From NCBI GenBank assembly GCA_016201275.1, contig JACQDB010000030.1, forward strand, positions 65,864 through 129,863: a DNA stretch of 64,000 nucleotides, written 5' to 3'. The translations under genes were made by a program, and so were the position numbers. This document shows, one piece after another, positions 1 through 64,000 of this stretch. This stretch comes from Acidobacteriota bacterium. Lineage in GTDB: Bacteria; Acidobacteriota; Blastocatellia; UBA7656. The notes below the pieces were generated by a model that searched no databases, had not been told where the DNA came from, and worked only from the letters and a program-made list of their open reading frames with translations. Every line of letters starts with the position of its first letter. Positions within the stretch are counted from its first letter, which is position 1.

Positions 1-1366
1 CCATTCAGACGGGCGCGAAAATCCGTTGCATACAATTGCGGCTTCTCGTCTTCTCGCCAGAACTCCATCCAATGCCCGTAGCGTTCCGCCATAGGCTTGG
101 TTGCCACCGCCAGAAAGCGCTTGGCCTGGCGCAAACGATTTTTCGGATTCAGCGAATCGGGCAACACTTGATGGAGCGCACGCGCCGACCACGCAAAGCC
201 CGGCACTCGATTGGCGCGTTCGGCAATTCGATTGCCCCTATAGCGTTCATAACCGGCAAAGCTTTCGTCGCCGCCATCACCGTTGAGCGCCACCGTGACG
301 GCTTGCCGCGTCATCTGCGATAGGTAATACGTCGGTATCGCCGAAGAGTCGGCATACGGCTCGCCATAATGCCGCACCAGTTTCGGCAGTATGGCAAGGG
401 CGTCGGCTTTGACGATGAATTCGTGATGCTCGGTGTTCCACAAACGGGCGATGCGGCGGGCGTGTTCGGTCTCGTTATAGGCCGCTTCTTCAAAGCCTAT
501 CGAAAATGTCTTCACCGGCTGGCTCGATAGTTGCGCCATCAAACCGACGACGATGCTGGAATCAATGCCGCCGGATAAAAATGCGCCAAGCGGCACATCG
601 GCAATCAGGCGCAGGCGCACCGCTTCGGTCAATTTGTCGCGCAGTTGTTCCACCGCTTCGGCTTCGCTGATGACGGTTTTCGGCGTGTAGTCGAGCGCCC
701 AATAGCGCGTCACCCGCATATCGAAATCATCATCGCGCCCATCCAGAGTCAAATAATGCGCTGGCGGCAGCTTGAAAATATTTTTGAAAGCGGTGTGCGG
801 CGCGGGAACATAGCCCCACGAAAGATAGGCATCAAGCGCCGCCGGATTCACTTCACGCGGCAGCGAAGCATCAGCAAGCAAGCCTTGCAATTCGGAAGCA
901 AAGACAAAGCGTTTGCCAAATCGCCCGTAAAATAAGGGTTTTTTGCCTACTCGGTCACGCGCTACGAATAAGCGTCGCCGCTGTCTGTCCCATATGGCAA
1001 AGGCGAACATTCCGCGCAGACGCCGCAAACAATCCACGCCCCATTGTTGGTAAGCGTTGACGATGACTTCGGTATCGGTGCGCGTGTGAAACGGGTAGCC
1101 CAATGTTTCGAGTTCGTCGCGCAGCGCTTGAAAGTTATAAATCTCGCCGTTGAAAGTAATCCACAAGTTGCCGCTGTGATTGGTCAGCGGATTGCGACCC
1201 GCCGCCGACAAATCAATAATCGCCAGCCGCCGATGCCCCAGCGCGCAATACTCGTCATGCCACACGCCCCAATCATCCGGGCCGCGATGCACCAGCGCGT
1301 CAATCATCGGATTGATGGCGGACGCTGAGGGTTCAAAGGAAACACTACCGGCTATTCCACACATGA
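1..1366 (-). CDS. asnB: Asparagine synthase (glutamine-hydrolysing), EPS-locus type; C-terminus runs off the window start
   Basis: Minus-strand translation from ATG at 1364-1366 gives MCGIAGSVSFEP... (Cys2 Ntn amidotransferase N-terminus) followed by an SGGIDSS PP-loop. The frame stays open to position 1. It is absent from the ORF track because it is truncated. Confidence 0.9.
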
Positions 1367-1459
1367 AGTTACTTGCGAAAAACGTCTATCGAACCGCGTA
1401 AGAAATTGGGCGACTCAACCTGATTGAAAATTTCTGGCCTGATGATTTTTGCGCCGTAG

Positions 1460-1553
1460 GCGCACAGGAAATTAGTCTGTGCGGTAGTTGACACGCCTGC
1501 GCCAGCACGCTCCACGCACTCACGGCGCACAGGAAATTAGTCTGTGCGGTAGG
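1460..1553. repeat. Two 29-bp direct repeats (GGCGCACAGGAAATTAGTCTGTGCGGTAG) 36 bp apart, each with a CGCACAG-N9-CTGTGCG hairpin
   Basis: Copies at 1460-1488 and 1525-1553 are exact. They lie in the asnB upstream / gmd downstream intergenic region. A small GCGCC-GTA-GGCGC palindrome immediately precedes copy 1. Confidence 0.6.
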
Positions 1554-1763
1554 CACTGGAAAACGTCAAGGGCTTGAGCGCCGCGCTCTGGAGGAGCGCC
1601 GGGGCTTGCCTGAGTTTATCTCCTGCACCCTTTCCGGACGCGATGAATTTGCATGATTCAATTCCAGTGCCTGCAACACTGGCTAATTTCCTAAACCCCT
1701 GCGAGGTTTCTAGGGCTGAGTTATAGCGGAATTTGCTTTATTCTACGCGCCGACGTGATGCGC

Positions 1764-2753
1764 TCACACCGGCGTACCGCCCAGATAAGCCAGATCCGCG
1801 TCCACCATTTCGCATACCAGATCGCGGAAATTCCCTTCGTACTTCCAGCCGAGTTTGGTCTGCGCTTTGGTGCTATCGCCAAGCAGCAGATTGACCTCGG
1901 CGGGTCTGTAGAGTTGCGGGTCAATGACGACATAATCCTGATAATTCAAGCCCACGCGGGCGAACGCGATCTCCAGAAATTCGCGCACGCTGTGGGTTTC
2001 GCCGGTGGCAATCACATAGTCGTCGGGCTTCTCCTGTTGCAACATCAACCACATGGCTTTGACATAATCTTTAGCGTTGCCCCAATCGCGTTTGGCGTCC
2101 AGATTGCCAAGCTTGATCTCTTTGGCTCGACCGAGTTTGATCTTTACGGCGTGCGAAGTGATTTTGCGCGACACGAATTCAAAACCGCGCCGTGGTCCTT
2201 CGTGATTGAACAGTATGCCGCTCGACGCATGAAGGCCGTAGGCTTCTCGATAATTGCGCGTCAGATCAAAGCCCGCGACTTTCGATATGCCATAAGCCGA
2301 ACGCGGATGAAACGGGGTTATTTCCGTCTGCGGCATTTCGCGTACTTCGCCGAACATTTCGCTGGAACCGGCGAAATAAAAATGCGCTTGCGGCGCGACT
2401 TCGCGCATCGCCGCCAGCATATAATGTGTGCCGTTGATATTGGTGTTGAGCGTCGAAAATTCATCTTCAAACGAATAACTGACAAAGCTCTGCGCCGCCA
2501 GATGATAAACCTCATCGGGTTTGATAGTGGTCATCACGCGAAAAATGCTCGGATAACTTTCCAGCGAACCGGGTTGCAGATGCAGGTCTTTGAGTATGTG
2601 TTTGATGCGAAACAGGCGATGCTCAGGGTCTTCCAAAGCGACGCGCCGGACGATGCCGTAAACTTCATAATCTTTTTCCAACAGCAGTTCGGCCAGATAC
2701 GAGCCGTCCTGTCCGGTGATGCCGCTGATTAATGCTTTGCGTTTCATATTCAA
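1764..2753 (-). CDS. gmd: GDP-mannose 4,6-dehydratase
   Basis: 329 aa. N-terminus [31 protein letters not shown] (SDR Rossmann), then NHESPRRG-like and YxxxK regions typical of Gmd. Confidence 0.92.
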   Translation of the reverse strand: MNMKRKALISGITGQDGSYLAELLLEKDYEVYGIVRRVALEDPEHRLFRIKHILKDLHLQPGSLESYPSIFRVMTTIKPDEVYHLAAQSFVSYSFEDEFSTLNTNINGTHYMLAAMREVAPQAHFYFAGSSEMFGEVREMPQTEITPFHPRSAYGISKVAGFDLTRNYREAYGLHASSGILFNHEGPRRGFEFVSRKITSHAVKIKLGRAKEIKLGNLDAKRDWGNAKDYVKAMWLMLQQEKPDDYVIATGETHSVREFLEIAFARVGLNYQDYVVIDPQLYRPAEVNLLLGDSTKAQTKLGWKYEGNFRDLVCEMVDADLAYLGGTPV

Positions 2754-2891
2754 AAATCCTTTTGCCGAGGAAGGGTTGACGCCTTCAACTGTGATGATTG
2801 GTCAATGGTGCTTGCGATGTTCGCATAGCTGCGATGGCGGCGCGTGTCGCCAACAGAGGAACAGACTACGCCATTCGCCTCTTGCCGCAGA

Positions 2892-4217
2892 TCAATTCGT
2901 ACTCATGTTCTGGAGCGTTGCAAAGAACGGCGTCTCTTCCATAGCTCTACTGAAAATAAGTTTTTCCGCCGTGGAGACCATCATCAACCGGGCATCCGAT
3001 TTGCGATACATTCGGTAGTTGATGAAGAGGCGAATCGGAGCCATTTCAGGAGCAATATTTTCTGTTGCAAAAGGATTCTCTACGAACGCCTCTATATCAA
3101 TCGAAAGAACATCGTGCGCGGATGCGTTATTGAGATAGGCGCTCTGGCGACGAACTAAGGTGCGTCTATCAATCAACTCGTCCGTGAGCGGCAACTCGGC
3201 GGTTGCCAAAACGTCGCGCTCGCACACATCCAGAAAGACCGGATAGTTGGCGAAATAGACCAAACCCGCGCCATTCAAATCTCGATCCGGCACCAGCTTA
3301 TACTCTCTATTGATCGCCCCTTTGGTCATCGGCACAAAGCCTGGAGGCGGCAGCGCAAAGTGGCAGTCTTTTTCAGCCCGCTTCACCGAAGCGTAAGAGT
3401 CCGGCGCTTCGGACATCTCGGTGATGCGCTCGAAGCCGGGGTTTGCGGGGCGCGATTTCTTCAACCACTCCGCGCCGCCGAATTGCATAACGAAAATATT
3501 AGAGAGACGCACCGCCGGAACGCCCGCTGCCAACGCTGCCTCTATGTTGGCGAACGCCGGTGTGGTGGTCTCCGGATAATCTTCGGGCAGCAAATAAAAA
3601 GTGCCATCCAGCATCGAAGCGCCAAAGCGTTGCAACGCGCTGGCGGCTTTCAGTCTATCGTTTTCGCCAAACGCCGCCATCGGGCGATGCCTGGGAAAGC
3701 CGATCTCAACATAAAAGAAGGTCGGATAAAGGCGATGCCCTTCGGCATCCACGATCTGTTTACTTGGTACGCCGCAAAGGTGGCTGAGGTGTCCCCAACG
3801 CAGATCACCGAGTCTTTGCAGTAAGGGGCCTTCGGCCAAATGATTTCGCCCGGTCAGCGGCATTCCGATTTCGATGTCGGCATAGAGCATACCGGATGGC
3901 CTATATCGGCGTTCGCTGGTTGGCCGCGCATCCGGTTGCGCTGGCGCTACGACGTTGTGGTTTGCCGCCCCGTTGAGCGCCGCTTTCTTGTTGCTGAGGT
4001 AATCCACCAGTTCGGCCATGGAACGAAAGCTCAACCAGACGCTATCGGACAGATGAACCTGGAAGACGCTTTCCAGCGTTTCGCGCAGCACCAGCAATTG
4101 CAGAGAGTCAATGTTGTAATGCGTGACCCACTTCAATACATCAAGGCTCGCTTCATCGGTTTTGGACATCTCGGCAACGATGCCTTTGACCTGAAGCTCC
4201 ACCATCGCTTTATCCAT
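2892..4217 (-). CDS. Acyl-carrier-protein domain fused to a ~360-aa domain of uncertain function (possibly LnmK/Pnap_2097-like acyl-ACP forming/processing)
   Basis: The N-terminal ~80 aa resemble an ACP, with a candidate phosphopantetheine-attachment Ser in NIDSLQLL. The remainder is not recognisably similar to any enzyme I can name with certainty. Confidence 0.5.
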   Translation of the reverse strand: MDKAMVELQVKGIVAEMSKTDEASLDVLKWVTHYNIDSLQLLVLRETLESVFQVHLSDSVWLSFRSMAELVDYLSNKKAALNGAANHNVVAPAQPDARPTSERRYRPSGMLYADIEIGMPLTGRNHLAEGPLLQRLGDLRWGHLSHLCGVPSKQIVDAEGHRLYPTFFYVEIGFPRHRPMAAFGENDRLKAASALQRFGASMLDGTFYLLPEDYPETTTPAFANIEAALAAGVPAVRLSNIFVMQFGGAEWLKKSRPANPGFERITEMSEAPDSYASVKRAEKDCHFALPPPGFVPMTKGAINREYKLVPDRDLNGAGLVYFANYPVFLDVCERDVLATAELPLTDELIDRRTLVRRQSAYLNNASAHDVLSIDIEAFVENPFATENIAPEMAPIRLFINYRMYRKSDARLMMVSTAEKLIFSRAMEETPFFATLQNMSTN

Positions 4218-4248
4218 AAAAAGTTTTCAACCTCATGACCAAGCTCAA

Positions 4249-4989
4249 TTAGACCTTGGCCGGAATCGGATACGCTTCGTCGGGCAAATCTTTGCGCGTC
4301 TTGTCGAAGATCGTTTCATAATCATCGGGCGTGAGTCGGCGTTGCGGACGCGCCGGAACCCCGACGATCAACGAATAACTTTCATCAATCGGGCGCGTCA
4401 GCAAAGAGCCTATGCCGACGATGCAGCAATCCGGCACACTAGCACCCGGAGCGATGCGTAGTTCCGAGCCTAGATAGCAATAATTGCCAATCTCTACCGG
4501 AGCGCTTTTGCGCCGATTGTGTGTCCAGATGGAAGAATTCCGTCCGCCCAACATCGAGCAACGGCCAATCGTCACGCGGTCGGTAAAGTCTATGCGATGC
4601 TCGGCGGTCACCACCGCGCCATAGCCCAGATAAAACGACGGGTCAGGGTTATTGGTGCAGTCGTTATCGGGAATCGCGTTGATGATATTTTGACGAATGA
4701 CTAGCGAATAATCGCCCAGGTAAATGCTCTTGCCGCCGCGAAACAGATTGAGCCAGCCGATGATGGCGTGTTTGCCGATCTGCACCTCGCCACATTGCCA
4801 GAAGACTACGCCGGTCGCAATGCGCGCGTTGTCGTCTATGACGAGGCGGGCGCAATCTAAAAAGGCCATGCCGATGCGGACGTTTCGGCCTATGCGAAAG
4901 CCGAAGCACAGGCGATAGACCGGGCGCTTCAAAATATTCGGCAACACAGCGGCGCATAGCAGACCAAAGATTCGCAAATACTTTTTCAT
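4249..4989 (-). CDS. Hexapeptide-repeat (left-handed beta-helix) acyl/acetyltransferase
   Basis: 246 aa with repeated [LIV]-G-x-x-x-x-I hexapeptide units (IGRNVRIG, VQIGKHAIIG, VTIGRCSMLGG, VEIGNYCYLG). Confidence 0.6.
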   Translation of the reverse strand: MKKYLRIFGLLCAAVLPNILKRPVYRLCFGFRIGRNVRIGMAFLDCARLVIDDNARIATGVVFWQCGEVQIGKHAIIGWLNLFRGGKSIYLGDYSLVIRQNIINAIPDNDCTNNPDPSFYLGYGAVVTAEHRIDFTDRVTIGRCSMLGGRNSSIWTHNRRKSAPVEIGNYCYLGSELRIAPGASVPDCCIVGIGSLLTRPIDESYSLIVGVPARPQRRLTPDDYETIFDKTRKDLPDEAYPIPAKV

Positions 4990-5122
4990 GTGATGATGCG
5001 CTTAATGAACCAAGCAGCGCGCTTTGCTTTCGGCAGTTGTCGTCGTGGCCACATCAATCGCGTTTGGTTCGCGCAGCCATGCGCTCAACCCTGCGTCCCT
5101 TACGCGAGACGGATCGGCAATA

Positions 5123-6775
5123 TTATTTTTGCGGAGCGAAGGTGATGATTTTATATACCAGGCGTTGGCGTTGGTCATAAATCCCCTGCTCTTCCCGTAC
5201 CACCATGCCGGATTGTTGCGCCGCTGAGGCGAGGGCGATTGGCGCGCCGGGAAAGACTGTGGACGCGGGCGCGTTGACGACGAAAATATTATTCGTATCG
5301 GCTACCAGTTGCCGTAGCTCTTCTTGAGGTTGAGACGATTGCCGGTACGGATTAAACGACTCCCGCAAATACAATTGCCCTTGCGAGAGAAAAAACAGGG
5401 TATTGCCCAAGCCCCAATCCATCAGTTGAATCGGGCGGTCGGGGTAGCGTCTCTGTAACAGGTCGGCCAGTTGATAAATCTCCGCGCTCCAAGCTCCCGC
5501 GCCGCCTGTGTTGTGCAGCAAGCGGCGATAACTCGCCAGCACCAAAAGATTCGCGCTCACCGCCAGCACAACTACGGCTGTACCAAGCCATCGGCATACT
5601 GTGCGCCAGCGATTTTGTCTGACCACACGCTTCCACAAAGTCACCAGCGTTAAGGCAACCGCCAAATGTGGAAAAGGATAAATGCCGATCCAGTGATGTC
5701 CGCCGATCAGGCGCGGAGTTAAATAGATTTGCGCCGCCATCGCCAACATCACAAGCGGCAGAAACAACCATCGCCAACGCCGTTTTAAGATGGCGATGGC
5801 GATGAGCGCCAGCATGGCGAAAAGCGACAAAGGCAGCAACAGCGTATGGGAAACGCCCCAACAGGGCGATAGTTTTTCGCCGCACATCAATACGTCGAAC
5901 CCGCGTCCGTCGAGCAGGTTTTTCAACACCGCCGTGCGTTCGGGAAGTAAACCCAGCAAGCGCGTCAGGGAAGCCTCTTCGCCTGGCCGGGCGATCAAAC
6001 GAAAAGTGATCCAGTGTTCGGAGAGATTATAAATCCACAGCGGGGCGCTCGCCAAAAGTCCCGCCAGCACCGCCCAAAACCAGGGTATAAACGTGAGGCG
6101 CGGACGATTTTTATTGATGCTCCAGGCCGCTGCCCCAACTCCCATGAGTGCCACAATGAACCACAGGAAATTCGTTTTATCGTAAATGCCCAAGCCCAGC
6201 AAAGCACCGGCGAGAATCAACGCATAGGTATTTTTTCCGGCGCTCTTCCACCAACGATAAAGGAACAATAGGGCTGCTGCGCGCAAGGCAAAAGCTATTG
6301 CCATCGGCCCGTAGTCAGAGCGCGAATAGAGAACCAACGAAGGATCGGTGGCCACCAGCCAAACGCCCACCACACTCACTTGCCGCCCGTACATGGCGCG
6401 GGCAAAACGCGATGTAAACAGCAGTCCGATTATCGTCACCAAAATGTTGGTGAGACGAAATGCTGTGACGTGAATGCCGAAGACGGAAAAGACCAGCGCG
6501 AAAAGATACGCTTTCAACGCGCCGATATATTGATAGCTCATCAACGCGAAGGTGCGTCCGCCAACGGTGAAAGAGCCGAAGTGACGATAGTTCCCGTTGA
6601 TTTCTCCCTTGACCAGGTGTATAGCCGAAGGGGTTTGCAATACCTCGTCATATTGAATTCCCGGCAAGGTAAGATTCGCCGCCGCCGACCACAGATACGT
6701 CGCCATAGCGGAAGCGAGCAGCGCATAATAAATTTTATTGCGCTGCTTTCGTATCAACCGTGATGTCGTCTGCAT
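5123..6775 (-). CDS. Polytopic membrane glycosyltransferase, ArnT/PMT (GT39/GT83)-like
   Basis: 550 aa with at least 10 predicted TM helices. N-terminal region has the DE/aromatic loop layout of undecaprenyl-phosphate-sugar dependent GT-C enzymes. Pairs logically with the DPM1-like GT2 at 15302-16429. Confidence 0.5.
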   Translation of the reverse strand: MQTTSRLIRKQRNKIYYALLASAMATYLWSAAANLTLPGIQYDEVLQTPSAIHLVKGEINGNYRHFGSFTVGGRTFALMSYQYIGALKAYLFALVFSVFGIHVTAFRLTNILVTIIGLLFTSRFARAMYGRQVSVVGVWLVATDPSLVLYSRSDYGPMAIAFALRAAALLFLYRWWKSAGKNTYALILAGALLGLGIYDKTNFLWFIVALMGVGAAAWSINKNRPRLTFIPWFWAVLAGLLASAPLWIYNLSEHWITFRLIARPGEEASLTRLLGLLPERTAVLKNLLDGRGFDVLMCGEKLSPCWGVSHTLLLPLSLFAMLALIAIAILKRRWRWLFLPLVMLAMAAQIYLTPRLIGGHHWIGIYPFPHLAVALTLVTLWKRVVRQNRWRTVCRWLGTAVVVLAVSANLLVLASYRRLLHNTGGAGAWSAEIYQLADLLQRRYPDRPIQLMDWGLGNTLFFLSQGQLYLRESFNPYRQSSQPQEELRQLVADTNNIFVVNAPASTVFPGAPIALASAAQQSGMVVREEQGIYDQRQRLVYKIITFAPQK

Positions 6776-6874
6776 GAAAATTTGACGCCGGTACTTTGCC
6801 TATCCGTTTTTGATTTCCCTGTGGCAATCGCATAGTTGCCAAGATCATCCCGTTTTCGGAGAAAGAGAATTCAC

Positions 6875-6952
6875 CACAGATGAACACCGTTGAACACCGC
6901 TACCAGAAAACTTCTGGCTTTTCCTATCGGTGTTTATCGGTGTTCATCTGTG
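6875..6952. repeat. 78-bp palindromic element (25-bp imperfect arms CACAGATGAACACCGTTGAACACCG / CGGTGTTTATCGGTGTTCATCTGTG) with inner CCAGAAAACTTCTGG hairpin
   Basis: Arms read directly from the sequence. Each arm contains a tandem GAACACCG motif. Located ~100 bp upstream of the start of the 5123-6775 gene. Confidence 0.6.
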
Positions 6953-7057
6953 ATTCCAATTCGCCCTTCTTTATTGCGCTTTGAAAGCCCTCTGCATAGT
7001 TGTCTGGCGTCTCGCAAGCAAGCGTTAGCGAGCGTTGCCCCGATAAACCTAGCGCCC

Positions 7058-7186
7058 CTAGAGCGGTTTTTGTTTGAGATTACGGAAACCTCAAAGCCGT
7101 TGAGCGGCGGTCGAAGACCTTCGCGCGGTCGAAGACCGCTGCTCAACGATAAGGGGTTCCGTACACATACATGAAAACCGCTCTAG
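7058..7186. mobile_element. MITE-like palindromic repeat, family A, copy 1 (TIR GAGCGGTTTTTG...CAAAAACCGCTC, flanked by TA)
   Basis: ~95% identical to 55373-55499. Terminal inverted repeats, internal GTTGAGCGGCGGTCGAAGACC palindrome, TA on both flanks. No coding capacity. Confidence 0.6.
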
Positions 7187-7217
7187 ACGAGGCGGCAGAG
7201 GGTTCACAGGGCTGCGC

Positions 7218-8336
7218 TTACCGCACCAGACTGCGGGTCTCCATTTCAGCGGTGGCGGTTGCCACTTTGTCTGTGGCGTGTTGCCCGCGCACCCATTCCA
7301 GCAATTCCGGTATGCCTTGCTCCAGACTGATTTTCGGCTCATAGCCCAACAACTTTCGCGCACGAGAAATATCGGCCACGCAATGGCGTATATCGCCTTC
7401 GCGATATTTGCCGACGATCTCCGGTTCAAGCGCTTTGCCCAAGCCTTCGGCCAATAAATGCGCCACCTGTTTAATCGAAGTAGCGCGGCCTGTGCCGACG
7501 TTGATGGCCTGATAATCGGCGGCCTCAGCTTGCAGCGCCAGTACATTCGCCTGCACGATGTCGCTGACGTGTGTGAAGTCTCTGGATTGCCCACCGTCTT
7601 CAAAAATCATCGGCGGTTGATCGTTCAACAGACGCGAAGAAAAAATTGCACAGACGCCGGTGTAAGGATTCGACAACGCCTGCCGCGTGCCATAGACATT
7701 GAAATAACGCAGCGCAATCGTAGGGAGGTTGTAAGCGCGACCGACGACCAGGCAGAGTTGCTCTTGATCCTGTTTGGTTATCGCATAGACCGAAGTCGGA
7801 AACAGCGGCTTGTCTTCGGTAGTGCCGACCGGCGCAAGCGGCAAACCGGTGTTGACGGATTCCAACTCCCAACGCCGTTCCAGCAGTTGCGAAGTCGAGC
7901 GCAGTTGCGGATAAACAATCGCTTCGCCATCCCTGTACGCGCCCTCGCCATAGATGGACATCGAAGAGGCAACGATGATTTTGCGTATGCGGTCGCGGCG
8001 TTCGACGAGGGCTTCCAGTAAGACCGAAGTGCCAAAGGTATTGGCGCGCACATACTTCTGCATTTCGTACATGGATTGACCGACGCCGACTTCTGCGGCC
8101 TGATGATAAACCACATCTATGCCATCAAGCGCCTGTGAGAGTTTCGCTGCGTCGCAGACATCGCCAATAATTAATTCGGCTTCAGCGTGCAGATGTTGCG
8201 GACGTGCGTTTTGATGAACCTGCGACACCAGCGCATCCAGTACGCGCACCTTGTGACCTTCGGCAATGAGCGCATCCACCAGATGCGAACCAATAAATCC
8301 GGCTCCGCCGGTGACCAAGATATTCAATCTTTCCAT
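7218..8336 (-). CDS. NAD-dependent sugar epimerase/dehydratase (SDR family)
   Basis: 372 aa. N-terminus ILVTGGAGFIGSHLV (GxxGxxG) and a YxxxK catalytic region. The substrate cannot be assigned from sequence alone. Confidence 0.8.
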   Translation of the reverse strand: MERLNILVTGGAGFIGSHLVDALIAEGHKVRVLDALVSQVHQNARPQHLHAEAELIIGDVCDAAKLSQALDGIDVVYHQAAEVGVGQSMYEMQKYVRANTFGTSVLLEALVERRDRIRKIIVASSMSIYGEGAYRDGEAIVYPQLRSTSQLLERRWELESVNTGLPLAPVGTTEDKPLFPTSVYAITKQDQEQLCLVVGRAYNLPTIALRYFNVYGTRQALSNPYTGVCAIFSSRLLNDQPPMIFEDGGQSRDFTHVSDIVQANVLALQAEAADYQAINVGTGRATSIKQVAHLLAEGLGKALEPEIVGKYREGDIRHCVADISRARKLLGYEPKISLEQGIPELLEWVRGQHATDKVATATAEMETRSLVR

Positions 8337-8476
8337 CTCGCTTTCCTGAAATCAGAATGGTGCTGCGTGAACGGGACGTGGGGCAAAGAGCGCTTGGCGA
8401 GGCGACAGTAATTTTGTCCACGTTGCGCCAGCCGTTTTGTTCGCATTGCGCCAGCGCTGGTCACCAAGACAGACCT

Positions 8477-10464
<1,988 letters not shown>

Positions 10465-10489
10465 GATCGTTATTGTTCCGAATTGAAAA

Positions 10490-11584
10490 TCAAACCTGTG
10501 CCTGCGCGGTACGCTCGGCAATCAGTGAGGCGAACAAATCATAGACTCTGGGGGCTTGCGAGACAGCCGAATAGTTGGCTTCGACGGTGGCGCGTCCGGC
10601 ATCACCAAGCCGTTTTCTCAACGCCGCCGATTCCAGCAGCCGAGTCAGTTTCTCAAGCCACTCGGTTTCCGTAGCGGCCAAAAATCCGTTGTTATCATCG
10701 CAGATGATGTCGGTGTTGACACCCACCGGCGAACAGATCGTAGGGATACCTAAAGCCATGTATTGCAGGGCCTTCAAACCGCATTTGCCGCGACTCCATT
10801 GATCGTCCGGCAACGGCATCACGCCTATATCAATGGGGCGCAAATCAGCGACTTCGGTGGCAGCGCGCCAAGCCATCGCATCGAGCTCAACGCCAGGAAG
10901 TTCATACTGTGGCGTGCCAATCACGCGCAAACGAAACGACACGCGCCCGGCCAGTTTCTGCAACGCGCCGCGCAAAGTGTCCAGATGCTGCACGGTACTG
11001 TAACTGCCGCTCCAACCGATTACGGGAACCTCGTTTTCGGGCTTCGGTTGTGGACGATATTTTTCCGTATCAATGGTCGTCGGCACGATGGTGACGCGCT
11101 CGTTAACCTGTCGCGCATAGTCGGCAAGATAAGCATTGCCCGTCATGACACCAGCAGCGACGCGGCAAATTGCGCGGGTCTTGGCGGGAAATTTCAAATA
11201 GCTGAGATAGCCGTTGGCCGGACTCACATACGGCACGAAGATGGCATCATCGAAATCGAAAACCATTGGCACAGCCGAGCGCGCCATCCAGCGTTCAAAG
11301 ATCGCCGGTCCCAGCAACGCAGCTTCGCGGAACACATAGACGGCATCGAATTCAGCAACGCTTCGTACCTGGGCAAAGCGACGCACAAAGGCTTGTGCGA
11401 TCAAGCGCGCTTTGGTCGCCAGATGGCCTGCTTGATAAAGTGCCGTGTGGAGTTCGGCATTTTCAAACGCCGCATAGACAATCTCGACGCCACGCCGTTT
11501 GAGCAAAGGTTCCCATTGCTCTATGCGGAACCTTTGACCGGGCGAAGTATCGAACAGACTGGGAACAATGGCCAGCAATCGCAT
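10490..11584 (-). CDS. Glycosyltransferase family 4
   Basis: 364 aa, GT-B. The C-terminal half has the GT4 E-x7-E-like region ([26 protein letters not shown]). Confidence 0.8.
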
Positions 11585-11601
11585 AAAAATTAGCGGAACA
11601 A

Positions 11602-12978
11602 TTACAGCGGTTTCTGTGGCAACTCGGCAACCAAAGGTGACGCCACAGGGGGTGCAAGCGTAGAGCGTGCAAGCGGGCGACTGCCCCCTTGGGTGCGCTG
11701 TTTTTCAGCGTGTTTGGATTGGCGAATTTCCAGACCGACAGCGGCAAAAATCAACAACCACGGCAACAATTGAGCGCGCTGTCGGAAGACCAAACCGACA
11801 TTGCCAAACATTAGACTGTAGAGAAAGCCCAGCCCGAAGATGAAGAAGAGCATCGGTTGAATTTCGTTGAACCGTTTGCGAATCAAAAACCAGAAGCCGG
11901 GAACGATGCCAACAAAAAAGAGCCACCACCAAGCCAATAATTCCGGCAGCGATAAAAGCATTCGCACGCTGCCACCGCCCAGTTGCCAGGGGAAAGGTGC
12001 CAGCAACAGATGCGCTGCGCCGATCACCACCGCCAGCCCAAAGCCGGTGGAAGTATTCAGGTCGTAGTCCGATTTTACGCCGGAATTGGTGCCGAATTGC
12101 GCTGGCCCTGTTGAGACGTTTTCTTTGAACTTCTGCACGAACTGCAAATCGAATGCTTCAAATTGTTTTTCATGTTGCGCCAGTACGCCCGACATGGTAA
12201 CCACCGGAAGCACCACCACCGCCAGCAACACCGCCGAGCCGAGGGAGAGTTTGCGTTTGCCGATTTGCGGCAATATCAAACTCAAGGTCACCGCCGCCGC
12301 AATGATATAAGCCGCATAAAAGCGAAATGGAATCACTAAAATCATGGCCGTCGCGCACAACAGAATATCGCGTATCGAAAAGCCTTTGACTTTCAAACGC
12401 ACGCACCCATAAAGCGCGACGGTTTCCAGTAAAATCACCACAGGCTCTTTGACGGTCTGCGCCGACCAGATAATCATTGAAGGAAACAGGCAGGTCAGCC
12501 AGCCCACTCGCGTCGCCACCCATTCGGAAAACAGCGTGTGCGCGGCACGGTAAGCGAAAATCACCGTCAACCCGCCGAAGAAACAATTGAGCGCCGCCGC
12601 CGCCAGACGATCCGGCATCTTGGTCACATAAAACAGAAGCCCAGTTAGATAATAGTATCCCGGCACATTACCCTGATAAGCCTGCGCCAGCACGCTTGGC
12701 ATATCCAGCAGCGCCAGCTTCTGCCATTGTTGAAACAACACCGCCCCGTAATACCAGCCCAGACTATCCTCATCGCCGGTTATCTGCGCTAACCCGAATA
12801 CATACAGTACGACCGACAGCGCAAAGCGAATGAAAAAAGCGTAGAGGAAAAGCTTGACTTGAAACTGCACGGTTAGCCGGTGATTGCGACTCGCAGAGAC
12901 CAGCATGACGCCCAGCACGCCCAGCAAAATAAAGATCACTAGACCGGAAACCAGATCAGGATTGTTAGAATTATTCAC
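11602..12978 (-). CDS. Polytopic membrane protein, possibly Wzy/O-antigen-polymerase-like
   Basis: 458 aa, about 11 hydrophobic segments and a Pro/Ala-rich C-terminal tail. No motif I can assign securely. Confidence 0.35.
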   Translation of the reverse strand: MNNSNNPDLVSGLVIFILLGVLGVMLVSASRNHRLTVQFQVKLFLYAFFIRFALSVVLYVFGLAQITGDEDSLGWYYGAVLFQQWQKLALLDMPSVLAQAYQGNVPGYYYLTGLLFYVTKMPDRLAAAALNCFFGGLTVIFAYRAAHTLFSEWVATRVGWLTCLFPSMIIWSAQTVKEPVVILLETVALYGCVRLKVKGFSIRDILLCATAMILVIPFRFYAAYIIAAAVTLSLILPQIGKRKLSLGSAVLLAVVVLPVVTMSGVLAQHEKQFEAFDLQFVQKFKENVSTGPAQFGTNSGVKSDYDLNTSTGFGLAVVIGAAHLLLAPFPWQLGGGSVRMLLSLPELLAWWWLFFVGIVPGFWFLIRKRFNEIQPMLFFIFGLGFLYSLMFGNVGLVFRQRAQLLPWLLIFAAVGLEIRQSKHAEKQRTQGGSRPLARSTLAPPVASPLVAELPQKPL

Positions 12979-14240
12979 TGCTGCTCGCTTCCCTGGAGTT
13001 TTGCGGTGAACTGTTCATCCCGCAACAGGACATCATATACCTGCCCGTAGCGCTTTGCACCAACGGTTTCGAGGGCCAGGTGAGTGGCGGCAAATTGATG
13101 GCGTTCCGCTCTGCCGTCTTTGCACGCCCACATCTTTGTCAGTTGATCGAGCGCCGCCTCATAGTGCGCTGCGTGCAATTCCGCCAGCACTGCGCCCATT
13201 TGATGTTGAGCAATCCAGCGACTGTAATCACCGATGCTGTCGGTGATTACAACAGGCAAACCTGCCGCTAGATATTCACCAATTTTAATTGGCGAACTGC
13301 CGCGCTCGCATCCGGCGCTGCGTATGAAGGCAAGCCCCGCATCACAGGCCGATAGATACTCGCCCACTTTCTCATGTCGGGCATATTGCACCCAATAGCG
13401 ATTATGAGATATGCCTACGCCTGCGGCAATCCGATGAAATGCTTCCGGGTCATCACCGCTCAAAATCAACAGGCGAGCGCCGCCGCTACGGGCTTGCGCG
13501 ACGCGGAAAAATTCAAACATTTCGGCAACCTGATAGCGCGCTCCGGTCTTGCCAACATAGACAAACACTTTTTCATCGCCGACGCCCAATTCTCGGCGGC
13601 AGCGTTCCCGACTCGCCTGATTGAATTGAAAGACCTGCAGATTTACGCAACAGGGGATGACTTCGATGGGCGCATTCACTTGAAACTCGCGGCGAAAATC
13701 ATCACGCAGAGTTTCGCTCAACACGATGATCGCATCGGCACGTTTTCTCGCTTGCGCTTCAACCCAGGCGGTGACGCGAAACGCACGGCTATCGCGTGAC
13801 CAGTGACCATTATCGGCATATTCTTCCGAAAGCCTAGCATCGGCATCATACAGAAATTTCAGTCGCCCAATGAAGGCAATCCCCAGCGCCATCGCCGCCG
13901 CTATGCTGGAACGCGAATGCACCACTTTCGGGCGATGGCGCAAGGCAATCCACAGTCCCATCAAGATGCCGCGCAGACAATCATAAGCAGTCGCCAAAAG
14001 CGGCCAGCGTTTATGATACGTCAGCGGAAACCACAAGATGCCTTGCTCTGCCAGTTGACGTTTCATCGCGGCAAAGGGTGAGGCCTGTAGCGCGTACTTC
14101 TCCTGCTCGAAGGTGATAAGCGCAAAGCGCCGTCCGCGAGCCGTCAACTGTAACAGATAAGCCAAACTCTGGCTTTGGCACAAAGGGTCGAGCAGGCTCC
14201 AATAACAAATGTATAAAGCCGTTATGTTTTTGTCAGTCAT
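12975..14240 (-). CDS. Glycosyltransferase family 4
   Basis: 421 aa. C-terminal GT4 signature region (SSPIKIGEYLAAGLPVVITDSIG). Confidence 0.8.
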   Translation of the reverse strand: MTDKNITALYICYWSLLDPLCQSQSLAYLLQLTARGRRFALITFEQEKYALQASPFAAMKRQLAEQGILWFPLTYHKRWPLLATAYDCLRGILMGLWIALRHRPKVVHSRSSIAAAMALGIAFIGRLKFLYDADARLSEEYADNGHWSRDSRAFRVTAWVEAQARKRADAIIVLSETLRDDFRREFQVNAPIEVIPCCVNLQVFQFNQASRERCRRELGVGDEKVFVYVGKTGARYQVAEMFEFFRVAQARSGGARLLILSGDDPEAFHRIAAGVGISHNRYWVQYARHEKVGEYLSACDAGLAFIRSAGCERGSSPIKIGEYLAAGLPVVITDSIGDYSRWIAQHQMGAVLAELHAAHYEAALDQLTKMWACKDGRAERHQFAATHLALETVGAKRYGQVYDVLLRDEQFTAKLQGSEQQ

Positions 14241-14299
14241 TCAAACCACTGTGCAGCGATTGCTTCGCGCTTTCGCGCTCCTTTCTTTATCGAACAAAC

Positions 14300-15262
14300 C
14301 TAGCGGCTCTTATAATAATCAAGCGCGCCGCAAAGAGCCGCCACATCTATGCAAAGAAGCAAACCAGCAACGAGCAGATAGGTATGAATGCCTATACGAT
14401 GCTTGAGGGTCAAAGATGCTTTTCGCGCTTGGATACTGCGCTGCGTTCGCCAGAACAGCGCCGCCACAATCAGCAAAAACCACGACCAATGATGCGCCAT
14501 CGCCAGCAATAAAAAGACCGCGCCAATGGCGTACATCTTTGCCAACGCCAGATGCCAGGTTCGCCCTAACCGCGCTTTCAAGGTGTGCTGCGAGTAGGCT
14601 CTAAATTTGCGAAAGACCGCCGCCAAGTCATCTTGAATATGCCAGCGCACCAAAGCATCCGCAGCATACCGGATAACAAAATCGCTGCGCTTGAGGCGCT
14701 CGAAAAATAATAAATCTTCGCAGGCTCGCAAGTCTTCAGGGAATTTCCCCAAGGTCTCCCACACGCCCTTTTGTAACATCATCGAAGCTGTGCTTGGTCC
14801 TCTGAACCAGCGCCCTTCTATCAACTGCGCTGGCGCAACATAAGTCAACGCCAAACCCTCTTTGAAAAAGTTGGTCAGTATCGGCTGATAGGTTCCCAAG
14901 ATAACCTTTGCTTCAGGGTCGCTTGCCGCTTTGCCAATCAGCTTGTCTAACCAATCCGCTTCGACCAATGTGCCTGCATCAACCAGGGCAATCCATTCGT
15001 TGCGCGAGGCTTGAATGGCTAGGTTTCTGGCGCGTCCCGGATAAGCCTCAGCGTCTTCGAGTAAACGAATCACATGACCTTGAGCAATGAACTCTTTAAT
15101 GATCTCTTTGGTCTTATCGGTAGAGCCGCCATCGGTAAGGATAATTTCATCAGGTGAAAATTTTTGCTTGAGCAGGGCTTGAAGAAATGGGCGTATGCTT
15201 GCTTCTTCATCGCGCACCGGCGCAATCAAACTGACTTTAAAATCTTCTGGCGTATTATTCAC
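14300..15262 (-). CDS. Glycosyltransferase family 2 with C-terminal TM segments
   Basis: VSLIAPVRDEE...DEIILTDGGSTD...LVDAGT (GT-A DxD region), then hydrophobic C-terminus. Confidence 0.8.
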   Translation of the reverse strand: MNNTPEDFKVSLIAPVRDEEASIRPFLQALLKQKFSPDEIILTDGGSTDKTKEIIKEFIAQGHVIRLLEDAEAYPGRARNLAIQASRNEWIALVDAGTLVEADWLDKLIGKAASDPEAKVILGTYQPILTNFFKEGLALTYVAPAQLIEGRWFRGPSTASMMLQKGVWETLGKFPEDLRACEDLLFFERLKRSDFVIRYAADALVRWHIQDDLAAVFRKFRAYSQHTLKARLGRTWHLALAKMYAIGAVFLLLAMAHHWSWFLLIVAALFWRTQRSIQARKASLTLKHRIGIHTYLLVAGLLLCIDVAALCGALDYYKSR

Positions 15263-15301
15263 TTAAAGACTGCGCGGCTCTTTGTTAAACATTCAGCATC
15301 C

Positions 15302-16429
15302 CTACGCTACCGGCTCAAACTTAGGCTCAGAGCTTGGGACTTTGCTAAAGCGCGAGTGCTGCCACAAAGCTGTAACGACGATCTGCAATTTGCTCAAGAC
15401 CACGGCGACCCCTATGGCGATAAACGGCACCGTAGGATATTTGTAGCGGTCTTGCGCTAAAAAAACCGCCTGCATCAATGCAAAGTAAGCCGTGGGAATC
15501 ATGACAATGCACCAAGAGCGCAAACTGAAATCGCTAATCCTGAATAGAGGAAAAATCAGATAGACACAAAAGAGCAGCATAATCGCGTTGAAGAAGGTAT
15601 TGCAGATTTTAATAAAGCCGCCGGACAAAATTGCTGGCAAAGGTCTGCCTGCATTTAAGCTGCTCTGCGCGACTTCAACATCAACTTCGTAAGTGCGATA
15701 AAGTCTGGCGAAAAATAAGCGCGCAAACCGTTTGGGTTTTTCTTTAATGAAAGCCATCGCCTCTTTTCTAGCTAAGGCATCGCGCAGCACTTCGTCTGTA
15801 ACCTCGGCGTGCGGCTGAAAACCTCCATCGCTTGGCAATCCTGTGGCTTCGGGATTATTGCCTTGCCATAAAACGCCGCCGCCGAAAGTAGTCGCCGGAA
15901 TGATGGCATGAAAAACTCTGTAGTTGCGATAAACCCACGGAGCCATTACGAGCAAGACAGCGACGAAAGCAAGCGCGTGAACAGTTAGAAGCGAGAAGAG
16001 TTGCATACCGATTCTTCGTCCGAGCGGCGCTTCTTTATAACTTTTTAATTTGATATAGCGTGAGCCGACCAAACAATCCCAATGATTTTGGAGAAACTCT
16101 TCGGTCATCATTTGAATCTGTTCCGGGTGGTGCTGCCCGTCTGCATCAAGGGTTATCAAGACTTCGTAGCCATTTTGCAAAGCGTATTTGATAGCCGTTT
16201 GAATGGCGCGTCCATACCCCAGATTGCAGAGATGCGTAGCGGTCACGACCTTGAGTTCGCTAAGGATTTGTCCGGTTGCGTCATGCGAGCCATCGTTAAT
16301 CACCAGCAAATCATAGCCCGGCATTGAGCCACGCACACGATTGATGACGTTGGTGATGGTCGCGGCTTCATTGTAAGACGGGATGGCAAGCAGTATTTTA
16401 TTTTGAGATTTGTTTGATGGTTTCATCAT
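15302..16429 (-). CDS. GT2 polyprenyl-phosphate sugar synthase-like (DPM1/ArnC/GtrB-like) with C-terminal membrane domain
   Basis: ILLAIPSYNEAATI...LLVINDGSHD...LDADGQHHP, then four TM helices. Classic GtrB/ArnC architecture. Confidence 0.7.
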   Translation of the reverse strand: MMKPSNKSQNKILLAIPSYNEAATITNVINRVRGSMPGYDLLVINDGSHDATGQILSELKVVTATHLCNLGYGRAIQTAIKYALQNGYEVLITLDADGQHHPEQIQMMTEEFLQNHWDCLVGSRYIKLKSYKEAPLGRRIGMQLFSLLTVHALAFVAVLLVMAPWVYRNYRVFHAIIPATTFGGGVLWQGNNPEATGLPSDGGFQPHAEVTDEVLRDALARKEAMAFIKEKPKRFARLFFARLYRTYEVDVEVAQSSLNAGRPLPAILSGGFIKICNTFFNAIMLLFCVYLIFPLFRISDFSLRSWCIVMIPTAYFALMQAVFLAQDRYKYPTVPFIAIGVAVVLSKLQIVVTALWQHSRFSKVPSSEPKFEPVA

Positions 16430-16568
16430 CTGGTTATTTGCTCGACTTCAGAAATTTCACGGCTTACCCTCCTGCTTGAAACCAAACACGCTACGATCCA
16501 CATAAAATGATTTTTGCATCTTTAGGCGACACCTTGGATGAGCCTCTGGCGCGGCTTTCGCAACCCGC

Positions 16569-17318
16569 CTAGTCAGCTTTCGTAGAGCTTTTTCTGGCGA
16601 TGCAAATCAGCGACACACCAAAAGGAAAATTTATCCAATTCAACAGAAATCTCTCGAAACCCAAAATCCCTATAAGCAGCGCATTGAGCCAACCGGGCAA
16701 GATGATGTGCGATGATTTCGGATAGACAGATTTTTTAAAGACGCTCTGGAGAAGTCGCATGATAAAAATCGGAAAGAAGAGAAAGGTTATGTAGTAGCTG
16801 ATTCTCTCAACTTCAAAGCCACTGATAGTCAATTTATTGCGTAACTCGGAAGCCGCATAGCGCCTACGGTGCTGGAGCGCCTCATCATGTTCGCTCCAAA
16901 GAAATCCATAAGCCGGAACCGTAATGACCAAAAGCCCTTCTGGCTTGGTCACTCGCAACAACTCTTGCAATCCCGCCAAGTCATCATCTATGTGTTCCAA
17001 TACATCCAGCGCCGTTATCACGTCAAAGCTGGAGGATTGAAAAGGCAGAGTTTCAACACGCGAGCATACTAGATTATTTATGCCGCGACTCTTTGCGAAG
17101 GTCAGCGCATCTTTGGAAAAGTCGCAACTAACGGTCTCTCCGTATTTCGATAGGACGTTATAGTTGATGCCTGTGCCGCAACCAACATCAAGCATAGCCG
17201 GATTCTTGAAGCGCACGATGACCTGCTTGATGGTCTTTTCGAGAAGTTTGCGACGGGCAACAAACCACCAATAAAAGCTCTCCAGCTTGAACATCTCGGC
17301 GTATTCGGGAGTATTCAT
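16569..17318 (-). CDS. Class I SAM-dependent methyltransferase
   Basis: Motif I MLDVGCGTGIN, then FDVITALDVLEHI and a C-terminal hydrophobic region. Confidence 0.8.
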   Translation of the reverse strand: MNTPEYAEMFKLESFYWWFVARRKLLEKTIKQVIVRFKNPAMLDVGCGTGINYNVLSKYGETVSCDFSKDALTFAKSRGINNLVCSRVETLPFQSSSFDVITALDVLEHIDDDLAGLQELLRVTKPEGLLVITVPAYGFLWSEHDEALQHRRRYAASELRNKLTISGFEVERISYYITFLFFPIFIMRLLQSVFKKSVYPKSSHIILPGWLNALLIGILGFERFLLNWINFPFGVSLICIARKSSTKAD

Positions 17319-17337
17319 CTATGTTGTGTCTCTGTCC

Positions 17338-18120
17338 TTATTCATAAAATTTTCCCTGCCGCTTGATGCGTGTCTCGTTGGCTCGATGTTTTCTAGTGGC
17401 AATAAAGCCCACGGCTGCGCTGTGCGATTTCGCAAAGATCAACTCGTGATCTTTCAAGTGCTGAGGCTTGCGCTGCATAAAAGACTTGACCGCCGAGGGC
17501 AATAAGGACGCCTTCACCATACCTGCGGCGATAAGGTTTCGAAGTTTGCTGGGGTAGCGCGCCCCCGCATAACCCATCTCGAAATGCGCGTTAAAGACAT
17601 TCCATTGGCGTGACAGGATGATGGATTGAACTGCAAAACCGCTGCTGCTCAACAACTCATAGACCGCTAGCGGTGAGCAATGAAAATAGGAAATGTGATA
17701 AGGCTCCGAAAAAGCTATAGAGCCAACAAACAGGCTGCCCTCTTTCGCCACGCGCGCCGCTTCCGCCATTGCCACATGGGGATTTTTCAAATGCTCGAAG
17801 ACCGCCGAGCTTATCAGTAAATCAAACGATTCATCTTGAAAAGGCAAGAGATGCAAATCGGCTAACAGGTCAGGAGCTGCGCCCTCAAGATCAACGCCTG
17901 TAAGATGGTAGCCCAGCATTTCAAGCGGCTCTTTAAAGCGTTGGCGCTCAACCCCGCAACCTAAATCTATGGCGCATTGCTTCGATTCAGTTTTTGGTAC
18001 GGAACGAATTATGGAAAGCTCGGTGCTTTCCCATTCTGTAGATAGCGGAAAAGGCAATTCGTTTTCGGGCCAATGAATCTCCCCGCAGCTTGCTGCGGGG
18101 TATCGGGGAGTTACTGGCAC
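17338..18120 (-). CDS. Class I SAM-dependent methyltransferase
   Basis: AIDLGCGVE ... FDLLISSAVFEHLKNP. Confidence 0.75.
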   Translation of the reverse strand: MPVTPRYPAASCGEIHWPENELPFPLSTEWESTELSIIRSVPKTESKQCAIDLGCGVERQRFKEPLEMLGYHLTGVDLEGAAPDLLADLHLLPFQDESFDLLISSAVFEHLKNPHVAMAEAARVAKEGSLFVGSIAFSEPYHISYFHCSPLAVYELLSSSGFAVQSIILSRQWNVFNAHFEMGYAGARYPSKLRNLIAAGMVKASLLPSAVKSFMQRKPQHLKDHELIFAKSHSAAVGFIATRKHRANETRIKRQGKFYE

Positions 18121-18392
18121 AATTGATACGCTGGCAAACTGCCATCTGCCAGCGCAGAGAGCGCCTCCTTCGCAGCAAGCTGCGGGGAACTAACCCCATA
18201 GAGATTAGATAAAAGCTTTTGAAGGCTTAAAGCGAACGCGAAGCCCTTCTACAATGCGTCCGCTACTATTGTGGTTCCCCTGCCGAAATGGCTTACCACC
18301 CGACCACCAGTACAAAGCGAAAGCGCTGGCACAAATCTTCAATGACATATCTATGGGCGTGCGCGTGACAAGTGCTATCGAGCTTTTTGACT

Positions 18393-19409
18393 TCATTTCA
18401 ATAGCGCAAGCTCCGGCATTTGAGTATAAATCCGTTTCCCTAATTCCTGAGAAAAAATTGCCGCGCCATCTTTATTCACATGTACACCATCTAGAAAGTG
18501 GTTTGTTGACAAAAAAGGAGACATGCTGAAATCAAGCAAAGTAAATTTTAACTCGTCCTGCAAATAGCCCATTCGTTCAACCATCTCTTCCACTATCTTG
18601 TCGCGTTTTCTCAACGGTGGTATGACCAATATAAATTTGAAATTGCGATTTCGCGCCAGGAGTGCCAAGTCTCGAATCACCTGAATCTTTTCAACTTTTA
18701 TCTCTGATGAAGTTGCCAATGAAGTCGAGGGCGAAGGATTCCGTGCTGATGGTTCAGGAGTTGCCTCAATCAAGGGGGTAAACCCGCGCTGTGCCCAAGT
18801 CTGTTTGAGGCTCTCCTTTGCAAAGCTGGAGTTCTTCACATAAGGAGTAACGCGCATCAGCCATAACAGTCGCATCTCTTTGTAGAACGAAAAGGGAGAC
18901 TCGACTCTTTTACAGATCGGCGAATTTAATATTTGCGCCTCAGCTTTGTCGGTCGCCAGAAAGCCGTAGGGGCTGAACAAGGCAATGACTACTTTTGGTG
19001 GCGCATAGGGTTCGTTAAGCAGTGGGAGCGTTGTGCAATGACAAGCCATAGGATAGTTCGCCGGAGTCGCCAGATTATAACTATCAACGGCAGCGGGTAA
19101 TGTAGTCCGTAAGGCTTGGAGGTCAATGCCGAAGCGCGCCGTTGAGTCGCCAATGATGACAAGATTAGGCGCTGCTCCCTGCATGATATGTTGACGATAT
19201 GCCTCAAATCGAAAGCCAGACTCATCTTCCCAGTATTCACAATAGGGAGAGACGCTATGAACCAGCAATCGTGCGCCAACTTCTGCGACAAAGACAAGGG
19301 CGAGAGTTAACGCCAGCGCTCGAAAAAATCCTTTCGGTCTGGCTTTCTCCAAGCGCAACGTATCAAAACTGAAAATAGATGAACGGAATATTGGCACCCA
19401 AGCCTCCAA
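18393..19409 (-). CDS. AlgJ/AlgX/DltD-like O-acetylation partner protein (SGNH-like, membrane anchored)
   Basis: N-terminal TM anchor, then LVIIGDSTARFG (GDS motif). Lies immediately downstream of, and overlapping, the MBOAT gene, as in algI-algJ and dltB-dltD pairs. Confidence 0.5.
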   Translation of the reverse strand: MEAWVPIFRSSIFSFDTLRLEKARPKGFFRALALTLALVFVAEVGARLLVHSVSPYCEYWEDESGFRFEAYRQHIMQGAAPNLVIIGDSTARFGIDLQALRTTLPAAVDSYNLATPANYPMACHCTTLPLLNEPYAPPKVVIALFSPYGFLATDKAEAQILNSPICKRVESPFSFYKEMRLLWLMRVTPYVKNSSFAKESLKQTWAQRGFTPLIEATPEPSARNPSPSTSLATSSEIKVEKIQVIRDLALLARNRNFKFILVIPPLRKRDKIVEEMVERMGYLQDELKFTLLDFSMSPFLSTNHFLDGVHVNKDGAAIFSQELGKRIYTQMPELALLK

Positions 19410-20799
19410 AAATCAGAATCAAGATGATTAAACTGGCATAACATACGCCTCTCACAAACCATCGTTGCTTGAGGATGAATACCTCATCGTGGCTGAACTC
19501 TTGTGCTATATCCAATGCAAAGATGCCTACGCACAAGGCCGTGATACGCAAGCCCAATAGGGATGCAGGAGAATTGGCTGTCGCCGGATGCCAGGTAAGT
19601 ATGCCGTACAGATATTTCCAGGCCATGCCAAACGATTCGGCACGAAAGAAAATCCAAGTTAGAGCGACAAGATGGAACGTGGCAACAACCTTCAACAAAA
19701 GGACAAATTTGTCTAGCAAACTGGTCGGCAAACTTTCACTCTTGATCGGGGTTCTATCCAACAAGAATTTATGCGCGGCGAGATATAAACCATGCAGTCC
19801 GCCCCAAACCACAAAGGTCCAACTCGCGCCATGCCACAAGCCGCCGAGTAACATGGTGAGCATCAAGTTGCGATAGGTTTTTGCCACAGCATCGCGGTTT
19901 CCCCCCAACGGTATATATAGATAATCGCGCAGCCAGGTGGACAGCGAAATATGCCAACGATGCCAGAAGTCTGTGATCGAAGCAGCGAAATAAGGGCGGT
20001 TAAAATTGATTAATAGCTCAATACCAAACAGCTTGCTAACACCTCGTGCAATATCCGTATAACCAGAAAAATCGCAGTAGATCTGCACCGAAAAAAGATA
20101 GAGCGCAACGAGCAAATCGAAGCCGGAGCAGCTCGCCGGATTCAGAAAACGAAAATCCACAACCGGCCCCAGAGCATCGGCAACACCAACCTTTTTGAAG
20201 AAACCGATGAGAATCAGCAGCAGACCTTCGCGAACCAGTTGCCAATTGACCCGCCTCGGTCTTGCTAGCTGCGGCAAGAGATTGGCAGCGCGGGCAATCG
20301 GTCCAGCAACCAGTTGAGGGAAATATAATACATATAAGACGTAGAGCCAGAAGTCGGACACCGGCTCTAAATCCTCGCGGTAAACATCTATAACATAAGA
20401 AAGCTCATGAAAGGTGTAAAACGAAATGCCCACCGGCAAAATGATACTCAAGGTTGGTAAAGCATGGTGTACACCGATGGCATTCAACAATGTGTCGGTC
20501 GAGCCAATGAAAAAATTAAAGTATTTGAAAAATCCCAGAATCGTCAGGTTGGTGCAGACACTGAACAGTAGATAGGATTTTTTTCTTTTTGGTTCAGCGG
20601 CACGATGAATTTGTAACGCACAGAGGTAATCAATTACCGTTGGAACAATCAAGAGAAGTAGAAATCGCGGATCCCACCAGCCATAAAAAACTAGACTGGC
20701 TAGCAGCAGCCAGAAATTCTGCGCTCTGGTTTTCAGCGTAAAGTAAACCGATAAAACCAAAGGTAGAAAAATAGCAAAGGCGATGGAATTAAAAAGCAT
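19363..20799 (-). CDS. MBOAT-family membrane O-acyltransferase (AlgI/DltB-like)
   Basis: 478 aa polytopic protein with FWHRWHISLSTWLRDYLYIPLGG and LGGLWHGASW (conserved His of MBOAT). Confidence 0.9.
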   Translation of the reverse strand: MLFNSIAFAIFLPLVLSVYFTLKTRAQNFWLLLASLVFYGWWDPRFLLLLIVPTVIDYLCALQIHRAAEPKRKKSYLLFSVCTNLTILGFFKYFNFFIGSTDTLLNAIGVHHALPTLSIILPVGISFYTFHELSYVIDVYREDLEPVSDFWLYVLYVLYFPQLVAGPIARAANLLPQLARPRRVNWQLVREGLLLILIGFFKKVGVADALGPVVDFRFLNPASCSGFDLLVALYLFSVQIYCDFSGYTDIARGVSKLFGIELLINFNRPYFAASITDFWHRWHISLSTWLRDYLYIPLGGNRDAVAKTYRNLMLTMLLGGLWHGASWTFVVWGGLHGLYLAAHKFLLDRTPIKSESLPTSLLDKFVLLLKVVATFHLVALTWIFFRAESFGMAWKYLYGILTWHPATANSPASLLGLRITALCVGIFALDIAQEFSHDEVFILKQRWFVRGVCYASLIILILIFGGLGANIPFIYFQF

Positions 20800-20933
20800 G
20801 GTTGCCCTATTCCGACAAGGTTTGAAAGCAACGCTGACCAGAGTCGTGCGTCATGGAGATTTGCATCCTTCACTGAAACGGTCTGCGCTGCATTGAATTC
20901 AACAACTGAGGCCGCGCCGCGTTCCTTACCCCT

Positions 20934-22277
20934 TTAGAAGGCTTTGGAAATATCGGTTGATTCTTTCCGATAGGGAAACCGTTTTTTCAAGTTATTAATA
21001 GGCCGTTCAAAAATCTCCCAGGAGATGGCTGCTGCGGCAATCGCAAAGGTACACGAGAGGATAAAATAAATGGCTGTATTCATGTGAGGAAGCGAAAGTA
21101 GGTCTCTCTTCATCGCCGCATAAATAAGCAGTACCAGCAGCAGGCTGGAACTACCAAGATAAAATAACGGTTTCACTATGGCGGCATTGATCAGAAGGCG
21201 CTGCAATTTTTTTGAAGCGATAACGCTCATCAATGAGACAAAAACCAGAGTAGTGATTATGGAAGCCACCAGCATCGGTCTCTGCTTTAACAGACTTAAT
21301 AGCCCATCAAGAACGCCCTGAATACAGCTATGATAAACGTAGATGCCATAGCTGATCGTCCCCATATAGAGCAGCGATTTGGATTCAAGAATTTTACCGA
21401 ATATGCCTGTGAACCCTTTTGCGGCGGTTGCGATCAACCAAACACAAGACAATCCCATAACAATATCAAAGGTTAGAAATTGCCATAGCGCACCGCTCTT
21501 CAGATAATAAAGAAAGAGGTCAACAAAGAGCAGTGGCACGCCCATATATAGGGCGATCTTCAAAAAAATCTGCCGACTACGAGACTGTGCAAAATCCTTA
21601 TTTGACAGCAGTGCCAGCAATGCGCCAAGACCCAGTGTGTCCAGACAAGCAAATGGAAGAACCGCCCAGTTGCTAAAATTCAACCCGAGCACCGCGATGC
21701 TCAATCGGAAGATCGGAGCCAGCAGTATCACCCCAAAAATCACTTTGAGGAGGTGTCTCCTTGAGGTATAGAGAATCACCCAAGGCCAGACAAGATAAAA
21801 CTGCTCTTCAACAGCAAGCGTCCAGAAGGGCGACAACGCGCCAGGCCAGTTTCCCGTTTTGGTTATATAGACATTCGATAAATAGGTGGCGTGCCAGAAA
21901 AAGGTCTGGCGTGCAGGAGCCATATTGACGATCACTGCCAAAAGTAAGACAAAATAGAATAGCGGGAAGATGCGTAGAAAGCGCCGTATATAAAATCGTC
22001 GCAAGGTAAAGCCGATGCTTTGCTCTGTGGTGTCAGTAATCTCTTTGCATTTCAGGAGAATTCCGGTGATAAGAAAGCCGCTCAAAACAAAAAAGAGCTT
22101 TACCCCCATAGCGCCAAAAGGGGCTATAGCTATTGAGGCTGGCAGGAAGTGCTGAAGCAGAACCCCTGATACGGCAAACGCACGCAGCGCATCCAACTGC
22201 ATCAGATGAGGAACACGCTGTTCTCTTGTCTTGCTGTCAGTATCTAATTTCAGCATTAAAGGATTTGGCGGAATCAA
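20934..22277 (-). CDS. Acyltransferase family 3 (OafA/YrhL-like) membrane O-acetyltransferase
   Basis: LDALRAFAVSGVLLQHF...GVKLFFVLSGFLI N-terminal signature, at least 10 TM helices. Confidence 0.85.
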   Translation of the reverse strand: MIPPNPLMLKLDTDSKTREQRVPHLMQLDALRAFAVSGVLLQHFLPASIAIAPFGAMGVKLFFVLSGFLITGILLKCKEITDTTEQSIGFTLRRFYIRRFLRIFPLFYFVLLLAVIVNMAPARQTFFWHATYLSNVYITKTGNWPGALSPFWTLAVEEQFYLVWPWVILYTSRRHLLKVIFGVILLAPIFRLSIAVLGLNFSNWAVLPFACLDTLGLGALLALLSNKDFAQSRSRQIFLKIALYMGVPLLFVDLFLYYLKSGALWQFLTFDIVMGLSCVWLIATAAKGFTGIFGKILESKSLLYMGTISYGIYVYHSCIQGVLDGLLSLLKQRPMLVASIITTLVFVSLMSVIASKKLQRLLINAAIVKPLFYLGSSSLLLVLLIYAAMKRDLLSLPHMNTAIYFILSCTFAIAAAAISWEIFERPINNLKKRFPYRKESTDISKAF

Positions 22278-22280
22278 CCT

Positions 22281-23576
22281 TCAACCAAGGCTATTGATCT
22301 CTTCCGGCCTCTTCAGACCGCACTCGTTTGGCCGGGGTCTGGCGGCCTTCACAATCTCAAGAAGATAGGTCTCGGTTTCAGCGGCGATAGTTTCGATGTC
22401 AAATCTTTCCCGCATCAGTTGCTGTCCAGCAGTTGCCAGCCTAGCAAGCCATGGCGGATTATCAATCAGTTGAATAAGGCCATCGGCAATGGCTTCGGGA
22501 GTGTTCTGCCATAATACCACGCTGTTGATCTGATCTTTCAGTAACTCGCTGCTGCCTCCTGAAGTTGTGCCAACGACCACAAGCCCACACGCCATCGCTT
22601 CTAAAAGCGTCATGGGTAAGCCCTCGAGGTGCGTAGAAGGAAACACCAGTACATCATGTTGTCTATAAATCTCCGGTAATTTTGGGTTATCTACCATACC
22701 AAGAAATTTTATGTAGTCCTGTAACTGATTTTCTTCGACCATCCGATGAAGCGATTCGCCATATTCAAAAGGATATGCCGGAACTCCTACTATACTTAAA
22801 CGCACCTGATGATAGTTACGGCGTAGCATCTCCGAGATCGCCTGGATCGCCAGATGTGCGCCTTTTTCACTTACCAGACGCCCGACAAAGAGAACCTTCA
22901 ACGCTCTTTCCTGATTAAACGAAGGCGTCCCGTTAAACCGGGCCATATCCAGTCCATTATAAATAACTCGCCAATCATTCAATGGCAGTCCGGCTTGTAC
23001 ATGACGGGAGTGCTGGTACTGACTGCAAAAGACGACGTGGCTCAAGTCAAGATGGGAAAGTTCTACCGGGGTTAGCCAGTTGGAGTAGCGTAATTGGAAG
23101 GTCGTGCGAACCATCCCCTTGGCCAACTGTTTGACTGGATTCGAGCCTGACTTGAGCCACAGTTGCCGCTGGCGCTCGCCCCCGGCCAGGTGGTTAGGTA
23201 TCCACAGATCATGTAGGTTGAACAGTATCGGAGTAATAAATTCGCGCAGCGTGAGATACAAAGAAGGGAAGAGCTGCGATAAACTCCACGCCGATATTAC
23301 GTCTGGTGCCAGCGATTGAACCAATTGTCGAATGATCGCATTGTCGCTAGTCTCCCAGCGTGCGATTTGGAAGAGGCTTGGCGAGTCTTGTGGACGATGG
23401 AGTAGTCTGTAGATATGCCCATCAACTGCTGTTTTGCCTGCCAAGCCATAATTGCTGGTCAGCACGAATAGCTCATGCCCACGTTTTCGGAGTTGTTCGG
23501 TTACTGTCGCACAGGCAATTTCGTAGCCGCCAGCATAGTAAGGCGGATAGCGATCTGTCAGTACCAATATACGCAC
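22281..23576 (-). CDS. Glycosyltransferase family 4
   Basis: MRILVLTDRYPPYYAGGYEI... N-terminus and C-terminal EGLPMTLLEAMACGLVVVGT. Confidence 0.8.
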   Translation of the reverse strand: MRILVLTDRYPPYYAGGYEIACATVTEQLRKRGHELFVLTSNYGLAGKTAVDGHIYRLLHRPQDSPSLFQIARWETSDNAIIRQLVQSLAPDVISAWSLSQLFPSLYLTLREFITPILFNLHDLWIPNHLAGGERQRQLWLKSGSNPVKQLAKGMVRTTFQLRYSNWLTPVELSHLDLSHVVFCSQYQHSRHVQAGLPLNDWRVIYNGLDMARFNGTPSFNQERALKVLFVGRLVSEKGAHLAIQAISEMLRRNYHQVRLSIVGVPAYPFEYGESLHRMVEENQLQDYIKFLGMVDNPKLPEIYRQHDVLVFPSTHLEGLPMTLLEAMACGLVVVGTTSGGSSELLKDQINSVVLWQNTPEAIADGLIQLIDNPPWLARLATAGQQLMRERFDIETIAAETETYLLEIVKAARPRPNECGLKRPEEINSLG

Positions 23577-23653
23577 TGAATTTCTCTCCCTTTACGAATC
23601 TCCTTGGATGAATCCAGCAACCTTGCACGTCGGCAAGGAATGATAAACAGCCT

Positions 23654-24535
23654 TCATGATTTGAACCCGGCGAGGATGGCATTTGGCGTGATGCTTGCTC
23701 GCAGGCGGACAGCGGCCTTCAAGAATGGGCGCAGCCCTACGGCGCATAGCAGGGTAAAAACGATTCTCAGCACCTTGTTATGGATGGAGTTTGGCGTTTC
23801 AATTTTGCGCCGCAGAACCGCTTCACTGGCGTTGACGGAATAAACATCAATTCCTTTTTTGGCGCAAACGCGAGCCAGTAATGGGGGGATCGGCAGCATC
23901 TCCACATCATAGTTTCTCCCAACTCGTTTTCGCGTGTACCATCTGGCCAGCGGTAGAGGCAACAACGTGACGCCGAACAAGTGATAGTGAGGGTCGCTCC
24001 AGACATTGCGTAGAGACAACAGATTGGGGAAGGACAAATACAAAACGCCACCTTTTTTCAATACCCGCGACATTTCTGCAATCAAACTGTTTTTATCTTT
24101 CACATGTTCGAGCACTTCAGTGCAGATCACAATATCGAAAGATTCATTAGTAAAGGGCATATTATAGGCATCAGCACAAAGTACCGTCGTCGCCAAACCG
24201 TGTAACGAAAGTCGCTGACGGCACAGCACCAGTTCTTCCTGATTCATATCTATGCCCACACACCGCGCCCCCATACGGTCCAGTATGCTGACAGCGCCGC
24301 CAAAGCCGCAACCCACGTCCAGCACCAACTTGCCTTCCAGACCAGTCAAGGCAGAAAGCTCGCGGGCTATTCTTTCTCCAGCCTGGTACGTGGCTGGTCC
24401 GGTAGCCTCCACCCAGTGAGAAAAAAGCGGATACTCACGCGACACTCCCTGCGCGACATACCATTCTTCCAGTAGCGCTTTGAAATCTTCTTCTGCTTTT
24501 GGCACCATACTCATAGCTCTCCCGCAACCCTGCAC
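23654..24535 (-). CDS. Class I SAM-dependent methyltransferase
   Basis: VLDVGCGFGGAVSIL ... FDIVICTEVLEHVKD ... GGVLYLSFPN. Confidence 0.75.
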   Translation of the reverse strand: MQGCGRAMSMVPKAEEDFKALLEEWYVAQGVSREYPLFSHWVEATGPATYQAGERIARELSALTGLEGKLVLDVGCGFGGAVSILDRMGARCVGIDMNQEELVLCRQRLSLHGLATTVLCADAYNMPFTNESFDIVICTEVLEHVKDKNSLIAEMSRVLKKGGVLYLSFPNLLSLRNVWSDPHYHLFGVTLLPLPLARWYTRKRVGRNYDVEMLPIPPLLARVCAKKGIDVYSVNASEAVLRRKIETPNSIHNKVLRIVFTLLCAVGLRPFLKAAVRLRASITPNAILAGFKS

Positions 24536-24540
24536 TGACG

Positions 24541-25638
24541 TTATCTTGGTAAATCGTTGTCGTGTTCTGCCGCCCTACGGACCTTGCCGAGCAAGTCGCC
24601 AACCGGCTGTAACACCTTTTCCCAACTCAGTTGGTGTGCGGTTTCCCTCGCCGCTTCATTCATGCGATGCCAAGTGGCAGGCGCTGCCGCCGCATAAACC
24701 TGCTCAATGAAGTTCTCTTCGTTGTAGGCCATAGCGCAATCGGGATAGGTGTATCCTTCTTTCATCCACTCCGGGAATAAGACCGGCAATCCGCAAGCAA
24801 AGTAATAGGCGAACTTTGTTGAGGGTGAATGCTGACGCAGCAGGTCACGCGATACTGTGATTAAGCCAAATTGATAGTCGGCGAGAAAATCTAACCCTTG
24901 TGCATAGCCTTTATAATTCAACAGCGTTGGCAAAAATAAGCGATTCGGATTCGCTGGGCCGAAACAGTCAATCGGATATGGAGAGATTTTTGCCAAGGAC
25001 GCCAGCAGGTAGGGATCTTGAATATAGTAGTACGATCCTGCATACACCATTCGCGGACGAGGGCTATATTGAGCCTGTAACGATGACCGTTCGCACCCCA
25101 TCCGAGCGGTTATCGCTTTTGCCGAGAACTTACCATCCGTATCGAATTGGCGTATAAAGAATTGCGTTAATAATTCATGGTGGCAGAAGATGTAATCCAC
25201 GCTGTTGAAAATACTCATCTCCTTTGCAAAGGTCTCCTCCACTTCAGTCAAATTCGGACCCCAGACATAATAGGCTTCAAGAAAAAGGATGTTCGCCATG
25301 TCAAGAATTTTCAGACAGTCAAACGAGCGGGTTAGCACATATGCCATATCTTGGCCGCGCCCAATGACCGCATCGAAATGACCGCGCCGGATTTGTGGCT
25401 CTAATTGATCGGCGAGAAAATCCCAGTGGTGCGGCAAAGTTTGGCGGCGTAGCAAACGACGTTTGAGTCGCGCCGCCAAGCCGTAGCGCTGGCGCTCGAA
25501 TCGCTCCAGCGCAGCGGCATCTGGAGCCAACACTTCGACGTGATGCCCACTATTTTCCAAATAGCTTTGCATCGCCCGCCCACGAACTCCGGTGGCCGAT
25601 TTCTGCTCGGCACTATATTCTAGTAAGGCAATCTTCAT
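24541..25638 (-). CDS. Putative GT-B fold glycosyltransferase / hypothetical protein
   Basis: 365 aa. Weak GT-B-like C-terminal region (FACGLPVLFPEW). No confident family assignment. Confidence 0.3.
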   Translation of the reverse strand: MKIALLEYSAEQKSATGVRGRAMQSYLENSGHHVEVLAPDAAALERFERQRYGLAARLKRRLLRRQTLPHHWDFLADQLEPQIRRGHFDAVIGRGQDMAYVLTRSFDCLKILDMANILFLEAYYVWGPNLTEVEETFAKEMSIFNSVDYIFCHHELLTQFFIRQFDTDGKFSAKAITARMGCERSSLQAQYSPRPRMVYAGSYYYIQDPYLLASLAKISPYPIDCFGPANPNRLFLPTLLNYKGYAQGLDFLADYQFGLITVSRDLLRQHSPSTKFAYYFACGLPVLFPEWMKEGYTYPDCAMAYNEENFIEQVYAAAAPATWHRMNEAARETAHQLSWEKVLQPVGDLLGKVRRAAEHDNDLPR

Positions 25639-25645
25639 CTACCTA

Positions 25646-26020
25646 TCACAACCTCAATTCGACTGGTGCATACGTTCTTTGCGCCATCAATAACTTCCCA
25701 ATTTTAGCCAAGATGAATACCGAAGCGACGATACTTAGCCCTATCATCATCAGGATGAAAATCCGCGGAGGTTGAGATACGGAGAACGCATAGGTATTCA
25801 GGGAGGTAGTGATTCCCCCGATAATCATAAGCAGGCTAAGGGAAGAATCTTTGGTCAAAGGATGAGATAAACTGGCAGTGCAGGCAAACGGCACCAGCAG
25901 AATGAGTGAGCGATTCCAATCGCCTAACATTAATAGCGGTACGCCAAGGAGAATAAAAGCGAAGTCTATTTGGTCGCGATGAGAGCCTGTCGTTTCGAGA
26001 ATTACTGATTTCGTTGTCAT
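25646..26020 (-). CDS. Small hypothetical membrane protein
   Basis: 124 aa with three hydrophobic segments. No recognisable motif. Confidence 0.3.
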   Translation of the reverse strand: MTTKSVILETTGSHRDQIDFAFILLGVPLLMLGDWNRSLILLVPFACTASLSHPLTKDSSLSLLMIIGGITTSLNTYAFSVSQPPRIFILMMIGLSIVASVFILAKIGKLLMAQRTYAPVELRL

Positions 26021-26056
26021 GGTTTTGGCTGGTTGATGTTGCGTCTTCCCTATTAG

Positions 26057-26164
26057 GATTGTGAACTAAATAACCTGCAACTTTGTACGGGCGACCACCG
26101 CAGGGTCGCCCATACAAGGCATTGGAAAATCTCTCAAGTTTTGCAGGTTATTTAATCCACAATC
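26057..26164. repeat. 108-bp palindromic element (arms GGATTGTGAACTAAATAACCTGCAACTT / AAGTTTTGCAGGTTATTTAATCCACAATCC) with inner GC-rich hairpin CGGGCGACC-ACCGCA-GGGTCGCCC
   Basis: Read directly. Lies just downstream of the stop of the 26190-27488 gene. No flanking U-tract. Confidence 0.55.
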
Positions 26165-26189
26165 CTTAGCTGCGAGTTGCGGCGATTGT

Positions 26190-27488
26190 TCAGCCGACAT
26201 CAATGGCAATATTTTTCGGTCTTTGCAATCGTCGCACAAATAAACCGCGCTTCTGATGCAGCCATTGCATACCCTGCGCTGCATTTATTAAAAGAAAAGG
26301 CAATGCTGGAATCCAGAAGCGATATTCAATCCACATCGGAATATGTATCAACAAGGTGTATATCCAAACACTTGAACAGAGTAAAGCAAGGCTGTGCGTC
26401 TGGATGCGAAAGAGTCCAAACACTGCGAGCATTAAAGGGATAATAGAAAATAGAGTCATTAAAATGATTTTGATGATCAGATGCAACCAATCTCTTTGTA
26501 CCCATAAGACTCCAAAAGATTGGTTAAATTCAGTAAAATTATCAAAGCTGGAAAGCACTAGATAGGGAAAGCTGCGGAGGCGCGATTGAAGATAAGCTCG
26601 CGGGTTGTCGCGGATATTTTCTACGGCTTTGCGAAACCCGAATTGATCTGCCTGCGCCATCTCTTGCGGATTAGTGGCCGCGGTCAAACGCTTGCCATAC
26701 TCATCTTCCTCAGCAAAAGCCGGCCACAGGTGTTGCTGATCTTTTTGATCCCAGTCCCACCGCGTTGGTATATAGAAGTTCACGGCGCTTGCGCCCTGCA
26801 CCAGAGTCAACCGTTTGGCAACCAGACTACAGCGCACTGCCCAGGGAGCGATCACCAGAAACGCCAGGGCCGGAACCAGCACAGCATAGCGCCAAGAGTG
26901 CGAGCGCTGCCGGTTCAATAGCATTACCACGGCGCATAGAAAGGGGACGATCAAAGCAATGGGTCTGCACAAGCAGGCCAGCCCAAACATCGTGCCGCTG
27001 ATGGCATAAAACTGCCATTGACTGCGAATCATGGCGTAGGCCAAAAAACCTATACCGCATACCAGCAGCGCAGTGAACAACGTTTCGTTGAGCAGCGACA
27101 CGGAAGCAACAATTGCGCCGGGATGCAGAGCATACCCCAAAGCCGCCAACATCGCCCACTTCAGCGTGGCGACGCGGCGCGCCAGAACAAAAATGGCAAC
27201 CGCGATCAACGAATCCAACAGGCTTTGCAGGCTTGCGATGATAAGCGACGAAAAGAGGCCGAAGATTTTGAAAAAGGCAAGTATGGCTGGATATAACGGG
27301 GCGCGGCGAATGGTCGGCGCATAGGGAGCATCGACGTTGAGACTGAAGGCTCCGTGAACCGCAAGATTATCCGCCAATCGGAAATACCCTTCGGTGTCGT
27401 GCGCTAACACCGGCCCCCGAACCACCAGATAGCCCACACGCGCAAGCAGCGCAATAACAAACAACAGGAAGTAATGCCTAGGTTTCAA
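26190..27488 (-). CDS. Polytopic membrane glycosyltransferase, ArnT/PMT (GT39/GT83)-like, second copy
   Basis: 432 aa, at least 10 TM helices. N-terminal loop HDTEGYFRLADNLAVHGAF resembles the DE-loop of GT-C enzymes. Confidence 0.5.
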   Translation of the reverse strand: MKPRHYFLLFVIALLARVGYLVVRGPVLAHDTEGYFRLADNLAVHGAFSLNVDAPYAPTIRRAPLYPAILAFFKIFGLFSSLIIASLQSLLDSLIAVAIFVLARRVATLKWAMLAALGYALHPGAIVASVSLLNETLFTALLVCGIGFLAYAMIRSQWQFYAISGTMFGLACLCRPIALIVPFLCAVVMLLNRQRSHSWRYAVLVPALAFLVIAPWAVRCSLVAKRLTLVQGASAVNFYIPTRWDWDQKDQQHLWPAFAEEDEYGKRLTAATNPQEMAQADQFGFRKAVENIRDNPRAYLQSRLRSFPYLVLSSFDNFTEFNQSFGVLWVQRDWLHLIIKIILMTLFSIIPLMLAVFGLFRIQTHSLALLCSSVWIYTLLIHIPMWIEYRFWIPALPFLLINAAQGMQWLHQKRGLFVRRLQRPKNIAIDVG

Positions 27489-27545
27489 GCCCTTTTCTCA
27501 CTGATACTGAATGCTGACCATTCAGACGACGCATCCGCTATTCTG

Positions 27546-29993
27546 TTATCCATTGCTCACCTCGACGTTTTGAAATATCGCCGCCAGTTGGCGAGTGTTT
27601 TTGGTAAGGTCAAAAGCGACTTCGATTTTCCGACGTGCAGCGCAACCAAGCGCCCGACTAAACTCCACATCCTGAATCAAATGCTCTATCGTATCAGCCA
27701 ACCCAACCTCATCTTTTTCCGGCACCAGCAGGCCCGAAACGCCGTCTTCAATCAATTCCGGGATGCCGGAAAGCGGAGTCGAAACCACTGGCAATCCCAT
27801 CGCCATCGCTTCCATAAGCGCCACGGGAATTCCATCTATATGTTCTCCCTGTCCACGCATATCAAGGCACGCCAAAACAAACAAATCGGCTTTTTGAAGG
27901 CGACGAATAACTTCATTGTTTGGCAACGAACCACAGAGCGTTACCGTTTCCGCCACCTCTAACGCCTCAATTTCATCTTGAAATCTTTTTTCGAGATTGC
28001 CATCGCCAATAATCTCGCAGCGCAAGTCAAGCCCTCGGTCACGTAATTCTTTGCACGCCCGAATCAAATAACTGTGCCCTTTCTGAACCATGAGCGTACC
28101 AATAGAAATAATGTAACAAGGTGCTGAAAATTGTGCTTTCTCCCCGTCCCCAGACAATCTATTGGTATCCACGCCCAAATAATTGACGATGATTTTTTTC
28201 GTCTCTATACCCTTGTAGGTCGCGCCGATATAGTGCTTATTGAACGCCGAGATGGTTCGCATAAAACGGGCTTTGCTGGTCTTCCACACCAATGAGGGGT
28301 TGGGATTGAAGATGTCATACGCGTGTGTCGTAAAACTAAAGTCCACGCCTGCGAGTTCAGCCGTCAAATAGGCTAGGGTGGTCGTGCGCGTGCCAAAGGT
28401 GGCGTGCAGATGCGTAATGCCATCGCGGCGCACCCTCTTTGCATAGTAGGCCGCCAAAATCAGCATTCGCAGCGAGGCTTCTGGTTCACGAAACAGAAAT
28501 ATCAGAAGCTTGAGGAAGGTCAGCGGCTTGCGAAGCAACACCCATCCCAAAGCCGTCAACACGCCTCGATAATAAGGGGCGAAATAGAAACTTTCCTGAC
28601 GCAGACTCTCTTTTACCGGATCAATTTTAATCGCCGGACGGAAGGCGTTAAAGACGCTCACCGCAGCGCCTTGTTTCCGCAGTTCAAGAATTTCATTGAC
28701 CACAAAGGTCGCATAGCACTCGACGAAATAGCCCAGCCGCAGACCAGCACTCGGATAATCCTCCGGTAAGGAGCGATACACCCGCTCCATCGCATCAGTC
28801 ACTGCTGTCGGCGTGTAATCGCGCACATAATGCTCCCGTCCGCGCTGCCCCATTTCGACGCGCCGTTCCGGGCTTTCAACCATTATGCGGAAACGCTCCG
28901 TCAAAGCGTCAATATCGCCGACATCAACCAGATAACCGGTGACTCCATCTTCGACAAAATCCGGTATGCCGCCAAAGTTGGAGGCAATCACCGGTTTGCC
29001 ATACGACATGGATTCGGTGATTGGCATACACTGCGATTCAGAAGCTGAGGTCAGCGTGAAGACATCAAACTGCTGCATCACATCTTCAAGCTTTTCAAAC
29101 TCGCCGGTAAAGGTCACACGATCCTCGACGCCCTGCTGACGGGCAAATTCCTGTAGCGCCTCGCGCATAGGCCCGTCCCCGGCAATCACCAGCCCGACAT
29201 CATGTCCTTCCCGACAGAGATTGCGTAAAGCCAGCATCAAGTCTTGATGGCGCTTATGCGGCACCAGTCGCCCAATAGCGCCAAAGTTCACTCTGCCATC
29301 ACCGTTGCGCCGCGTTTTTAATGCCCGCTCTCCGGGGTCTTGAATCATAAACGGAATCGTTGCGATTTCGCCCTTGTAGCCATAGATGCGACGCAGGCAA
29401 TCGGCAACCGAGCGCGAACAACAGATCACCCGCTGCGCTTTATTGATGGCGGCTACTGTGCTCTCTAATTGCCAGGTCTTGATGTACAACTCATCAGCTT
29501 CGCCCATCTCGTGATAGATGGAATAGACGCCGTGCTGTTCAGCCCATTCCAGAAGCCTTGGCGTCAAGGCCGCAGGTCCCCAGATTTGCAAGATGACCTG
29601 GTCTCTGCCAGCAATGGTTTGCGAAAGCTCCTTAAATATACGGCGCTTTTCCAGGCGACTGAGCCGCGTCAAAACAATAGAACCGACCGCCTGCCAAGCA
29701 TCCTGCAACGAATGGCGACGCCACAACGCATAAGGCAACACCAGCAACAGGCTGGCAAGAAACCGCAGCCAGCGCGCCATCCGCAACTCTTCATAGCGCG
29801 GCCATACTCCGACCGGCACGCCGATTTTATTGAGCCATTGGATGTAACGATGCTGTGGATTGAACGGTGGGCGCGTAAACAGCTTGATGTCATAGCCGCG
29901 CCCTGCCAGTTCCTGCACCAGCAACGACATGGCGTGTTGGCCGCCGCCGGTCGCCGATAACACAGTAGTATAAAAAATAATCAGCGGTTTCAT
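27546..29993 (-). CDS. Tandem fusion of two GT4 glycosyltransferase modules
   Basis: Two complete GT-B units. Each ends with a GT4 motif: ESQCMPITESMSYGKPVIASNFGGIPDFVEDGVTGYL, and EHIDGIPVALMEAMAMGLPVVSTPLSGIPELIEDGVSGLL. Start set to internal ATG 29991-29993 (MKPLIIFYTT), giving an ATGA overlap with the upstream gene. Confidence 0.8.
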   Translation of the reverse strand: MKPLIIFYTTVLSATGGGQHAMSLLVQELAGRGYDIKLFTRPPFNPQHRYIQWLNKIGVPVGVWPRYEELRMARWLRFLASLLLVLPYALWRRHSLQDAWQAVGSIVLTRLSRLEKRRIFKELSQTIAGRDQVILQIWGPAALTPRLLEWAEQHGVYSIYHEMGEADELYIKTWQLESTVAAINKAQRVICCSRSVADCLRRIYGYKGEIATIPFMIQDPGERALKTRRNGDGRVNFGAIGRLVPHKRHQDLMLALRNLCREGHDVGLVIAGDGPMREALQEFARQQGVEDRVTFTGEFEKLEDVMQQFDVFTLTSASESQCMPITESMSYGKPVIASNFGGIPDFVEDGVTGYLVDVGDIDALTERFRIMVESPERRVEMGQRGREHYVRDYTPTAVTDAMERVYRSLPEDYPSAGLRLGYFVECYATFVVNEILELRKQGAAVSVFNAFRPAIKIDPVKESLRQESFYFAPYYRGVLTALGWVLLRKPLTFLKLLIFLFREPEASLRMLILAAYYAKRVRRDGITHLHATFGTRTTTLAYLTAELAGVDFSFTTHAYDIFNPNPSLVWKTSKARFMRTISAFNKHYIGATYKGIETKKIIVNYLGVDTNRLSGDGEKAQFSAPCYIISIGTLMVQKGHSYLIRACKELRDRGLDLRCEIIGDGNLEKRFQDEIEALEVAETVTLCGSLPNNEVIRRLQKADLFVLACLDMRGQGEHIDGIPVALMEAMAMGLPVVSTPLSGIPELIEDGVSGLLVPEKDEVGLADTIEHLIQDVEFSRALGCAARRKIEVAFDLTKNTRQLAAIFQNVEVSNG

Positions 29994-31174
29994 GATGTCA
30001 AATCCAAGGCTAGCAAAGCATCCACATAAAATTTCGCCGCCCAGTTTGGATAGCGGAATGGGTCGTAGCCGCCCCATACGGGATGCGAACCTTTGATGCC
30101 GCCGCATATCGGGTCATCCGTGGCGGTCAGACAAACCTGCGTGCGTTTGACAAAGCCGAGCAGTTTCTGTGCCGCCTCAACGTATTCTCTCTTTCCCGTC
30201 AGCTTCGACAAACGTATCCACACATAAGCAATCTGGCAAGCGCCGGTTAAACAGTTCCATGACACCTGCGGTTTCCAGTCGGCATCAAACCGGCCTCTGA
30301 GAAAACCGTCTGCTTCTACATGGTTCAATAAATGCTCCGAGGTCAACAGCACCGCATTCAAGTAGCGCTCTTCCTGCAACATCATCGCCGCGTCTAAAAA
30401 ACCTTCTAGGGTATAGCCGATGGTGTGCGTCAAGGGTTTGGTGTTATCGGTCAGGCACTTGTTATCAAACCAGCCGTTGGCTCTCTGTTGCGTCAGCGCC
30501 CAATCAAAATTGCGAATCGCGGCGCGCTTGACCCGCTCATCTGCGAGCAATTCACCGGCTTCTAGCAGTGCCGAAGCGCTGCGGACATTATAGGTCGCGG
30601 GCGTCTGTAAGGTCAGCGGCGACATAAACCGTCGCCAGCAACCATCCTCATCCTGTACCTCGGTCAACCACTGCGCGGCGCGCCGCAAACTGTCGAGTAG
30701 CGCATCATCGTGAGACTCACGATAGGCATGACACCAGCCCTGCAATACTTGACCGGTGTTAAAGATCGTCGGTTGCGGATTGGTGCCCAGCGTCCCCCCC
30801 TGCACCGCGCCACTCTCCATCTGCACAGTGGTCAGCCAGTCAGCCATCCGCCGCGCCCGCTCACGCATGAGGTTGGCTCGCGCCGCTCTACCATCGGCTT
30901 CGCACCGCCGCGCATAGTTCAGAAAGGTGGGGATGATGTAGCCGGTGGTTTCCGGGTATGGCGGCAGCCAGCCGCTTCGCAGGTCATAGCCATATGAGAC
31001 CCCGCCGCCTTTGACCTGATCCTGAGCGCGGCACAACCAATTTATAGTCTCGTCAATATAGACGCCGGTTTCGCAACCGTTGGTCGCCAATTTCAGATCG
31101 CGAAGACTGGCGCGCAGCGTCTGCCGTGAAGCGAGGATTTCTCTAATGGTATAAAGATCAAAGGGTAATTTCAT
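29990..31174 (-). CDS. alpha/alpha-toroid protein with QW-like repeats (prenyltransferase / squalene-hopene-cyclase-like or glycoside-hydrolase-like fold)
   Basis: Repeated Q-x-x-(D/N)-G-x-W units (VQDEDGCWRRF, TQQRANGWFDN, VQMESGAVQGG) spaced about 45 aa apart. Confidence 0.4.
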   Translation of the reverse strand: MKLPFDLYTIREILASRQTLRASLRDLKLATNGCETGVYIDETINWLCRAQDQVKGGGVSYGYDLRSGWLPPYPETTGYIIPTFLNYARRCEADGRAARANLMRERARRMADWLTTVQMESGAVQGGTLGTNPQPTIFNTGQVLQGWCHAYRESHDDALLDSLRRAAQWLTEVQDEDGCWRRFMSPLTLQTPATYNVRSASALLEAGELLADERVKRAAIRNFDWALTQQRANGWFDNKCLTDNTKPLTHTIGYTLEGFLDAAMMLQEERYLNAVLLTSEHLLNHVEADGFLRGRFDADWKPQVSWNCLTGACQIAYVWIRLSKLTGKREYVEAAQKLLGFVKRTQVCLTATDDPICGGIKGSHPVWGGYDPFRYPNWAAKFYVDALLALDLTS

Positions 31175-31211
31175 ATTGTCGTTCTAGTGAACAACCTACG
31201 GTTGCCAACCG

Positions 31212-32033
31212 CTATGCCGCCGCAGAGGATATTTTTTGCGCGATAATAAATAATCCCTGCCCTTCTCCCGCATAGCGTTCGTCAAAAGCCGTCAGACGAT
31301 TGAGCAGTGGGCACAAGACGAAGATCAATTTCGGATGGATGGACAGCAACAGGTAGAAGACCTCTTTTGCCAGTATGGAGGCGCTTTTAATGATCGGTTG
31401 CATTCGCACGATCTCGAAGCCGCTTTGGGTAAGCAGAGCGATGATTTCGTCGTCACCAAAAGCGCCGCGCGCTTCATGAAATTCCGGCAGGCGTTTTACC
31501 GCCTTTGACGATTTCATGAGATACGCCGTTTTCGACAAGCGCGGAACCTGCATCATCAAATAGCCATCTTTAGAAAGCGCACGATAGATGTTTTGAAACA
31601 AAGCTTCAGGATCGTGAATAAATTGCAAAACCGCCATGCAAGTGATGATGTCATATGCGCCTGCGGGAAATTCGCTCTCCAAGTCTTGCATCTGAAAGCG
31701 TGCGTTGCTCAGATGATTCTGGTCTGCCAATTTCTTCGCATAGGCGATGGCTTGTTCATCACGATCAATGCCCAGAATGGAACTGTTATGGTGGACAGCA
31801 GCAAGCAGATTGGTCAGCGTTCCAGTGCCGCACCCGACATCGAGCAAAGAGTTGAACGGGAAATCTAGCAACGCCTGATAGAGATAGAGCGCCGTCACTT
31901 GCAGGCGCACATCCGGCATTCCGAACCAGTCGAGATAGCATCCCTTGAGTCCTTGTGCCTGTGGGATCACATAATCGCGCCCAAGCAGACCAGGGCGGTA
32001 ATGTCGCGCCGCTGCCATTAAGTATTCTGACAT
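31212..32033 (-). CDS. Class I SAM-dependent methyltransferase
   Basis: LLDVGCGTGTLT ... YDIITCMAVLQFIHDP ... DGYLMMQVP. Confidence 0.75.
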   Translation of the reverse strand: MSEYLMAAARHYRPGLLGRDYVIPQAQGLKGCYLDWFGMPDVRLQVTALYLYQALLDFPFNSLLDVGCGTGTLTNLLAAVHHNSSILGIDRDEQAIAYAKKLADQNHLSNARFQMQDLESEFPAGAYDIITCMAVLQFIHDPEALFQNIYRALSKDGYLMMQVPRLSKTAYLMKSSKAVKRLPEFHEARGAFGDDEIIALLTQSGFEIVRMQPIIKSASILAKEVFYLLLSIHPKLIFVLCPLLNRLTAFDERYAGEGQGLFIIAQKISSAAA

Positions 32034-32111
32034 CGTCCTCTCTGAAGGTGTTTATTAAATTGTCGGATAGAATAAGCTGTCGGTAGTTTCGCGGCTATCA
32101 CACGCCTCGCC

Positions 32112-33428
32112 TCATGCCTGACGACGTTGTGCGCTGGCATCGAATACCTGCGCCAATTTTTCGGTCAAATGGCGGCGTTCGTATTGAGCAGCGAACCCAG
32201 ACAGCTTTTCCGTCGCCCCTTTTCTGCCTTCGCCCAGCAGGTCAAGCAAAGCGGCGTGGGTTTCGGCAACACAGGTGCGCTCAACCAGGTGCGCCGCCGG
32301 ATAATGCTGCAGTACCCGTGCTGCAGCTCCCTGTTTGTTGACCAGCGCCAGCACTGGCTTGCCTGTATTCAGATATTCGTAAACCTTGCCGGTCTCTTCC
32401 CAGGCGTGTTCGCCGCCAACCAGTAAAAGGGCATCCGCGCCGGTCACATAACTCAAACTCTCTTTGTGAGGCAAGTAGCCGGTTTGTCGAACTACTCCCT
32501 GTAAGGAAAGCTCGTGAATGAGTTTTTGCTCTTCGCCGATCTTGCCGACAAAGAGAATTTCAAAGGTTTGGGCAAGCTCCGGTTTTTCGTTCACCAATTC
32601 TTTCAGGGCGCGCAGAAAAACCTCTGCGGTGCGATAACCCGGCAGAAACGTGCCGCTATGCACGATGGTGAACTTGTCGAAGACTTGCGCGGGAACGCCC
32701 ACAAAATCCGCCGAGTCATAACCGTTCGGCAGATAATGAAACTTGTCCGCCCATTGCGGAAACTTTTCGGCATATACATCGCTGGCGCGATTGGCAAAGA
32801 TAGCGGCGCGACAGTGCGCCAGAATGCGGCGCTCCTGCCAGCCTTCTATGGCTTGACGCAACGGCGAACCGACGATCTGGCGATACGGCGACAGCGTCCA
32901 CGGGTCGCGCATATCTATGACGAACGGCACGCCGGTCAAACGCGAAAGCGCCGCTGCTGTAAAATATGCCGAATAGGGTTCGCCGGTCGCATAAATCAAA
33001 TCGAAGCTCAACCAACTCTCTCTGGCCAGCGCCCGCAAGGATTTTTCCCAGCCTTGTCCGGTGCTTGCCACTTTGCCATTTTGATTAGACGAAGCGGTTG
33101 CGGTGGGCGGACGCGTAAAGCGCGCCACCGGGTCCAGATGAGGGGTACGAATGACCTGAACGCCGTCGGGCAATTCCAAAATATGGGAATCATCCTGCAC
33201 GCCATAACAGGATTCCTGAACCGTCAGGACAGTCGGCAGCCAGCCCAATTCCGGCAGATACTTGACGAACTTCGCGGCACGCTGCACCCCTGCCCCTCCT
33301 GATGGGGGGAAAGCATAGGCAATAAATAAAACTCGTTTCAAGCAATCCCCAATTCGTCTCTCGTGAATTGCTGTCTCATATCGTAAGGACTTTTGCGAAG
33401 CGCTCTCGCAAAGCGGGCAGACAACCAC
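32112..33428 (-). CDS. GT4-like glycosyltransferase (parent of the pseudogene at 35638-36223)
   Basis: VLFIAYAFPPSGGAGVQRAAKFVKYL N-terminus and GT-B C-terminal half. The exact start is uncertain because of overlap with the deacetylase gene. Confidence 0.7.
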   Translation of the reverse strand: MVVCPLCESASQKSLRYETAIHERRIGDCLKRVLFIAYAFPPSGGAGVQRAAKFVKYLPELGWLPTVLTVQESCYGVQDDSHILELPDGVQVIRTPHLDPVARFTRPPTATASSNQNGKVASTGQGWEKSLRALARESWLSFDLIYATGEPYSAYFTAAALSRLTGVPFVIDMRDPWTLSPYRQIVGSPLRQAIEGWQERRILAHCRAAIFANRASDVYAEKFPQWADKFHYLPNGYDSADFVGVPAQVFDKFTIVHSGTFLPGYRTAEVFLRALKELVNEKPELAQTFEILFVGKIGEEQKLIHELSLQGVVRQTGYLPHKESLSYVTGADALLLVGGEHAWEETGKVYEYLNTGKPVLALVNKQGAAARVLQHYPAAHLVERTCVAETHAALLDLLGEGRKGATEKLSGFAAQYERRHLTEKLAQVFDASAQRRQA

Positions 33429-34422
33429 TGGTTACTATCTCTATTTGTAAAAGGTCTTGACGATACCCCCAGACGCCTATGCGCGGCAACGACTCCAGGT
33501 GAGCTTTATGCTCGCCAAATACGTTGCCTTCCAAGGTTGTGCAGGCGGTTTTAAAGCCGACTTCTTTGACGGCATCCACTTCGCGCCGACTCACGGTTGC
33601 CCGGTTGCCAAACGGGTAGGCGAAATGCTCAACCGGCTTTTGGATATGAGATTCGACTAGCTGTTTGGATTCGCCGATTTCTCGTTGCATGGTTTTGGCA
33701 GCTATTTGACTGAGGGCAAAATGATTTTTCGTATGAGCGCCTATGGTTACCTGTGGATCACCGCTTAGAGTCTTTATCTGTTCCCAACTCAGTGAAAGAG
33801 AGGTTGAATAGGTTGACAATTCCAGGCCGTTTGCCGCGAATAAATTTTGCAGCAACTCTTCCCTGCCTTGCTCATCTGCCGAAGTAATCAAATTGGCAAT
33901 GACGTGAAATGCCACTTCTTTTTGAAGCCTTGTGGATATGGGAAACTGATAGTCTATGCCGTCGTGAGAGAACCCAAGTGAGGATACTTTGACCAGCAGG
34001 TCTTCAAGGAGATACCACCAAATCACGGCTTTTTTTTCCGGGAAATTGGTCGTGATGAATACCGTAAACGGCGCTTCATACTTCTTGAAAATCGGATAGG
34101 CGATGGTGTAGGTATCCACATAGCCGTCATCAAACGTAAAGCAGGCAAACTTTTTCCGGGGCTGTTTCCCGGTGTGTAAATATTCGTACAGCAAATCAAG
34201 AGAGACGATTTCATGCCCTTTGGCAATAACCGATTCAAGCAGGGCTTCTAAAAATGCAGGGCTGATTTCGATAGCCGGATTCCCGACTCGCAGTTTGTCG
34301 GAGATGGCAACCACACGATGCAACATAAAGATCGTTCCTATGCCTGAAAAAAACGGCGAGAACATCCGATGAAGTTGCAGATATTCGGTGGCCAGTGTAA
34401 AAACTCGATTCTTTATTCCCAT
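33376..34422 (-). CDS. Polysaccharide deacetylase (NodB-homology domain)
   Basis: CFTFDDGYVDTY...APFTVFITTNF...IGAHTKNHFAL matches NodB motifs 1-3. Confidence 0.8.
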   Translation of the reverse strand: MGIKNRVFTLATEYLQLHRMFSPFFSGIGTIFMLHRVVAISDKLRVGNPAIEISPAFLEALLESVIAKGHEIVSLDLLYEYLHTGKQPRKKFACFTFDDGYVDTYTIAYPIFKKYEAPFTVFITTNFPEKKAVIWWYLLEDLLVKVSSLGFSHDGIDYQFPISTRLQKEVAFHVIANLITSADEQGREELLQNLFAANGLELSTYSTSLSLSWEQIKTLSGDPQVTIGAHTKNHFALSQIAAKTMQREIGESKQLVESHIQKPVEHFAYPFGNRATVSRREVDAVKEVGFKTACTTLEGNVFGEHKAHLESLPRIGVWGYRQDLLQIEIVTSGCLPALRERFAKVLTI

Positions 34423-34512
34423 GTCCGCTGTTCATCAATCTCTGAATTAGGATTTCGGTTTGTTATCCGAATCGTTGCCCAACCAGAGCGTCTAGCAGGA
34501 TCCGCCACCATA

Positions 34513-35514
34513 TTAATAGTCCCGTACAATCGGCTGAAGGTTATAGTTTGATGCGTTGAATGGATCAATGCCTTCCAGACTTGCGCGATTCGAGAACACG
34601 ATGAAAGGCGGTTTATAGGAAAACAGCGCTTTATTAAAGCTGTTTTTCAGAAATTGATTTTCTTCGTAAGCCTGCCTGAGCGGTTCATCCGTCGGCTCAA
34701 ACGTATAAATAAACGTGAAGCCATGTCGGTCAAACAGATAGCTGCAAACTTCGTTCATCACCTTTTTCAGCAACTCTTTATCCGATACCTGCACATAATG
34801 AATAAAGCACCGCCGTTTTTCTTCCTCTTTCCAAATCACCAGTCCGCAGAGCCGATTGGCTTGAGAAACTTTCACTATGCGATAGGCAATCAACGGGTGC
34901 GAAGCGATGCGCCAATTCAAAAATTCCCGGTTGATCTGTTGCTTGATAGTCGGTGAAGGTGTGGCTGCCGGTTCGGCAAATTCATTGCTGAACTCCTCAC
35001 CGAAAGATTCAATCTCTTCGAGAACGAAATCCCGCTTCCTTTGAAACAGATTTCGCAGCTTATGATAATGCTTCTCCAAAAAGATCAAATCAATTAACTT
35101 CACGGTTTGCCAATTCAACTTTTTGATAAACCCCGGATAAGAGGTTTCTCCGGGAAAGCCGATGACCAGTACCCATCCCTCTCTGGCGATCTGGTGTTGA
35201 TAGGTTCTTTCGGCAAGGCGGTTGAAAAGTCCCATTCTGCGATACTCCGGGTGGGTCATGGTATCCATAGACTGAAAGAACGTAACTGGTTGCTCATCAA
35301 TCAGATATTGTTCGGGAATCATTCCATAGAAGGCGGCGATTTTAGCGCCATCAACAGCCACATAGCAGACGGCTTTGCCCGCCGGATTATCCAGAAGTTT
35401 CCAGTGAAAATAATCGGCAGGTGGCTGCACGCCAAAACACAGAGAATAGAGTTCTGCCAGTTGTGGAAAGTCTGTTTGCCGAACCTCTCGATAATCAAAA
35501 TTGATTTGCTTCAT
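34513..35514 (-). CDS. GNAT-family N-acyltransferase (possibly FemAB-like, two-lobed)
   Basis: GNAT motif A region HPEYRRMGLFNRLAERT in the N-terminal lobe. 333 aa suggests a duplicated fold. Confidence 0.55.
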   Translation of the reverse strand: MKQINFDYREVRQTDFPQLAELYSLCFGVQPPADYFHWKLLDNPAGKAVCYVAVDGAKIAAFYGMIPEQYLIDEQPVTFFQSMDTMTHPEYRRMGLFNRLAERTYQHQIAREGWVLVIGFPGETSYPGFIKKLNWQTVKLIDLIFLEKHYHKLRNLFQRKRDFVLEEIESFGEEFSNEFAEPAATPSPTIKQQINREFLNWRIASHPLIAYRIVKVSQANRLCGLVIWKEEEKRRCFIHYVQVSDKELLKKVMNEVCSYLFDRHGFTFIYTFEPTDEPLRQAYEENQFLKNSFNKALFSYKPPFIVFSNRASLEGIDPFNASNYNLQPIVRDY

Positions 35515-35637
35515 AAGGATTCGTTTAACTCAATTCAACAGGTTAGTCAGTAACCTCACGATACGGTGCGAACGTCCACGGGTTGCATATATCGCCTGTC
35601 AAAGGCGACCGCACCACTGCTGTGAAAGAGGTCTCTG

Positions 35638-36223
35638 CTATCGTCTCTTGAGAAAGAGAGAGCCTGTCATAAGAAAGACTTCACGGTTCCTGAGCAGCGC
35701 CGAACCGACGATCTGGCGATACGGCGACAGCGTCCACGGGTCGCGCATATCTATGACGAACGGCACGCCGGTCAAACGCGAAAGCGCCGCTGCTGTAAAA
35801 TATGCCGAATAGGGTTCGCCGGTCGCATAAATCAAATCGAACATCGGGAATCAACAACGTCTTATCGAACGTCATCCAGGCTTTTCCGGCAACGGCGCGC
35901 AGTGCTTGTTTGCGTGATCGTTTGGCTATCGTCCTGTCGCCGTTATCGCTGCCCTGATGATTCACCGATGATGCAGCGGCAGGCAGTCGCGTGAATCGCG
36001 CAACCGGATCGAAATGCGCCGTGCGAATAATTTTTATGCTGTCAGGAAAATCATCGGTGTGGGAAGCGTCTTGCACTCCGTAGCAAGATTCGGTAACCGT
36101 CAACACTGTCGGCAGCCAACCAAACTCCGGCAGATACTTGACGAATTTCGCCGTGCGCTGCACCCCCGCCCCACCAGCCGGAGGAAAGGTGTAAGCGATG
36201 ACTAAAACACGAAGCTGATTCAC
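35638..36223 (-). pseudogene. Frameshifted, C-terminally truncated duplicate of the GT4 gene at 32112-33428
   Basis: 35702-35841 is 100% identical to 32866-33005 (140 bp). The upstream part encodes MNQLRVLVIAYTFPPAGGAGVQRTAKFVKYLPEFGWLPTVLTV, about 80% identical to the parent N-terminus. A frame break occurs near 35845-35870, and no GT-B C-terminal half follows. Confidence 0.75.
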
Positions 36224-36291
36224 TGGTTATTCAATACTTGAGTTTGCCTAAAATAGCTCTCTATCATCAACAAAGTCTTCCGCTCAATATT

Positions 36292-37569
36292 TCAATGAGT
36301 GAAATCCTTGTGGATATTATCCAGGTTGCTAAGACACTCCAAAATGTTCGTGAAGCCATATCTCTCGCTGCTTATGCTGACAGGAAACTGCATTTCCTTT
36401 GGGGCAAGTTTATTCTTATCTATCGAGCCATAGCGCACCGCTGACTCAATTGTACTCAATATAGTAGAGTTGTCTATCGCATTTCTTATTCTGGCTCGCA
36501 AACTACCAATCATTCCTTGACGTTGTGGAGGGGCAGCGGGGTATCTCCACTTTTCAATGGCTTGTGCAGCCTTATTTTTCACCTCTTCGGGCTGTCTCTC
36601 CAAGGCTTCAAATAACTCCTTTTCATCCGCACTGGTATCAATGCCTCTTGTACGAAGAGATACTATTTGACCATAAGTGGCAAGAAAGTAACTCTCCCAA
36701 TTCAGTTCAATATCTGACAGCACACTAGGCATTTTCTCCTTCACTAGCAAGAGAGTATCGCCCACATAATTAGTGACGATCACGGACTTCAAAGGTACCC
36801 TTGAAAAAAGGTCTTCGCCCTTGAACTCTGCTTTAAATTCATGAGTAGCTTCATTCCTGTTATACAGCGTTGAAGACCCGATACTCTCTCTGGCAGAACC
36901 TGCTATATATAAAGGCTCATCTATGAACAGATATCCTGCTGTCAAAGCCAGCGCCTCCACACAAAACGAATAATCGGGGCAGGATGGCAGGAAGACGCGA
37001 CCAACTTGTTTTTTTATATCTTCCAAGATTTTTCTCGATGCAAAAGAATTCAACATCTTGGGATGACGAACATGATAGGTAAAAGAAAATATATCACGTA
37101 AATCTGCTTTGCTCTCAAAGTATTGAGTGCCTCCCTGAAAATAATTGCGTATCAGCAGGGTATTTCTTTCATCCACATTATTCCAAGTCGGATGAAAATA
37201 CCATCCCGCATTCCAGGTGATGATCTCAACCTTGTTCTCATGTAATAAACCACTCACTTTAGCTAGAAGATTGGGGCTAATCGCATCATCATCACACAAG
37301 TAAGTGATATATTCCCCTTTGGCATAATTCAAAGCAAAATCCCAATGATCTGGCATGGATAAGGTTTTATCGGTACGGATGTAGCGAACCCGATCACCAC
37401 CGACTTCTCGGACAACGTCTTCTGTATCATCCGTGCAGTTGTTATTACTGACTAGGATTTCATAATCATCAAAGGTTTGATTCAGGGCGCTTTGCAAAGC
37501 ATAACGCAATAAATACGCCCGGTTGCGGGTGGGAATGACGATTGAAAATAATGGCATAATTTCTCTCAA
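36292..37569 (-). CDS. Glycosyltransferase family 2
   Basis: FSIVIPTRNRAYLL...TFDDYEILVSNNNCTDDT...YLCDDDA (GT-A, DxD). Confidence 0.8.
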   Translation of the reverse strand: MREIMPLFSIVIPTRNRAYLLRYALQSALNQTFDDYEILVSNNNCTDDTEDVVREVGGDRVRYIRTDKTLSMPDHWDFALNYAKGEYITYLCDDDAISPNLLAKVSGLLHENKVEIITWNAGWYFHPTWNNVDERNTLLIRNYFQGGTQYFESKADLRDIFSFTYHVRHPKMLNSFASRKILEDIKKQVGRVFLPSCPDYSFCVEALALTAGYLFIDEPLYIAGSARESIGSSTLYNRNEATHEFKAEFKGEDLFSRVPLKSVIVTNYVGDTLLLVKEKMPSVLSDIELNWESYFLATYGQIVSLRTRGIDTSADEKELFEALERQPEEVKNKAAQAIEKWRYPAAPPQRQGMIGSLRARIRNAIDNSTILSTIESAVRYGSIDKNKLAPKEMQFPVSISSERYGFTNILECLSNLDNIHKDFTH

Positions 37570-37599
37570 AGATAATTTGATTTTGACGGCTCAAAAATC

Positions 37600-38724
37600 T
37601 CACGACCCCAATATCTCTTGTAGAGATTCACAAACATATTCAACTTTTTCTCTGGAAAGATTGAGGCCACTGGGCAGATTTAATCCAGATGGGGCTATCT
37701 CGTAAGCGTTGCAGTTCCTAGCTCTGGCTAACGCGGCTTGCGGCATCTCAGCGTAAGCAGGAATCGAACTCAAGGGATAAAACAAGGGGCGGCAATCTAT
37801 ACCTTTTTCAGATAACCGATTCATCGCCTCTTCTTTCGCCAATTGCCATCGCTTATCGAAAAGAACGCTCACCATCCAGTAGGTGTTTTTTACCCCAAGG
37901 GCTTCACGGTTGAGGGTGATTCCTTCGACATCCATAAGCCCTTGTTGATACCAGTGAAAAATCTCGCGCTTGCGTTCGACGAGTTCTTCGACTCTCTCTA
38001 ACTGGGCAAGTCCCAATGCCGCCTGCATACTCGACATCTTATATTTATGCGCCACCTCGGTATTCCAAAACAATTTATCGCCGGGTTTGCGTCCATGGTC
38101 TTGCAGAAAGCGACAGCGTTGATAAAGCTCTTCATCATCCGTGAGCAGCATTCCGCCTTCCCCAGTCGTCAAGGTCTTTGACCCGTGAAAGCTGAAGGTG
38201 CTTAGGGAGCCAAAGCTCCCCGCTTTTTTCCCTTGATATTCGCTGCCGATGGATTCCGCCGCATCTTCAATCACCTGTATGCCGTGGCTCTGGGCAATCT
38301 CCAGTATGGCGTCCATATCAGGCATATTGCCGTAGAGATTGACCACGATGACCGCTTTGGTTCGGGGAGTGATATTTTCCAGAAATGAGTTGGCATCCAG
38401 ACACCACGAGTCTTTATCAACGTCTGCAAAAACGGGTTGCGCGCCAACGTATGAAATCGGCGCGGAACTGGCAATCCAGGTAATCTCAGGAACGATCACC
38501 TCGTCTCCTGCTTTGACCCCCAGACTCAGTAGCGCCAAGTGGAGCGCCGAGGTACAGGAAGGCAACGCCATCGCATACCTTCGTCCAACATACTCGGCAA
38601 ATGCTGTCTCGAACTTTGCGTGGTACATATTGGCATTGCCATACCAGGCATTGGTGACCGCATCGGTGACATAATCAATCTCTTTTTGGGTGATCCAAGG
38701 ACCCGAAACCGATATGCGTTCCAT
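37600..38724 (-). CDS. DegT/DnrJ/EryC1/StrS-family PLP-dependent NDP-sugar aminotransferase
   Basis: ISVSGPWITQKEIDYV..., and SFHGSKTLTTGEGG with the PLP Lys in the SKT context. About 374 aa from the internal ATG, which is too short for an E1 3-dehydrase. Confidence 0.88.
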   Translation of the reverse strand: MERISVSGPWITQKEIDYVTDAVTNAWYGNANMYHAKFETAFAEYVGRRYAMALPSCTSALHLALLSLGVKAGDEVIVPEITWIASSAPISYVGAQPVFADVDKDSWCLDANSFLENITPRTKAVIVVNLYGNMPDMDAILEIAQSHGIQVIEDAAESIGSEYQGKKAGSFGSLSTFSFHGSKTLTTGEGGMLLTDDEELYQRCRFLQDHGRKPGDKLFWNTEVAHKYKMSSMQAALGLAQLERVEELVERKREIFHWYQQGLMDVEGITLNREALGVKNTYWMVSVLFDKRWQLAKEEAMNRLSEKGIDCRPLFYPLSSIPAYAEMPQAALARARNCNAYEIAPSGLNLPSGLNLSREKVEYVCESLQEILGS

Positions 38725-38729
38725 CTTTC

Positions 38730-39482
38730 CTAATCCTTCACACATTTCAAATAGCCGTCAGGAGCTACGGTAATGAGCAATTTATTTTCTATCTCTTTAT
38801 CTATTTCAAAGCGGTCATTTTTTTTCAGAAATTCATGCACGGCTGTTTTGGGATTGTTGCCTTTACCCCAGGGGCGATCCTGAAAAAAATCTTCCGGCAA
38901 ATCTTCAATCACCGTATCAAACACCACAAGATAGCTGCCCTTGGATACCAGTGGCGCATAGAGTTGTAACTCGCGCAAGACGTGGTCATGGGAATGATTG
39001 GAATCCAAAATCACAAGAACTCTTTCCTTGCCTTTAGCAAAGTTATGAACCTTTTCCACCACCAACGAATCAACCGATGAGCCTTCAAGGATTTTTATTC
39101 TTTTATACATCGGGTGCTTTTCAAGCTCAATTCTATTGTGGCTTCTCACCTCAATATCTATTCCTAAAATTTCTCTCGTGCCACCAATCAATTCCAGCAT
39201 GGAGGCATAAAAAATCAAAGACCCTCCATGCGCGATGCCAGTTTCGATGATGAGATCAGGTTGAACCCGCCAAATAATTTCTTGCATGGCAAGAATATCT
39301 TGCGGGAACTGAATAATCGGTCTTCCCATCCAAGTAAAATTATAGGAATACTTGTATTTGGAAACTTCTGTTATCCAGGTGTTAGAAGTTTTTGCGATGA
39401 GAGAATTCTCTCCTAATCTTCTGATGTTTTCGGCTTTTTCTTCTTCAAAGGAAGTCATAAAGAGTCTCTTGCTAAAAATCAA
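38730..39482 (-). CDS. CmcI / cephalosporin-hydroxylase-family protein (class I methyltransferase fold; sugar O-methyltransferase-like)
   Basis: 250 aa. RPIIQFPQDILAMQEIIWRVQPDLIIETGIAHGGS matches the CmcI family core. Confidence 0.6.
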   Translation of the reverse strand: MIFSKRLFMTSFEEEKAENIRRLGENSLIAKTSNTWITEVSKYKYSYNFTWMGRPIIQFPQDILAMQEIIWRVQPDLIIETGIAHGGSLIFYASMLELIGGTREILGIDIEVRSHNRIELEKHPMYKRIKILEGSSVDSLVVEKVHNFAKGKERVLVILDSNHSHDHVLRELQLYAPLVSKGSYLVVFDTVIEDLPEDFFQDRPWGKGNNPKTAVHEFLKKNDRFEIDKEIENKLLITVAPDGYLKCVKD

Positions 39483-40287
39483 ATTGGTTATGCCGTTGCA
39501 TAATTGTCATTCTAATGGGGCTAAATTTTCCGACCCAAGGGAGTTTGACGGCTACTTGATGGATTTCATGGTTATAGTCAGGAGTTTCTCCGCGCATTTC
39601 GCACATCGCCGAATAAATCACCCTTGTGGCAAAGTAATAAGAACTCGAAAAATCAAGAAAGCTGATGCGCTCAAAAAACTCTTCCGCCAAGCCTACAAAC
39701 TCTGTCTCTTTGAAATACAGATTATGCCATCTGATAGGAATCTCTTTTAGCCCTACAGACTGACGGGCAGCGGTCAAATTTTCTTGCCCTTCAACAAAAT
39801 TTTCTACTGCCAGATAGTAGCCGCCGGGCTTCGTATGTTTGGCGATTTGTGCGATGGCGCGCGACTGCGCTGCCACAGAATCTAAATTGATTAGACAACG
39901 GTCTGAAATAACCACGTCGAAAAGCTCTGCGTCACAAGTCTGGTCAATATCCATCGCGTTGCCCACTTTGAATAAGACTCTGTCCTTTAGTTCAGCAGTA
40001 TTTTCTATATTTGCCTGCGCCAAACTTATCATTTGCTCACTATAATCGAGTCCCAGAAACTGAACTTCAGGAAATTTTTGAGCAATCTGAATCGTTGAAT
40101 AACCATCACCACACCCTACGTCAAGAACGCTCTTGAGCTCCGGCAAATCCAGTTGACTCATCCTGTCAATGAACGTGGCGATTTCAATTTTTCTTAGATA
40201 AATATCATCTGTAGTGGCTGAAGTCCTGCCTACATTTTGTGCCGCTCTCTCATCCCAATATTGCTTGATGTTTAAATCCTTATCCAC
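39472..40287 (-). CDS. Class I SAM-dependent methyltransferase
   Basis: VLDVGCGDGYSTIQIA ... FDVVISDRCLINL ... PGGYYLAVE. Confidence 0.75.
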   Translation of the reverse strand: MDKDLNIKQYWDERAAQNVGRTSATTDDIYLRKIEIATFIDRMSQLDLPELKSVLDVGCGDGYSTIQIAQKFPEVQFLGLDYSEQMISLAQANIENTAELKDRVLFKVGNAMDIDQTCDAELFDVVISDRCLINLDSVAAQSRAIAQIAKHTKPGGYYLAVENFVEGQENLTAARQSVGLKEIPIRWHNLYFKETEFVGLAEEFFERISFLDFSSSYYFATRVIYSAMCEMRGETPDYNHEIHQVAVKLPWVGKFSPIRMTIMQRHNQFDF

Positions 40288-40290
40288 GTC

Positions 40291-40842
40291 TCACTCCTTG
40301 AAATCCTGATAGGAAAGATCTTTTTCAGAGATCGAACGAATCTCCAAAGGTAAGCGAATACCAAAAGTCGCATCATCCCATCTTACGCCTCTGGCGCTTT
40401 CGGGATAATAAAACTCAGACATCTGGTAAAAGACTTCCGTGTTGTCGGCAAGCGTTTGAAATCCATGCGCGAAGCCTTCCGGTATGTAAAGCATCCGGCG
40501 ATTCTCTGCCGTAAGCTCTACTGCCAGCCATTGCTTGAAGGTTGCGGAACTCTCGCGCAGATCAATCATCACATCGTAGATTGCGCCCATCGTACAACGC
40601 ACCAACTTCACCTCTTGGTGCGGCGCAACTTGATAGTGCATACCGCGCAACGTACCTCTTTTTTTATTGAAAGAGATACTGCATTGCACCAGTTTGGCAT
40701 TCAAGCCATGCGCTTCAAATTCGCCTTCACACCAAGTCCGCGCAAAAAAACCTCTCTCATCTACCAACCTCTCCGGCTCTATCAGGTATGCGCCTTTTAG
40801 TTTCAATTCCGTGAATACCATAAGCCAGTGTGCTATCTTCAC
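40291..40842 (-). CDS. NDP-4-keto-6-deoxyhexose 3,5-epimerase (RmlC-like cupin)
   Basis: 183 aa. ERGFFARTW..., RGMHYQ..., and EVKLVRCTMGAIYDVMIDLR...YIPEGFAHGFQTL match the RmlC catalytic His/Lys/Tyr layout. Confidence 0.85.
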   Translation of the reverse strand: MKIAHWLMVFTELKLKGAYLIEPERLVDERGFFARTWCEGEFEAHGLNAKLVQCSISFNKKRGTLRGMHYQVAPHQEVKLVRCTMGAIYDVMIDLRESSATFKQWLAVELTAENRRMLYIPEGFAHGFQTLADNTEVFYQMSEFYYPESARGVRWDDATFGIRLPLEIRSISEKDLSYQDFKE

Positions 40843-42083
40843 ACCACTTTCAACTCTGGAATCGGGATGATGAAGCGTCCGCCCTGTTGGCGAAACTCCG
40901 ATTGTTGAGCAAGAATTTCATCAGCAAAATTCCACGTCAAAAGCAGAACGTAATCCGGAATTGCCGCAAGCAATTTTTCCGGTGCGTAAATTGGCAGATG
41001 GGTTCCAGGCGTATAATAGCCCTGTTTTTTTGTGCTGCGGTCAACCACGAAATCAATCGTTTCGCACCCGATACCAAAGTAATTCAACAGCGTGCTGCCT
41101 TTTGCGGAAGCTCCGTAAGCCGCTACTCTCTTGCCATTTGATTTCAGTTCCTTTAATAAGGCGAGCATACTTGCTTTCAATTCTTCAACCTTCGCGCCAA
41201 AGCCTTTATAAAAGCGCAATTCTTTTAAGCCTAACTCCGCTTCCTTTCGCAAAGTATCCCTCACAGCTTGAGAGCCTGTGCCGGTTCGTTGATTGTCATT
41301 CTTACAAACAAATACTCTCAGTGAGCCGCCGTGAACCGACAGATGCTCGACATCGGCAATGAACAGGTCATGGCGTTGGAACAAAGTGTTGAGCGCCGTC
41401 AACGAGAAGTAACACAGATGTTCGTGATAGATGGTGTCAAACTCTACGCCGTTTAGCATATCCAGAACATACGGCACTTCGATTGAAGCTATGCCCTCGT
41501 CTTTGAGAATGAGATGCAATCCCGCGACAAAGCCGTTGAGGTCGGCGACGTGCGCTAAAACATTGTTGGCATGAACGACATCAGCAAACTTCCCATCCCG
41601 ACTAAGTTGCAAGCCAAGCTCTTTGCCAAAGAATTCACTGATGCTCGTGATGCCGCGCTCTTCTTGAGCGACGCGAGCGATGTTAGCCGCAGGCTCTATG
41701 CCCAGCACCGCAATGCCTCTCTGTTGATAATGCTGTAATAAATAGCCATCATTGCTGGCAATCTCTATGACCAAGCTGTTGCCATTCAAGCGCCGCGATT
41801 CGATCAGCCGTCGCGCTATGGCTTCTGAATGTTGCAGCATGGTGTCGGAAAATGAGGAGAAGTAGAAATACTCTCTGAACAACTTTTCGGGTGGCACGGT
41901 CTCGGTGATTTGCACTAAGGAACAGAGCGCACAAAAGCCTAAATCCAGTGGATAAGTTGGCTCAACTTTCGCAAGTTGCTCCTGATTCAATAAAGCATTT
42001 GCCAGCGGCGTCTCTCCTAACGAGAGAATGAGTTCGAGATGGGCTTCGCCACAAGAGCGACACACCGCAGAAGTAATTTTCAT
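40839..42083 (-). CDS. NDP-hexose C-methyltransferase (TylCIII/NovU-like; Zn-ribbon + SAM MTase + C-methyltransferase C-domain)
   Basis: N-terminal CRSCGEAHLELILSLGETPLANAL...GFCALCSLVQ (Cys4 ribbon), then a class I MTase core (LVIEIASNDGY). Start set at internal ATG 42081-42083. Confidence 0.7.
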   Translation of the reverse strand: MKITSAVCRSCGEAHLELILSLGETPLANALLNQEQLAKVEPTYPLDLGFCALCSLVQITETVPPEKLFREYFYFSSFSDTMLQHSEAIARRLIESRRLNGNSLVIEIASNDGYLLQHYQQRGIAVLGIEPAANIARVAQEERGITSISEFFGKELGLQLSRDGKFADVVHANNVLAHVADLNGFVAGLHLILKDEGIASIEVPYVLDMLNGVEFDTIYHEHLCYFSLTALNTLFQRHDLFIADVEHLSVHGGSLRVFVCKNDNQRTGTGSQAVRDTLRKEAELGLKELRFYKGFGAKVEELKASMLALLKELKSNGKRVAAYGASAKGSTLLNYFGIGCETIDFVVDRSTKKQGYYTPGTHLPIYAPEKLLAAIPDYVLLLTWNFADEILAQQSEFRQQGGRFIIPIPELKVV

Positions 42084-43108
42084 CAGCCTACATCCAGGAA
42101 TTTTTTGTACCACTTAATGGTCTGCTGCAAACCTTGATCGAGGGTAAACAGCGGTTGCCAGCCCAAGTCACGACGCGCCTTTTCAGCACTCAAATACTGA
42201 TGACGAATCTCATGGCTCGCTTCGTTGCGGATGTCCGGCGCGAAATCACAAGCCATCTGCGCTAAAATTTGATTTACCAAATCCAGCACCGTCACCTCAA
42301 TTTCATTGGAAAAATTGAAGGCTTGCCCGCGCCAATCAGGATTTTCAGCAAGCTTTTCTGCCAACAAAGTATAAGCCGCTGCGCCATCTTCGACATAAAA
42401 ATAATCGCGCACATAATTGCCATCCGAACGAATGATTGGTCGTTGTCCGCGCAACACCGAGCGTATGGTTCCCGGGATGATGCGGTTCCAATTCAAATCG
42501 CCGCCGCCATAAAAATTGCCGCAGCGCGTAATCGCCACTGGCAAACCGTAGGTCTTTGTATAGGTCTGGGCTATCAAATCCGCACAAGACTTGCTGACAT
42601 CGTATGGATGGCTGCCTTGCAGCGGCGTCTCTTCATTGTATGGCAAGCTCTCGTGTTCCCCATATGCTTTATCTGATGAAGCAAGCACAATCTGTTTTAC
42701 CGCAGGGCTTCTTCGGCAGGCTTCAAGCAATGCCCAAGTACCGGCGATGTTGGTTTCAAAGGTCGAGATCGGATTGCGGTTGGCTATGCCAACAATGGTC
42801 TGCGCCGCTAAATGAATAACCGTGTCTATTTCGTATTCGCCAAGCGCGCGCTCTAGCAAGCTCTGGTCGCGCACATCGCCGCGTACAACTTTGACTTGCT
42901 CAATAAGCCGACTGCTAGTGAGTTCGCTTTGCGGAACCCAATCGCGAATCAAGCAAACGACATCAGCGCCCAACGCCAACAACCGCCGCGCTAAAGAACT
43001 GCCCACCAATCCCGTAGCGCCGGTGATCAAGGTCGGGCGGTCTTGCCAGAAGCGTTTTTTATTTTCGGTTATTCCCAGATTTTCCAAGGCGGGTTCCCAC
43101 TTTTCCAC
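42083..43108 (-). CDS. rfbG: CDP-glucose 4,6-dehydratase
   Basis: [25 protein letters not shown]..., and [10 protein letters not shown] (YxxxK). Overlaps rfbF by ~40 bp, so the true start may be a downstream non-ATG codon. Confidence 0.85.
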
Positions 43109-43839
43109 AAACTTTCAAGCAAGCGCAAATCCCTAAGCGTGTCCATGCATTGCCAGAAACCATCATGCCGATAGGCCGCCAACTGACCATCACTTGCGAG
43201 TTTTTCCAAGGCATCCGCTTCCAGGCTGCTGCTATCATCTTGCAAATATTCAAACACTCCAGGTTCACAAACCATAAAGCCGCCGTTGATCCAGCCTTCG
43301 CCAGCTTGCGGTTTTTCGGTGAACTTGGAAACCAGGTCGCCATCAAAAATGAGTCCACCAAATCGAGCCGGTGGACGCACAGCCGTTATGGTTACCAGAC
43401 GACCGTGGGAGCGGTGAAAAGTTAAGAGTTGACGAAGATTTATATCAGCGACTCCATCGCCATATGTAACCATGAAAGTGTCATCTTTTAAGTAGGATTC
43501 CAGACGCTTGATGCGACCTCCGGTCAGCGTCTCTTTGCCGGTCTCCATCAAATGAATCATCCAGTCTTCGCATTCTCTACTGCGTGTTTGAAAATCGCCG
43601 GTAGAAAAATTCATGGTAACGCTGCCGCTGAAGCTGTAATAATCCGAGAAGAATCGTTTAATAAATTCGCCTTTGTATCCTAGAGCAATAAAAAATTCTT
43701 TGAAGTCATAATGCCAATAGTGCTTCATGATATGCCATAGAATCGGATACTCGCCGATTTCCACCATAGGCTTGGGCTTCACTTCAGTCTCTTCGGCAAG
43801 GCGGCTTCCAAGTCCGCCTGCAAGGATCGCTACTTTCAC
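43069..43839 (-). CDS. rfbF: Glucose-1-phosphate cytidylyltransferase
   Basis: [41 protein letters not shown] is nearly invariant among RfbF orthologs. Confidence 0.9.
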
Positions 43840-43860
43840 AAAGATGTCCTCGCTCGCTGT

Positions 43861-45141
43861 CTAGTTTTCTTTGACGTGGTACTCGGTGTGCCATTGCAAC
43901 ATCGGTCGCACGACGCCTGGCATATGTCCCGCATAATCGCCGCGTGAGGAATTGCCGTCAAGGCTGTCCACCACCTGAAAAGCCACCGCATCTTGCTCAT
44001 GAAAATGTATGGTCACCGGGTCCATGGTGCTGATGGCTGCGCCAACAATCATCGTGCCTTCAGAGAGAAAATTACCGGGAACCCAAACCGTGCTTTTATA
44101 TCGTCCGAGGGGACGCGGTGTGGTTCGCCAATGCTCATCGAGTTCTTGAGCGACAAAGGCGCAGACTCCTTCTTCAGTATAAAAATGGTAATTGGGTACC
44201 AAAATGTGATACGGATTCAGCACAGCGTATTCCATCTCCAAGCCAATTGGTTTTCTGATGTCAACGACATCCGTTAGCTGTCCATCCTCATCAACCACGC
44301 GGATAGCGTACAGGCGAACGATGTCATTACCCGGAGCCTTTTCTAAATCTTGCCACTCTCTTACAGCCGTTGTGCCAAGCCCTGAATTCAAATATGAACT
44401 GGCCACTTTGTGGGCGGTGCCATCAGCCAGCACTTGCCCATCGCCGAGCAAAATGGCGCGTTTGCACAGCCGCGTGATCGCCGACATATTATGTGAAACA
44501 AACAGCACGGTCCTGCCGTGTTCGCCGACATCGCGCATTTTTTCCAGGCATTTCTTTTGAAACCCAGCGTCACCGACGGCCAGCACTTCGTCAACAATCA
44601 ATATCTCCGGCTCCAGATGCGCCGCGACCGCAAACGCCAGACGCATATACATACCGCTGGAATAGTGCTTCACCGGCGTGTCTATGAATTTTTCGATCTC
44701 GGCAAAGGCCACTATCTCATCGAACTTGCGCTCAATCTCGGCGCGCTTCATGCCCAGAATCGCGCCGTTCAAATAAATATTCTCGCGTCCGCTCAACTCC
44801 GGGTGAAACCCCGTACCAACTTCCAGTAAACTGCCGACCCTGCCATATAGTTTAATGTTTCCGGTGGTCGGTTCAACGATGCGCGCCAGAATTTTCAACA
44901 AGGTTGATTTGCCTGCGCCGTTGCGTCCGATGATGCCCACGACTTCGCCGGGTTTTACTTCAAAGCCAACATCTTTCAAAGCCCATATGGTTTCAACCCC
45001 ATTTCCTTTTTTGCTCTGACTCTTGCTGAAAGGCGCACGGATACTTCTAACGATTGAATCGCGCAACGTCCCATAAGACGCATCGCGTGTGCCTAGGCGA
45101 TATTGCTTGCTGACATTTTCGACGGTGATGATGGATTGCAT
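43861..45141 (-). CDS. wzt: Polysaccharide ABC-transporter ATP-binding protein with C-terminal carbohydrate-binding domain
   Basis: Walker A GRNGAGKST, signature YSSGMYMRLAF, Walker B ILIVDE. A ~190-aa C-terminal extension follows, typical of Wzt proteins that recognise a modified chain terminus. Confidence 0.85.
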   Translation of the reverse strand: MQSIITVENVSKQYRLGTRDASYGTLRDSIVRSIRAPFSKSQSKKGNGVETIWALKDVGFEVKPGEVVGIIGRNGAGKSTLLKILARIVEPTTGNIKLYGRVGSLLEVGTGFHPELSGRENIYLNGAILGMKRAEIERKFDEIVAFAEIEKFIDTPVKHYSSGMYMRLAFAVAAHLEPEILIVDEVLAVGDAGFQKKCLEKMRDVGEHGRTVLFVSHNMSAITRLCKRAILLGDGQVLADGTAHKVASSYLNSGLGTTAVREWQDLEKAPGNDIVRLYAIRVVDEDGQLTDVVDIRKPIGLEMEYAVLNPYHILVPNYHFYTEEGVCAFVAQELDEHWRTTPRPLGRYKSTVWVPGNFLSEGTMIVGAAISTMDPVTIHFHEQDAVAFQVVDSLDGNSSRGDYAGHMPGVVRPMLQWHTEYHVKEN

Positions 45142-45142
45142 A

Positions 45143-46021
45143 TCAAACGAAATCGGCGAAGCTTTTTTCCATGCGCCGAAACACATAGGCGGAAGAGACG
45201 AGCAGGAGCACGGCTATGCCCACAGAGATATTGAAAGACAGCCAATCGAAGGGTCGGTTAAACAGAGCGGCGCGGCTGTTTTCCACTATGCCGGTCAAGG
45301 GATTCAGTTTCATCAACCATTGCCATTTTTCCGGTATCAAACTCGACGGATAATAAACCGGCGTGGCAAACATTCCGACCTGCACCAGAAACGGAATCAT
45401 CGCCGCTACGTCGCGGTATTTCACATTCAAAGCCGACAGCCACATCCCCACGCCCAATGCCAAAATGGTCATCAGCACAATCAGTACAGGAAACATCAGC
45501 AGGTGGACGCTTGCGCCGACGCCGTAATAGATCATCAAACCGATCAGCACGACCACAGAGACGGCATAATCCACCAACCCCGAAAGCACGGTGGCGCTCG
45601 GAATAATCAGGCGCGGAAAATAGACTTTGGTAATCAGGTTGGCACTGCCGACCAGACTGCTGCCGCTTTGCGTGATGGCTTTCGAGAAAAACATCCAGGG
45701 CAGCAACCCGGCAAAGACGAACAGCGCATAAGGCAGATTGTCCGAAGGCACGCGCACGATTTTGCCGAAGAAAATCGTGGTAATCACCATCGTCATCAAG
45801 GGCTGCAAGACCACCCAGACGACGCCCAATAGAGTTTGTTTGTAGCGCACTTTGACATCGCGCCAAGTCAGAAAATAGAGCAATTCACGATAGGCCCAGA
45901 TTTCCTTCAAGTTCAAAGCCAACCAGGTGCGACTGGCTTTGATCTCGACGACCGGCTCCGGCGGCAACACCTGTGGCACATCCGGCGACTTGCCGGGTTC
46001 AAGCTCTGCGAGGGTTTCCAT
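45143..46021 (-). CDS. wzm: Polysaccharide ABC-transporter permease (ABC-2 type)
   Basis: 292 aa, six TM helices, ABC-2 N-terminal signature RDVKVRYKQTLLGVVWVVLQP. Confidence 0.85.
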   Translation of the reverse strand: METLAELEPGKSPDVPQVLPPEPVVEIKASRTWLALNLKEIWAYRELLYFLTWRDVKVRYKQTLLGVVWVVLQPLMTMVITTIFFGKIVRVPSDNLPYALFVFAGLLPWMFFSKAITQSGSSLVGSANLITKVYFPRLIIPSATVLSGLVDYAVSVVVLIGLMIYYGVGASVHLLMFPVLIVLMTILALGVGMWLSALNVKYRDVAAMIPFLVQVGMFATPVYYPSSLIPEKWQWLMKLNPLTGIVENSRAALFNRPFDWLSFNISVGIAVLLLVSSAYVFRRMEKSFADFV

Positions 46022-46056
46022 AGTTTCTATCAGGGTCTTTGCTGATTCGAGGTGTT

Positions 46057-48462
46057 TCAGTCGCCGCTTGCTTCGTTGCGCTCCTGTCCGTAGCTTTCAT
46101 AGTAACGATAATGGTAATAATCGTCGTAGCCATTTTTACGGTAGTCCACGTTGTTTAGCACCACGCCGAAAATCTTGGCTCCTACGGCGGTCAACTCCTG
46201 GCGCGTGCGGCGCAGCACATCGCGTGTGGTCTTGCCCGCCTGCACCACCAGTATGACGCCATCGGTCATGGTGGATAAAATCACCGGGTCGGTGACGTGC
46301 ATCAAGGGCGGCGAGTCTATCAGAATATGATCGAAGCGTTCTGATAAAGTCCGCAGCATCTCTTTCATCTTGTCGGAACTGATCAACTCCGCAGGGTTGG
46401 GCGGAATCGGCCCGCAGGGCAGCAATGAAAGATTGGCTATCGGCAGTTTTTGAATCAGGCCGTCCAATTCCACATCCCGCGACAGGTACGTAGAGATGCC
46501 GCGTGAATGGTCAACGCCGAAGACTTTATGAGTAGAAGGCTTGCGAAGATCGCAATCAATAATCAACACCGAAGCGCCGAGTTGCGCCAGCGATACCGCC
46601 GTGTTGACGGTGGTGGTGGTTTTGCCTTCACCGGGTTGACCGCTGGTCACCAGCATAATCTTGGGCGGACCACCGGCGCTCGACAGCATCACCGAAGTTC
46701 GCAACACGCGATAGGCTTCGGCTACCGAGGAACGCGCTTCCAGTGCTGCCACTTGACCGGGCATGGTGAAGGTGTCGCTTTTGGCCACCGCCGTGCTGCT
46801 GCCGCTGCCTTTTTTCACCGCTGCCAGCTTACGCATATTGCGTCCAGCCATAGCCGGTATGGCGGCCAATGCCGGCAATTGCGCGAAGGTCGCCACGTCT
46901 TCAACGGTCTTGATGGTGTTGTCCAGATATTCCAGAAAAAACGCCAGCCCGATGCCACCGGCAAAACTCAGCAGCATCCAGGTGAAAATGGTCTTCAATC
47001 TATCGGGGCCAATCGGCGCGCCGGGCGCTTCGGCAGGTTCGGCCAACTGTAGATTGTTATTCTGCTCGACGCGCTGCAAATCCGCCTGACTGGTCTTGGT
47101 CAAAAATTCTTTGTACAAGGCGCGCTGAGTTTCGACCTCCTGCTTGAGCATCGTGTATTCAATCTCGGCGCGGTTCTGTTGCGTGGCTTCGCCTTTGCTC
47201 TGCTCCAAAATCGCCTTCAACTGTTTCTCTTCGCGCAGCGCCTTTTCATAATCGGCCTTCAATTTGGCTTCCAAAGTTCCGACATTAGCTTTGATTTGTT
47301 CTTCCACCGTGGCTATCTGCTCGGTGATTTCAATGATCTTGGGATGCTTGTCGCCATAGTTGACTTCGAGTTGTGATTTCTGCACCCGCAACTCGCGCAA
47401 CTTCTTCTGCAATTCGCCCATCTGGGTATCGGTAAATATTTCCGGCAGCGTCAAAATGTTGCCCTTCTTCACCTCTTCATAGAGCGATTGCTTGAGTATG
47501 CGTTCGCCTTCTATGCGTTGCACCTGCTCATAAAAATGTAGCAGTTTATCGGTGCCTACATTGCCCGAACCGTTCCCGGATCTGCCGACAAACGACATAT
47601 CGTGATCGCGCAGATAAGTCGCCTGCGCCTGTTCGGCCTGTTCAACTTTGGCTTTCAATTCGCGGGTCGTGCGGTCGAGCCATTCGCTGGTCTTGGTAAA
47701 ATTTTCCGTTTTGCTTTTGAAGTTCTGTACAATGAAATGCTGCGCCACGGTATTGGCCACCGCCGCTGCGGTCTCTGGGTCGGTGTGGGTAAACGACACC
47801 ATAATCAAACGCGCCGCCGGTAATTGCTCGACCCCCAGGCCGCTGCCTATGACGCCCGCATAGGGCGACCACTTGGCCTTTTCTTCCGGCGTCATCTCTT
47901 TATTCAAATCAGTCGCTGGAATGTCTTTGATAACCGCAGGCGCTTTCGGATCATTGGATAAACGGACGCGGTTAAAGACCGTCTGCACCGCTTCGGTAAT
48001 GGATTTGCGCGACGTGACTTCAAAGAATTTCGGGTTCTGATCGAGCCGCAGACTGGCCGCAACTTCCAACAGCAACGGGCGACTCTTAATCATGTACATA
48101 TAGGTGTTCATGGCGTCGGAGTCGTCGGTTTGAATGACAATGTTCTGCGCTTTCATGAGCGTTGCGGCGTCTTTGCGAACCTCTATGGAAGCCGTAGCCT
48201 TGTAGATGGATTTGGTGCGATAGACTTCAATCGTCGCCGCCGAGGTAACGATAAAGACGATGACCAGAATCAGCCATTTGCGTTTGAGTACGGTGCGCCA
48301 GATGGCGCGAAAGTTGATGCCGCCTTTATCCGGCGTCGGATAGCCATAGCCATACGAACTGCTGTCCGCCGGATAGCCCGGCAAGGTCGGATAGCCCGGA
48401 CGCACCAATGGATGTTCTTCTCTTGGGGTCATGCGCTCTAGTTCTACTCGTTTATCCTCCAC
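46057..48462 (-). CDS. wzc: Polysaccharide co-polymerase / BY-kinase (PCP-2a)
   Basis: Periplasmic coiled-coil region, Walker A GQPGEGKTTT, Walker B ILIDSPP, and a Tyr-rich tail YDDYYHYRYYESYG. Confidence 0.88.
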   Translation of the reverse strand: MEDKRVELERMTPREEHPLVRPGYPTLPGYPADSSSYGYGYPTPDKGGINFRAIWRTVLKRKWLILVIVFIVTSAATIEVYRTKSIYKATASIEVRKDAATLMKAQNIVIQTDDSDAMNTYMYMIKSRPLLLEVAASLRLDQNPKFFEVTSRKSITEAVQTVFNRVRLSNDPKAPAVIKDIPATDLNKEMTPEEKAKWSPYAGVIGSGLGVEQLPAARLIMVSFTHTDPETAAAVANTVAQHFIVQNFKSKTENFTKTSEWLDRTTRELKAKVEQAEQAQATYLRDHDMSFVGRSGNGSGNVGTDKLLHFYEQVQRIEGERILKQSLYEEVKKGNILTLPEIFTDTQMGELQKKLRELRVQKSQLEVNYGDKHPKIIEITEQIATVEEQIKANVGTLEAKLKADYEKALREEKQLKAILEQSKGEATQQNRAEIEYTMLKQEVETQRALYKEFLTKTSQADLQRVEQNNNLQLAEPAEAPGAPIGPDRLKTIFTWMLLSFAGGIGLAFFLEYLDNTIKTVEDVATFAQLPALAAIPAMAGRNMRKLAAVKKGSGSSTAVAKSDTFTMPGQVAALEARSSVAEAYRVLRTSVMLSSAGGPPKIMLVTSGQPGEGKTTTTVNTAVSLAQLGASVLIIDCDLRKPSTHKVFGVDHSRGISTYLSRDVELDGLIQKLPIANLSLLPCGPIPPNPAELISSDKMKEMLRTLSERFDHILIDSPPLMHVTDPVILSTMTDGVILVVQAGKTTRDVLRRTRQELTAVGAKIFGVVLNNVDYRKNGYDDYYHYRYYESYGQERNEASGD

Positions 48463-48539
48463 AGCCTCTTCTCCTATTTCTGCTATGCTGCATACGTTGA
48501 ACGCTTGCTGCTAACACATCAGCATCGTCAAGGTGCCAG

Positions 48540-49799
48540 CTACCGAATGATGCCGCGTTGAATGGTCGTCATGCCAAAGCCTTGCAGAATGGTGCCGCCA
48601 ATGCTCCGCATACGACTGCTGGGAACCACGACCAAATCATCTGCTTGTAACAATATGTCGGACTTCTTGCCGCTCATCACGGCGTCTATGTCCACAGTGA
48701 TTTCCAATTGTTTGCCGTCTTCGTTATTGCCGCGAAAGATCACGGCGCGGCTTCGCGCCGCTTTAAAGGTCGTGCCTTGCGCCAGCGTGATGGCTTGACG
48801 CAAAGTGGTGCCTTCTTTCAAAGGGAACGAACCGGGGGCATTGACTTCGCCACCGATAAAGAAGACATTGAGCGCTGGAATGTTCACCACATCGCCCGGC
48901 AACAAGGTGATGTTCTGACTGAAGCGGCCTCTTTCCAAGCCGTTGATGTTGGCTCGAATCATTTCGTAATCCTGATTGTCGGCGGCGACTTCCGTCGCCG
49001 CCGTGGTCGCAGGCGTAGTCGCCACCGGCATCGCTGCTTCAGCGGCGGTCGTCTGTTTGGCGCTGACCGCCTCCACGCTGGCAGCGTCCGTGGTCATTGG
49101 CGCACGTTGTTTGCGCCGTATGATAAAGGCGTTGGGGCCGTGATTTTCCATCATGCCTCCAGCCAACACAATCAAATCCAAAATCGTGACTTTGCCGCGA
49201 ATCTTATAGGCTCCGGCAGCGTGCACCGAGCCATGAATAAAAAAGGTGCGGCTGTTATATTCGGTGACGTTGACGCTGATGCGTGGGCGCTTCAAATAAT
49301 CGGCCTTGATGAGCGCCTCGCGGATGCTGGCCGCCAATTGGTCGGGAGTTTTATTGACTGCCAGCAATTTGCCTATGACCTGCATCTCGATGAACCCGGC
49401 AACGCTGACGGTATAGGATTGTGATAACTCCGGCGCGTCTTCGATCTTAACCGTCAAGACATCCGACGGGCCTATGTAATAATCATCCTGCGACACCACC
49501 CAGACATTGGACGCCGAGTTATTTCCCGGCGCAGCATTTTTGCCTCGGTTGTCATCCTGACTATTGGCCGACGCGGATTGCTGCTGCGGTTGTGACTGAG
49601 CGCTGGTGGACAAGCCTGCAAACATCAGCGCCAATAGCGCCATGCCCAAGATCGCGGCGACAACGCCGGTGGGTTTTCGGCTGCTGACAAAGCCGCGCCT
49701 TGTTGGCCTGCGGTTTTTATATCGCTTGATGAGGTTTGGTCTATCGCTAGGTTGTGTGGTCATACTGCCTCCAGAACGATCCGTTGATTGATGCACCAT
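48540..49799 (-). CDS. wza: Outer-membrane polysaccharide export protein (OPX)
   Basis: PES-motif region YYIGPSDVLTVKI and two SLBB-like repeats (VSVNVTEYNSRTFFIHGSVHAAGAY...). N-terminal signal/anchor. Confidence 0.8.
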   Translation of the reverse strand: MVHQSTDRSGGSMTTQPSDRPNLIKRYKNRRPTRRGFVSSRKPTGVVAAILGMALLALMFAGLSTSAQSQPQQQSASANSQDDNRGKNAAPGNNSASNVWVVSQDDYYIGPSDVLTVKIEDAPELSQSYTVSVAGFIEMQVIGKLLAVNKTPDQLAASIREALIKADYLKRPRISVNVTEYNSRTFFIHGSVHAAGAYKIRGKVTILDLIVLAGGMMENHGPNAFIIRRKQRAPMTTDAASVEAVSAKQTTAAEAAMPVATTPATTAATEVAADNQDYEMIRANINGLERGRFSQNITLLPGDVVNIPALNVFFIGGEVNAPGSFPLKEGTTLRQAITLAQGTTFKAARSRAVIFRGNNEDGKQLEITVDIDAVMSGKKSDILLQADDLVVVPSSRMRSIGGTILQGFGMTTIQRGIIR

Positions 49800-49817
49800 T
49801 CCGTACTTGACTTGCGG

Positions 49818-51239
49818 TCAACGGGTCTCCCGCATCAAGGCTTTGCCGACGCCTAGCGCGGCAAAGAGCGTCTGCCCTGCGCTGCTATTGGTTGACGTAT
49901 CTTCATAACGCCTGACCTGTTCTACGGTCTGTGATAACAGCGCCACAAGCAGGAAGAAGAGCAAAGTATTTGAGGGCAATTGGAGATTGAAATCAAATAG
50001 GCTATGCACCAGGATTGCAAATACTCCCGCGCCGCTGCCCAGCGTCAGAGCGGCCAGCAAAGGGTCTCGCGCTTTCAGACCGCGAAGCAATTCGCGAAAG
50101 ATGAGCGCCAAAAACCACAAAGCCAGCAAACCACCTGTCAACCCGGCGTCGGCCAGCACTTGTAAATAATCGTTATGTGCTTGCCCAACGATCAACGCCC
50201 CATCGCTGTGGCTGTATTGCGGATACGCAGTTGCAAATCCACCGAGGCCAACGCCCAGCACCGGATTGGCCTTTATCATAGCCCAGGTGTCTTTCCATAT
50301 CCAGCCTCTGCTGGTATAAAAAGTTTCCTCTTGATTGGTAGCGCCCAAGACCGCGCCGCCCGTCAAGCGTCCGACCAGGCGGTCTGGCCCAACCCACAAG
50401 ACGCCCAACCCAAGAGCCAAAAGAATCGCTACGCTCAAGGCCAGCCCTTTTATCCAAGTCACGGCACGCGGCTGCAACGTCAAAGGCGCGTGCCGCCGCG
50501 CTCGCCGCTTCATTCGCAACATGATTTTGCAAAACCCCATGAAGGCAATCGCCGCCGCCAGACTGACCATGCCGCCGCGTGATAACGAAGCGACCGCTGC
50601 TGTACTCATCACCAGCGCCGCGAAGCCGTAAAAGAGTCTGGCTTCCAACTTCCTGCCTTCCGCCCAGGCCAACGCCAGCGCCAACGGAATCAGCATCTCC
50701 ATGTAACCGGAAAAATGATTGTGGCTGACGAAGGGGCCAAAGGGCGATGCGCCATTGAGATTCGGTTTGAACCAATAAAATCGCCCGTTCCAAGTGAAAA
50801 ATTGCACCAGCGAGAACATCGCCAAGGCGACGCCATAACCGACCAGAAAATTCACCACGCCGTAAAGCCGGGTTCTGCTCACCAATAGATTGATCGCCAC
50901 CAATAGAAAGACGGTCAGACAAAACAGCATCAATACTGCCCGTCGCGTCGCCTCTACATTTCGCGATAGGCTGTGCATCTCGCCGACGCTATCACTGACC
51001 GCCAGCCCCTGCACCAAGCCGACCAACAGCAAGGCGAGGACCGGCAAAGCCAGCGGCGGCAATTTCAAGGTCAGACTTTTCTGCGCTATCAGTTTGGCGG
51101 CCAAACCCAACAGACTGAGAATGCCGAGCGCCTCAAAAACGGCTACCGACCAGGCTTCTACGACGCCCTGTGCCAGCGCCGAAAAGACCACCGCAAACAG
51201 TAAAATGACGAGTAAAGTTCTTTCAAAAAACGCTGTCAT
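49818..51239 (-). CDS. O-antigen ligase-family (Wzy_C domain) membrane protein
   Basis: 473 aa, about 12 TM helices. The periplasmic loop with ...HNHFSGYMEMLIPLALAL resembles the WaaL/Wzy_C catalytic loop. Confidence 0.6.
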   Translation of the reverse strand: MTAFFERTLLVILLFAVVFSALAQGVVEAWSVAVFEALGILSLLGLAAKLIAQKSLTLKLPPLALPVLALLLVGLVQGLAVSDSVGEMHSLSRNVEATRRAVLMLFCLTVFLLVAINLLVSRTRLYGVVNFLVGYGVALAMFSLVQFFTWNGRFYWFKPNLNGASPFGPFVSHNHFSGYMEMLIPLALALAWAEGRKLEARLFYGFAALVMSTAAVASLSRGGMVSLAAAIAFMGFCKIMLRMKRRARRHAPLTLQPRAVTWIKGLALSVAILLALGLGVLWVGPDRLVGRLTGGAVLGATNQEETFYTSRGWIWKDTWAMIKANPVLGVGLGGFATAYPQYSHSDGALIVGQAHNDYLQVLADAGLTGGLLALWFLALIFRELLRGLKARDPLLAALTLGSGAGVFAILVHSLFDFNLQLPSNTLLFFLLVALLSQTVEQVRRYEDTSTNSSAGQTLFAALGVGKALMRETR

Positions 51240-51696
51240 AATTTGGCGGTCGAACCGCGCCCATCCACCACGCCTCTAGCTCCGGACACACTGCGGCCAT
51301 GTCTTATTAAACCCGCAAGGGAAACCGCACCAGCGGCAAGTAAAATTTTCAAGCTGATCTGCAACATTGTTTCTCCCCACACTGATCATGCGCCTGCCCA
51401 TAGGTAACGGCACAGTAATCTATAAAAGGGCTAATCTGGTGAGGGAGAAGAGAGGGCTCTTGAACTGGTCTTCGGAAATTGCAAGCCTGCTATTTCGATC
51501 AACCGCATCATCTTGATTGTTTCAAAGATTCTCTGATCCTGCTTGAAAATCAAGGCTCTGCTATTTTCGTTTCTTTGAAAATCAAGTCTTTGGGCTGTAG
51601 AGACACATTCTATGTGCATGAAAAAGATGCGTCAAGCAAAGTGCCTACCGATACCTGATTTATTCGTTCTTTCAAGCGTCTCTGCGGCCTCTGGCA

Positions 51697-52395
51697 TCAT
51701 CTGGCTCCGAGGCTAACCAGTCGAGCGCGTCCCTGCGCCGTCAGATTGCGGAGCCGGGTCAAGGCCCCTATGCCGAATATGACCGGCGCTTCCGAGGCGG
51801 CGCTTTCCAAGCGTAAAAAGCCGGTCTGTTGTCTGCCGACTTGCAGCATACCGATTTTCAAACCACCGCGTGTCGTCAGAGAAAATTCCGTCGCCACATT
51901 TGACGCGCCGCTTTCTTCAGCGCCTTTACCATTGGCGGCTGGTGCTCCCGCAGGCGTTTCGCTATTGGCGTCAGCCGTTTTCACGAGGTGTTCCAGCGCG
52001 TTTTGCAGCGCCGCGACTTCATCGAAATCAACGAAGCGGATGGCCTCCGGTTGTCGCTCGCCGCCGCGATTCGACAGCCGTATAAAGCTTAGTCCATAGA
52101 CCTTCGCCGCTTCACCGAGCGCCGATAACACGATGGCTTCAATCTTGACTTCGGCTCCTTGCTGGCCGGGAAGACTGCCAATCGTTGTTGCCTCTTTGAT
52201 AATCAGAACATCTTTGCGTGCCAGAAATTTTTCCACTCTGGTGCCCGCTTCATCTTTCAACGTCGCCGTTGAATTTTCCGCAGCGCGTTTGGCGCGATCT
52301 TTTTCGGTGTCCTCTTTGAGAACCTGTCTGGCCGGAGCCAATGGCGCGCCCAGCAAAAACAACATAAGCAAAATGATCATTAAACGATAGAACAC
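51697..52395 (-). CDS. Hypothetical secreted protein (signal peptide)
   Basis: N-terminal MFYRLMIILLMLFLLGAPLAPA signal, Ala/Gly-rich middle region. No recognisable domain. Confidence 0.4.
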   Translation of the reverse strand: MFYRLMIILLMLFLLGAPLAPARQVLKEDTEKDRAKRAAENSTATLKDEAGTRVEKFLARKDVLIIKEATTIGSLPGQQGAEVKIEAIVLSALGEAAKVYGLSFIRLSNRGGERQPEAIRFVDFDEVAALQNALEHLVKTADANSETPAGAPAANGKGAEESGASNVATEFSLTTRGGLKIGMLQVGRQQTGFLRLESAASEAPVIFGIGALTRLRNLTAQGRARLVSLGAR

Positions 52396-52440
52396 TTTTT
52401 TCTCCGCAATATTTTGACTGACACTCTAATCATAAAAATT

Positions 52441-52571
52441 GGGGTAGTGGAGCAAGGAGGAGAGAGGGAGTTTGGCGTACCGCCTTCCGACGGGTTTATG
52501 GTTTGCGGCAGCCGCCGCCTGAAGGCGGTACGCCAAACTTTTCTTTTCTCTCCCGATTGACCCACTACCGT
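52441..52571. mobile_element. MITE-like palindromic repeat, family B, short copy (TIR GGTAGTGGAGCAAGGAGGAGAG...GTTTGGCGTACCGCC)
   Basis: Terminal inverted repeats read directly. Related to the longer element at 58474-58755. The spurious ORFs 52380-52733 and 58662-58898 share the peptide FRRRLPQxIxPSEGxTPNS. Confidence 0.5.
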
Positions 52572-52641
52572 ATGGGCGACCAGCGCAGGATCACTCGTAC
52601 CAGGTTGCACTTTATTTGCTCCACAATCATAAGGGAATTCT

Positions 52642-53310
52642 TTAATCCCGATCACATTTTTTAAGCTGGTCCTTGTTTGAGAAGCGCATCGCCATCGGTT
52701 TTGATCGTCCTCCCTCAGTCCATAAATAGCCATAATTCAGCCAGCGTTTTTTTAACTCTTCCAGATTGTTGTCATAACTAAATCGCCCGCTTATTGTCCA
52801 GATACTGAACTGTGCGTAATGCTCATTTACACTGAAATGCTCATATGCCAAGTTTGGATGACCATCAAGATCAAAGAAAAATAAAACGGTTTCAGCCTTT
52901 TGCTCATAATCATCTCCCGGTTTTAGTATCAGGAAATCTTCACTCGGAAAGTCGCCTTCTGGTTTTGTGGAGCGAGACGTTATGGCAAAATCAATATTGC
53001 CTTCCATTTCGTACTGCCCCGATTCGGCATCTTCTTGGGTATGGGCAACCATTTCTCTGCCAATAGTCCCACTCTTTTTGTGAAGAATAATCGGATAGCT
53101 GCCGCTGTTGGCGTACTTCGTTTTGAGTTTCAAGTCTATGCGGATGGGTAGCAGCTTACTTTCCCGCAGACATTCTTTTTGTGCCACCACAGAGGTTGTA
53201 ATTTCAAGGTTGGCTCCAACTTTATTCTTGATGCTTGACTCCCTCTCTTGTGCAAATGTGAGGATAGGAATAAGCAATAAGTTCAGCAAGAACAAAATGA
53301 GTTTATTCAT
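52642..53310 (-). CDS. Hypothetical secreted protein in a low-GC patch
   Basis: MNKLILFLLNLLLIPILTFAQ signal peptide. AT-rich codon usage unlike the neighbours. No recognisable domain. Confidence 0.4.
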   Translation of the reverse strand: MNKLILFLLNLLLIPILTFAQERESSIKNKVGANLEITTSVVAQKECLRESKLLPIRIDLKLKTKYANSGSYPIILHKKSGTIGREMVAHTQEDAESGQYEMEGNIDFAITSRSTKPEGDFPSEDFLILKPGDDYEQKAETVLFFFDLDGHPNLAYEHFSVNEHYAQFSIWTISGRFSYDNNLEELKKRWLNYGYLWTEGGRSKPMAMRFSNKDQLKKCDRD

Positions 53311-53361
53311 AGCAACCTTTTTGAAACGAACTTCATGCTTGAGGGCTATGCTTGAGCAAAA

Positions 53362-54111
53362 TCAATTTCCGCTTTTGGCGCTGGCCAGACGCTGCGACGA
53401 TTTGCTCACGATAATTTGATTGTACGAGGGGAATGTCTCTTTTGCCGTTTCGGAAGCCCTGGGAGTGGCTACCGTGTTTACCGGCAATGGCGCAAGGTTC
53501 GAGCGCAAGCCCGCGTAACGCGAATAGATGGCGCGCACATAATTCTGGGTTTCCGAAAAAGGCGGTATGCGATTGCCGTAAAACTCGACCGCGCCCTCAC
53601 CGGCATTGTAAGCGGCCAGTGCCAAGCGCACATCGCCGTTGAAGCGTTCCAGCAACCAGCGCAGATATTTGGCACCGCCTAAAATATTTTCCCGCACATC
53701 GAAAATATTGCGGACCCCAAAACGCATCGCTGTCGCTGGCATCAACTGCATCAATCCCGAAGCGCCTTTGGGCGACACCGCATTGCGATTGAAACCCGAT
53801 TCGTGGCGCATCACCGATAGAATCAAATATGGATCGAGGCCATGCGTCATAGCGGCTTCGCTGACAAACCCATCTATCGCTGCATTGCCCGAAGAGATGC
53901 GTCCGCCTATTGCGGCGGGAATCCTGACCACATTCGTTGCCGGAGTGGGCGTCACCGCAGTTGGCTTTGCTACGGCTTCGGCGCGCCTCTGATTCTGTTG
54001 TTCGCCGGTCAACGGAACCGGCGGGATTTTAGGCGGCGACAGCGGCCCCTGCGCCTGCGCCGAAAGGGTGGCGATGAATACCACTGCAAGAGATAAAAAA
54101 ATCTTCGACAT
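53362..54111 (-). CDS. Lytic transglycosylase (SLT domain)
   Basis: Signal peptide, then ILSVMRHESGFNRNAVSPKGASGLMQLMPATA...AAYNAGEG (catalytic Glu in ES motif). Confidence 0.85.
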   Translation of the reverse strand: MSKIFLSLAVVFIATLSAQAQGPLSPPKIPPVPLTGEQQNQRRAEAVAKPTAVTPTPATNVVRIPAAIGGRISSGNAAIDGFVSEAAMTHGLDPYLILSVMRHESGFNRNAVSPKGASGLMQLMPATAMRFGVRNIFDVRENILGGAKYLRWLLERFNGDVRLALAAYNAGEGAVEFYGNRIPPFSETQNYVRAIYSRYAGLRSNLAPLPVNTVATPRASETAKETFPSYNQIIVSKSSQRLASAKSGN

Positions 54112-54117
54112 AAAAAC

Positions 54118-55122
54118 CTATTGCACCACTAATCTGGCAATTTCCAGATTATCATCACCACGCAGCAAAAGCACCAGTCTTTCTTTGGCGGCGACCAGCT
54201 TGGCGTCGAAGGCGATCACGCCCGTCAAGGTTTCCGAAGGGGCAAGCGTATTTTCAGGTTTCGATTGATTCAACTCCACAGGAATCGGCTGCGAGGCCTT
54301 GAGCGCCCCCGATTCCAGGGCGATAGCGGCAAAGGTGAAATCTTTGTCGCTGGCGTTTTGAATGGTATAACGCAGATAGGATTTCCCGGCAATCGTGAAC
54401 ATATCCGAGGCAAGCGTGATGATCACTTTTTTGATTTCGAGGCGCGGCGTTTTGACCTCGGCTCGCTGGACGCCGCCCAGCAGCGTTTGAATAAAACGGC
54501 GTTCCATTTCCTGCGAGCCGCGTCCGCTGGCTTGGCGTTCGCTTTCCGCAGCGCGGCTTTCGGCTTCGCTGGTGATGCGATTGGCATCTTCACGCGCCTT
54601 GCGAAGAATCTCGTCGGCCTTGGCCTGTGCCGCCTGTTCGATGGCGACTTTGCGTTTTTCCAGATCGGCTTCCGCAATGCAGGGCTTGTCTGCGCCGCCA
54701 GTGGTCGGCGGATTTTCCGGCGACGCCAGGCCGGTTTTCGGGTCTAGCACATTAATCACTCGATGCGCCTGATTGAACGGCACTACCGAGAGATCGAAAT
54801 TGTAGGTCTTTCTGCCATCGCCGGTTTTGACGAACATATTGCTTAAGCCTTTCGGCGCAATCGGTTTGATAAACACATCATTGTCGCCCTGCTGCACCAC
54901 GAACGTGCCTTTGCCGCTCTGCTGGTCATAGAGATCGCCGCAGACCACTGAAGTGACCTTGTCGGGAAAAGTAATGCGCGTGGTAATAGAGACCGCAGTC
55001 CGCACACTACAGGATTGTTCCGGTGCCAGGGTGACGGATGTGATTTGCGCTTTGGCTTCGATGTTAAGCACCGAGGCCAACACCGGGATAAGTAAAACCA
55101 GATACTTCGCTACGGCTTTCAA
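54118..55122 (-). CDS. Secreted two-domain protein with central coiled coil; N-domain resembles VirB9/TrbG/CagX beta-sandwich (tentative)
   Basis: Signal peptide. The stretch ITFPDKVTSVVCGDLYDQQSGKGTFVVQQGDNDVFIKPIAPKGLSNMFVKTGDGRKTYNFDL follows the VirB9-like pattern (F.D..I..V..GD...W.V....N.LFIKP......N..V.T..R.Y.F.L). Only a pattern-level match. Confidence 0.35.
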   Translation of the reverse strand: MKAVAKYLVLLIPVLASVLNIEAKAQITSVTLAPEQSCSVRTAVSITTRITFPDKVTSVVCGDLYDQQSGKGTFVVQQGDNDVFIKPIAPKGLSNMFVKTGDGRKTYNFDLSVVPFNQAHRVINVLDPKTGLASPENPPTTGGADKPCIAEADLEKRKVAIEQAAQAKADEILRKAREDANRITSEAESRAAESERQASGRGSQEMERRFIQTLLGGVQRAEVKTPRLEIKKVIITLASDMFTIAGKSYLRYTIQNASDKDFTFAAIALESGALKASQPIPVELNQSKPENTLAPSETLTGVIAFDAKLVAAKERLVLLLRGDDNLEIARLVVQ

Positions 55123-55372
55123 GTTCTCGCCTCCTAACCTGCTTTATGCTTCTGGCGAAAGTGGGGGAGGAAACCAGAGCATATTAAAAATTGCCGGATG
55201 ATGCCCTATTGTGACAAAGACTCCCTCACGAAATCAAGATATAAGTTGTTGCCTGCTTAGATCCCTGGCCGCAACCGCTGTGCAGCAAGGTCGGCTTGCC
55301 CTCAACAGCGGCAGTCCCTGGTTGACGAGTGTAGAACCGCGCCGCGCTACAGTGAATTGCCGTTTCCCTGAT

Positions 55373-55499
55373 TTAGAGCGGTTTTTGTTTGAGATTACGG
55401 AAACCTCAAACCCGTTGAGCGACGGTCGAAGACCCTCGCGGTCGAAGACCGCTGCTCAACGATAAGGTGTTCCGTACACCCATATGAAAACCGCTCTAG
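55373..55499. mobile_element. MITE-like palindromic repeat, family A, copy 2
   Basis: ~95% identical to 7058-7186. TA flanks on both sides. Ends 3 bp from the glgP stop codon. Confidence 0.6.
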
Positions 55500-55502
55500 T
55501 CT

Positions 55503-57974
55503 TTACTCCACATTTCTCATGTAGCGCTTGATGTTCCAAATCTCTCTGGCGTATTCCAGCACGGTGCGGTCGCTGGAAAATTTGCCGGTGCGCGCCACAT
55601 TCAAAATCGCTTTGCGCGACCACTCCTCTTGATTCAGATACTCCTGTCCGGCGCGCTCCTGCGCTTCGATATAAGAGGGCAAATCCGCCAGATGATAATA
55701 GTGGTCGCCGTAATTGAGGATGGCGTAAAACAGCCAGTTGAACAACCCCGGCTCGCCCGGATTGAAGCGGTCGGAGTTCAACGAATCCATCACTCGCTTG
55801 AGCCGCGCATCACGATAATAATAGTCCCAAGGGTTATACGAATTGGCTTCGCGCATAGCTTGAATCTCCGGCGCAGTCAGACCAAAGATAAAAATATTAT
55901 CGTCGCCCACCTCCTCTTTGATTTCGATATTCGCGCCATCGAGCGTTCCCATGGTCAACGCGCCGTTCATCGCAAATTTCATGTTGCCGGTTCCCGAAGC
56001 CTCCATTCCGGCAGTCGAAATCTGTTCGCTGAGGTTGGCCGCCGGAATGATTTTTTCCGCCAGCGAAACGCGATAATCGGGAATGAAAACTACTTTAATG
56101 TATTCGTTGGCGCGTGGGTCGTGGTTGATAACCTGACCGAGATTGTTGATTAATTTGATAATCTGTTTGGCCGCCCAATACCCCGGCGCGGCTTTACCGG
56201 CGAAGATGTAGGTGCGCGGCACCACGGGCGTCCGGTTGTCTTCGACCAGCGAGAAATAGTCGTGAATGATTCTCATGCAATTGAGCAGTTGGCGTTTGTA
56301 TTCGTGCATTCGTTTGATATGAACATCGAACAGCGAATCGGGATCAACGGTGATGGCGCAGGTATCTTTGATGACCTTTGCCAGACGCTCTTTGTTGGCG
56401 TGTTTGATGCTGCGAAACTCCTGCTGAAACTGTTTGACTTCGGCATATTGTTCCAGTTCGCGCAACTCATCGAGTTCCATAATCCAGCCATCGCCAATCG
56501 TGCTGCTGATTAATTTCGCCAACGCTCGATTGGCTTTCAACAACCAGCGGCGTTGCGTCACGCCGTTGGTTTTGTTGTTGAATTTCTCCGGCCACAGTTG
56601 ATAAAAATCCGGCACCAGAGAGTGCTTGACCAACTCCGTATGCAAGGCCGAAACGCCGTTGACCGAATGGCTGCCGACGATGGACAGATGCGCCATGCGT
56701 ACTTGCGGGTCGCCGTCTTCGGTGATGATGGACATACGTTTGGCGCGCTCGAAATCCTCCGGCCAAACCATCGCGACGCGCTCCAGAAAACGGCGATTGA
56801 TTTCGCGTATGATTTGCAGATGGCGCGGCACCACCTGTTCGAGCAGAGAGACCGGCCAACGCTCCAGCGCTTCTGCCATCAAGGTGTGATTGGTGTAGCC
56901 AAAGGTCGCCTGTGTGGTCTCCCAGGCCGCGTCCCAATCCAGCTCTTTTTCATCAATCAACACGCGCATCAACTCGGCGATGGCCAGCGTCGGATGAGTG
57001 TCGTTGAGTTGAATGGCCACCTTGCTGGCGAACGGCTGAAAATCGTCATGCGTTTTGTGATACCGCCGGATGATGTCTTTGATGGCGCAGGCCACCAGAA
57101 AATACTCTTGCATCAAACGCAGTTCGCGGCCTGATTTCACCGAGTCCGAGGGATAAAGAACTTTGGAAATGGTCTCGGAGGTAATCTTCTGCTCGACCGC
57201 TTTCATGTAATCGCCGCCGTTGAAAATGTCCATATCGAATTCCTGCGACGAGCTTGCCGTATAGAGGCGCAGATAATTCACCGTGCGTCCGCCATAGCCG
57301 ACGATGGGAAAATCGTGCGGCACGCCGATGACGATTTTGGCATCCTTCCAGTTCGGGTGATATTGAAACTGGCCGCCCTGAGCGCTTTCAATGCGCCCAT
57401 AAACCGGAATCTGGCAGGCGTAATCGGGGCGCTTGATTTCCCAAGGCGTGCCGTAAGCCAACCAGTGATCGGGGTCTTCTTTTTGAGAGCCGTTACGGAT
57501 GACCTGTTTGAACAGACCGTATTCATAGTTGATGCCGTAACCGAAACCCGGCATATCCAAAGTGGCAAGCGAATCCAGAAAACAAGCCGCCAGCCGCCCC
57601 AGCCCACCATTGCCTAGCGCTGCATCGGGTTCGATTTCGCGCACCTCTTCAAAATCCACGCCCATTTCGATGAGGGCGTCGCGGCACACTTCAAAAGCGC
57701 CCATGTTGATGAGATTGTTGCCGAGCGAACGCCCCATCAGAAATTCCATCGAAAGATAATAAACGCGCTTGGCATCCGATTGCCGATAGCGGTCTTCGGT
57801 TTCCAGCAATCTGTCCATGATGCGGTCGCGTGCCGCCAGCGCCACCGCGTAAAACAATTCTCGCGGCAACAAATCCGTCCACGCTTTGCCTATCGAATAA
57901 CGCACATGTTCGAGCAGCGACTCCTGAAACGCCTGCACGGTATTGTCCAACTCCAAATCCTTCTCGCTAACCAT
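55503..57974 (-). CDS. glgP: Glycogen/alpha-glucan phosphorylase (GT35)
   Basis: 823 aa. ALGNGGLGRLAACFLDS and the PLP-Lys region ISTAGMEASGTGNMKFAMNGALTMGTLDGANIE. Confidence 0.95.
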   Translation of the reverse strand: MVSEKDLELDNTVQAFQESLLEHVRYSIGKAWTDLLPRELFYAVALAARDRIMDRLLETEDRYRQSDAKRVYYLSMEFLMGRSLGNNLINMGAFEVCRDALIEMGVDFEEVREIEPDAALGNGGLGRLAACFLDSLATLDMPGFGYGINYEYGLFKQVIRNGSQKEDPDHWLAYGTPWEIKRPDYACQIPVYGRIESAQGGQFQYHPNWKDAKIVIGVPHDFPIVGYGGRTVNYLRLYTASSSQEFDMDIFNGGDYMKAVEQKITSETISKVLYPSDSVKSGRELRLMQEYFLVACAIKDIIRRYHKTHDDFQPFASKVAIQLNDTHPTLAIAELMRVLIDEKELDWDAAWETTQATFGYTNHTLMAEALERWPVSLLEQVVPRHLQIIREINRRFLERVAMVWPEDFERAKRMSIITEDGDPQVRMAHLSIVGSHSVNGVSALHTELVKHSLVPDFYQLWPEKFNNKTNGVTQRRWLLKANRALAKLISSTIGDGWIMELDELRELEQYAEVKQFQQEFRSIKHANKERLAKVIKDTCAITVDPDSLFDVHIKRMHEYKRQLLNCMRIIHDYFSLVEDNRTPVVPRTYIFAGKAAPGYWAAKQIIKLINNLGQVINHDPRANEYIKVVFIPDYRVSLAEKIIPAANLSEQISTAGMEASGTGNMKFAMNGALTMGTLDGANIEIKEEVGDDNIFIFGLTAPEIQAMREANSYNPWDYYYRDARLKRVMDSLNSDRFNPGEPGLFNWLFYAILNYGDHYYHLADLPSYIEAQERAGQEYLNQEEWSRKAILNVARTGKFSSDRTVLEYAREIWNIKRYMRNVE

Positions 57975-58090
57975 CTATGAAAATCCTTCCACTGTTTTAT
58001 TATGGCTCTGCAAAGCGGAAAAGCCAGACTCTTAAAAACCAATGAATCTAGCATAATCGTGCCTCACCAGCCAAAGCGCTTGGGCGGAGA

Positions 58091-58360
58091 CTAAAATTCT
58101 TCTTCATCATTTTCCACGGCGAGGATTTCATAAAGCGTCGCGGCCTGCGCTTTGGTGGGTGGTTTGAGAGGAACATCCAGCACCCGAACCGTGGTGCGGC
58201 GTCCGTGCTGTTTGAGGGTGAGAGTATCGCCAACGCGCACTTCGCGGGCGCTTTTGGCAAGGGCCTGATTGAGCCTGATCGCGCCCGCTTCGCACAACTG
58301 CTGCGCCACGGTGCGGCGCGGAATCAAGCGGGAAAGTTTTAAGAAAATATCCAGACGCAT
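58091..58360 (-). CDS. S4-domain RNA-binding protein (Hsp15/YlmH-like)
   Basis: 89 aa. MRLDIFLKLSRLIPRRTVAQQLCEAGAIRLN...VRVGD matches the S4 fold consensus. Confidence 0.7.
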   Translation of the reverse strand: MRLDIFLKLSRLIPRRTVAQQLCEAGAIRLNQALAKSAREVRVGDTLTLKQHGRRTTVRVLDVPLKPPTKAQAATLYEILAVENDEEEF

Positions 58361-58473
58361 GATGTATAGTCGCCCATCGCCCCTTTGATGATGCCCAATC
58401 GGGCGCGGACGCTTTCGGTTTGGCCTTGTGTCTTCGCCTTTTTCAGTCTAGCAGTCAGCGCCCACAAATCCCA

Positions 58474-58755
58474 GGGTAGTGGGGCAAGGAGGAGAGCAAA
58501 GAAAAGTTTGGCGTACCGCCTTCAGACCAATGGCGTTAAGTTGTACCGCCGACGGTCTAGTCTGCGGCTGACAGCAGCAAGCTACGACTGGGATTTCGTG
58601 CGCTTCTGCCACCAAGTCCGCCGCCGGCTAGACCGCCGGCGGTACCGTTTTTCTTAACTTCATGCCATTGGCCTTCAGGCGGCGGCTGCCGCAAGCCATA
58701 AAACCGTCGGAAGGCGCAACGCCAAACTCCTTCTCTCCTCCTTGCTCCTCTACCC
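58474..58755. mobile_element. MITE-like element, family B, long composite/nested palindrome copy
   Basis: Left arm GGTAGTGGGGCAAGGAGGAGAG...GTTTGGCGTACCGCC and right arm GGCGCAACGCCAAAC...CTCTCCTCCTTGCTCCTCTACC are inverted copies. The ~120-bp centre is itself palindromic (GTTAAGTTGTACCGCCGACGGTCTAG...CTAGACCGCCGGCGGTACCGTTTTTCTTAAC). Confidence 0.5.
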
Positions 58756-59373
58756 GAAAAGGTTTTGCTGCAAGTAAATATTGGGCGGCGCTGCCGCGAG
58801 AGTGGGGAGCATCGCTTACGGACAGGCGCAGCCTTTCCGCACCTCAAAGCGGCACCGCCGCACAGAGTTCAACTCTCACAACTAAGCTGGGTAGTTAGAG
58901 GTTGTCGCATAAAAGGATTTTCTGTCCAGATATTGTATGTGATAGTGTAACTATCTACAACATATAGACGGCTGCGGGGATTCTGCGACGCCCTTTAATT
59001 ATCAATAAGCTTCCTATTTACTCAGTGCACAGCGCGATGGCTTCGCGTAAAAAAGTCGGCGGGTCGCGTTTCGGCACAAACTCGTGCGCCAGATAACCGG
59101 TGAAGCCTCTCGCCACAATCGTTTTGCACAGTGCCACTCAAGGCAACTTCTGCGCGTCGTCTAGTTCGTTGCGACGCTTTTTTGAAGCCGAGGTCGCACC
59201 CCTCGTTCGCGGCTCCGTTTGACCACGAGAGATGCGCGAAATAGAAAGCGGCAAAACCGCTTTGACAGCCATTCGGATTGCGTCTAAGATTGCCCCCAGA
59301 GCGGTAAAGAGCGGAACGGGAAACAAAAATAAGAACGTAGCAATCACGGATGGTAACGATAAGGAGTGCGGCT

Positions 59374-60057
59374 ATGAAGCATCGTTTGAAATGGATGCTC
59401 ATCGGGCTTGGTTTCACGTTTGGCATTCAGGCGGCCATCTCGCTGCTGGCCAAACTGCTGTTCGGCAAGGCGCAATCTTCGCAAGGCACTATATTGATTT
59501 TACTCTTCGGCCTGACCTTGGGAGCCTTCCTCGTCGGCGGCTTTGTCATCGGCTTGATGAGCGAAAAAATCCGCCTGCTGGATGCCGCCCTCGTCGCCGT
59601 GTTGACGCTCGCGTTCAATACCGTTTTGTTGACGCTGACCTCGCCGACCAGCGGTAATTTTATTGCCATGAACTGGCTCAACGATGCCTACGGTCATCTG
59701 TTCATCACGGGTCAAAGTTTTCTCTACATCGTGCTGGCGCTGGCATCGGCCATGGCGGGAACTTATCTCGGCTGGCGCATCATGACGCCGCAAGACGGGC
59801 AGTTCGACCGCATCGCTCTGCTGGTCGGGTTGATGGGCGCGGTCATCGGTCCCTTCGTCTTATTTTCGTTTGATGGCAGCGAGAGCGAAAGCGCCAGCGA
59901 CCAACAATTCCCCTGGTATTTTCTGGTCTTCGTCATTCTGCTGGTCTTGGTCATCATGGGCATAGGCTTTTTGATGTTCACCCGCGAAACCCACGACGCC
60001 GACGAGATTTCCATCAACCCGCACAAGGGCGATGAATATTTAATCGAACCCAAATAA
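59374..60057 (+). CDS. Hypothetical integral membrane protein (only plus-strand gene in the window)
   Basis: AAGGAG RBS 6 bp upstream of ATG 59374. Six hydrophobic segments and an acidic SESESASD loop. Confidence 0.5.
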   Translation: MKHRLKWMLIGLGFTFGIQAAISLLAKLLFGKAQSSQGTILILLFGLTLGAFLVGGFVIGLMSEKIRLLDAALVAVLTLAFNTVLLTLTSPTSGNFIAMNWLNDAYGHLFITGQSFLYIVLALASAMAGTYLGWRIMTPQDGQFDRIALLVGLMGAVIGPFVLFSFDGSESESASDQQFPWYFLVFVILLVLVIMGIGFLMFTRETHDADEISINPHKGDEYLIEPK

Positions 60058-60091
60058 TCAGCAACTCACAATGCAAATCGAAGGAGAGGGA

Positions 60092-60145
60092 GTTGAGAAG
60101 CGGTCTTTGACTGCGCTTTCCGACGGTCAAAGACCGCTTCTCAAC
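60092..60145. terminator. 20-bp perfect inverted repeat hairpin (GTTGAGAAGCGGTCTTTGAC / GTCAAAGACCGCTTCTCAAC) between convergent genes; terminator-like but without a U-tract
   Basis: Read directly. The core GTTGAG..GCGGTC...GACCGC..CTCAAC resembles the internal palindrome of family-A repeats. Confidence 0.4.
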
Positions 60146-60190
60146 AGTGCAATTCAGCACTCATCAAAATCACTCCAGCACACGAAGTCA

Positions 60191-62131
60191 TTAAATTTCA
60201 CCGCTGACTTTGCGTAACTCTCTGGCGATTTCGGCGGCGGACTGGTAACGCTCTGTAGGCGTCTTTTTTAACAACCGCTCGATGATGGTAATCAACGAAG
60301 CGGGGGCGTCTTTGCGTAATTTTTTAATCGCTACCGGAGCGCGTTTGTTGATCGTTTCGATGGTCTGAAAATAGGTGTCGCCTTCAAAAGGCAAACTGCC
60401 TGTGGTCATTTCATATAACACCACGCCGAACGAAAAAATATCAGATAGGTGGGTGACCTCGCTGCGTCCGGTCGCCTGTTCGGGCGACATATAATTCACC
60501 GTGCCAAGCAAAACGCCCGATTCCGTGAGCCTGTTTTTGGGCGTGCGCTCACTTAACAACGGCGTCGGTTTGGCCAGTCCGAAATCCAGCACCTTCACCT
60601 TGCCGCGTGAAGTAATCATGATATTGGCCGATTTAATATCGCGATGAATGACGCCGCGTTCGTGCGCTTCGGCCAGCGCTTCGGCCACCTGTTCGCCAAT
60701 TTCCAACACCTCTTTCAAGTGCATCTGTCCGTTGTTAATCCGCTCGTTGAGAGTTTCGCCTTCGACGCATTCCATGACGATGTAGGGATTCCCTGCGGCT
60801 TCGCCGATCTCATAAATCGTCGCTATATTCGGGTGATTGAGTTGCGAAGCCATGCGCGCCTCGCGCAGAAAACGCTGCTTCATGGTGTCGTTTTCGACAA
60901 ACCGGGAGGCCAGCACTTTGATGGCCACCGTGCGTTGCAAATCGGTATCGTAGGCTTCAAAGATTTCGCCCATGCCGCCTGCTCCCAGCGAACGGTGTAT
61001 GTCGAATCTACCGATGTGGCCGTGCGGTTCGATCAACGGCGGCGCGGCGACCTTTTCGGTCTTGCCATCGTGAACCGCCATCGCCGCACGGTCGGTATCG
61101 CGCAACTCCGTGGTAATCAGGCGCGGACGCGAAATCACCGAGGAAAACTTGCTCGAAAACAGACGCGGACCGCGTTCGTCCTCAATGAAATAACCGGCGC
61201 GTTTGAGGTCTTCGTAAATATGTTCCTGCTCTTTTTCGACGCGGCTGTGTTCGACAAAACTGCGAATGGCGCGGCGCTGGCCTTCGCCCATCTTGTCCCA
61301 TATAAAACGGAATTGCCCTTTGGCTTCGTCCAAAAAATTCTCTTCGACCTCTTCGCGGTGCAACTTGCCGTCGTTTTCCAGCAGATAATCGAAGTAGGCA
61401 GAGCAGGCAATTTGCAGAAAATAGGGGAACTGTCCGGCGATTTCCATGATGCGCCGCGCATAATGTTCCAGCGACAAACCTTCTTCGGTGGACGGTTTGA
61501 CAATCAACTCCATAGCCTCTTTGCGCGAGAACGCCCGCAGAAAAACATTGGTGAAGATATTGAAGAACGGCGAATCGGCGATCAGTTGGGTGTAACAAAG
61601 TTCCTGTAAATCCCGCGCCGAACTGGTCACATAAGCGACATCGTAGTTGTTGGCAATCGAACGCAGGAAGGAATAGAACTCCAGATCGAAAGCGCGATTG
61701 GTGGTGATGACATCGAATTCATCAAACAGCACGATGAGTTTGCGGCCTTCATTGCGAAAGCGTTCAAGCAAGCCGCGCAGGGAATCGAAATTCGGTGCAA
61801 GGGTTTTGATAGAGTCGTCAGTTATCTCTTTGGCGATGCACAAAAACAGTTCGACGAAAAATTCCGTGAGCGTCAATTTGCGTTTCTGTTGCAGGTCTAT
61901 GAGAACGAAAATATAGGCTTCGGGTTTATCAAGGAAGCGCGCACGAATCTGCGCGTGATTGATAAAGTAGAGCAACGACGATTTGCCGATACGACGGTCG
62001 CCGACTACGGAGATGGATTGCGGACGCGAGGCGGCAAGGCGCGAAAAGATTTTCGCAACCTCACGCGAGCGCCCATAAAACTGCTCCGGCTCTTTGATCG
62101 CCACACGATTTAAGTATGGATTACGCGGCAT
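60191..62131 (-). CDS. Fusion protein: N-terminal AAA/ORC-like (ATPase_2/AAA_16-type) NTPase + C-terminal Hanks-type Ser/Thr protein kinase
   Basis: N-terminus FYGRSREVAKIFSRL...VVGDRRIGKSSLL (Walker A) and LIVLFDEFDV (Walker B). C-terminus LGAGGMGEIF, VAIK, HRDIKSANIM, DFGLAK, and SPEQ (kinase subdomains I, II, VIb, VII, VIII). Confidence 0.85.
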   Translation of the reverse strand: MPRNPYLNRVAIKEPEQFYGRSREVAKIFSRLAASRPQSISVVGDRRIGKSSLLYFINHAQIRARFLDKPEAYIFVLIDLQQKRKLTLTEFFVELFLCIAKEITDDSIKTLAPNFDSLRGLLERFRNEGRKLIVLFDEFDVITTNRAFDLEFYSFLRSIANNYDVAYVTSSARDLQELCYTQLIADSPFFNIFTNVFLRAFSRKEAMELIVKPSTEEGLSLEHYARRIMEIAGQFPYFLQIACSAYFDYLLENDGKLHREEVEENFLDEAKGQFRFIWDKMGEGQRRAIRSFVEHSRVEKEQEHIYEDLKRAGYFIEDERGPRLFSSKFSSVISRPRLITTELRDTDRAAMAVHDGKTEKVAAPPLIEPHGHIGRFDIHRSLGAGGMGEIFEAYDTDLQRTVAIKVLASRFVENDTMKQRFLREARMASQLNHPNIATIYEIGEAAGNPYIVMECVEGETLNERINNGQMHLKEVLEIGEQVAEALAEAHERGVIHRDIKSANIMITSRGKVKVLDFGLAKPTPLLSERTPKNRLTESGVLLGTVNYMSPEQATGRSEVTHLSDIFSFGVVLYEMTTGSLPFEGDTYFQTIETINKRAPVAIKKLRKDAPASLITIIERLLKKTPTERYQSAAEIARELRKVSGEI

Positions 62132-62161
62132 GAATTCTTCAACGCTCCCTCTGCTTCCGAC

Positions 62162-63106
62162 TCATTTCATATCCATTGCCAAAGAAAGTTGCACTTCGGT
62201 CTTTGGCTTTTTCACAGCTTGCTTGCCTCGGTTGCTGGCGGCAAAGCCTGCCTTAATCAACAACGCTTCGTCCATTTCGTTACGCAGGCTTTCGCTTGCA
62301 CCAACATGATAGAAATGACTGCATACGCGCAACTCAAAATCAGACCAACAGTCAACTACATGAGAGTTTTTTCGATAGCGGTTTTCAAGCCACATGGAAA
62401 CCGCAAATCCGCAAGGCAAGGACTTGGCCACAGCAGAAAGTTTCATTGCCTCTGAATCATCCCAAGCGTTGTAATAATCGGTGTGCCGCCCAATGTAGGG
62501 CGGGTCTAAATAAACGAAATCTTCCGGCTGCGCTTCCCCCACCACATCCTGCCATTTGGCAACGCGAAACTCCCAATCCAGGTCTTTCATTTGTCGGGTT
62601 GCCCAGCCCACTTGATTGACGATTTTTGTAATGTAGGTGGGCGCGAATCGTTGTGGCTTGTGACCGAACGGCACATTGAATTTGCCTTGACGATTGAAGC
62701 GCATGAGGCCATTGAAACAAGAACGATTGAGAAACAGAAAATCAAAAGGTGAGGCGAACTGATTGAAGCGTTCGCGCACTTCATAATAGTAATCCTGACC
62801 GCTGCGAGCGAGTTTTTCTCCTTCGCAAAACAGAAATTCCCGCACCGCAGCTTGATGGATTTCGCCGCTCTGAATCGCTTGATAAAACCTGATGATGTGA
62901 AGGTTGGTATCGGTGAGCAAGGCGCGCTCGGGCTGTAAATTGAACGCTACCACTCCCGATCCTAAAAATGGTTCAACCCAGCGCGCTTGCTCCGTCGCTG
63001 TCCATTTAATGCTACTGAAAATGAACGGCACTAATTTCGTCTTGATGCCCTGACACTTAATTGGCGGAACCTTTACTTGTCCGATTTGCAACGGCAGTGC
63101 ATTCAT
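62162..63106 (-). CDS. Dam-family (D12 class) N6-adenine DNA methyltransferase, M.EcoRV-like
   Basis: VPPIKCQGIKTKLVP and WVEPFLGSGVVAF (FxGxG), YYYEVRERFN, FLFLNRSCFNG, and DPPY. The blocks are collinear with M.EcoRV as recalled. Confidence 0.9.
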   Translation of the reverse strand: MNALPLQIGQVKVPPIKCQGIKTKLVPFIFSSIKWTATEQARWVEPFLGSGVVAFNLQPERALLTDTNLHIIRFYQAIQSGEIHQAAVREFLFCEGEKLARSGQDYYYEVRERFNQFASPFDFLFLNRSCFNGLMRFNRQGKFNVPFGHKPQRFAPTYITKIVNQVGWATRQMKDLDWEFRVAKWQDVVGEAQPEDFVYLDPPYIGRHTDYYNAWDDSEAMKLSAVAKSLPCGFAVSMWLENRYRKNSHVVDCWSDFELRVCSHFYHVGASESLRNEMDEALLIKAGFAASNRGKQAVKKPKTEVQLSLAMDMK

Positions 63107-64000
63107 TTTTGACCTCTTGGCGAAATATTTTTATAAGCGAAATAGGTCGCCAGATTTTTATAAGGCGGTTTTTCCAAATCCACGGCGCGAGCCATGTCAG
63201 AGGTGAGATAATACATCCAGTAATCGTCAAAGACCGCTTCGCCCAATGCTGCAAACGGCCCATTCCCAATTATCAGTTCGGCAATTGTCCAGACCGCGCC
63301 TATATTCTTGGTGTTGCCGCTTCCCGGTTGATGATTAGCGATTCGATATTTTGGTTGAACGAAAAACTCCACGTCTTTGATAACCGAAGGTATTTCTTCC
63401 AGGTCATCAAGAGAGTGCAATTTGAATTCACTGATTTTCGTATCTACTCTAGAATAAATCACGCCAAGCACAAAGTGACTGGCATACTCACCGTAAGGAA
63501 AGGTCGCATTCTTCGTCGAACTGCGATTGCGAAAGTAACCCGTAAACGCCCCCAACGTCATCGTGTTTACTTTCTCGGAATTGATGCGATAGGTACTTTT
63601 CAAATCTACTGCAAACTTGTTTTCGCTTTCATCAACGAAGGTTAAATCGGGATAGTGGTTCTGCTCACGCGAAAGAATCACTTTCAATTTGTGTTTGTCC
63701 GCAAAGGCGAGGAAATGCGGAAAGAGCATCAGTTCGATGAGTTTTGAAATGACTTTCGTATCGCCGGAAATCGTATAAACATTTTTGAAAATATCTATGA
63801 ACCCCTTTACCACCCAATCGCCGTTTTCACTGGAAATGAGCTTTTTATCATTGAGGTTTTGAATTTCTGCTTGAAGAAGTTTCAGGAAAGCGGTGGCTGC
63901 CTGTTTATCATCCTTGCCGCGCCCCCCGTTACTCCAATCCAGATTGCTGAGATTGTCTGGAAGGTCATCAACCGCCTTTCGCGCTTTCCCTGGCCGATGA
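63103..64000 (-). CDS. EcoRV-family type II restriction endonuclease; N-terminus runs off the window end
   Basis: The frame is open from 64000 down to the stop at 63103 (the ORF track shows only the part from an internal GTG). SGDTKVISKLIEL, QNHYPDLTF...VDLKSTY (PD-(D/E)xK) and GSGNTKNIG (EcoRV recognition loop GSGNTTNIG). 4-bp overlap with the methylase gene. Confidence 0.8.
   Translation of the reverse strand, partial: HRPGKARKAVDDLPDNLSNLDWSNGGRGKDDKQAATAFLKLLQAEIQNLNDKKLISSENGDWVVKGFIDIFKNVYTISGDTKVISKLIELMLFPHFLAFADKHKLKVILSREQNHYPDLTFVDESENKFAVDLKSTYRINSEKVNTMTLGAFTGYFRNRSSTKNATFPYGEYASHFVLGVIYSRVDTKISEFKLHSLDDLEEIPSVIKDVEFFVQPKYRIANHQPGSGNTKNIGAVWTIAELIIGNGPFAALGEAVFDDYWMYYLTSDMARAVDLEKPPYKNLATYFAYKNISPRGQK

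Follow-up and report, generated by a model that had tools for sequence, protein, structure and literature searches.

A co-directional Blastocatellia polysaccharide locus with an ABC transporter and a Wzc/OPX head: indications of a hybrid export route

Tools which call polysaccharide export pathways classify loci by two pairings, PCP-2a with Wzx/Wzy and PCP-3 with ABC transport. In classical ABC-dependent O-antigen pathways, WaaL and Lpt suffice and PCP and OPX proteins are dispensable. The current scheme associates PCP-2a tyrosine kinases with Wzx/Wzy and PCP-3 proteins with ABC pathways, and in ABC capsule systems the exporter, a PCP protein and an OPX protein span the envelope together (PMC12220298). 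In Synechocystis PCC 6803, ABC and Wzc/Wza components both affect EPS and cross-talk between the pathways has been proposed (PMC7885315). The Synechocystis genes wzc (sll0923), kpsM/wzm (slr0977) and kpsT/wzt (slr0982) bear near-consecutive IMG gene numbers (PMC4594306), from which we read them as physically close.

Here we analyze a stretch of 64,000 nucleotides (the window). Its host is a soil acidobacterium of the class Blastocatellia. Acidobacteriota are abundant in soil, and their extracellular polymers influence soil aggregation. In the window, five genes form a contiguous head from 51239 to 43861 in the order Wzy_C-family protein, OPX, PCP-2a BY-kinase (Wzc), Wzm and Wzt, separated by gaps of 18, 77, 35 and 1 bp. 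They lie on the minus strand, as do all genes from 51239 to position 1 and every feature given below; the widest gap over this distance is 442 bp. A sequence-only reading of the same DNA had proposed a unidirectional locus in which these five genes are contiguous and Wzm/Wzt are combined with a BY-kinase PCP-2a and an OPX protein. Strand, coordinates and domain matches bear this out for all five. No terminator-like intergenic sites were found between the head genes. The best sigma-70-like promoter match (TTGACG-17-TAGAAT, 10 of 12 positions, a consensus match only) is located at 51607-51635, in the gap upstream of the Wzy_C gene, which measures 457 bp. The co-directional glycan locus headed by the five genes reaches window position 1 and probably extends for another 2-6 kb.

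Wzm (45143-46021) is an ABC-2 type permease (ABC2_membrane PF01061, 83.8 bits) whose nearest NCBIfam model is that of galactan Wzm/RfbD, with KpsM ranking behind. Wzt (43861-45186, likely start 45141) comprises an ABC ATPase (ABC_tran) and a C-terminal domain of the carbohydrate-binding type. Its nucleotide-binding domain matches the Aquifex O-antigen Wzt structures 6AMX, 7K2T and 8DKU with E values of ~1e-66. The pair thus unites an ABC-2 permease with an ATPase closest to O-antigen/teichoic-acid exporters, as expected of an O-polysaccharide ABC transporter. Judged from its sequence, Wzt belongs to the O-polysaccharide type and has a putative Wzt_C domain (PF14524): the window copy gives a weak, sub-threshold match (22.6 bits against 30.4, over 127 of 143 profile positions), and 13 of 15 orthologues match this domain, the best with an E value of 4.7e-14.

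Wzc (46057-48462) contains Wzz, GNVR and AAA_31 domains and scores 197.5 against TIGR01007 (cut-off 108). The Walker A, A' and B motifs (GEGKTT, IIDCDLR and LIDSPP) are followed by a C-terminal tyrosine cluster, and neither the motifs nor the Tyr-rich tail vary across 17 orthologues. Wzz/GNVR domains, P-loop kinase motifs and tyrosine cluster together identify a PCP-2a polysaccharide co-polymerase with a BY-kinase domain. The Wza-like OPX export protein (48540-49799) shows the typical succession of Poly_export (PF02563, 69.4 bits) and two SLBB domains (two matches each for PF10531 and PF22461). Its closest solved relative is 9N9A, a short OPX (186 residues). Alignments to E. coli Wza end at D2, ~24 residues extend beyond the last SLBB domain, and the outer-membrane helix of E. 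coli Wza (D4) has no aligned counterpart in this OPX, which seems to lack it. No beta-barrel partner for it was found.

The head starts with a WaaL-ligase-like membrane protein of the Wzy_C family (49818-51239; PF04932, 67.8 bits). The Wzy_C domain is also present in some Wzy polymerases. A profile from 34 orthologues matches the WaaL structure 7TPG (E=4.9e-10) over the conserved AHNDY region, and in these orthologues R221, R291, R311 and H355-N356-D357 are invariant. Furthermore, its sequence AHNDYLQVLADAG agrees with the H-X10-G ligase motif. The Wzy_C domain, the conserved arginines and histidine and the similarity to a solved WaaL are those of a WaaL-type protein, with a putative ligase activity. 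WaaL acts independently of the mode of glycan flipping. Of the 16 ABC-type loci whose upstream sequence is long enough to tell, 12 keep the gene intact.

Glycan-synthesis genes follow the head. The adjacent cassette (33376-43839) has a low GC content (46.8%) and holds the CDP-sugar genes (rfbF, rfbG, a C-methyltransferase and a 3,5-epimerase), two methyltransferases (one a CmcI-type rhamnosyl O-methyltransferase), a DegT aminotransferase, a GT2 enzyme, a polysaccharide deacetylase (33376-34422), a GNAT gene (34513-35514) and the remnant of a GT4 pseudogene (35695-36211). This cassette is missing in locus L001 (86% Wzc identity); behind Wzt, that locus has a methyltransferase and next the GT4 orthologue. 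The assembly and tailoring block (14300-33428) encodes GT4, GT2 and GT1-like transferases, four methyltransferases, an alpha/alpha-toroid protein, an Acyl_transf_3 protein, an MBOAT with its partner gene, a GT-C (26190-27488) and a PpgS-like polyprenyl-phosphate sugar synthase (15302-16429). The distal block (1-14240) comprises two GT4 genes, two GT-C genes (11602-12978 and 5123-6775), gmd, fcl, an epimerase, a hexapeptide acyltransferase, a second gmd-like gene, an ACP-like/LnmK fusion (2892-4217) and a partial asnB for an AsnB-type amidotransferase (1-1364). Proteins homologous to the 458-residue product of 11602-12978 contain PF13231 and go by the name GT39. The locus encodes seven methyltransferases.

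A Pfam search for MOP flippases (Wzx; Polysacc_synt or MurJ-like) gave no match in the 52 minus-strand window ORFs of at least 100 residues. HMMs for Blastocatellia Wzx and MurJ-like proteins likewise had no match when six-frame ORFs from the window and from L001, L168, L007, L008 and L011 were searched. The window contains no PCP-3, its sole Wzz-domain protein being the kinase-bearing Wzc; none of its genes matches Capsule_synth (the KpsS/KpsC linker enzymes), and no priming transferase lies within it. Beyond the window, relatives are informative. In the syntenic flanks of three of them (L168, L171 and L172), the locus stops soon after asnB; no gene there matches MOP-flippase or exosortase Pfam families, and several short genes are without any Pfam match. 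A wzx/wzy pair immediately flanking the window, which the sequence-only reading had named as part of the signature of an ordinary two-locus juxtaposition, was not seen in the flanks of these three relatives. A WecA-like PNPT ends the syntenic locus in L171, just past asnB, and adjoins the head in L007, L074 and L075.

The comparison was extended to those Blastocatellia Wzc loci in which the sequence downstream of Wzc spans 8 kb or more, all compared sequences coming from uncultured MAGs, and flippase types were scored within 10 kb. Wzm/Wzt were present in 13 of the 51 loci, a MOP flippase in 25 and both in none; 13 showed neither type, so that the census is incomplete. The mutual exclusion corresponds to a one-sided Fisher p of 2.2e-5, which treats the loci as independent and overstates this independence because they are phylogenetically related. 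On the Wzc tree, ABC-type loci intermingle with MOP-type ones, the number of switches being five or more. L010 and L011 are 83% identical in Wzc and 71% in Wzy_C, with Wzx within ~10 bp behind one head and Wzm/Wzt behind the other. The complete order Wzy_C-OPX-Wzc-Wzm-Wzt also occurs in L001, L008, L007 and L011 (Wzc identity 86%, 85%, 57% and 55%, respectively). L073 possesses a separate O-ag_pol_Wzy gene in addition to the Wzy_C gene of its head. Genomes of this group carry several Wzc loci. The pairing of Wzm/Wzt with Wzc/OPX is recurrent within the class Blastocatellia and is not described in the literature searched.

The accessory genes had initially been linked to exosortase-associated EPS loci, with the exosortase itself beyond the window. 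The partial asnB, the deacetylase and the GNAT gene are indeed present, and together with Wzc and OPX they resemble gene classes of such loci; moreover, the highest-scoring model for AsnB is TIGR03108. The ACP, however, amounts to a borderline N-terminal PP-binding domain (20.3 bits against 20.8) fused to an LnmK-family enzyme, and FemAB models do not match the GNAT protein. All models specific for XrtA/PEP-CTERM remain below cut-off or give no match, including the four which the sequence-only reading had singled out: TIGR03108 scores 656.9 against 816.9 (full-length AsnB), TIGR03018 146.4 against 230.65, TIGR03027 103.8 against 180, TIGR03007 122.4 against 278.85 and TIGR03097 31.7 against 188.1, and TIGR03006 and TIGR03019 give no match for deacetylase and GNAT. 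These scores, together with the flanks of L168, L171 and L172, whose genes show no exosortase-family Pfam match, largely refute an exosortase-associated locus, which we regard as very improbable.

Whether two polymers or one are exported is a closer question. Wzm/Wzt and the WaaL-like protein could make an ABC-dependent LPS O-antigen delivered via Lpt, with Wzc/OPX exporting a Wzx/Wzy-type polymer encoded elsewhere or having a mainly regulatory role. The Wzt with its putative Wzt_C domain, the methyltransferases, the WecA-type priming in relatives and the WaaL-like enzyme form an O9a-type parts list; since a classical ABC O-antigen needs only WaaL and Lpt, Wzc/OPX could serve something else, and components could be shared because the genomes carry several Wzc loci. 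We nevertheless consider this arrangement unlikely. None of the ABC-type loci has a MOP flippase within 10 kb, none appears across ~43-51 kb in the window or in L001 and L168, and MOP-type loci, the potential sources of such a polymer, each own a Wzc/OPX head. Even at 55-57% identity, ABC-type loci have an intact Wzc and OPX with all kinase motifs kept, and either cassette is found behind near-orthologous heads. The sequence-only reading had left the choice between two polymers and an atypical hybrid; the comparative data favor a hybrid over chance juxtaposition and render two glycans less parsimonious. Alternatively, Wzm/Wzt might substitute for Wzx by moving lipid-linked units or blocks, in which case the Wzy_C protein would be a true polymerase, controlled by Wzc, acting before OPX export. 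Wzy_C, Wzc and OPX are the trio which cooperates in Wzx/Wzy systems, and a second polymerase candidate was not found within 10 kb in many MOP-type loci. This alternative is improbable, as the C-terminal domain predicted for Wzt is typical for transporters of finished, capped chains, the Wzy_C profile matches a ligase structure and L073 holds its separate O-ag_pol_Wzy gene.

On balance, we modestly favor a single polysaccharide locus whose export architecture is hybrid, an ABC transporter being joined to Wzc/OPX and a WaaL-like protein at the head. This single route is drawn from the absence of a flippase, the exclusive ABC/MOP census and the pair with 83% Wzc identity and alternate cassettes. 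From these genes we infer the following biochemical steps, as well as any physical coupling of Wzm/Wzt to Wzc. At the cytoplasmic face, about ten GT2/GT4 enzymes would build a heavily methylated, acylated heteropolysaccharide on undecaprenyl-diphosphate, after priming by a WecA-like transferase probably encoded just past the window. For its sugars, GDP precursors may supply fucose or other 6-deoxyhexoses, and CDP-glucose a C-methyl/amino dideoxyhexose. The C-terminal domain of Wzt would recognize the completed, probably methyl-capped chain, which Wzm/Wzt would move over the inner membrane. In the periplasm, three GT-C enzymes could decorate it with a polyprenyl-phosphate sugar as donor, as could the MBOAT and Acyl_transf_3 acyltransferases. 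The head (WaaL-like protein, OPX and Wzc) would then act, the Wzy_C protein moving the glycan off its lipid carrier.

More tentatively, and with a little less than even confidence, we propose that in Blastocatellia the BY-kinase PCP-2a/OPX conduit and its dedicated WaaL-like enzyme may constitute a pathway-agnostic head to which either a Wzx or a Wzm/Wzt step docks. ABC polymers would then be placed under tyrosine-kinase control, beyond the three-pathway scheme. Should the pairing of Wzm/Wzt with Wzc/OPX prove recurrent and stable in evolution, one flipping mechanism could take over the periplasmic/outer-membrane export module of another, the regulatory target of the BY-kinase without a Wzy polymerization step would come into question, and present schemes would misclassify many acidobacterial loci. 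Blastocatellia have cultured members, which makes the predicted hybrid route testable.

The locus shares features with several known systems. As in the ABC O-polysaccharide pathways of E. coli O9a and Aquifex, there are a Wzm, a Wzt with a putative C-terminal binding domain, a WaaL-like Wzy_C protein, methyltransferases as candidate chain cappers and, in relatives, WecA-like priming. Those systems have neither a PCP-2a kinase nor an OPX, whereas here both are conserved between the ligase-like gene and wzm. Group 2 capsule systems (KpsMTED) likewise combine an ABC exporter, a PCP and an OPX across the envelope, but here the PCP is a PCP-2a with a BY-kinase instead of a PCP-3, Wzm/Wzt replace KpsMT, and KpsS/KpsC are missing. 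The complete Wzc kinase motifs, the Wza-like OPX and the Wzy_C-family protein recall the Wza-Wzc machinery of Wzx/Wzy group 1/4 capsules and EPS, and sister loci in Blastocatellia use a MOP flippase as these systems do; in contrast to them, the locus lacks both Wzx and a Wzb phosphatase, and its OPX has no detectable D4 helix. Finally, the Synechocystis genes are dispersed, on opposite strands according to their sll/slr names, and their coupling is only proposed, whereas the genes described here form a tight co-directional block in many genomes.

The polysaccharide locus opens with five contiguous minus-strand genes. The sequence-only reading had described a contiguous Wzt-Wzm-Wzc-Wza-ligase order, and Pfam and NCBIfam models confirm this five-gene block. 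In the direction of transcription, a Wzy_C protein (49818-51239) is followed by an OPX protein (48540-49799; Poly_export and two SLBB domains), the PCP-2a protein Wzc (46057-48462), Wzm (45143-46021) and Wzt (43861-45186). Wzc matches the TIGR01007 kinase domain and shows a tyrosine cluster besides the Walker motifs A, A' and B. The nucleotide-binding domain of Wzt aligns with Aquifex O-antigen Wzt structures (E about 1e-66); its C-terminal domain matches Wzt_C weakly, and the match is clear in 13 of 15 orthologues. The spacing within the block is 18, 77, 35 and 1 bp, and no terminator-like site was found in these gaps. Upstream of the Wzy_C gene, a gap of 457 bp contains the best promoter-like match, which is weak evidence in itself.

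The OPX protein carries a long N-terminal low-complexity region, lacks a lipobox cysteine and ends about 24 residues after the last SLBB domain. Among solved structures, the short 186-residue OPX 9N9A is the best relative. As the window protein has no apparent D4, it may need a separate outer-membrane β-barrel partner; none was found in the window.

Comparison with related loci shows how this arrangement recurs. Scanning genomes with an alignment of Wzc proteins yielded 80 loci, all in Blastocatellia-type metagenome-assembled genomes, several of which hold three or more Wzc loci each. A few carry other taxon labels (Clostridia or Heliobacteriaceae among them); the proteins of these records are Blastocatellia-like. 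Loci were annotated with the window proteins, clusters of polytopic proteins, Pfam searches on cluster representatives and custom HMMs. The usual head is Wzy_C-OPX-Wzc, and gene content differs after Wzc. Downstream sequence of at least 8 kb is available for 51 non-redundant loci, of which 13 carry Wzm/Wzt (ABC-type), 25 a Wzx or MurJ-like flippase (MOP-type), 13 neither and none both (one-sided Fisher p = 2.2e-5, a value uncorrected for phylogeny). Taking in 10 kb to each side, the whole set comprises 21 ABC-type and 35 MOP-type loci, and no locus is of both types. Furthermore, the two types are interspersed in a neighbour-joining Wzc tree, with at least five switches. The Wzc proteins of loci L010 and L011 are 83% and their Wzy_C proteins 71% identical; a Polysacc_synt_3 flippase starts within about 10 bp of the head in L010, and Wzm/Wzt take this place in L011.

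In the range L008-L087, the 13 of 51 loci in which 10 kb of sequence shows no Wzm/Wzt and no recognisable MOP flippase carry unassigned polytopic proteins instead (clusters mem6, mem7 and mem12). In addition, several loci lack an OPX or Wzy_C head gene.

The window locus itself appears to be a mosaic. All genes from 55122 to position 1 lie on the minus strand. Its Wzc protein is 100% identical to one from an uncultured Acidobacteria MAG, and the close relatives all belong to Blastocatellia or Acidobacteriota. The head and the distal end have a GC content of about 54%, against 46.8% in 33376-43839 and 48.7% in 14300-27500. The low-GC cassette at 33376-43839 is missing from L001 (86% Wzc relative), where a methyltransferase of 662 residues comes after Wzt and orthologues of the window genes from 33428 downward come next. 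Inside this CDP-sugar cassette, 35695-36211 is a frameshifted remnant of the GT4 gene at 32112-33428, likely a scar of cassette insertion. The remnant spans residues 32-190 of the GT4 gene in two frames (61-85% identity). Together with the absence of the cassette from L001, it fits an exchange of cassettes through recombination.

Which role does the Wzy_C protein play alongside an ABC exporter? Most ABC-type loci whose upstream sequence is long enough keep its gene intact (12 of 16), and L074, one of the four scored negative, was positive in an earlier phmmer scan. A profile built from 34 orthologues finds the WaaL ligase structure 7TPG (E=4.9e-10) across an invariant AHNDY segment, which fits the H-X10-G ligase motif. 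L073 holds a separate O-ag_pol_Wzy gene in addition to the head Wzy_C gene, and ABC-type loci would offer no obvious substrate for a repeat-unit polymerase. These observations favour a ligase-like role, although polymerases also have this domain. A PDB sequence search with the window Wzy_C protein gave no match, nor did one with a 458-residue protein of the locus. A homologue search placed the latter with GT-C/GT39-like transferases and not with flippases or polymerases.

The remaining genes suggest a heavily methylated and acylated glycan. A CDP-glucose branch (rfbF, rfbG, a sugar C-methyltransferase, a 3,5-epimerase and a DegT aminotransferase) accompanies a GDP-mannose branch (gmd, fcl and a second gmd-like gene). 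About ten GT2, GT4 or GT1-like transferases, three GT-C (PMT_2/GT39-like) enzymes, a PpgS-like polyprenyl-phosphate sugar synthase and seven methyltransferases, including a CmcI-type rhamnosyl O-methyltransferase, are encoded. Acyltransferases of the MBOAT, Acyl_transf_3 and hexapeptide classes are joined by a deacetylase, a GNAT protein, an AsnB-type amidotransferase and an ACP-like/LnmK fusion. This fusion (2892-4217) links a borderline PP-binding domain to an LnmK-family acyltransferase/decarboxylase matching TIGR04098; it adjoins the hexapeptide acyltransferase within 2892-4989 and lies near the amidotransferase. Such a neighbourhood suggests that a sugar may be decorated with an unusual short-acyl or amide group.

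This gene set had also been read as exosortase (PEP-CTERM)-associated. The gene classes are indeed alike, but the specific families are absent, every XrtA/PEP-CTERM-specific model scoring below cut-off or without a match. Full-length AsnB reaches 656.9 against TIGR03108 (cut-off 816.9); the scores for TIGR03018, TIGR03027, TIGR03007 and TIGR03097 are 146.4 (230.65), 103.8 (180), 122.4 (278.85) and 31.7 (188.1), and searches for TIGR03006 and TIGR03019 gave no match. These scores lend no support to an exosortase association.

Upstream of the locus, 51697-55122 encodes a CagX-like secreted protein, an SLT lytic transglycosylase and a 232-residue secreted protein, an order kept in L001, L002 and L008. 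In L071, the CagX-like and SLT genes lie close to another Wzc as well. The 2.2-kb stretch 57975-60190 holds no confident gene and gave no Rfam, tRNA or Pfam match; within it, an imperfect hairpin roughly 280 nt long (58474-58755) folds as RNA at -173.6 kcal/mol (z = -12.2). A shorter copy of this palindromic element lies in the intergenic interval 52440-52545, and an exact 23-mer search found the element in none of 172 fetched loci. Beyond, 60191-63813 is a defence-like minus-strand neighbourhood comprising an nSTAND2 STAND NTPase fused to a Ser/Thr protein kinase (60191-62131), a D12-class N6-adenine DNA methyltransferase (62162-63106) and an EcoRV-family restriction endonuclease (63103-63813). 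Directly 3' of the kinase gene lies a perfect hairpin of 20 bp (60092-60145).

Two explanations had been left side by side by the sequence-only reading: an atypical hybrid export route and two polymers made from one locus. In the hybrid route as we see it, the glycan exported by Wzm/Wzt would be handled by the WaaL-like Wzy_C protein, OPX and Wzc. A swappable flipping or export cassette behind a common head should give mutually exclusive, interspersed cassettes; two loci that had become neighbours by accident should not. Within the window, none of the 52 minus-strand ORFs with 100 or more residues matches a MOP flippase, PCP-3, KpsS/KpsC, Wzb phosphatase or priming transferase. Custom HMMs for Blastocatellia Wzx, MurJ-like and WecA-like proteins found nothing in its six-frame ORFs, and a regular-expression motif for WbaP-type priming enzymes, possibly too strict, found none in the window or any locus.

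For the sequence past position 1, the analysis turned to three relatives that share the distal gene order, namely L171 and L172 (AsnB 81% identical to that of the window) and L168, on the same contig as L001. In all three, asnB is followed by a GT4 gene, and in L168 and L171 then by an SDR gene, where the fetched stretch of L168 ends. L171 continues with a WecA-like PNPT and its locus ends about 6.5 kb beyond asnB; that of L172 ends at about 2 kb. These flanks gave no Pfam match to a MOP flippase or exosortase, and several of their short genes match no Pfam family at all. L001 and L168 together cover about 43 contiguous kb of an ABC-type locus, free of a MOP flippase. An AsnB metagenome search returned only paralogues of 40-58% identity from diverse taxa, uninformative on the flank and on the frequency of hybrids elsewhere. 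Synteny and the mutually exclusive cassettes support a hybrid export route as the more likely reading of the locus; that it serves two glycans we consider less likely.

Reviews link PCP-2 proteins to Wzy-dependent polymers and PCP-3 proteins to ABC-dependent capsules (PMC12220298), and a review of BY-kinases nowhere mentions ABC transporters. OPX surveys base their pathway calls on the same Pfam markers and find PCP-only contexts hard to assign (PMC9601211). In the literature searched, we found no description of a conserved Wzm/Wzt and PCP-2a/OPX block. The nearest precedent is the extracellular polysaccharide of Synechocystis, which is altered in KpsM/KpsT and Wzc/Wza mutants alike; the cross-talk proposed there (PMC7885315) is the sole related idea that we found.

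Follow-up and report, generated by a model that had tools for sequence, protein, structure and literature searches.

A carrier protein fused to an LnmK-type domain and coupled to beta-helix acyltransferases: a candidate donor module for acylation of a bacterial polysaccharide

Non-acetyl short-chain acyl groups on surface polysaccharides alter antigenicity, phage and host recognition and the physics of the polymer; to our knowledge, the route by which they are supplied is rarely known. A polysaccharide locus of a soil-dwelling Acidobacteriota bacterium raises this question directly. In the 64-kb stretch of DNA analysed here (the window), a gene encoding an acyl carrier protein (ACP)-like domain fused to a large C-terminal domain lies beside a gene encoding a hexapeptide acyltransferase. 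A first-pass annotation left the C-terminal domain unassigned and grouped both genes with a nearby asnB amidotransferase, as a module building an unusual N-acyl substituent. What do these proteins do, where would the acyl group come from, and which of the neighbouring genes belong with them?

Both open reading frames are indeed present as first annotated (Table 1), on the same strand and separated by 31 nt, with the shorter frame upstream. For the longer one, hereafter ACP-LnmK, a gene caller applied to an identical contig uses an ATG at 4205, which yields 437 aa. A terminator scan detected no terminator-like site between the two frames, nor ahead of the next gene, the promoter and terminator scans both returning lower site counts than in shuffled controls. 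A GMD-like gene separates the asnB-like gene from the fusion gene. A recent horizontal insertion was rejected, as the GC and GC3 of ACP-LnmK and PMT_2 are like those of the neighbouring genes. The ACP-LnmK architecture is common to more than 100 homologs and is therefore not a chance arrangement.

Table 1. Positions of the features discussed in the text, numbered from the first nucleotide of the window.
Feature	Position	Strand	Remark
ACP-LnmK fusion gene, 441 aa	2892..4217	(-)	
Acyl carrier domain, residues 1-86	3960..4217	(-)	Ser38 codon 4104-4106, motif N-I-D-S-L
Flexible, disordered interdomain linker, residues 87-99	3921..3959	(-)	pLDDT <50
LnmK-type double-hot-dog acyltransferase/decarboxylase domain (predicted), residues 103-441	2895..3911	(-)	Tyr164 codon 3726-3728
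Left-handed beta-helix (hexapeptide) acyltransferase, 246 aa, type A	4249..4989	(-)	
AsnB-like glutamine amidotransferase	~3..1364	(-)	C-terminus beyond the window edge
DltB/AlgI-like MBOAT	19363-20799	(-)	Possible alternative acceptor route, same locus
338-aa protein beside the MBOAT	18393-19409	(-)	GDS and DxxH motifs by eye, SGNH-like look

The ACP-like character first ascribed to the N-terminus on the basis of its NIDSL motif is borne out by the alignment of homologs and by the AlphaFold2 model. The conserved serine on which that assignment depended is present: Ser38 is kept in all 112 homologs covering the position, and Asp37 in 109 sequences. The attachment serine of an ACP usually sits at the start of helix II. 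In the model, Ser38 is precisely the first residue of helix II (residues 38-52) of a helical bundle. The window protein falls marginally below the gathering threshold of the Pfam family PF00550 (PP-binding; 20.3 bits vs 20.8), and most of its homologs have a precomputed match to this family. Ser38 is the predicted phosphopantetheine-attachment site. A phosphopantetheinyl transferase was not among the genes recognised in the 64-kb window.

The C-terminal domain, of about 340 aa, had been tentatively described as LnmK/Pnap_2097-like. The first half of this description holds, with a score of 114 bits against the NCBIfam model TIGR04098 (LnmK_bifunc; cutoff 100, residues 116-380). The second was rejected on its score (57.5 bits for TIGR04099, cutoff 125), the alignment to this model covering the first ~85 residues of the domain. 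The best PDB sequence match of the 441-aa protein is LnmK (E 1e-10). The structure prediction that had been recommended for this region gave an AlphaFold2 model (pLDDT 92.6 for the 441-aa protein) that superposes on the LnmK crystal structures. Indeed, LnmK accounts for each of the seven top Foldseek matches (E 1e-24, rmsd 2.9-3.1 A, target TM 0.86-0.87), the next tier consisting of acyl-ACP thioesterases with a TM of ~0.7. An unrelated enzyme without acyl chemistry, the outcome that would have counted against the first proposal, is thus not what the domain resembles, LnmK being the top match by sequence as well as by structure. Tyr62 and Phe65 of LnmK, which serve respectively as acyl acceptor (forming an acyl-O-enzyme) and in enolate stabilisation (review PMC11350588), align with Tyr164 and Phe167 of the window protein, and these are retained in 119/121 and 120/121 family members. 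By its TIGR04098 score, modelled fold and aligned catalytic residues, the domain belongs to the LnmK family. The genes of a polyketide beta-alkylation cassette (HMG-CoA synthase, ECH, PKS) were sought in the 64-kb window and none was found, and a literature search retrieved nothing relevant on TIGR04098, on TIGR04099/Pnap_2097 or on LnmK combined with polysaccharide. Stand-alone LnmK homologs at six loci (L019, L020, L022-L025) were set aside because of their unrelated contexts (radical-SAM/B12 genes, peptidase). Giant multi-domain proteins of 4,000-6,600 aa also carry LnmK-like stretches N-terminally.

The neighbouring protein, of 246 aa, is a divergent member of the left-handed beta-helix acyltransferases. 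Its AlphaFold2 model (pLDDT 94.1) consists of two N-terminal helices followed by a beta-helix of short strands. All its structural matches are beta-helix proteins, but these are generic (TM <=0.6), so that the fold search says nothing about the acceptor. By sequence, the Pfam Hexapep match is weak (19.3 vs 27); the best NCBIfam family is WcaF, whose cutoffs are not reached (NF007797 and TIGR04008, 45.5 bits vs 192 and 34 vs 326), and the best PDB match is LacA. Most of the closest relatives are O-acetyltransferases (WcaF, WbbJ, LacA), with N-acetyltransferases of the NeuD/PglB type scoring similarly. His131 and the stretch W155-T156-H157-N158 are among the positions invariant in type-A beta-helix proteins.

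The partnership first suggested between this enzyme and ACP-LnmK is confirmed by three kinds of genomic evidence. Single polypeptides combining beta-helix, ACP and LnmK domains, in the same order as the genes of the window, make up 17 of the best 120 homologs, and they draw on two beta-helix classes (8 type A, 9 type B). Among 23 distinct ACP-LnmK loci, 13 have a beta-helix gene next to ACP-LnmK or fused with it; a crude chance rate of 10 % gives P ~7e-9 for 14/24, the count before duplicate loci were merged. In the six contexts annotated with Pfam (L001, L003, L004, L034-L036), a beta-helix gene is adjacent or at most three genes away. Finally, type-A proteins linked to ACP-LnmK all carry Met146 together with K/R/Q161 and mostly Arg214 (14/14), where five verified unlinked type-A proteins have Ile146 instead. 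Of the 121 type-A sequences aligned, no more than 9 have Met146; the Met146 sequences fall into three separate lineages, and the window protein has all three linkage-associated residues (Met146, Lys161, Arg214). The beta-helix protein and ACP-LnmK are accordingly functionally linked. Beta-helix homologs 60-77 % identical nevertheless work in syntenic loci without ACP-LnmK; the enzyme class has no intrinsic need of an ACP donor.

The third member of the module as first drawn, asnB, does not belong to it. In syntenic acidobacterial loci (L038/L039, L005/L007), the beta-helix gene and asnB are retained although ACP-LnmK is absent, and asnB is missing from the surroundings of most ACP-LnmK loci. 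This makes ACP-LnmK an accessory donor module that excludes asnB, the latter being a member of the conserved locus core with no specific tie to the fusion. The best match of the asnB fragment, which spans 73 % of the model, is the XrtA/PEP-CTERM amidotransferase TIGR03108 (496 bits vs a cutoff of 817); no exosortase was found among the scanned open reading frames of the 64-kb window. The view that the gene pair lies at the end of the locus is also doubtful, since the syntenic loci continue past asnB with a GT4 gene, an epimerase and a WecA-like initiating transferase. An acyl-CoA/AMP ligase, which the first annotation had advised looking for just outside the window, was seen neither in the scanned window frames nor in the syntenic flanks past asnB. 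Direct loading from a CoA thioester fits with the lack of an AMP-ligase in the window, and the best explanation, set out below, requires no such ligase.

A clue to the substrate is provided by two related verrucomicrobial loci (L030 and L027), the only ones in which this association was seen. Methylmalonyl-CoA mutase genes lie there directly downstream of ACP-LnmK, with touching stop and start coordinates, in operons ordered MBOAT, 313-aa protein, ACP-LnmK, mutase; both loci have the MBOAT and not the beta-helix gene. Because the same fusion shares an operon with the mutase, methylmalonyl-CoA is pointed to as the substrate, although malonyl-CoA (which would lead to acetyl-ACP) or another substrate may be used instead.

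The best explanation, which we regard as somewhat probable, is a self-loading generator of propionyl-S-ACP whose product is transferred to a sugar by the beta-helix enzyme. The 441-aa protein would be a self-contained acyl-ACP generator, in which Ser38 is first phosphopantetheinylated. Its LnmK-type domain would then bind and decarboxylate (2R)-methylmalonyl-CoA, taking the propionyl group onto Tyr164 and passing it to the thiol of the carrier domain tethered in the same protein. Solved relatives of the 246-aa enzyme use acyl-CoA; the window enzyme would use propionyl-S-ACP as donor in place of acyl-CoA, and would acylate, in the cytoplasm, one of the sugars of the repeat unit of the polysaccharide. 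The acceptor would most likely be either a nucleotide-sugar or an intermediate linked to a lipid. As a low-confidence guess, the acylated atom could be an oxygen of a 6-deoxyhexose, given that the gene is surrounded by GDP-6-deoxyhexose genes and has a WcaF-like family as its best match.

Other fates of the acyl group have to be weighed against this proposal. The verrucomicrobial operons, which join an MBOAT, the 313-aa protein, ACP-LnmK and the mutase, suggest that the acyl-S-ACP could be handed to the MBOAT and the 338-aa protein of the window, so that the polymer is acylated outside the cytoplasm while the beta-helix enzyme separately uses acetyl-CoA. In the Dlt system, DltC is the carrier protein that hands the acyl group to DltB. 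The best NCBIfam match of the window MBOAT is DltB, and this protein is 40 % identical to its L030 counterpart (tblastn E 1e-84); the resemblance between the 338-aa and the L030 313-aa proteins is weak (E 1e-5 over 82 aa), with GDS/GNS and DxxH motifs recognisable by eye in both. This Dlt-like route is nonetheless unlikely: the MBOAT lies 14 kb away from the fusion gene, the six Pfam-annotated contexts that each have a beta-helix gene nearby have no MBOAT within 6-10 kb, and neither the beta-helix/ACP/LnmK fusions nor the Met146 signature would be accounted for. The hot-dog fold could also be that of a thioesterase or dehydratase, editing or releasing an acyl group that another enzyme has placed on the ACP. 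The acyl-ACP thioesterases of the second structural tier agree with such an activity, as do the weak matches of residues 312-376 to the YbgC and 4HBT thioesterase families. However, LnmK is clearly the best match in sequence and structure, its catalytic Tyr and Phe are hardly ever replaced, and no loading enzyme (AMP-ligase, AT) is found in the window or in the conserved neighbourhoods, which makes this activity distinctly improbable.

Four further loci (L014, L026, L031, L032) have ACP-LnmK directly after FabH, L014 having in addition a FabK-like gene, and the product of ACP-LnmK must on this account feed more than one pathway. The fusion of the window might thus prime a fatty-acid or polyketide-type chain, such as a lipid anchor, with propionyl- or acetyl-ACP rather than supply a sugar decoration, an idea with which the LnmK-like openings of the giant proteins also agree. 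It is very improbable here, as genes for chain extension (ketosynthase, FabH or others) are absent from the 64-kb window and the beta-helix transferase is the consistent partner in this class of loci. Lastly, adjacency could be incidental, the two enzymes having unrelated substrates, given that polysaccharide loci commonly contain beta-helix acyltransferases and that type-A homologs often occur without ACP-LnmK. With 17 independent fusions spread across two beta-helix classes, more than half of the loci adjacent or fused and a linkage-specific residue signature in three lineages, this already disfavoured reading can be given hardly any weight.

Taken more broadly, propionyl transfer by way of ACP-LnmK leads to a tentative generalisation, which we consider possible but rather short of probable. 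Beta-helix, ACP and LnmK components, whether as two genes or as one polypeptide, would constitute a previously uncharacterised machine that puts a propionyl (C3) group derived from methylmalonyl-CoA on bacterial polysaccharide. On this view, evolution would have fitted ACP-LnmK, as a portable cassette supplying the donor, to at least three kinds of acceptor system (DltB-like MBOATs, FabH and cytoplasmic beta-helix sugar acyltransferases), and the Met146-type signature would mark a switch of donor from CoA to a carrier protein. If this is true, glycan decoration has taken over an enzyme of polyketide beta-branching, and beta-helix sugar acyltransferases gain a carrier-protein donor, which we know so far essentially only from the long-chain enzymes of lipid A. 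Soil Acidobacteriota are abundant yet poorly studied, and an ACP-LnmK gene adjoining a Met146 beta-helix gene could serve as a genomic marker for predicting unusual acylation in them. The small size of the module (two genes, or one in the fusions) could also lend it to the engineering of propionylated polysaccharides.

Among known systems, the closest is LnmK/LnmL of leinamycin biosynthesis in Streptomyces atroolivaceus (PDB 4HZO, 6X7L). The double-hot-dog fold (TM 0.87), the equivalents of Tyr62 and Phe65 and a dedicated carrier protein are common to both, and the verrucomicrobial mutase association fits the (2R)-methylmalonyl-CoA substrate of LnmK. Identity between LnmK and the window protein is only 22 %, however, and LnmL is a separate carrier whereas the ACP is fused N-terminally in the window protein. 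The beta-branching partners of LnmK (HMG-CoA synthase, ECH, PKS) are not at the window locus, which is instead a polysaccharide locus of Acidobacteriota with a beta-helix sugar acyltransferase as partner. The Pnap_2097 family (TIGR04099) is a distant LnmK relative to which the window protein does not belong.

On the acceptor side, LpxA and LpxD set the precedent of beta-helix enzymes moving an ACP-borne acyl group to a sugar O or N, and the LpxD-ACP complex 4IHH is among the structural matches of the 246-aa model, albeit a weak one (TM <0.5). Those enzymes use long 3-hydroxyacyl groups on the housekeeping AcpP, whereas the proposed system would use a short acyl group on a dedicated and sometimes fused carrier. 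WcaF, WbbJ and LacA provide the best family and PDB sequence matches and share the polysaccharide-locus context; they use acetyl-CoA, however, and the 246-aa protein scores far below their family cutoffs. The catalytic His115 of LacA has no clean alignment in the 246-aa protein, the invariant His157 lying 5 residues downstream. Finally, D-alanylation by DltA-D, with its carrier DltC, the MBOAT DltB and then DltD, shares the logic of a carrier-delivered acyl group for a cell-surface polymer, and the verrucomicrobial operons likewise pair ACP-LnmK with a DltB-like MBOAT. In the Dlt system, an adenylating ligase loads the carrier and the partner is an MBOAT, whereas the loading of ACP-LnmK is proposed to be a decarboxylative transfer from a CoA thioester, and its partner in the lineage of the window is a cytoplasmic beta-helix enzyme.

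The 441-aa fusion protein (ACP-LnmK) and the 246-aa beta-helix acyltransferase are encoded by co-oriented ORFs spaced by 31 nt, and a terminator scan of the minus strand found no terminator-like site between them or ahead of the next gene. Both ORFs and the NIDSL motif match their description in the first-pass annotation. Of the LnmK/Pnap_2097-like domain guessed there, the LnmK half stands: residues 116-380 match TIGR04098, the LnmK family bifunctional acyltransferase/decarboxylase (114 bits vs a cutoff of 100, NCBIfam). Membership of the Pnap_2097 family (TIGR04099) is rejected at 57.5 bits vs a cutoff of 125. LnmK (4HZO, 6X7L) is the closest solved relative by sequence (E 1e-10), and the structure prediction proposed in the first pass points the same way: with an AlphaFold2 model built from 48 homologs (mean pLDDT 92.6), seven LnmK entries top the Foldseek list against the PDB (target TM 0.86-0.87, rmsd ~3 A, E 1e-24), well apart from the next class, the acyl-ACP thioesterases (TM ~0.7, E 1e-12). 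LnmK decarboxylates (2R)-methylmalonyl-CoA, Phe65 serving in enolate stabilisation, and Tyr62 accepts the propionyl group before handing it to the carrier protein LnmL (PMC11350588, a 2024 review). In a HMMER alignment these residues correspond to Phe167 and Tyr164 of ACP-LnmK, conserved in 120/121 and 119/121 family members.

The N-terminal domain scores 20.3 bits against Pfam PP-binding, slightly below the gathering score of 20.8. Ser38, placed by the model at the first turn of helix II like in canonical ACPs, is invariant in the sequences covering that position (112/112). Because of this invariance and the match to LnmK in sequence and structure, the serine is not missing and the C-terminal domain is not that of an unrelated enzyme, the two outcomes that the first reading had named as counting against it. 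We predict with high confidence that the protein is an LnmK-family member with a functional ACP. The domain assignment is in itself not new, because automatic annotation already recognises the protein family ('TIGR04098 family' at JGI, 'LnmK family' at NCBI); a literature search found nothing on the fusion or its tie to polysaccharide acylation.

The 246-aa protein is a divergent left-handed beta-helix acyltransferase. Its Pfam Hexapep match is weak, its top NCBIfam matches (WcaF family, NeuD/PglB, LacA, WbbJ) all fall far under their cutoffs, and LacA is its best PDB match by sequence (E 1e-7). The model (pLDDT 94.1) has two N-terminal helices followed by the beta-helix, and a structure search matches it to beta-helix proteins only, none of them close. 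His131 and the W155-T156-H157-N158 motif are among its invariant positions, and an identical annotated protein is carried by an Acidobacteria MAG.

The ACP-LnmK architecture is common to more than 100 homologs, acidobacterial for the most part, and when 1.84 billion representatives were searched with a profile, 116 clusters reached E 1e-30 or better. Among the 120 best homologs, 17 carry a fused N-terminal beta-helix domain, in the order of the window's genes; 8 of these domains are of the window's type (type A) and 9 of a distinct type B, marked by a 'DGHP' motif like that of LacA. Of 23 distinct loci examined that encode the ACP-LnmK fusion, 13 have a beta-helix gene next to it or joined to it, and in two more such a gene is at most 5 kb away. 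The association runs in one direction only, and type-A homologs (60-77 % identity) are found without ACP-LnmK. Synteny with the window is seen at two loci, L038 and L039 (GT4, 458-aa membrane protein, GT1, GMD, fcl, epimerase, beta-helix gene, GMD-like, asnB), and the only genes missing there are ACP-LnmK and PMT_2. This marks ACP-LnmK as an accessory gene that was inserted into a conserved core right after the beta-helix gene. The asnB gene, formerly counted in the acylation module, belongs to this core and is kept in both loci without ACP-LnmK; by synteny, the locus, once thought to end here, probably extends past it.

Type-A proteins adjacent or fused to ACP-LnmK share Met146 (14/14), K/R/Q161 (14/14) and Arg214 (13/14); the five verified unlinked ones have Ile146, A/I/T161 and K/S214. 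Met146 occurs in only 9/121 aligned type-A sequences, with three separate lineages among them, and overall the window's protein is nearer to homologs without the link than to the other linked proteins. This signature supports a functional link of the type-A enzyme to ACP-LnmK, and a change in donor recognition would be expected to leave such a pattern. With the fusions, the adjacent loci and Met146 in its favor, the partnership first proposed from adjacency is supported, and ACP-LnmK is probably coupled to the beta-helix enzyme. LnmK homologs also stand alone without ACP (~44 % identity; L020:6818-9760 and L019), in a different setting where their neighbours are B12-binding radical-SAM genes or a subtilase. 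Other LnmK-like stretches lie at the extreme N-terminus of giants of 4,000-6,600 aa (e.g. P0273, P0301, P0304, P0314, P0317), which the profile hits at many separate places; such N-termini could serve polyketide synthases as decarboxylative loading modules.

Features of the polysaccharide locus and predicted domains of ACP-LnmK
Feature	Position	Strand	Remark
Wzy_C	49818-51239	minus	
Wza	48540-49799	minus	
Wzc	46057-48462	minus	
ABC-2 Wzm/Wzt-type transporter	43861-46021	minus	
NDP-sugar branch	37600-43839	minus	nucleotidyltransferase, 4,6-dehydratase-like, C-methyltransferase, 3,5-epimerase, CmcI-type O-methyltransferase, DegT aminotransferase
C-methyltransferase	40839-42113	minus	Zn-ribbon
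GNAT	34513-35514	minus	
Acyl_transf_3 protein	20934-22277	minus	
DltB/AlgI-like MBOAT	19363-20799	minus	
338-aa protein	18393-19409	minus	GDS and DxxH motifs by our reading
GDP-mannose 4,6-dehydratase paralogues (two)	1764-2753 and 9418-10521	minus	
PMT_2 (ArnT-like GT-C) glycosyltransferase	5123-6775	minus	immediately upstream of beta-helix gene
Beta-helix acyltransferase ORF	4249-4989	minus	246 aa
ACP-LnmK ORF	2892-4217	minus	441 aa
Helical bundle	residues 1-86 of ACP-LnmK		AlphaFold2 model
Disordered linker	residues 87-99 of ACP-LnmK		AlphaFold2 model
Alpha/beta domain	residues 103-441 of ACP-LnmK		AlphaFold2 model

The locus covers ~50 kb, with all genes on the minus strand. Wzy-dependent export parts and an ABC-2 Wzm/Wzt-type transporter lie together in it (43861-51239), and their coexistence points to two routes of export, or else to two polymers. 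The NDP-sugar branch would yield an amino-deoxysugar that is branched or methylated; the locus further holds many glycosyltransferase and methyltransferase genes, a deacetylase, a fucose-synthase-like gene and an epimerase. The MBOAT, the 338-aa protein and the Acyl_transf_3 protein, three further O-acylation candidates, cluster at 18393-22277. Counting the beta-helix enzyme and GNAT, this makes at least four acyltransferase systems in the locus. A 394-aa protein in mid-locus (29990-31174) matches PF13243, the model of the C-terminal repeat of squalene-hopene cyclase (E 2e-8), which is unexpected in this context. Toward the low-coordinate edge of the window, PMT_2 is followed by the beta-helix gene, then by ACP-LnmK and a GMD-like gene, and last by an asnB-like gene that crosses this edge. 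The shorter dehydratase paralogue (329 aa; 398 bits, narrowly below the equivalog cutoff of 415) conservedly adjoins the beta-helix gene in syntenic loci and may have a modified activity, e.g. that of an Rmd-like reductase. The scanned ORFs of the 64-kb window included no recognisable exosortase, AMP-ligase, ketosynthase or PPTase.

In Verrucomicrobiaceae and Prosthecobacter MAGs (L030, L027), an operon with touching stop/start coordinates (L030:7257-13829) encodes an MBOAT, a 313-aa protein, ACP-LnmK, and the small and then the large, B12-binding subunit of methylmalonyl-CoA mutase. The arrangement resembles a Dlt-like system for surface acylation that would draw on succinyl-CoA via methylmalonyl-CoA. 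The 313-aa protein is possibly SGNH-like by our reading of its motifs. Since the mutase makes (2R)-methylmalonyl-CoA, the substrate of LnmK, its presence beside ACP-LnmK supports a propionyl product, and we regard it as an evenly balanced call that the acyl group is propionyl from methylmalonyl-CoA. A Dlt-like route via MBOAT is an alternative for the window's own ACP-LnmK, because an MBOAT 14 kb away is 40 % identical to the one paired with ACP-LnmK in the verrucomicrobial operon. Another context is found in four acidobacterial loci (L014, L026, L031, L032), where FabH lies directly upstream of ACP-LnmK; in L014:8752-12307, a FabH-type KAS III and ACP-LnmK are followed by a FabK-like NMO gene. 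There, ACP-LnmK may supply a propionyl- or acetyl-ACP primer for fatty-acid synthesis. From the MBOAT/mutase and FabH contexts, ACP-LnmK therefore looks like a portable acyl-ACP generator serving different acceptors; in the window's lineage, its partner is the beta-helix enzyme.

In the mechanism proposed for this pair, a PPTase encoded elsewhere would turn Ser38 into the holo form, the LnmK domain would decarboxylate methylmalonyl-CoA and pass propionyl via Tyr164 onto the tethered carrier, and the beta-helix enzyme would move the acyl group onto a sugar. An O atom of a 6-deoxyhexose is a rather doubtful acceptor, and N-acylation is possible; in locus L034, amino-sugar genes of WbpB/WbpE-like type surround the pair. 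If the mechanism is true, a beta-helix sugar acyltransferase would have a dedicated short-chain carrier-protein donor, decarboxylatively loaded by a polyketide-type enzyme. LnmK/LnmL, LpxA/LpxD and Dlt are known kinds of system, of which the proposed carrier-donor system would be a variant.

What the first reader, a model, noticed from the sequence alone, without database searches (positions are those of the whole stretch)
37600..43839. CDP-hexose pathway with C-methyltransferase, 3,5-epimerase and aminotransferase: likely branched/amino 6-deoxyhexose
rfbF and rfbG (CDP-4-keto-6-deoxyglucose), an RmlC-like epimerase, a TylCIII/NovU-like C-methyltransferase, a DegT aminotransferase of aminotransferase size (not an E1 dehydrase) and a CmcI-like MTase are contiguous. 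C-methyl branched CDP sugars are rare outside Yersinia-type yersiniose, and an amino, C-methyl CDP-sugar would be unusual. Alternatively DegT may act on the GDP-4-keto-6-deoxymannose from the orphan gmd at 1764-2753 (perosamine-like).
Basis: partly seen in the sequence, partly recalled or inferred. Interest (0 to 1): 0.55.

Follow-up and report, generated by a model that had tools for sequence, protein, structure and literature searches.

The report
Operon for a CDP-linked C-methyl amino sugar
Seven tightly packed genes in an Acidobacteria polysaccharide locus most likely build an undescribed cytidine-activated, carbon-branched, methylated 4-amino-6-deoxy sugar, and the same gene cassette recurs across many bacterial phyla and some archaea without ever having been studied.

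Summary
Wzm/Wzt lie upstream and a GT2 downstream.

The DegT keeps the PLP lysine. Its closest solved relative is GDP-perosamine synthase (41% identity), far above the E1 dehydrase.

Of 45 DegT orthologues (57% identity or more) with enough flank, 43 sit beside the C-methyltransferase and the epimerase, 40 beside CmcI and 35 beside RfbF, but only 6 beside a GMD. In many of these loci the slot between the epimerase and CmcI-DegT holds a sugar N-acetyl- or N-formyltransferase or an ATP-grasp ligase. That is what an amino-sugar pathway would need.

A cyanobacterial cassette is otherwise the same but carries a reductase instead of DegT.

Best reading: CDP-glucose, then the 4-keto-6-deoxy sugar, C-methylation (probably C3), 5-epimerisation, C4 transamination, and two further methylations. 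The perosamine alternative is unlikely and the E1 reading is refuted.

Still open: the stereochemistry, C3 versus C5 methylation, and the atom the 271-aa methyltransferase targets. I rate it a new variant of a known kind, of moderate interest.

The parts
45143..46021 (-). Wzm, ABC-2 permease of a polysaccharide exporter (context; co-inherited with the cassette in part of the related loci)
   Evidence: PF01061, 83.8 bits. Homologues at 36-61% identity lie directly upstream of the cassette in 11 related loci, among them L005, L012, L014, L015, L019, L032, L036, L042 and L084.
43861..45186 (-). Wzt, ABC ATPase with a C-terminal extension of about 170 aa resembling the Wzt_C carbohydrate-binding domain
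   Evidence: PF00005. The C-terminal 179 aa hit PF14524 Wzt_C at E 1.5e-5 and 25.4 bits, below the 30.4 cut-off, covering profile positions 5-131 of 143. The C-terminal part is 53-63% identical in Chloroflexi, Nitrospirae and Acidobacteria loci that carry the cassette.
43069..43839 (-). RfbF, glucose-1-phosphate cytidylyltransferase (makes CDP-D-glucose)
   Evidence: TIGR02623 equivalog, 344 bits against a cut-off of 300, over the full length 1-255. It starts 21 nt after the Wzt stop, with a GAGGA upstream.
42083..43108 (-). NDP-glucose 4,6-dehydratase, a divergent type. Inferred to be a CDP-glucose 4,6-dehydratase.
   Evidence: Best NCBIfam model is TIGR02622 at 221 bits (cut-off 278); the dTDP type scores 197. 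PDB: 6bi4 (dTDP) 1e-45 and 1rkx (CDP) 3e-45. In related cassettes the same slot is held either by this type or by a canonical RfbG (L033: TIGR02622, 501 bits).
40839..42083 (-). SAM-dependent NDP-hexose C-methyltransferase (TylC3/MtmC/KijD1/TcaB9 family). Probably methylates C3.
   Evidence: PF08421 Zn-binding domain + class I MT + PF08484. PDB: MtmC 4rv9 5e-93, KijD1 2e-82, TcaB9 3e-76. CxxC...CxxC and the equivalents of TcaB9 Tyr76, His181, Tyr222, Glu224 and His225 are conserved. Identical to NCBI MBI3650476.1.
40291..40821 (-). RmlC-type NDP-4-keto-6-deoxyhexose epimerase (3,5- or, after C3 methylation, 5-epimerase)
   Evidence: TIGR01221, 177 bits against a cut-off of 156; PF00908, 220 bits. 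PDB RmlC proteins at 1e-36 to 2e-45; NovW 1.5e-23; PCZA361.16 (entries 1ofn/1oi6, which I take to be EvaD) 8e-23.
39472..40287 (-). MT271, a class I SAM methyltransferase specific to the aminotransferase form of the cassette. The acceptor atom is unresolved (N-methyl on the C4 amine, or a second O-methyl).
   Evidence: PF13847/PF13649. It belongs to a discrete unnamed family of 704 proteins at E<=1e-10. In 3 of 3 long contigs and 7 genome loci it lies between RmlC and CmcI-DegT. In 58 metagenome loci with room downstream, 48 have a DegT orthologue within 1.6 kb. The model has pLDDT 94, but the fold search does not discriminate.
38730..39458 (-). CmcI / rhamnosyl-O-methyltransferase family methyltransferase. 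Inferred to be a sugar O-methyltransferase.
   Evidence: PF04989, 324 bits; NF045824 rhamnosyl O-MT, 113 bits (cut-off 400). It is present both in the aminotransferase cassettes and in the reductase-type Crinalium cassette, which has no amine. It lies directly upstream of DegT in 37 of 59 orthologue loci.
37600..38724 (-). DegT-family PLP aminotransferase, Per-like. Inferred to be an NDP-4-keto-6-deoxyhexose C4-aminotransferase.
   Evidence: PF01041, 382 bits. PDB: C. crescentus GDP-perosamine synthase 4e-88, full length, 41% identity, with the PLP Lys conserved (SFHGSK against SFFGNK). E1 (3bb8) scores only 1.7e-36 over residues 6-212. NCBIfam RfbH 184 bits against a cut-off of 423.
36292..37569 (-). 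GT2 glycosyltransferase. Probably the dedicated transferase for the cassette's sugar.
   Evidence: PF00535. A GT2 of about 410-430 aa at 26-40% identity follows DegT directly in L014, L019, L032, L042, L084, L058, L086, L087 and others, and follows CmcI in Crinalium.

Best explanation
The seven genes form one pathway that turns glucose-1-phosphate into a cytidine-diphosphate-activated, C-methyl-branched, methylated 4-amino-4,6-dideoxyhexose. The adjacent GT2 then adds this sugar to a glycan exported by the adjacent Wzm/Wzt ABC transporter.

Proposed order:
1. RfbF makes CDP-D-glucose.
2. The dehydratase makes CDP-4-keto-6-deoxy-D-glucose.
3. The TylC3/TcaB9-type enzyme methylates the carbon next to the keto group, most likely C3.
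4. The RmlC-type enzyme epimerises the remaining acidic position (C5), which would give an L-series sugar.
5. The Per-like DegT converts the C4 keto group to an amine, so no ketoreductase is needed.
6. The CmcI-family enzyme O-methylates a hydroxyl, by analogy the 2-OH.
7. The 271-aa methyltransferase adds a further methyl, either on the C4 amine or on a second hydroxyl.

Shown here: the enzyme family assignments, the conserved catalytic residues, and the conserved synteny across phyla.

Inferred: CDP as the carrier throughout, C3 regiochemistry, the order of steps, the stereochemistry, the O-methyl position, the acceptor of MT271, and whether the methylations precede or follow glycosyl transfer.
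For: Family assignments and thresholds.

C-methyltransferase: Zn site and five TcaB9 catalytic-site equivalents are conserved.

DegT: PLP Lys is conserved. Its best solved relatives are C4 aminotransferases (Per 299 bits; then PglE/ArnB-type at about 165-175; E1 129, partial).

Synteny: 80 loci were found with DegT in one genome per species. Of the 45 with DegT at 57% identity or more and at least 9 kb upstream, the C-methyltransferase is present in 43, RmlC in 43, CmcI in 40, a dehydratase in 39, RfbF in 35, and a GMD in only 6.

The slot between RmlC and CmcI-DegT carries amine-tailoring enzymes in other loci:
- NeuD/PglB/VioB-type N-acetyltransferase (8 loci; TIGR03570, 179 bits against 161)
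- sugar N-formyltransferase with PF18216 (7 loci)
- ATP-grasp ligases (8 loci)
- GNAT (3 loci)

Crinalium epipsammum has the same cassette with an SDR reductase in place of DegT and MT271. This shows that reductase and aminotransferase are alternative ways to consume the 4-keto group.

CDP as carrier: RfbF passes its equivalog cut-off. In Paenibacillus aestuarii the dehydratase slot of the same cassette holds a canonical CDP-glucose 4,6-dehydratase (501 bits).

The exact seven-gene order of the window recurs on independent contigs. No ketoreductase lies in or next to the window cassette.
Against: - There is no biochemistry: everything rests on homology and synteny.
- The window's dehydratase is below the CDP-specific cut-off (221 against 278) and scores almost as well against dTDP enzymes.
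- DegT's closest characterised relatives (Per, LegC) act on GDP-sugars, and the window holds two GMD-type genes.
- All solved relatives of the C-methyltransferase act on dTDP-2,6-dideoxy substrates. A C5-methylating relative (NovU) exists and could not be compared.
- The fold search for MT271 could not tell an N- from an O- or C-methyltransferase.
- Six metagenome loci carry both MT271 and an N-acetyltransferase, which weakens the idea that MT271 is the N-tailoring alternative.
- Six genome loci also carry an SDR in the slot.
Confidence: 0.7

Rival explanations
1. Two pathways are interleaved. DegT is a GDP-perosamine synthase acting on GDP-4-keto-6-deoxymannose from the GMD genes of the same locus. 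The CDP cassette makes a neutral C-methyl 6-deoxyhexose, reduced by an SDR encoded elsewhere.
For: The best solved relative of DegT is GDP-perosamine synthase (4e-88, 41% identity), and LegC, another GDP-sugar enzyme, is the best NCBIfam model. A true GMD (547 bits) and a GMD-like gene are in the window. More distant DegT relatives (46-54% identity) do sit with GMD, for example L072 and L080.
Against: Only 6 of 45 close orthologue loci have a GMD within 10 kb, while 43 of 45 have the C-methyltransferase and RmlC. DegT is the last gene of a tightly packed operon, 27 kb from the nearest GMD, and that GMD has its own Fcl-like partner. No ketoreductase for the CDP branch lies in or beside the cassette. 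The reductase-type cassette (Crinalium) lacks DegT, and the DegT-type compact cassettes lack a reductase. Even the GMD-linked distant relatives keep a C-methyltransferase and an RmlC-like gene, so they look like a GDP-based version of the same branched amino sugar rather than plain perosamine.
Confidence: 0.1
2. The pathway is the same, but the C-methyltransferase acts at C5 (noviose-like 5,5-gem-dimethyl sugar) after 3-epimerisation by the RmlC-type enzyme. The product would then be a 4-amino-5-C-methyl sugar rather than a 3-C-methyl sugar.
For: From my own knowledge: NovU of the novobiocin pathway belongs to the same methyltransferase family and works with the RmlC-like 3-epimerase NovW. NovW is a detectable relative of the window's epimerase (1.5e-23).
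Against: All solved relatives are C3 enzymes, and their active-site residues are conserved here. The epimerase is much closer to bona fide RmlC (2e-45) than to NovW.
Confidence: 0.1
3. DegT is an E1-type (RfbH) PMP-dependent 3-dehydrase, and the cassette makes a 3,6-dideoxy sugar.
For: RfbF and a 4,6-dehydratase start the classical CDP-3,6-dideoxyhexose pathway. E1 is a DegT-family protein (one search lists 3bb8).
Against: - The PLP lysine is present (SFHGSK), where, from my own knowledge, E1 and ColD have histidine.
- The protein is 374 aa and aligns end to end with Per. E1 matches only residues 6-212 at 129 bits, and RfbH scores 184 against a cut-off of 423.
- No E3 reductase gene is present in the locus.
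Confidence: 0.01
4. A rival for one step only. MT271 is a second O-methyltransferase, possibly acting on the sugar after transfer to the glycan. The C4 amine is then left free or is acylated by a non-cassette enzyme such as the GNAT at 34513-35514.
For: The best characterised structural matches include the sugar 4'-O-methyltransferases AtmM and RebM. Six MT271 loci also carry an N-acetyltransferase. A GNAT lies three genes downstream in the window.
Against: MT271 was found only in aminotransferase-type cassettes: 48 of 58 loci have a close DegT within 1.6 kb, and most of the rest have a DegT-family hit nearby. In the 41 genome loci it occupies the slot that otherwise holds N-acyltransferases and never co-occurs with them there. 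The GNAT is not conserved with the cassette. The best sequence matches in the PDB are N-methyltransferases (phosphoethanolamine N-MT 2.7e-11, ToxA, MitM).
Confidence: 0.4

Closest known systems
CDP-3,6-dideoxyhexose pathway of Salmonella/Yersinia (RfbF, RfbG, E1/RfbH, E3/RfbI, then reductases/epimerases)
   Same: Same entry steps. The glucose-1-phosphate cytidylyltransferase passes the equivalog threshold, followed by a 4,6-dehydratase and then a DegT-fold enzyme.
   Different: There is no E1 chemistry (Lys, not His; no E3 gene). Instead there is a SAM C-methyltransferase, an RmlC epimerase and a true aminotransferase. The dehydratase is a divergent type, below the CDP equivalog cut-off.
dTDP-sugar 3-C-methyl pathways of actinomycete natural products (TylC3/EryBIII mycarose, MtmC, KijD1, TcaB9)
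   Same: Same C-methyltransferase family and architecture. About 40% identity to MtmC, with catalytic residues and Zn site conserved. The logic is the same: 4-keto intermediate, then C-methylation, then 5-epimerisation.
   Different: The carrier nucleotide is inferred to be CDP, not dTDP. The substrate keeps the 2-OH, since there is no 2,3-dehydratase gene. The 4-keto group is aminated rather than reduced. The context is a cell-surface polysaccharide locus with an ABC exporter, not a secondary-metabolite cluster.
GDP-perosamine synthase Per (Caulobacter crescentus, PDB 3BN1/3DR4)
   Same: Closest solved relative of DegT: full-length alignment, 41% identity, same PLP lysine. It performs C4 transamination of an NDP-4-keto-6-deoxyhexose.
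   Different: Close orthologues of the window's DegT are linked to RfbF, the C-methyltransferase and RmlC, not to GMD (43 of 45 against 6 of 45). The substrate is therefore inferred to be a CDP-linked, C-methylated, epimerised sugar.
Virenose (6-deoxy-3-C-methyl-gulose) of Coxiella burnetii LPS; the pathway is predicted in silico (PMC3539893)
   Same: A TylC3-type C-methyltransferase acts on an NDP-4-keto-6-deoxyhexose for a lipopolysaccharide sugar.
   Different: Virenose is proposed to be GDP- or dTDP-linked, and it is reduced at C4, so it is neutral. It carries no amino group and no O- or N-methylation.
N-acylkansosamine of Mycobacterium kansasii lipooligosaccharide (4,6-dideoxy-2-O-methyl-3-C-methyl-4-acylamido-L-manno-hexose) and sibirosamine of sibiromycin (4,6-dideoxy-3-C-methyl-4-methylamino sugar). 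Recalled from my own knowledge, not checked with tools.
   Same: These are the sugars whose substitution pattern best matches the predicted product: 6-deoxy, 3-C-methyl, 4-amino (N-acyl or N-methyl), 2-O-methyl. They need the same enzyme set: dehydratase, C-methyltransferase, epimerase, 4-aminotransferase, and O- and/or N-methyltransferase.
   Different: As far as I recall, those pathways are thought to be dTDP-based and occur in actinobacteria.
CDP-vinelose of Azotobacter vinelandii (CDP-6-deoxy-3-C-methyl-2-O-methyl-L-talose). Recalled from my own knowledge; no paper was found in the library.
   Same: It is the one CDP-linked, SAM-type C-methyl, O-methyl 6-deoxyhexose I know of. It fits the reductase-type cassette seen in Crinalium (RfbF, dehydratase, C-methyltransferase, RmlC, SDR, CmcI), which is the sister of the window's cassette.
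   Different: Vinelose is neutral (4-OH). The window replaces the reductase with an aminotransferase and adds MT271. The link between vinelose and this cassette is untested.

Membership tests
CDP-hexose pathways (RfbF/RfbG-initiated) | Glucose-1-phosphate cytidylyltransferase | tested here: met
   TIGR02623 equivalog, 344.1 bits against a cut-off of 300.25, full length.
CDP-hexose pathways (RfbF/RfbG-initiated) | CDP-glucose 4,6-dehydratase | tested here: inconclusive
   TIGR02622 scores 221 bits, below the cut-off of 278, and the dTDP model scores 197. PDB dTDP and CDP enzymes score equally. Positional equivalence with a canonical RfbG (501 bits) in L033 supports the same role.
CDP-3,6-dideoxyhexose (E1/E3) pathway | An E1 (RfbH) PMP dehydrase with His in place of the PLP Lys and a [2Fe-2S] site, plus an E3 reductase | tested here: not met
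   Lys is present in SFHGSK and aligned to Per's PLP lysine, the residue replaced by Ala in the variant chain 3dr4 (Lys186 by my own recollection of the numbering). RfbH NF011936 scores 184 against a cut-off of 423. E1 aligns only to residues 6-212. No E3-like gene is in the window.
TylC3/TcaB9 NDP-hexose C-methyltransferases | N-terminal Cys4 Zn domain + class I SAM domain + PF08484 C-terminal domain | tested here: met
   PF08421 76 bits, PF13489 56 bits, PF08484 206 bits. CxxC...CxxC is present.
TylC3/TcaB9 NDP-hexose C-methyltransferases | Active-site Tyr76, His181, Tyr222, Glu224, His225 (TcaB9 numbering, from my own knowledge of the TcaB9 mutagenesis work) | tested here: met
   All five positions are conserved in the phmmer alignment to 3ndi (EYFY, LAHV, IYHEH).
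TylC3/TcaB9 NDP-hexose C-methyltransferases | Methylation at C3 of an NDP-4-keto sugar | not testable with these tools
   All solved relatives are C3 enzymes. The C5 enzyme NovU could not be compared. Needs NMR of the product.
RmlC 3,5-epimerases | Equivalog-level match and cupin fold | tested here: met
   TIGR01221, 177.4 bits against a cut-off of 155.75; PF00908, 219.6 bits. RmlC structures at 2e-45. Whether it epimerises C3+C5 or C5 only is not testable here.
GDP-perosamine synthase (Per) | Acts on GDP-4-keto-6-deoxymannose and is genetically linked to GMD | tested here: not met
   GMD is near only 6 of 45 close orthologues, while RfbF is near 35 and the C-methyltransferase near 43. Substrate specificity itself is not testable here.
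DegT/DnrJ/EryC1 sugar aminotransferases | PLP-binding lysine and full-length fold | tested here: met
   PF01041, 382 bits, profile positions 3-360 of 360. Lys is conserved.
CmcI / rhamnosyl O-methyltransferase family | PF04989 domain | tested here: met
   324.5 bits, profile positions 2-204 of 206. The rhamnosyl O-MT equivalog NF045824 scores only 112.6 against a cut-off of 400, so the protein is a family member and not an orthologue of the mycobacterial enzyme.
Sugar N-methyltransferases (TylM1/DesVI/CalS10 type), considered for MT271 | Specific similarity to known NDP-aminosugar N-methyltransferases | tested here: inconclusive
   CalS10 scores only 1.9e-4, and TylM1 and DesVI are not among the hits. 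Foldseek gives generic class I MT matches with TM 0.5-0.6. Context links MT271 to the aminotransferase but is not exclusive of N-acetyltransferases.
Wzt transporters with a terminal-residue-binding Wzt_C domain | C-terminal PF14524 domain | tested here: inconclusive
   E 1.5e-5 and 25.4 bits, below the 30.4 cut-off, but covering profile positions 5-131 of 143. No structure was predicted.

The most novel reading that the evidence does not exclude
The cassette defines an unrecognised class of CDP-activated amino sugars: 4-amino-4,6-dideoxy-3-C-methyl-O-methyl-L-hexoses with interchangeable N-formyl, N-acetyl, N-aminoacyl or N-methyl decoration. It would have spread by horizontal transfer through more than 15 phyla, including methanogenic archaea. 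In the Wzm/Wzt-linked versions, such as the window's, the sugar would be the non-reducing-end cap that terminates chain growth and is read by the co-inherited Wzt_C domain as the export signal.
Probability: 0.2. Interest if true: 0.7.

Novelty: new variant of a known kind. Interest (0 to 1): 0.5.

Why it matters
To my knowledge, known CDP-sugars are limited to the 3,6-dideoxyhexoses, yersiniose and vinelose. I know of no CDP-linked amino sugar, and the searches I ran in the paper library found none.

If the prediction holds, this cassette adds a new branch to nucleotide-sugar biochemistry. That branch would be common in soil and sediment bacteria (Acidobacteria, Chloroflexi, Nitrospirae, Planctomycetes, cyanobacteria) and in some methanogens, whose surface glycans are almost unstudied.

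It also offers a ready set of enzymes for glyco-engineering: a CDP-specific C-methyltransferase, a 4-aminotransferase and N-tailoring enzymes.

Because it is linked to a Wzt with a carbohydrate-binding-type tail, it is also a testable candidate for a new chain-terminating export signal.

Cultured carriers exist (Paenibacillus aestuarii, Leptolinea tardivitalis, Crinalium epipsammum), so the idea can be tested directly.

Tried and rejected
- The exact-protein look-up with the longest ORF of the C-methyltransferase failed. It succeeded with the ATG at 42083, which fixed the start.
- The E1/dideoxy reading is rejected: Lys is present, E1 matches only partially, and there is no E3.
- A C3-aminotransferase reading is rejected. 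There is no 3,4-ketoisomerase or 2,3-dehydratase, the cupin passes the RmlC equivalog, and C3-aminotransferases (QdtB, DesV, WbpE) score about 150 bits against 299 for Per.
- The idea that MT271 and N-acyltransferases are strictly alternative occupants of one slot held in the 41 genome loci. It failed in 6 metagenome loci that carry both, so I lowered the claim that MT271 is an N-methyltransferase.
- Structure prediction of MT271 gave a confident model (pLDDT 94), but Foldseek against the PDB returned only generic class I methyltransferases of mixed O-, N- and C-specificity.
- The promoter and terminator scan gave counts equal to shuffled sequence and does not delimit the operon.
- Literature searches for vinelose, WbqC, kansosamine, 3-C-methyl/CDP-glucose, N-formyltransferase+CDP+C-methyltransferase, cytidylyltransferase+C-methyltransferase and PDB code 7B0M found no description of this cassette. 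Only the Coxiella virenose papers were relevant.
- GNAT333, the polysaccharide deacetylase and the 180-aa ORF downstream are not conserved with the cassette and were left out of it.

Full report
**Source and setting.** The window comes from an Acidobacteria (Acidobacteriota) metagenome-assembled genome. The C-methyltransferase and the 271-aa methyltransferase are identical to NCBI proteins MBI3650476.1 and MBI3650474.1, on a 136,575-bp contig. Almost every gene between about 1.7 kb and 51 kb is on the minus strand and belongs to a very large polysaccharide locus. That locus contains:
- an O-antigen-ligase/Wzy_C protein, Wza, Wzc, Wzm and Wzt
- many GT2 and GT4 glycosyltransferases and several methyltransferases
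- acyltransferases (Acyl_transf_3, MBOAT), a polysaccharide deacetylase and GT-C/PMT_2 proteins
- two GMD-type genes with an Fcl-like partner

**Observation check.** The interval 37600-43839 holds seven contiguous minus-strand genes, not six. In order of transcription they are:
- RfbF (43839-43069): TIGR02623, 344 bits against a cut-off of 300.
- A 4,6-dehydratase (43108-42083): best model is CDP-glucose 4,6-dehydratase at 221 bits (cut-off 278); the dTDP type scores 197.
- A C-methyltransferase with PF08421 + PF08484 (42083-40839).
- An RmlC-type epimerase (40821-40291): TIGR01221, 177 bits against 156.
- A CmcI-family methyltransferase (39458-38730): PF04989, 324 bits.
- A DegT aminotransferase (38724-37600): PF01041, 382 bits.

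The starts were fixed from independent gene calls on two identical metagenome contigs and from where orthologues begin to align. Neighbouring genes overlap by one base or are a few to about 30 nt apart. RfbF starts 21 nt after the Wzt stop, and a GT2 (37569-36292) follows DegT. The G+C content of 36-42 kb (0.44-0.47) is below that of the flanks (0.53-0.55), as is usual for mobile sugar cassettes.

**Enzyme-level evidence.**
- **C-methyltransferase.** It matches MtmC (D-mycarose 3-C-methyltransferase, 5e-93, about 40% identity), KijD1 and TcaB9 over its full length. It keeps both CxxC pairs of the zinc site. It also keeps the equivalents of TcaB9 Tyr76, His181, Tyr222, Glu224 and His225 (the roles of these residues are from my own knowledge of the TcaB9 mutagenesis work). 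It is therefore a C-methyltransferase, not an O-methyltransferase.
- **DegT.** It aligns end to end with Caulobacter crescentus GDP-perosamine synthase (4e-88, 41% identity), and the PLP lysine is conserved: SFHGSK against SFFGNK. The next solved relatives fall to about 165-175 bits (PglE/ArnB types). The E1 dehydrase reaches 129 bits over the N-terminal half only, and NCBIfam RfbH scores 184 against a cut-off of 423. No E3-like gene exists in the window.
- **Epimerase.** It is much closer to genuine RmlC proteins (2e-45) than to the mono-epimerases NovW and PCZA361.16, which I take to be EvaD (about 1e-23).
- **CmcI-family protein.** It has only a remote solved relative, CmcI, at 7e-8.
- **MT271.** It has no informative solved relative by sequence.

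**Comparative genomics of DegT, the decisive evidence.** A scan of one genome per species with DegT returned 80 loci. I searched these with all the window proteins by tblastn. Sixty-four loci carry a DegT at 57% identity or more, in these groups:
- Acidobacteria (Pyrinomonadaceae, Blastocatellia, Chloracidobacterium)
- Chloroflexi
- cyanobacteria and Melainabacteria
- Nitrospirae, Gemmatimonadetes, Chthonomonadaceae, Planctomycetes and Verrucomicrobia
- Firmicutes (Paenibacillus aestuarii, Selenomonadaceae)
- several proteobacterial classes
- Methanomicrobiales archaea

Of the 45 loci with at least 9 kb of upstream sequence, 43 have the C-methyltransferase, 43 RmlC, 40 CmcI, 39 a dehydratase and 35 RfbF. 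Only 6 have a GMD at 45% identity or more. CmcI lies directly upstream of DegT in 37 of 59 loci. DegT is therefore an integral part of the RfbF/C-methyltransferase cassette and not a stray perosamine synthase.

**The variable slot.** Forty-one loci have RmlC, CmcI and DegT in order. The stretch between RmlC and CmcI varies in them from about 0.2 to 4.3 kb. Its 86 ORFs include:
- NeuD/PglB/VioB-type sugar N-acetyltransferases: 8 loci, the only gene in the slot in L012, L013, L037, L041 and L042; TIGR03570 scores 179 against a cut-off of 161.
- Sugar N-formyltransferases carrying the PF18216 dimerisation domain: 7 loci, the only gene in the slot in L019, L025 and L032.
- ATP-grasp ligases: 8 loci.
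- GNATs: 3 loci.
- WbqC-like proteins: 12 loci.
- PhyH dioxygenases: 6 loci.
- Further methyltransferases.
- SDRs: 8 loci.
- MT271 itself: 7 loci plus the window, always the only gene in the slot.

Enzymes that acylate sugar amines, placed inside the operon, are what one expects if the pathway's product carries an amine.

**The reductase-type sister cassette.** In Crinalium epipsammum PCC 9333 the order is RfbF, dehydratase (78% identical to the window's), C-methyltransferase (66%), RmlC (69%), a 305-aa SDR, CmcI (46%) and GT2. There is no DegT and no MT271. Reduction and transamination thus appear as two alternative fates of the same 4-keto intermediate. CmcI, which is present in both forms, most likely methylates oxygen rather than the amine.

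**Which nucleotide.** RfbF passes its equivalog cut-off. The dehydratase slot of the cassette is filled either by the window's divergent type (54-79% identity) or by a protein only about 30% identical to it. In Paenibacillus aestuarii that second type is a canonical CDP-glucose 4,6-dehydratase (TIGR02622, 501 bits). This positional replacement supports CDP-glucose as the substrate of the window's enzyme, but it remains an inference. More distant DegT relatives (46-54% identity, L068-L083) sit with remote C-methyltransferase (33-36%) and RmlC-like (35-46%) genes, and in L072 and L080 with a GMD (62-64%). This suggests a GDP-based sister pathway.

**MT271.** It belongs to a discrete, unnamed family of 704 proteins at E<=1e-10, typically 50-64% identical. 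Three members on long contigs lie in exactly the window's order: RfbF, dehydratase, C-methyltransferase, RmlC, MT271, CmcI, DegT, GT2. Two of them have Wzm/Wzt upstream. A metagenome scan with the family alignment gave 80 more loci:
- Of 58 loci with room downstream, 48 have a DegT orthologue within 1.6 kb and 39 have CmcI adjacent.
- Of 52 loci with room upstream, 43 have RmlC adjacent and 48 have the C-methyltransferase.
- None has a Crinalium-type reductase.

MT271 is thus tied to the amino form of the pathway, which suggests N-methylation. Three results keep this open:
- Six of these loci also carry an N-acetyltransferase between MT271 and CmcI.
- A confident model (pLDDT 94) matched only generic class I methyltransferases of O-, N- and C-specificity (AtmM/RebM, MitM, FPP methyltransferases; TM 0.5-0.6).
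- The best sequence hits in the PDB are N-methyltransferases, but with weak scores.

I put N-methylation at about 45% and a second O-methylation at about 40%.

**Proposed mechanism.**
1. Glc-1-P + CTP gives CDP-glucose (RfbF).
2. CDP-glucose gives CDP-4-keto-6-deoxy-D-glucose (dehydratase).
3. SAM-dependent methylation of the enolisable carbon next to the keto group, most likely C3 as in every solved relative.
4. Epimerisation at C5, the only remaining acidic position if C3 is quaternary.
5. PLP-dependent transamination at C4 by the Per-like DegT. This removes the keto group, so no reductase is required, and none is present.
6. O-methylation by the CmcI-family enzyme. From my own knowledge, the only sugar-related characterised member of this family is the mycobacterial rhamnosyl 2-O-methyltransferase.
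7. A further methylation by MT271.
8. Transfer by the conserved GT2.

Shown here are the family memberships, catalytic residues and conserved synteny. The nucleotide after step 1, the regio- and stereochemistry, the order of steps, and whether the methylations occur before or after glycosyl transfer are all inferred.

**Biological role.** Wzm/Wzt homologues directly precede RfbF in 15 of 51 orthologue loci, and two of the three MT271 loci on long contigs also have Wzm/Wzt upstream. The Wzt has a C-terminal extension of about 170 aa that matches the Wzt_C carbohydrate-binding domain just below threshold: E 1.5e-5, 25.4 against 30.4 bits, nearly full-length coverage. This extension is 53-63% identical across Chloroflexi, Nitrospirae and Acidobacteria cassettes. 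From my own knowledge of E. coli O8/O9a and Klebsiella O12, such domains bind the terminal cap of an O-polysaccharide. A heavily methylated rare sugar with its own GT2 next to such a transporter is a plausible cap. This is speculation, at about 0.2.

**Comparison with what is known.** The entry steps are those of the CDP-3,6-dideoxyhexose pathway, but the E1/E3 chemistry is absent. The branch-forming logic is that of the dTDP-mycarose and tetronitrose pathways. The amination step resembles perosamine synthesis. The predicted substitution pattern (6-deoxy, 3-C-methyl, 4-amino, O-methyl, with or without N-methyl or N-acyl) is that of N-acylkansosamine of Mycobacterium kansasii and sibirosamine of sibiromycin (my own knowledge). 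The reductase-type sister cassette would fit CDP-vinelose of Azotobacter vinelandii (my own knowledge). The only LPS C-methyl pathway found in the library is the in-silico virenose pathway of Coxiella, which is GDP- or dTDP-based and neutral (PMC3539893). Seven literature searches found no description of this cassette or of a CDP-linked amino sugar. The library lacks many subscription-journal papers, so prior work cannot be excluded.

**Verdict.** The perosamine alternative is unlikely (about 0.1) and the E1 alternative is refuted. The cassette is not rare: it is a widespread, modular and apparently uncharacterised family. The window carries the compact MT271 variant. I rate it a new variant of a known kind, with interest 0.5.

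Noticed in passing
window 35681-36223 and 32112-33428 (minus strand): The 180-aa ORF with no Pfam hit is a truncated paralogue of the N-terminus of the 438-aa GT4, 61% identical over 116 aa. The two copies bracket the GNAT (34513-35514) and the polysaccharide deacetylase (33376-34422). This looks like a partial duplication or recombination scar around an inserted two-gene block.
   Followed up: partly
window 8477-10521 and 1764-2753: There are two GMD-type genes. One is a clear GMD (TIGR01472, 547 bits) followed by an Fcl-like SDR (304 bits, cut-off 500). The second is a GMD-like gene just below threshold (398 against 415). The locus therefore also makes at least one GDP-6-deoxyhexose.
   Followed up: partly
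L072 and L080 (also L068-L083 generally): DegT relatives at 46-54% identity sit with distant C-methyltransferase (33-36%) and RmlC-like (35-46%) genes. In L072 and L080 they also sit with GMD (62-64%) instead of RfbF. This may be a GDP-based sister pathway to a C-methyl 4-amino sugar.
   Followed up: no
L006, L028, L031, L033, L063, L084 (slot between RmlC and CmcI): A recurring module lies inside the cassette: a PhyH-type dioxygenase, a methyltransferase of about 390 aa in most of these loci, a formyltransferase or GNAT in most, and a WbqC-like protein. The role of a dioxygenase and of WbqC in an amino-sugar pathway is unexplained.
   Followed up: no
L021, L029, L036, L040 (also L035, L062): Another slot variant carries an SDR of 341-442 aa. 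In the one copy scanned (L021) it has an N-terminal dual-specificity-phosphatase-like segment (PF00782, 28 bits, below cut-off). In L021, L029, L036 and L040 it lies next to an ATP-grasp ligase, and in L021, L029 and L036 a further methyltransferase follows.
   Followed up: no
window 29990-31174 (minus strand): A 394-aa protein with a squalene-hopene-cyclase C-terminal-type (prenyltransferase/terpenoid cyclase repeat) domain lies in the middle of the glycosyltransferase genes. This is unusual for a polysaccharide locus.
   Followed up: no
window 14000-28000 and 34000-44000: Two blocks have lower G+C (0.44-0.50) inside a locus that otherwise sits at 0.53-0.55. This suggests a mosaic, horizontally assembled polysaccharide locus. 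The sugar cassette lies in the second block.
   Followed up: no
window 62162-63813 (minus strand): An EcoRV-family restriction endonuclease (PF09233, 328 bits) lies next to a D12-class N6-adenine DNA methyltransferase. This looks like a complete type II restriction-modification pair.
   Followed up: no
window 60191-62131 (minus strand): A 646-aa fusion of an nSTAND2 NTPase with a Ser/Thr protein kinase domain lies next to the restriction-modification genes. It may be a conflict or defence-type signalling protein.
   Followed up: no
window 53362-55122 (minus strand): An SLT lytic transglycosylase lies next to a weak CagX/VirB9-like hit (28 bits, below cut-off), between the polysaccharide locus and a glycogen phosphorylase. 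This may be a remnant of a type IV secretion or conjugation element.
   Followed up: no
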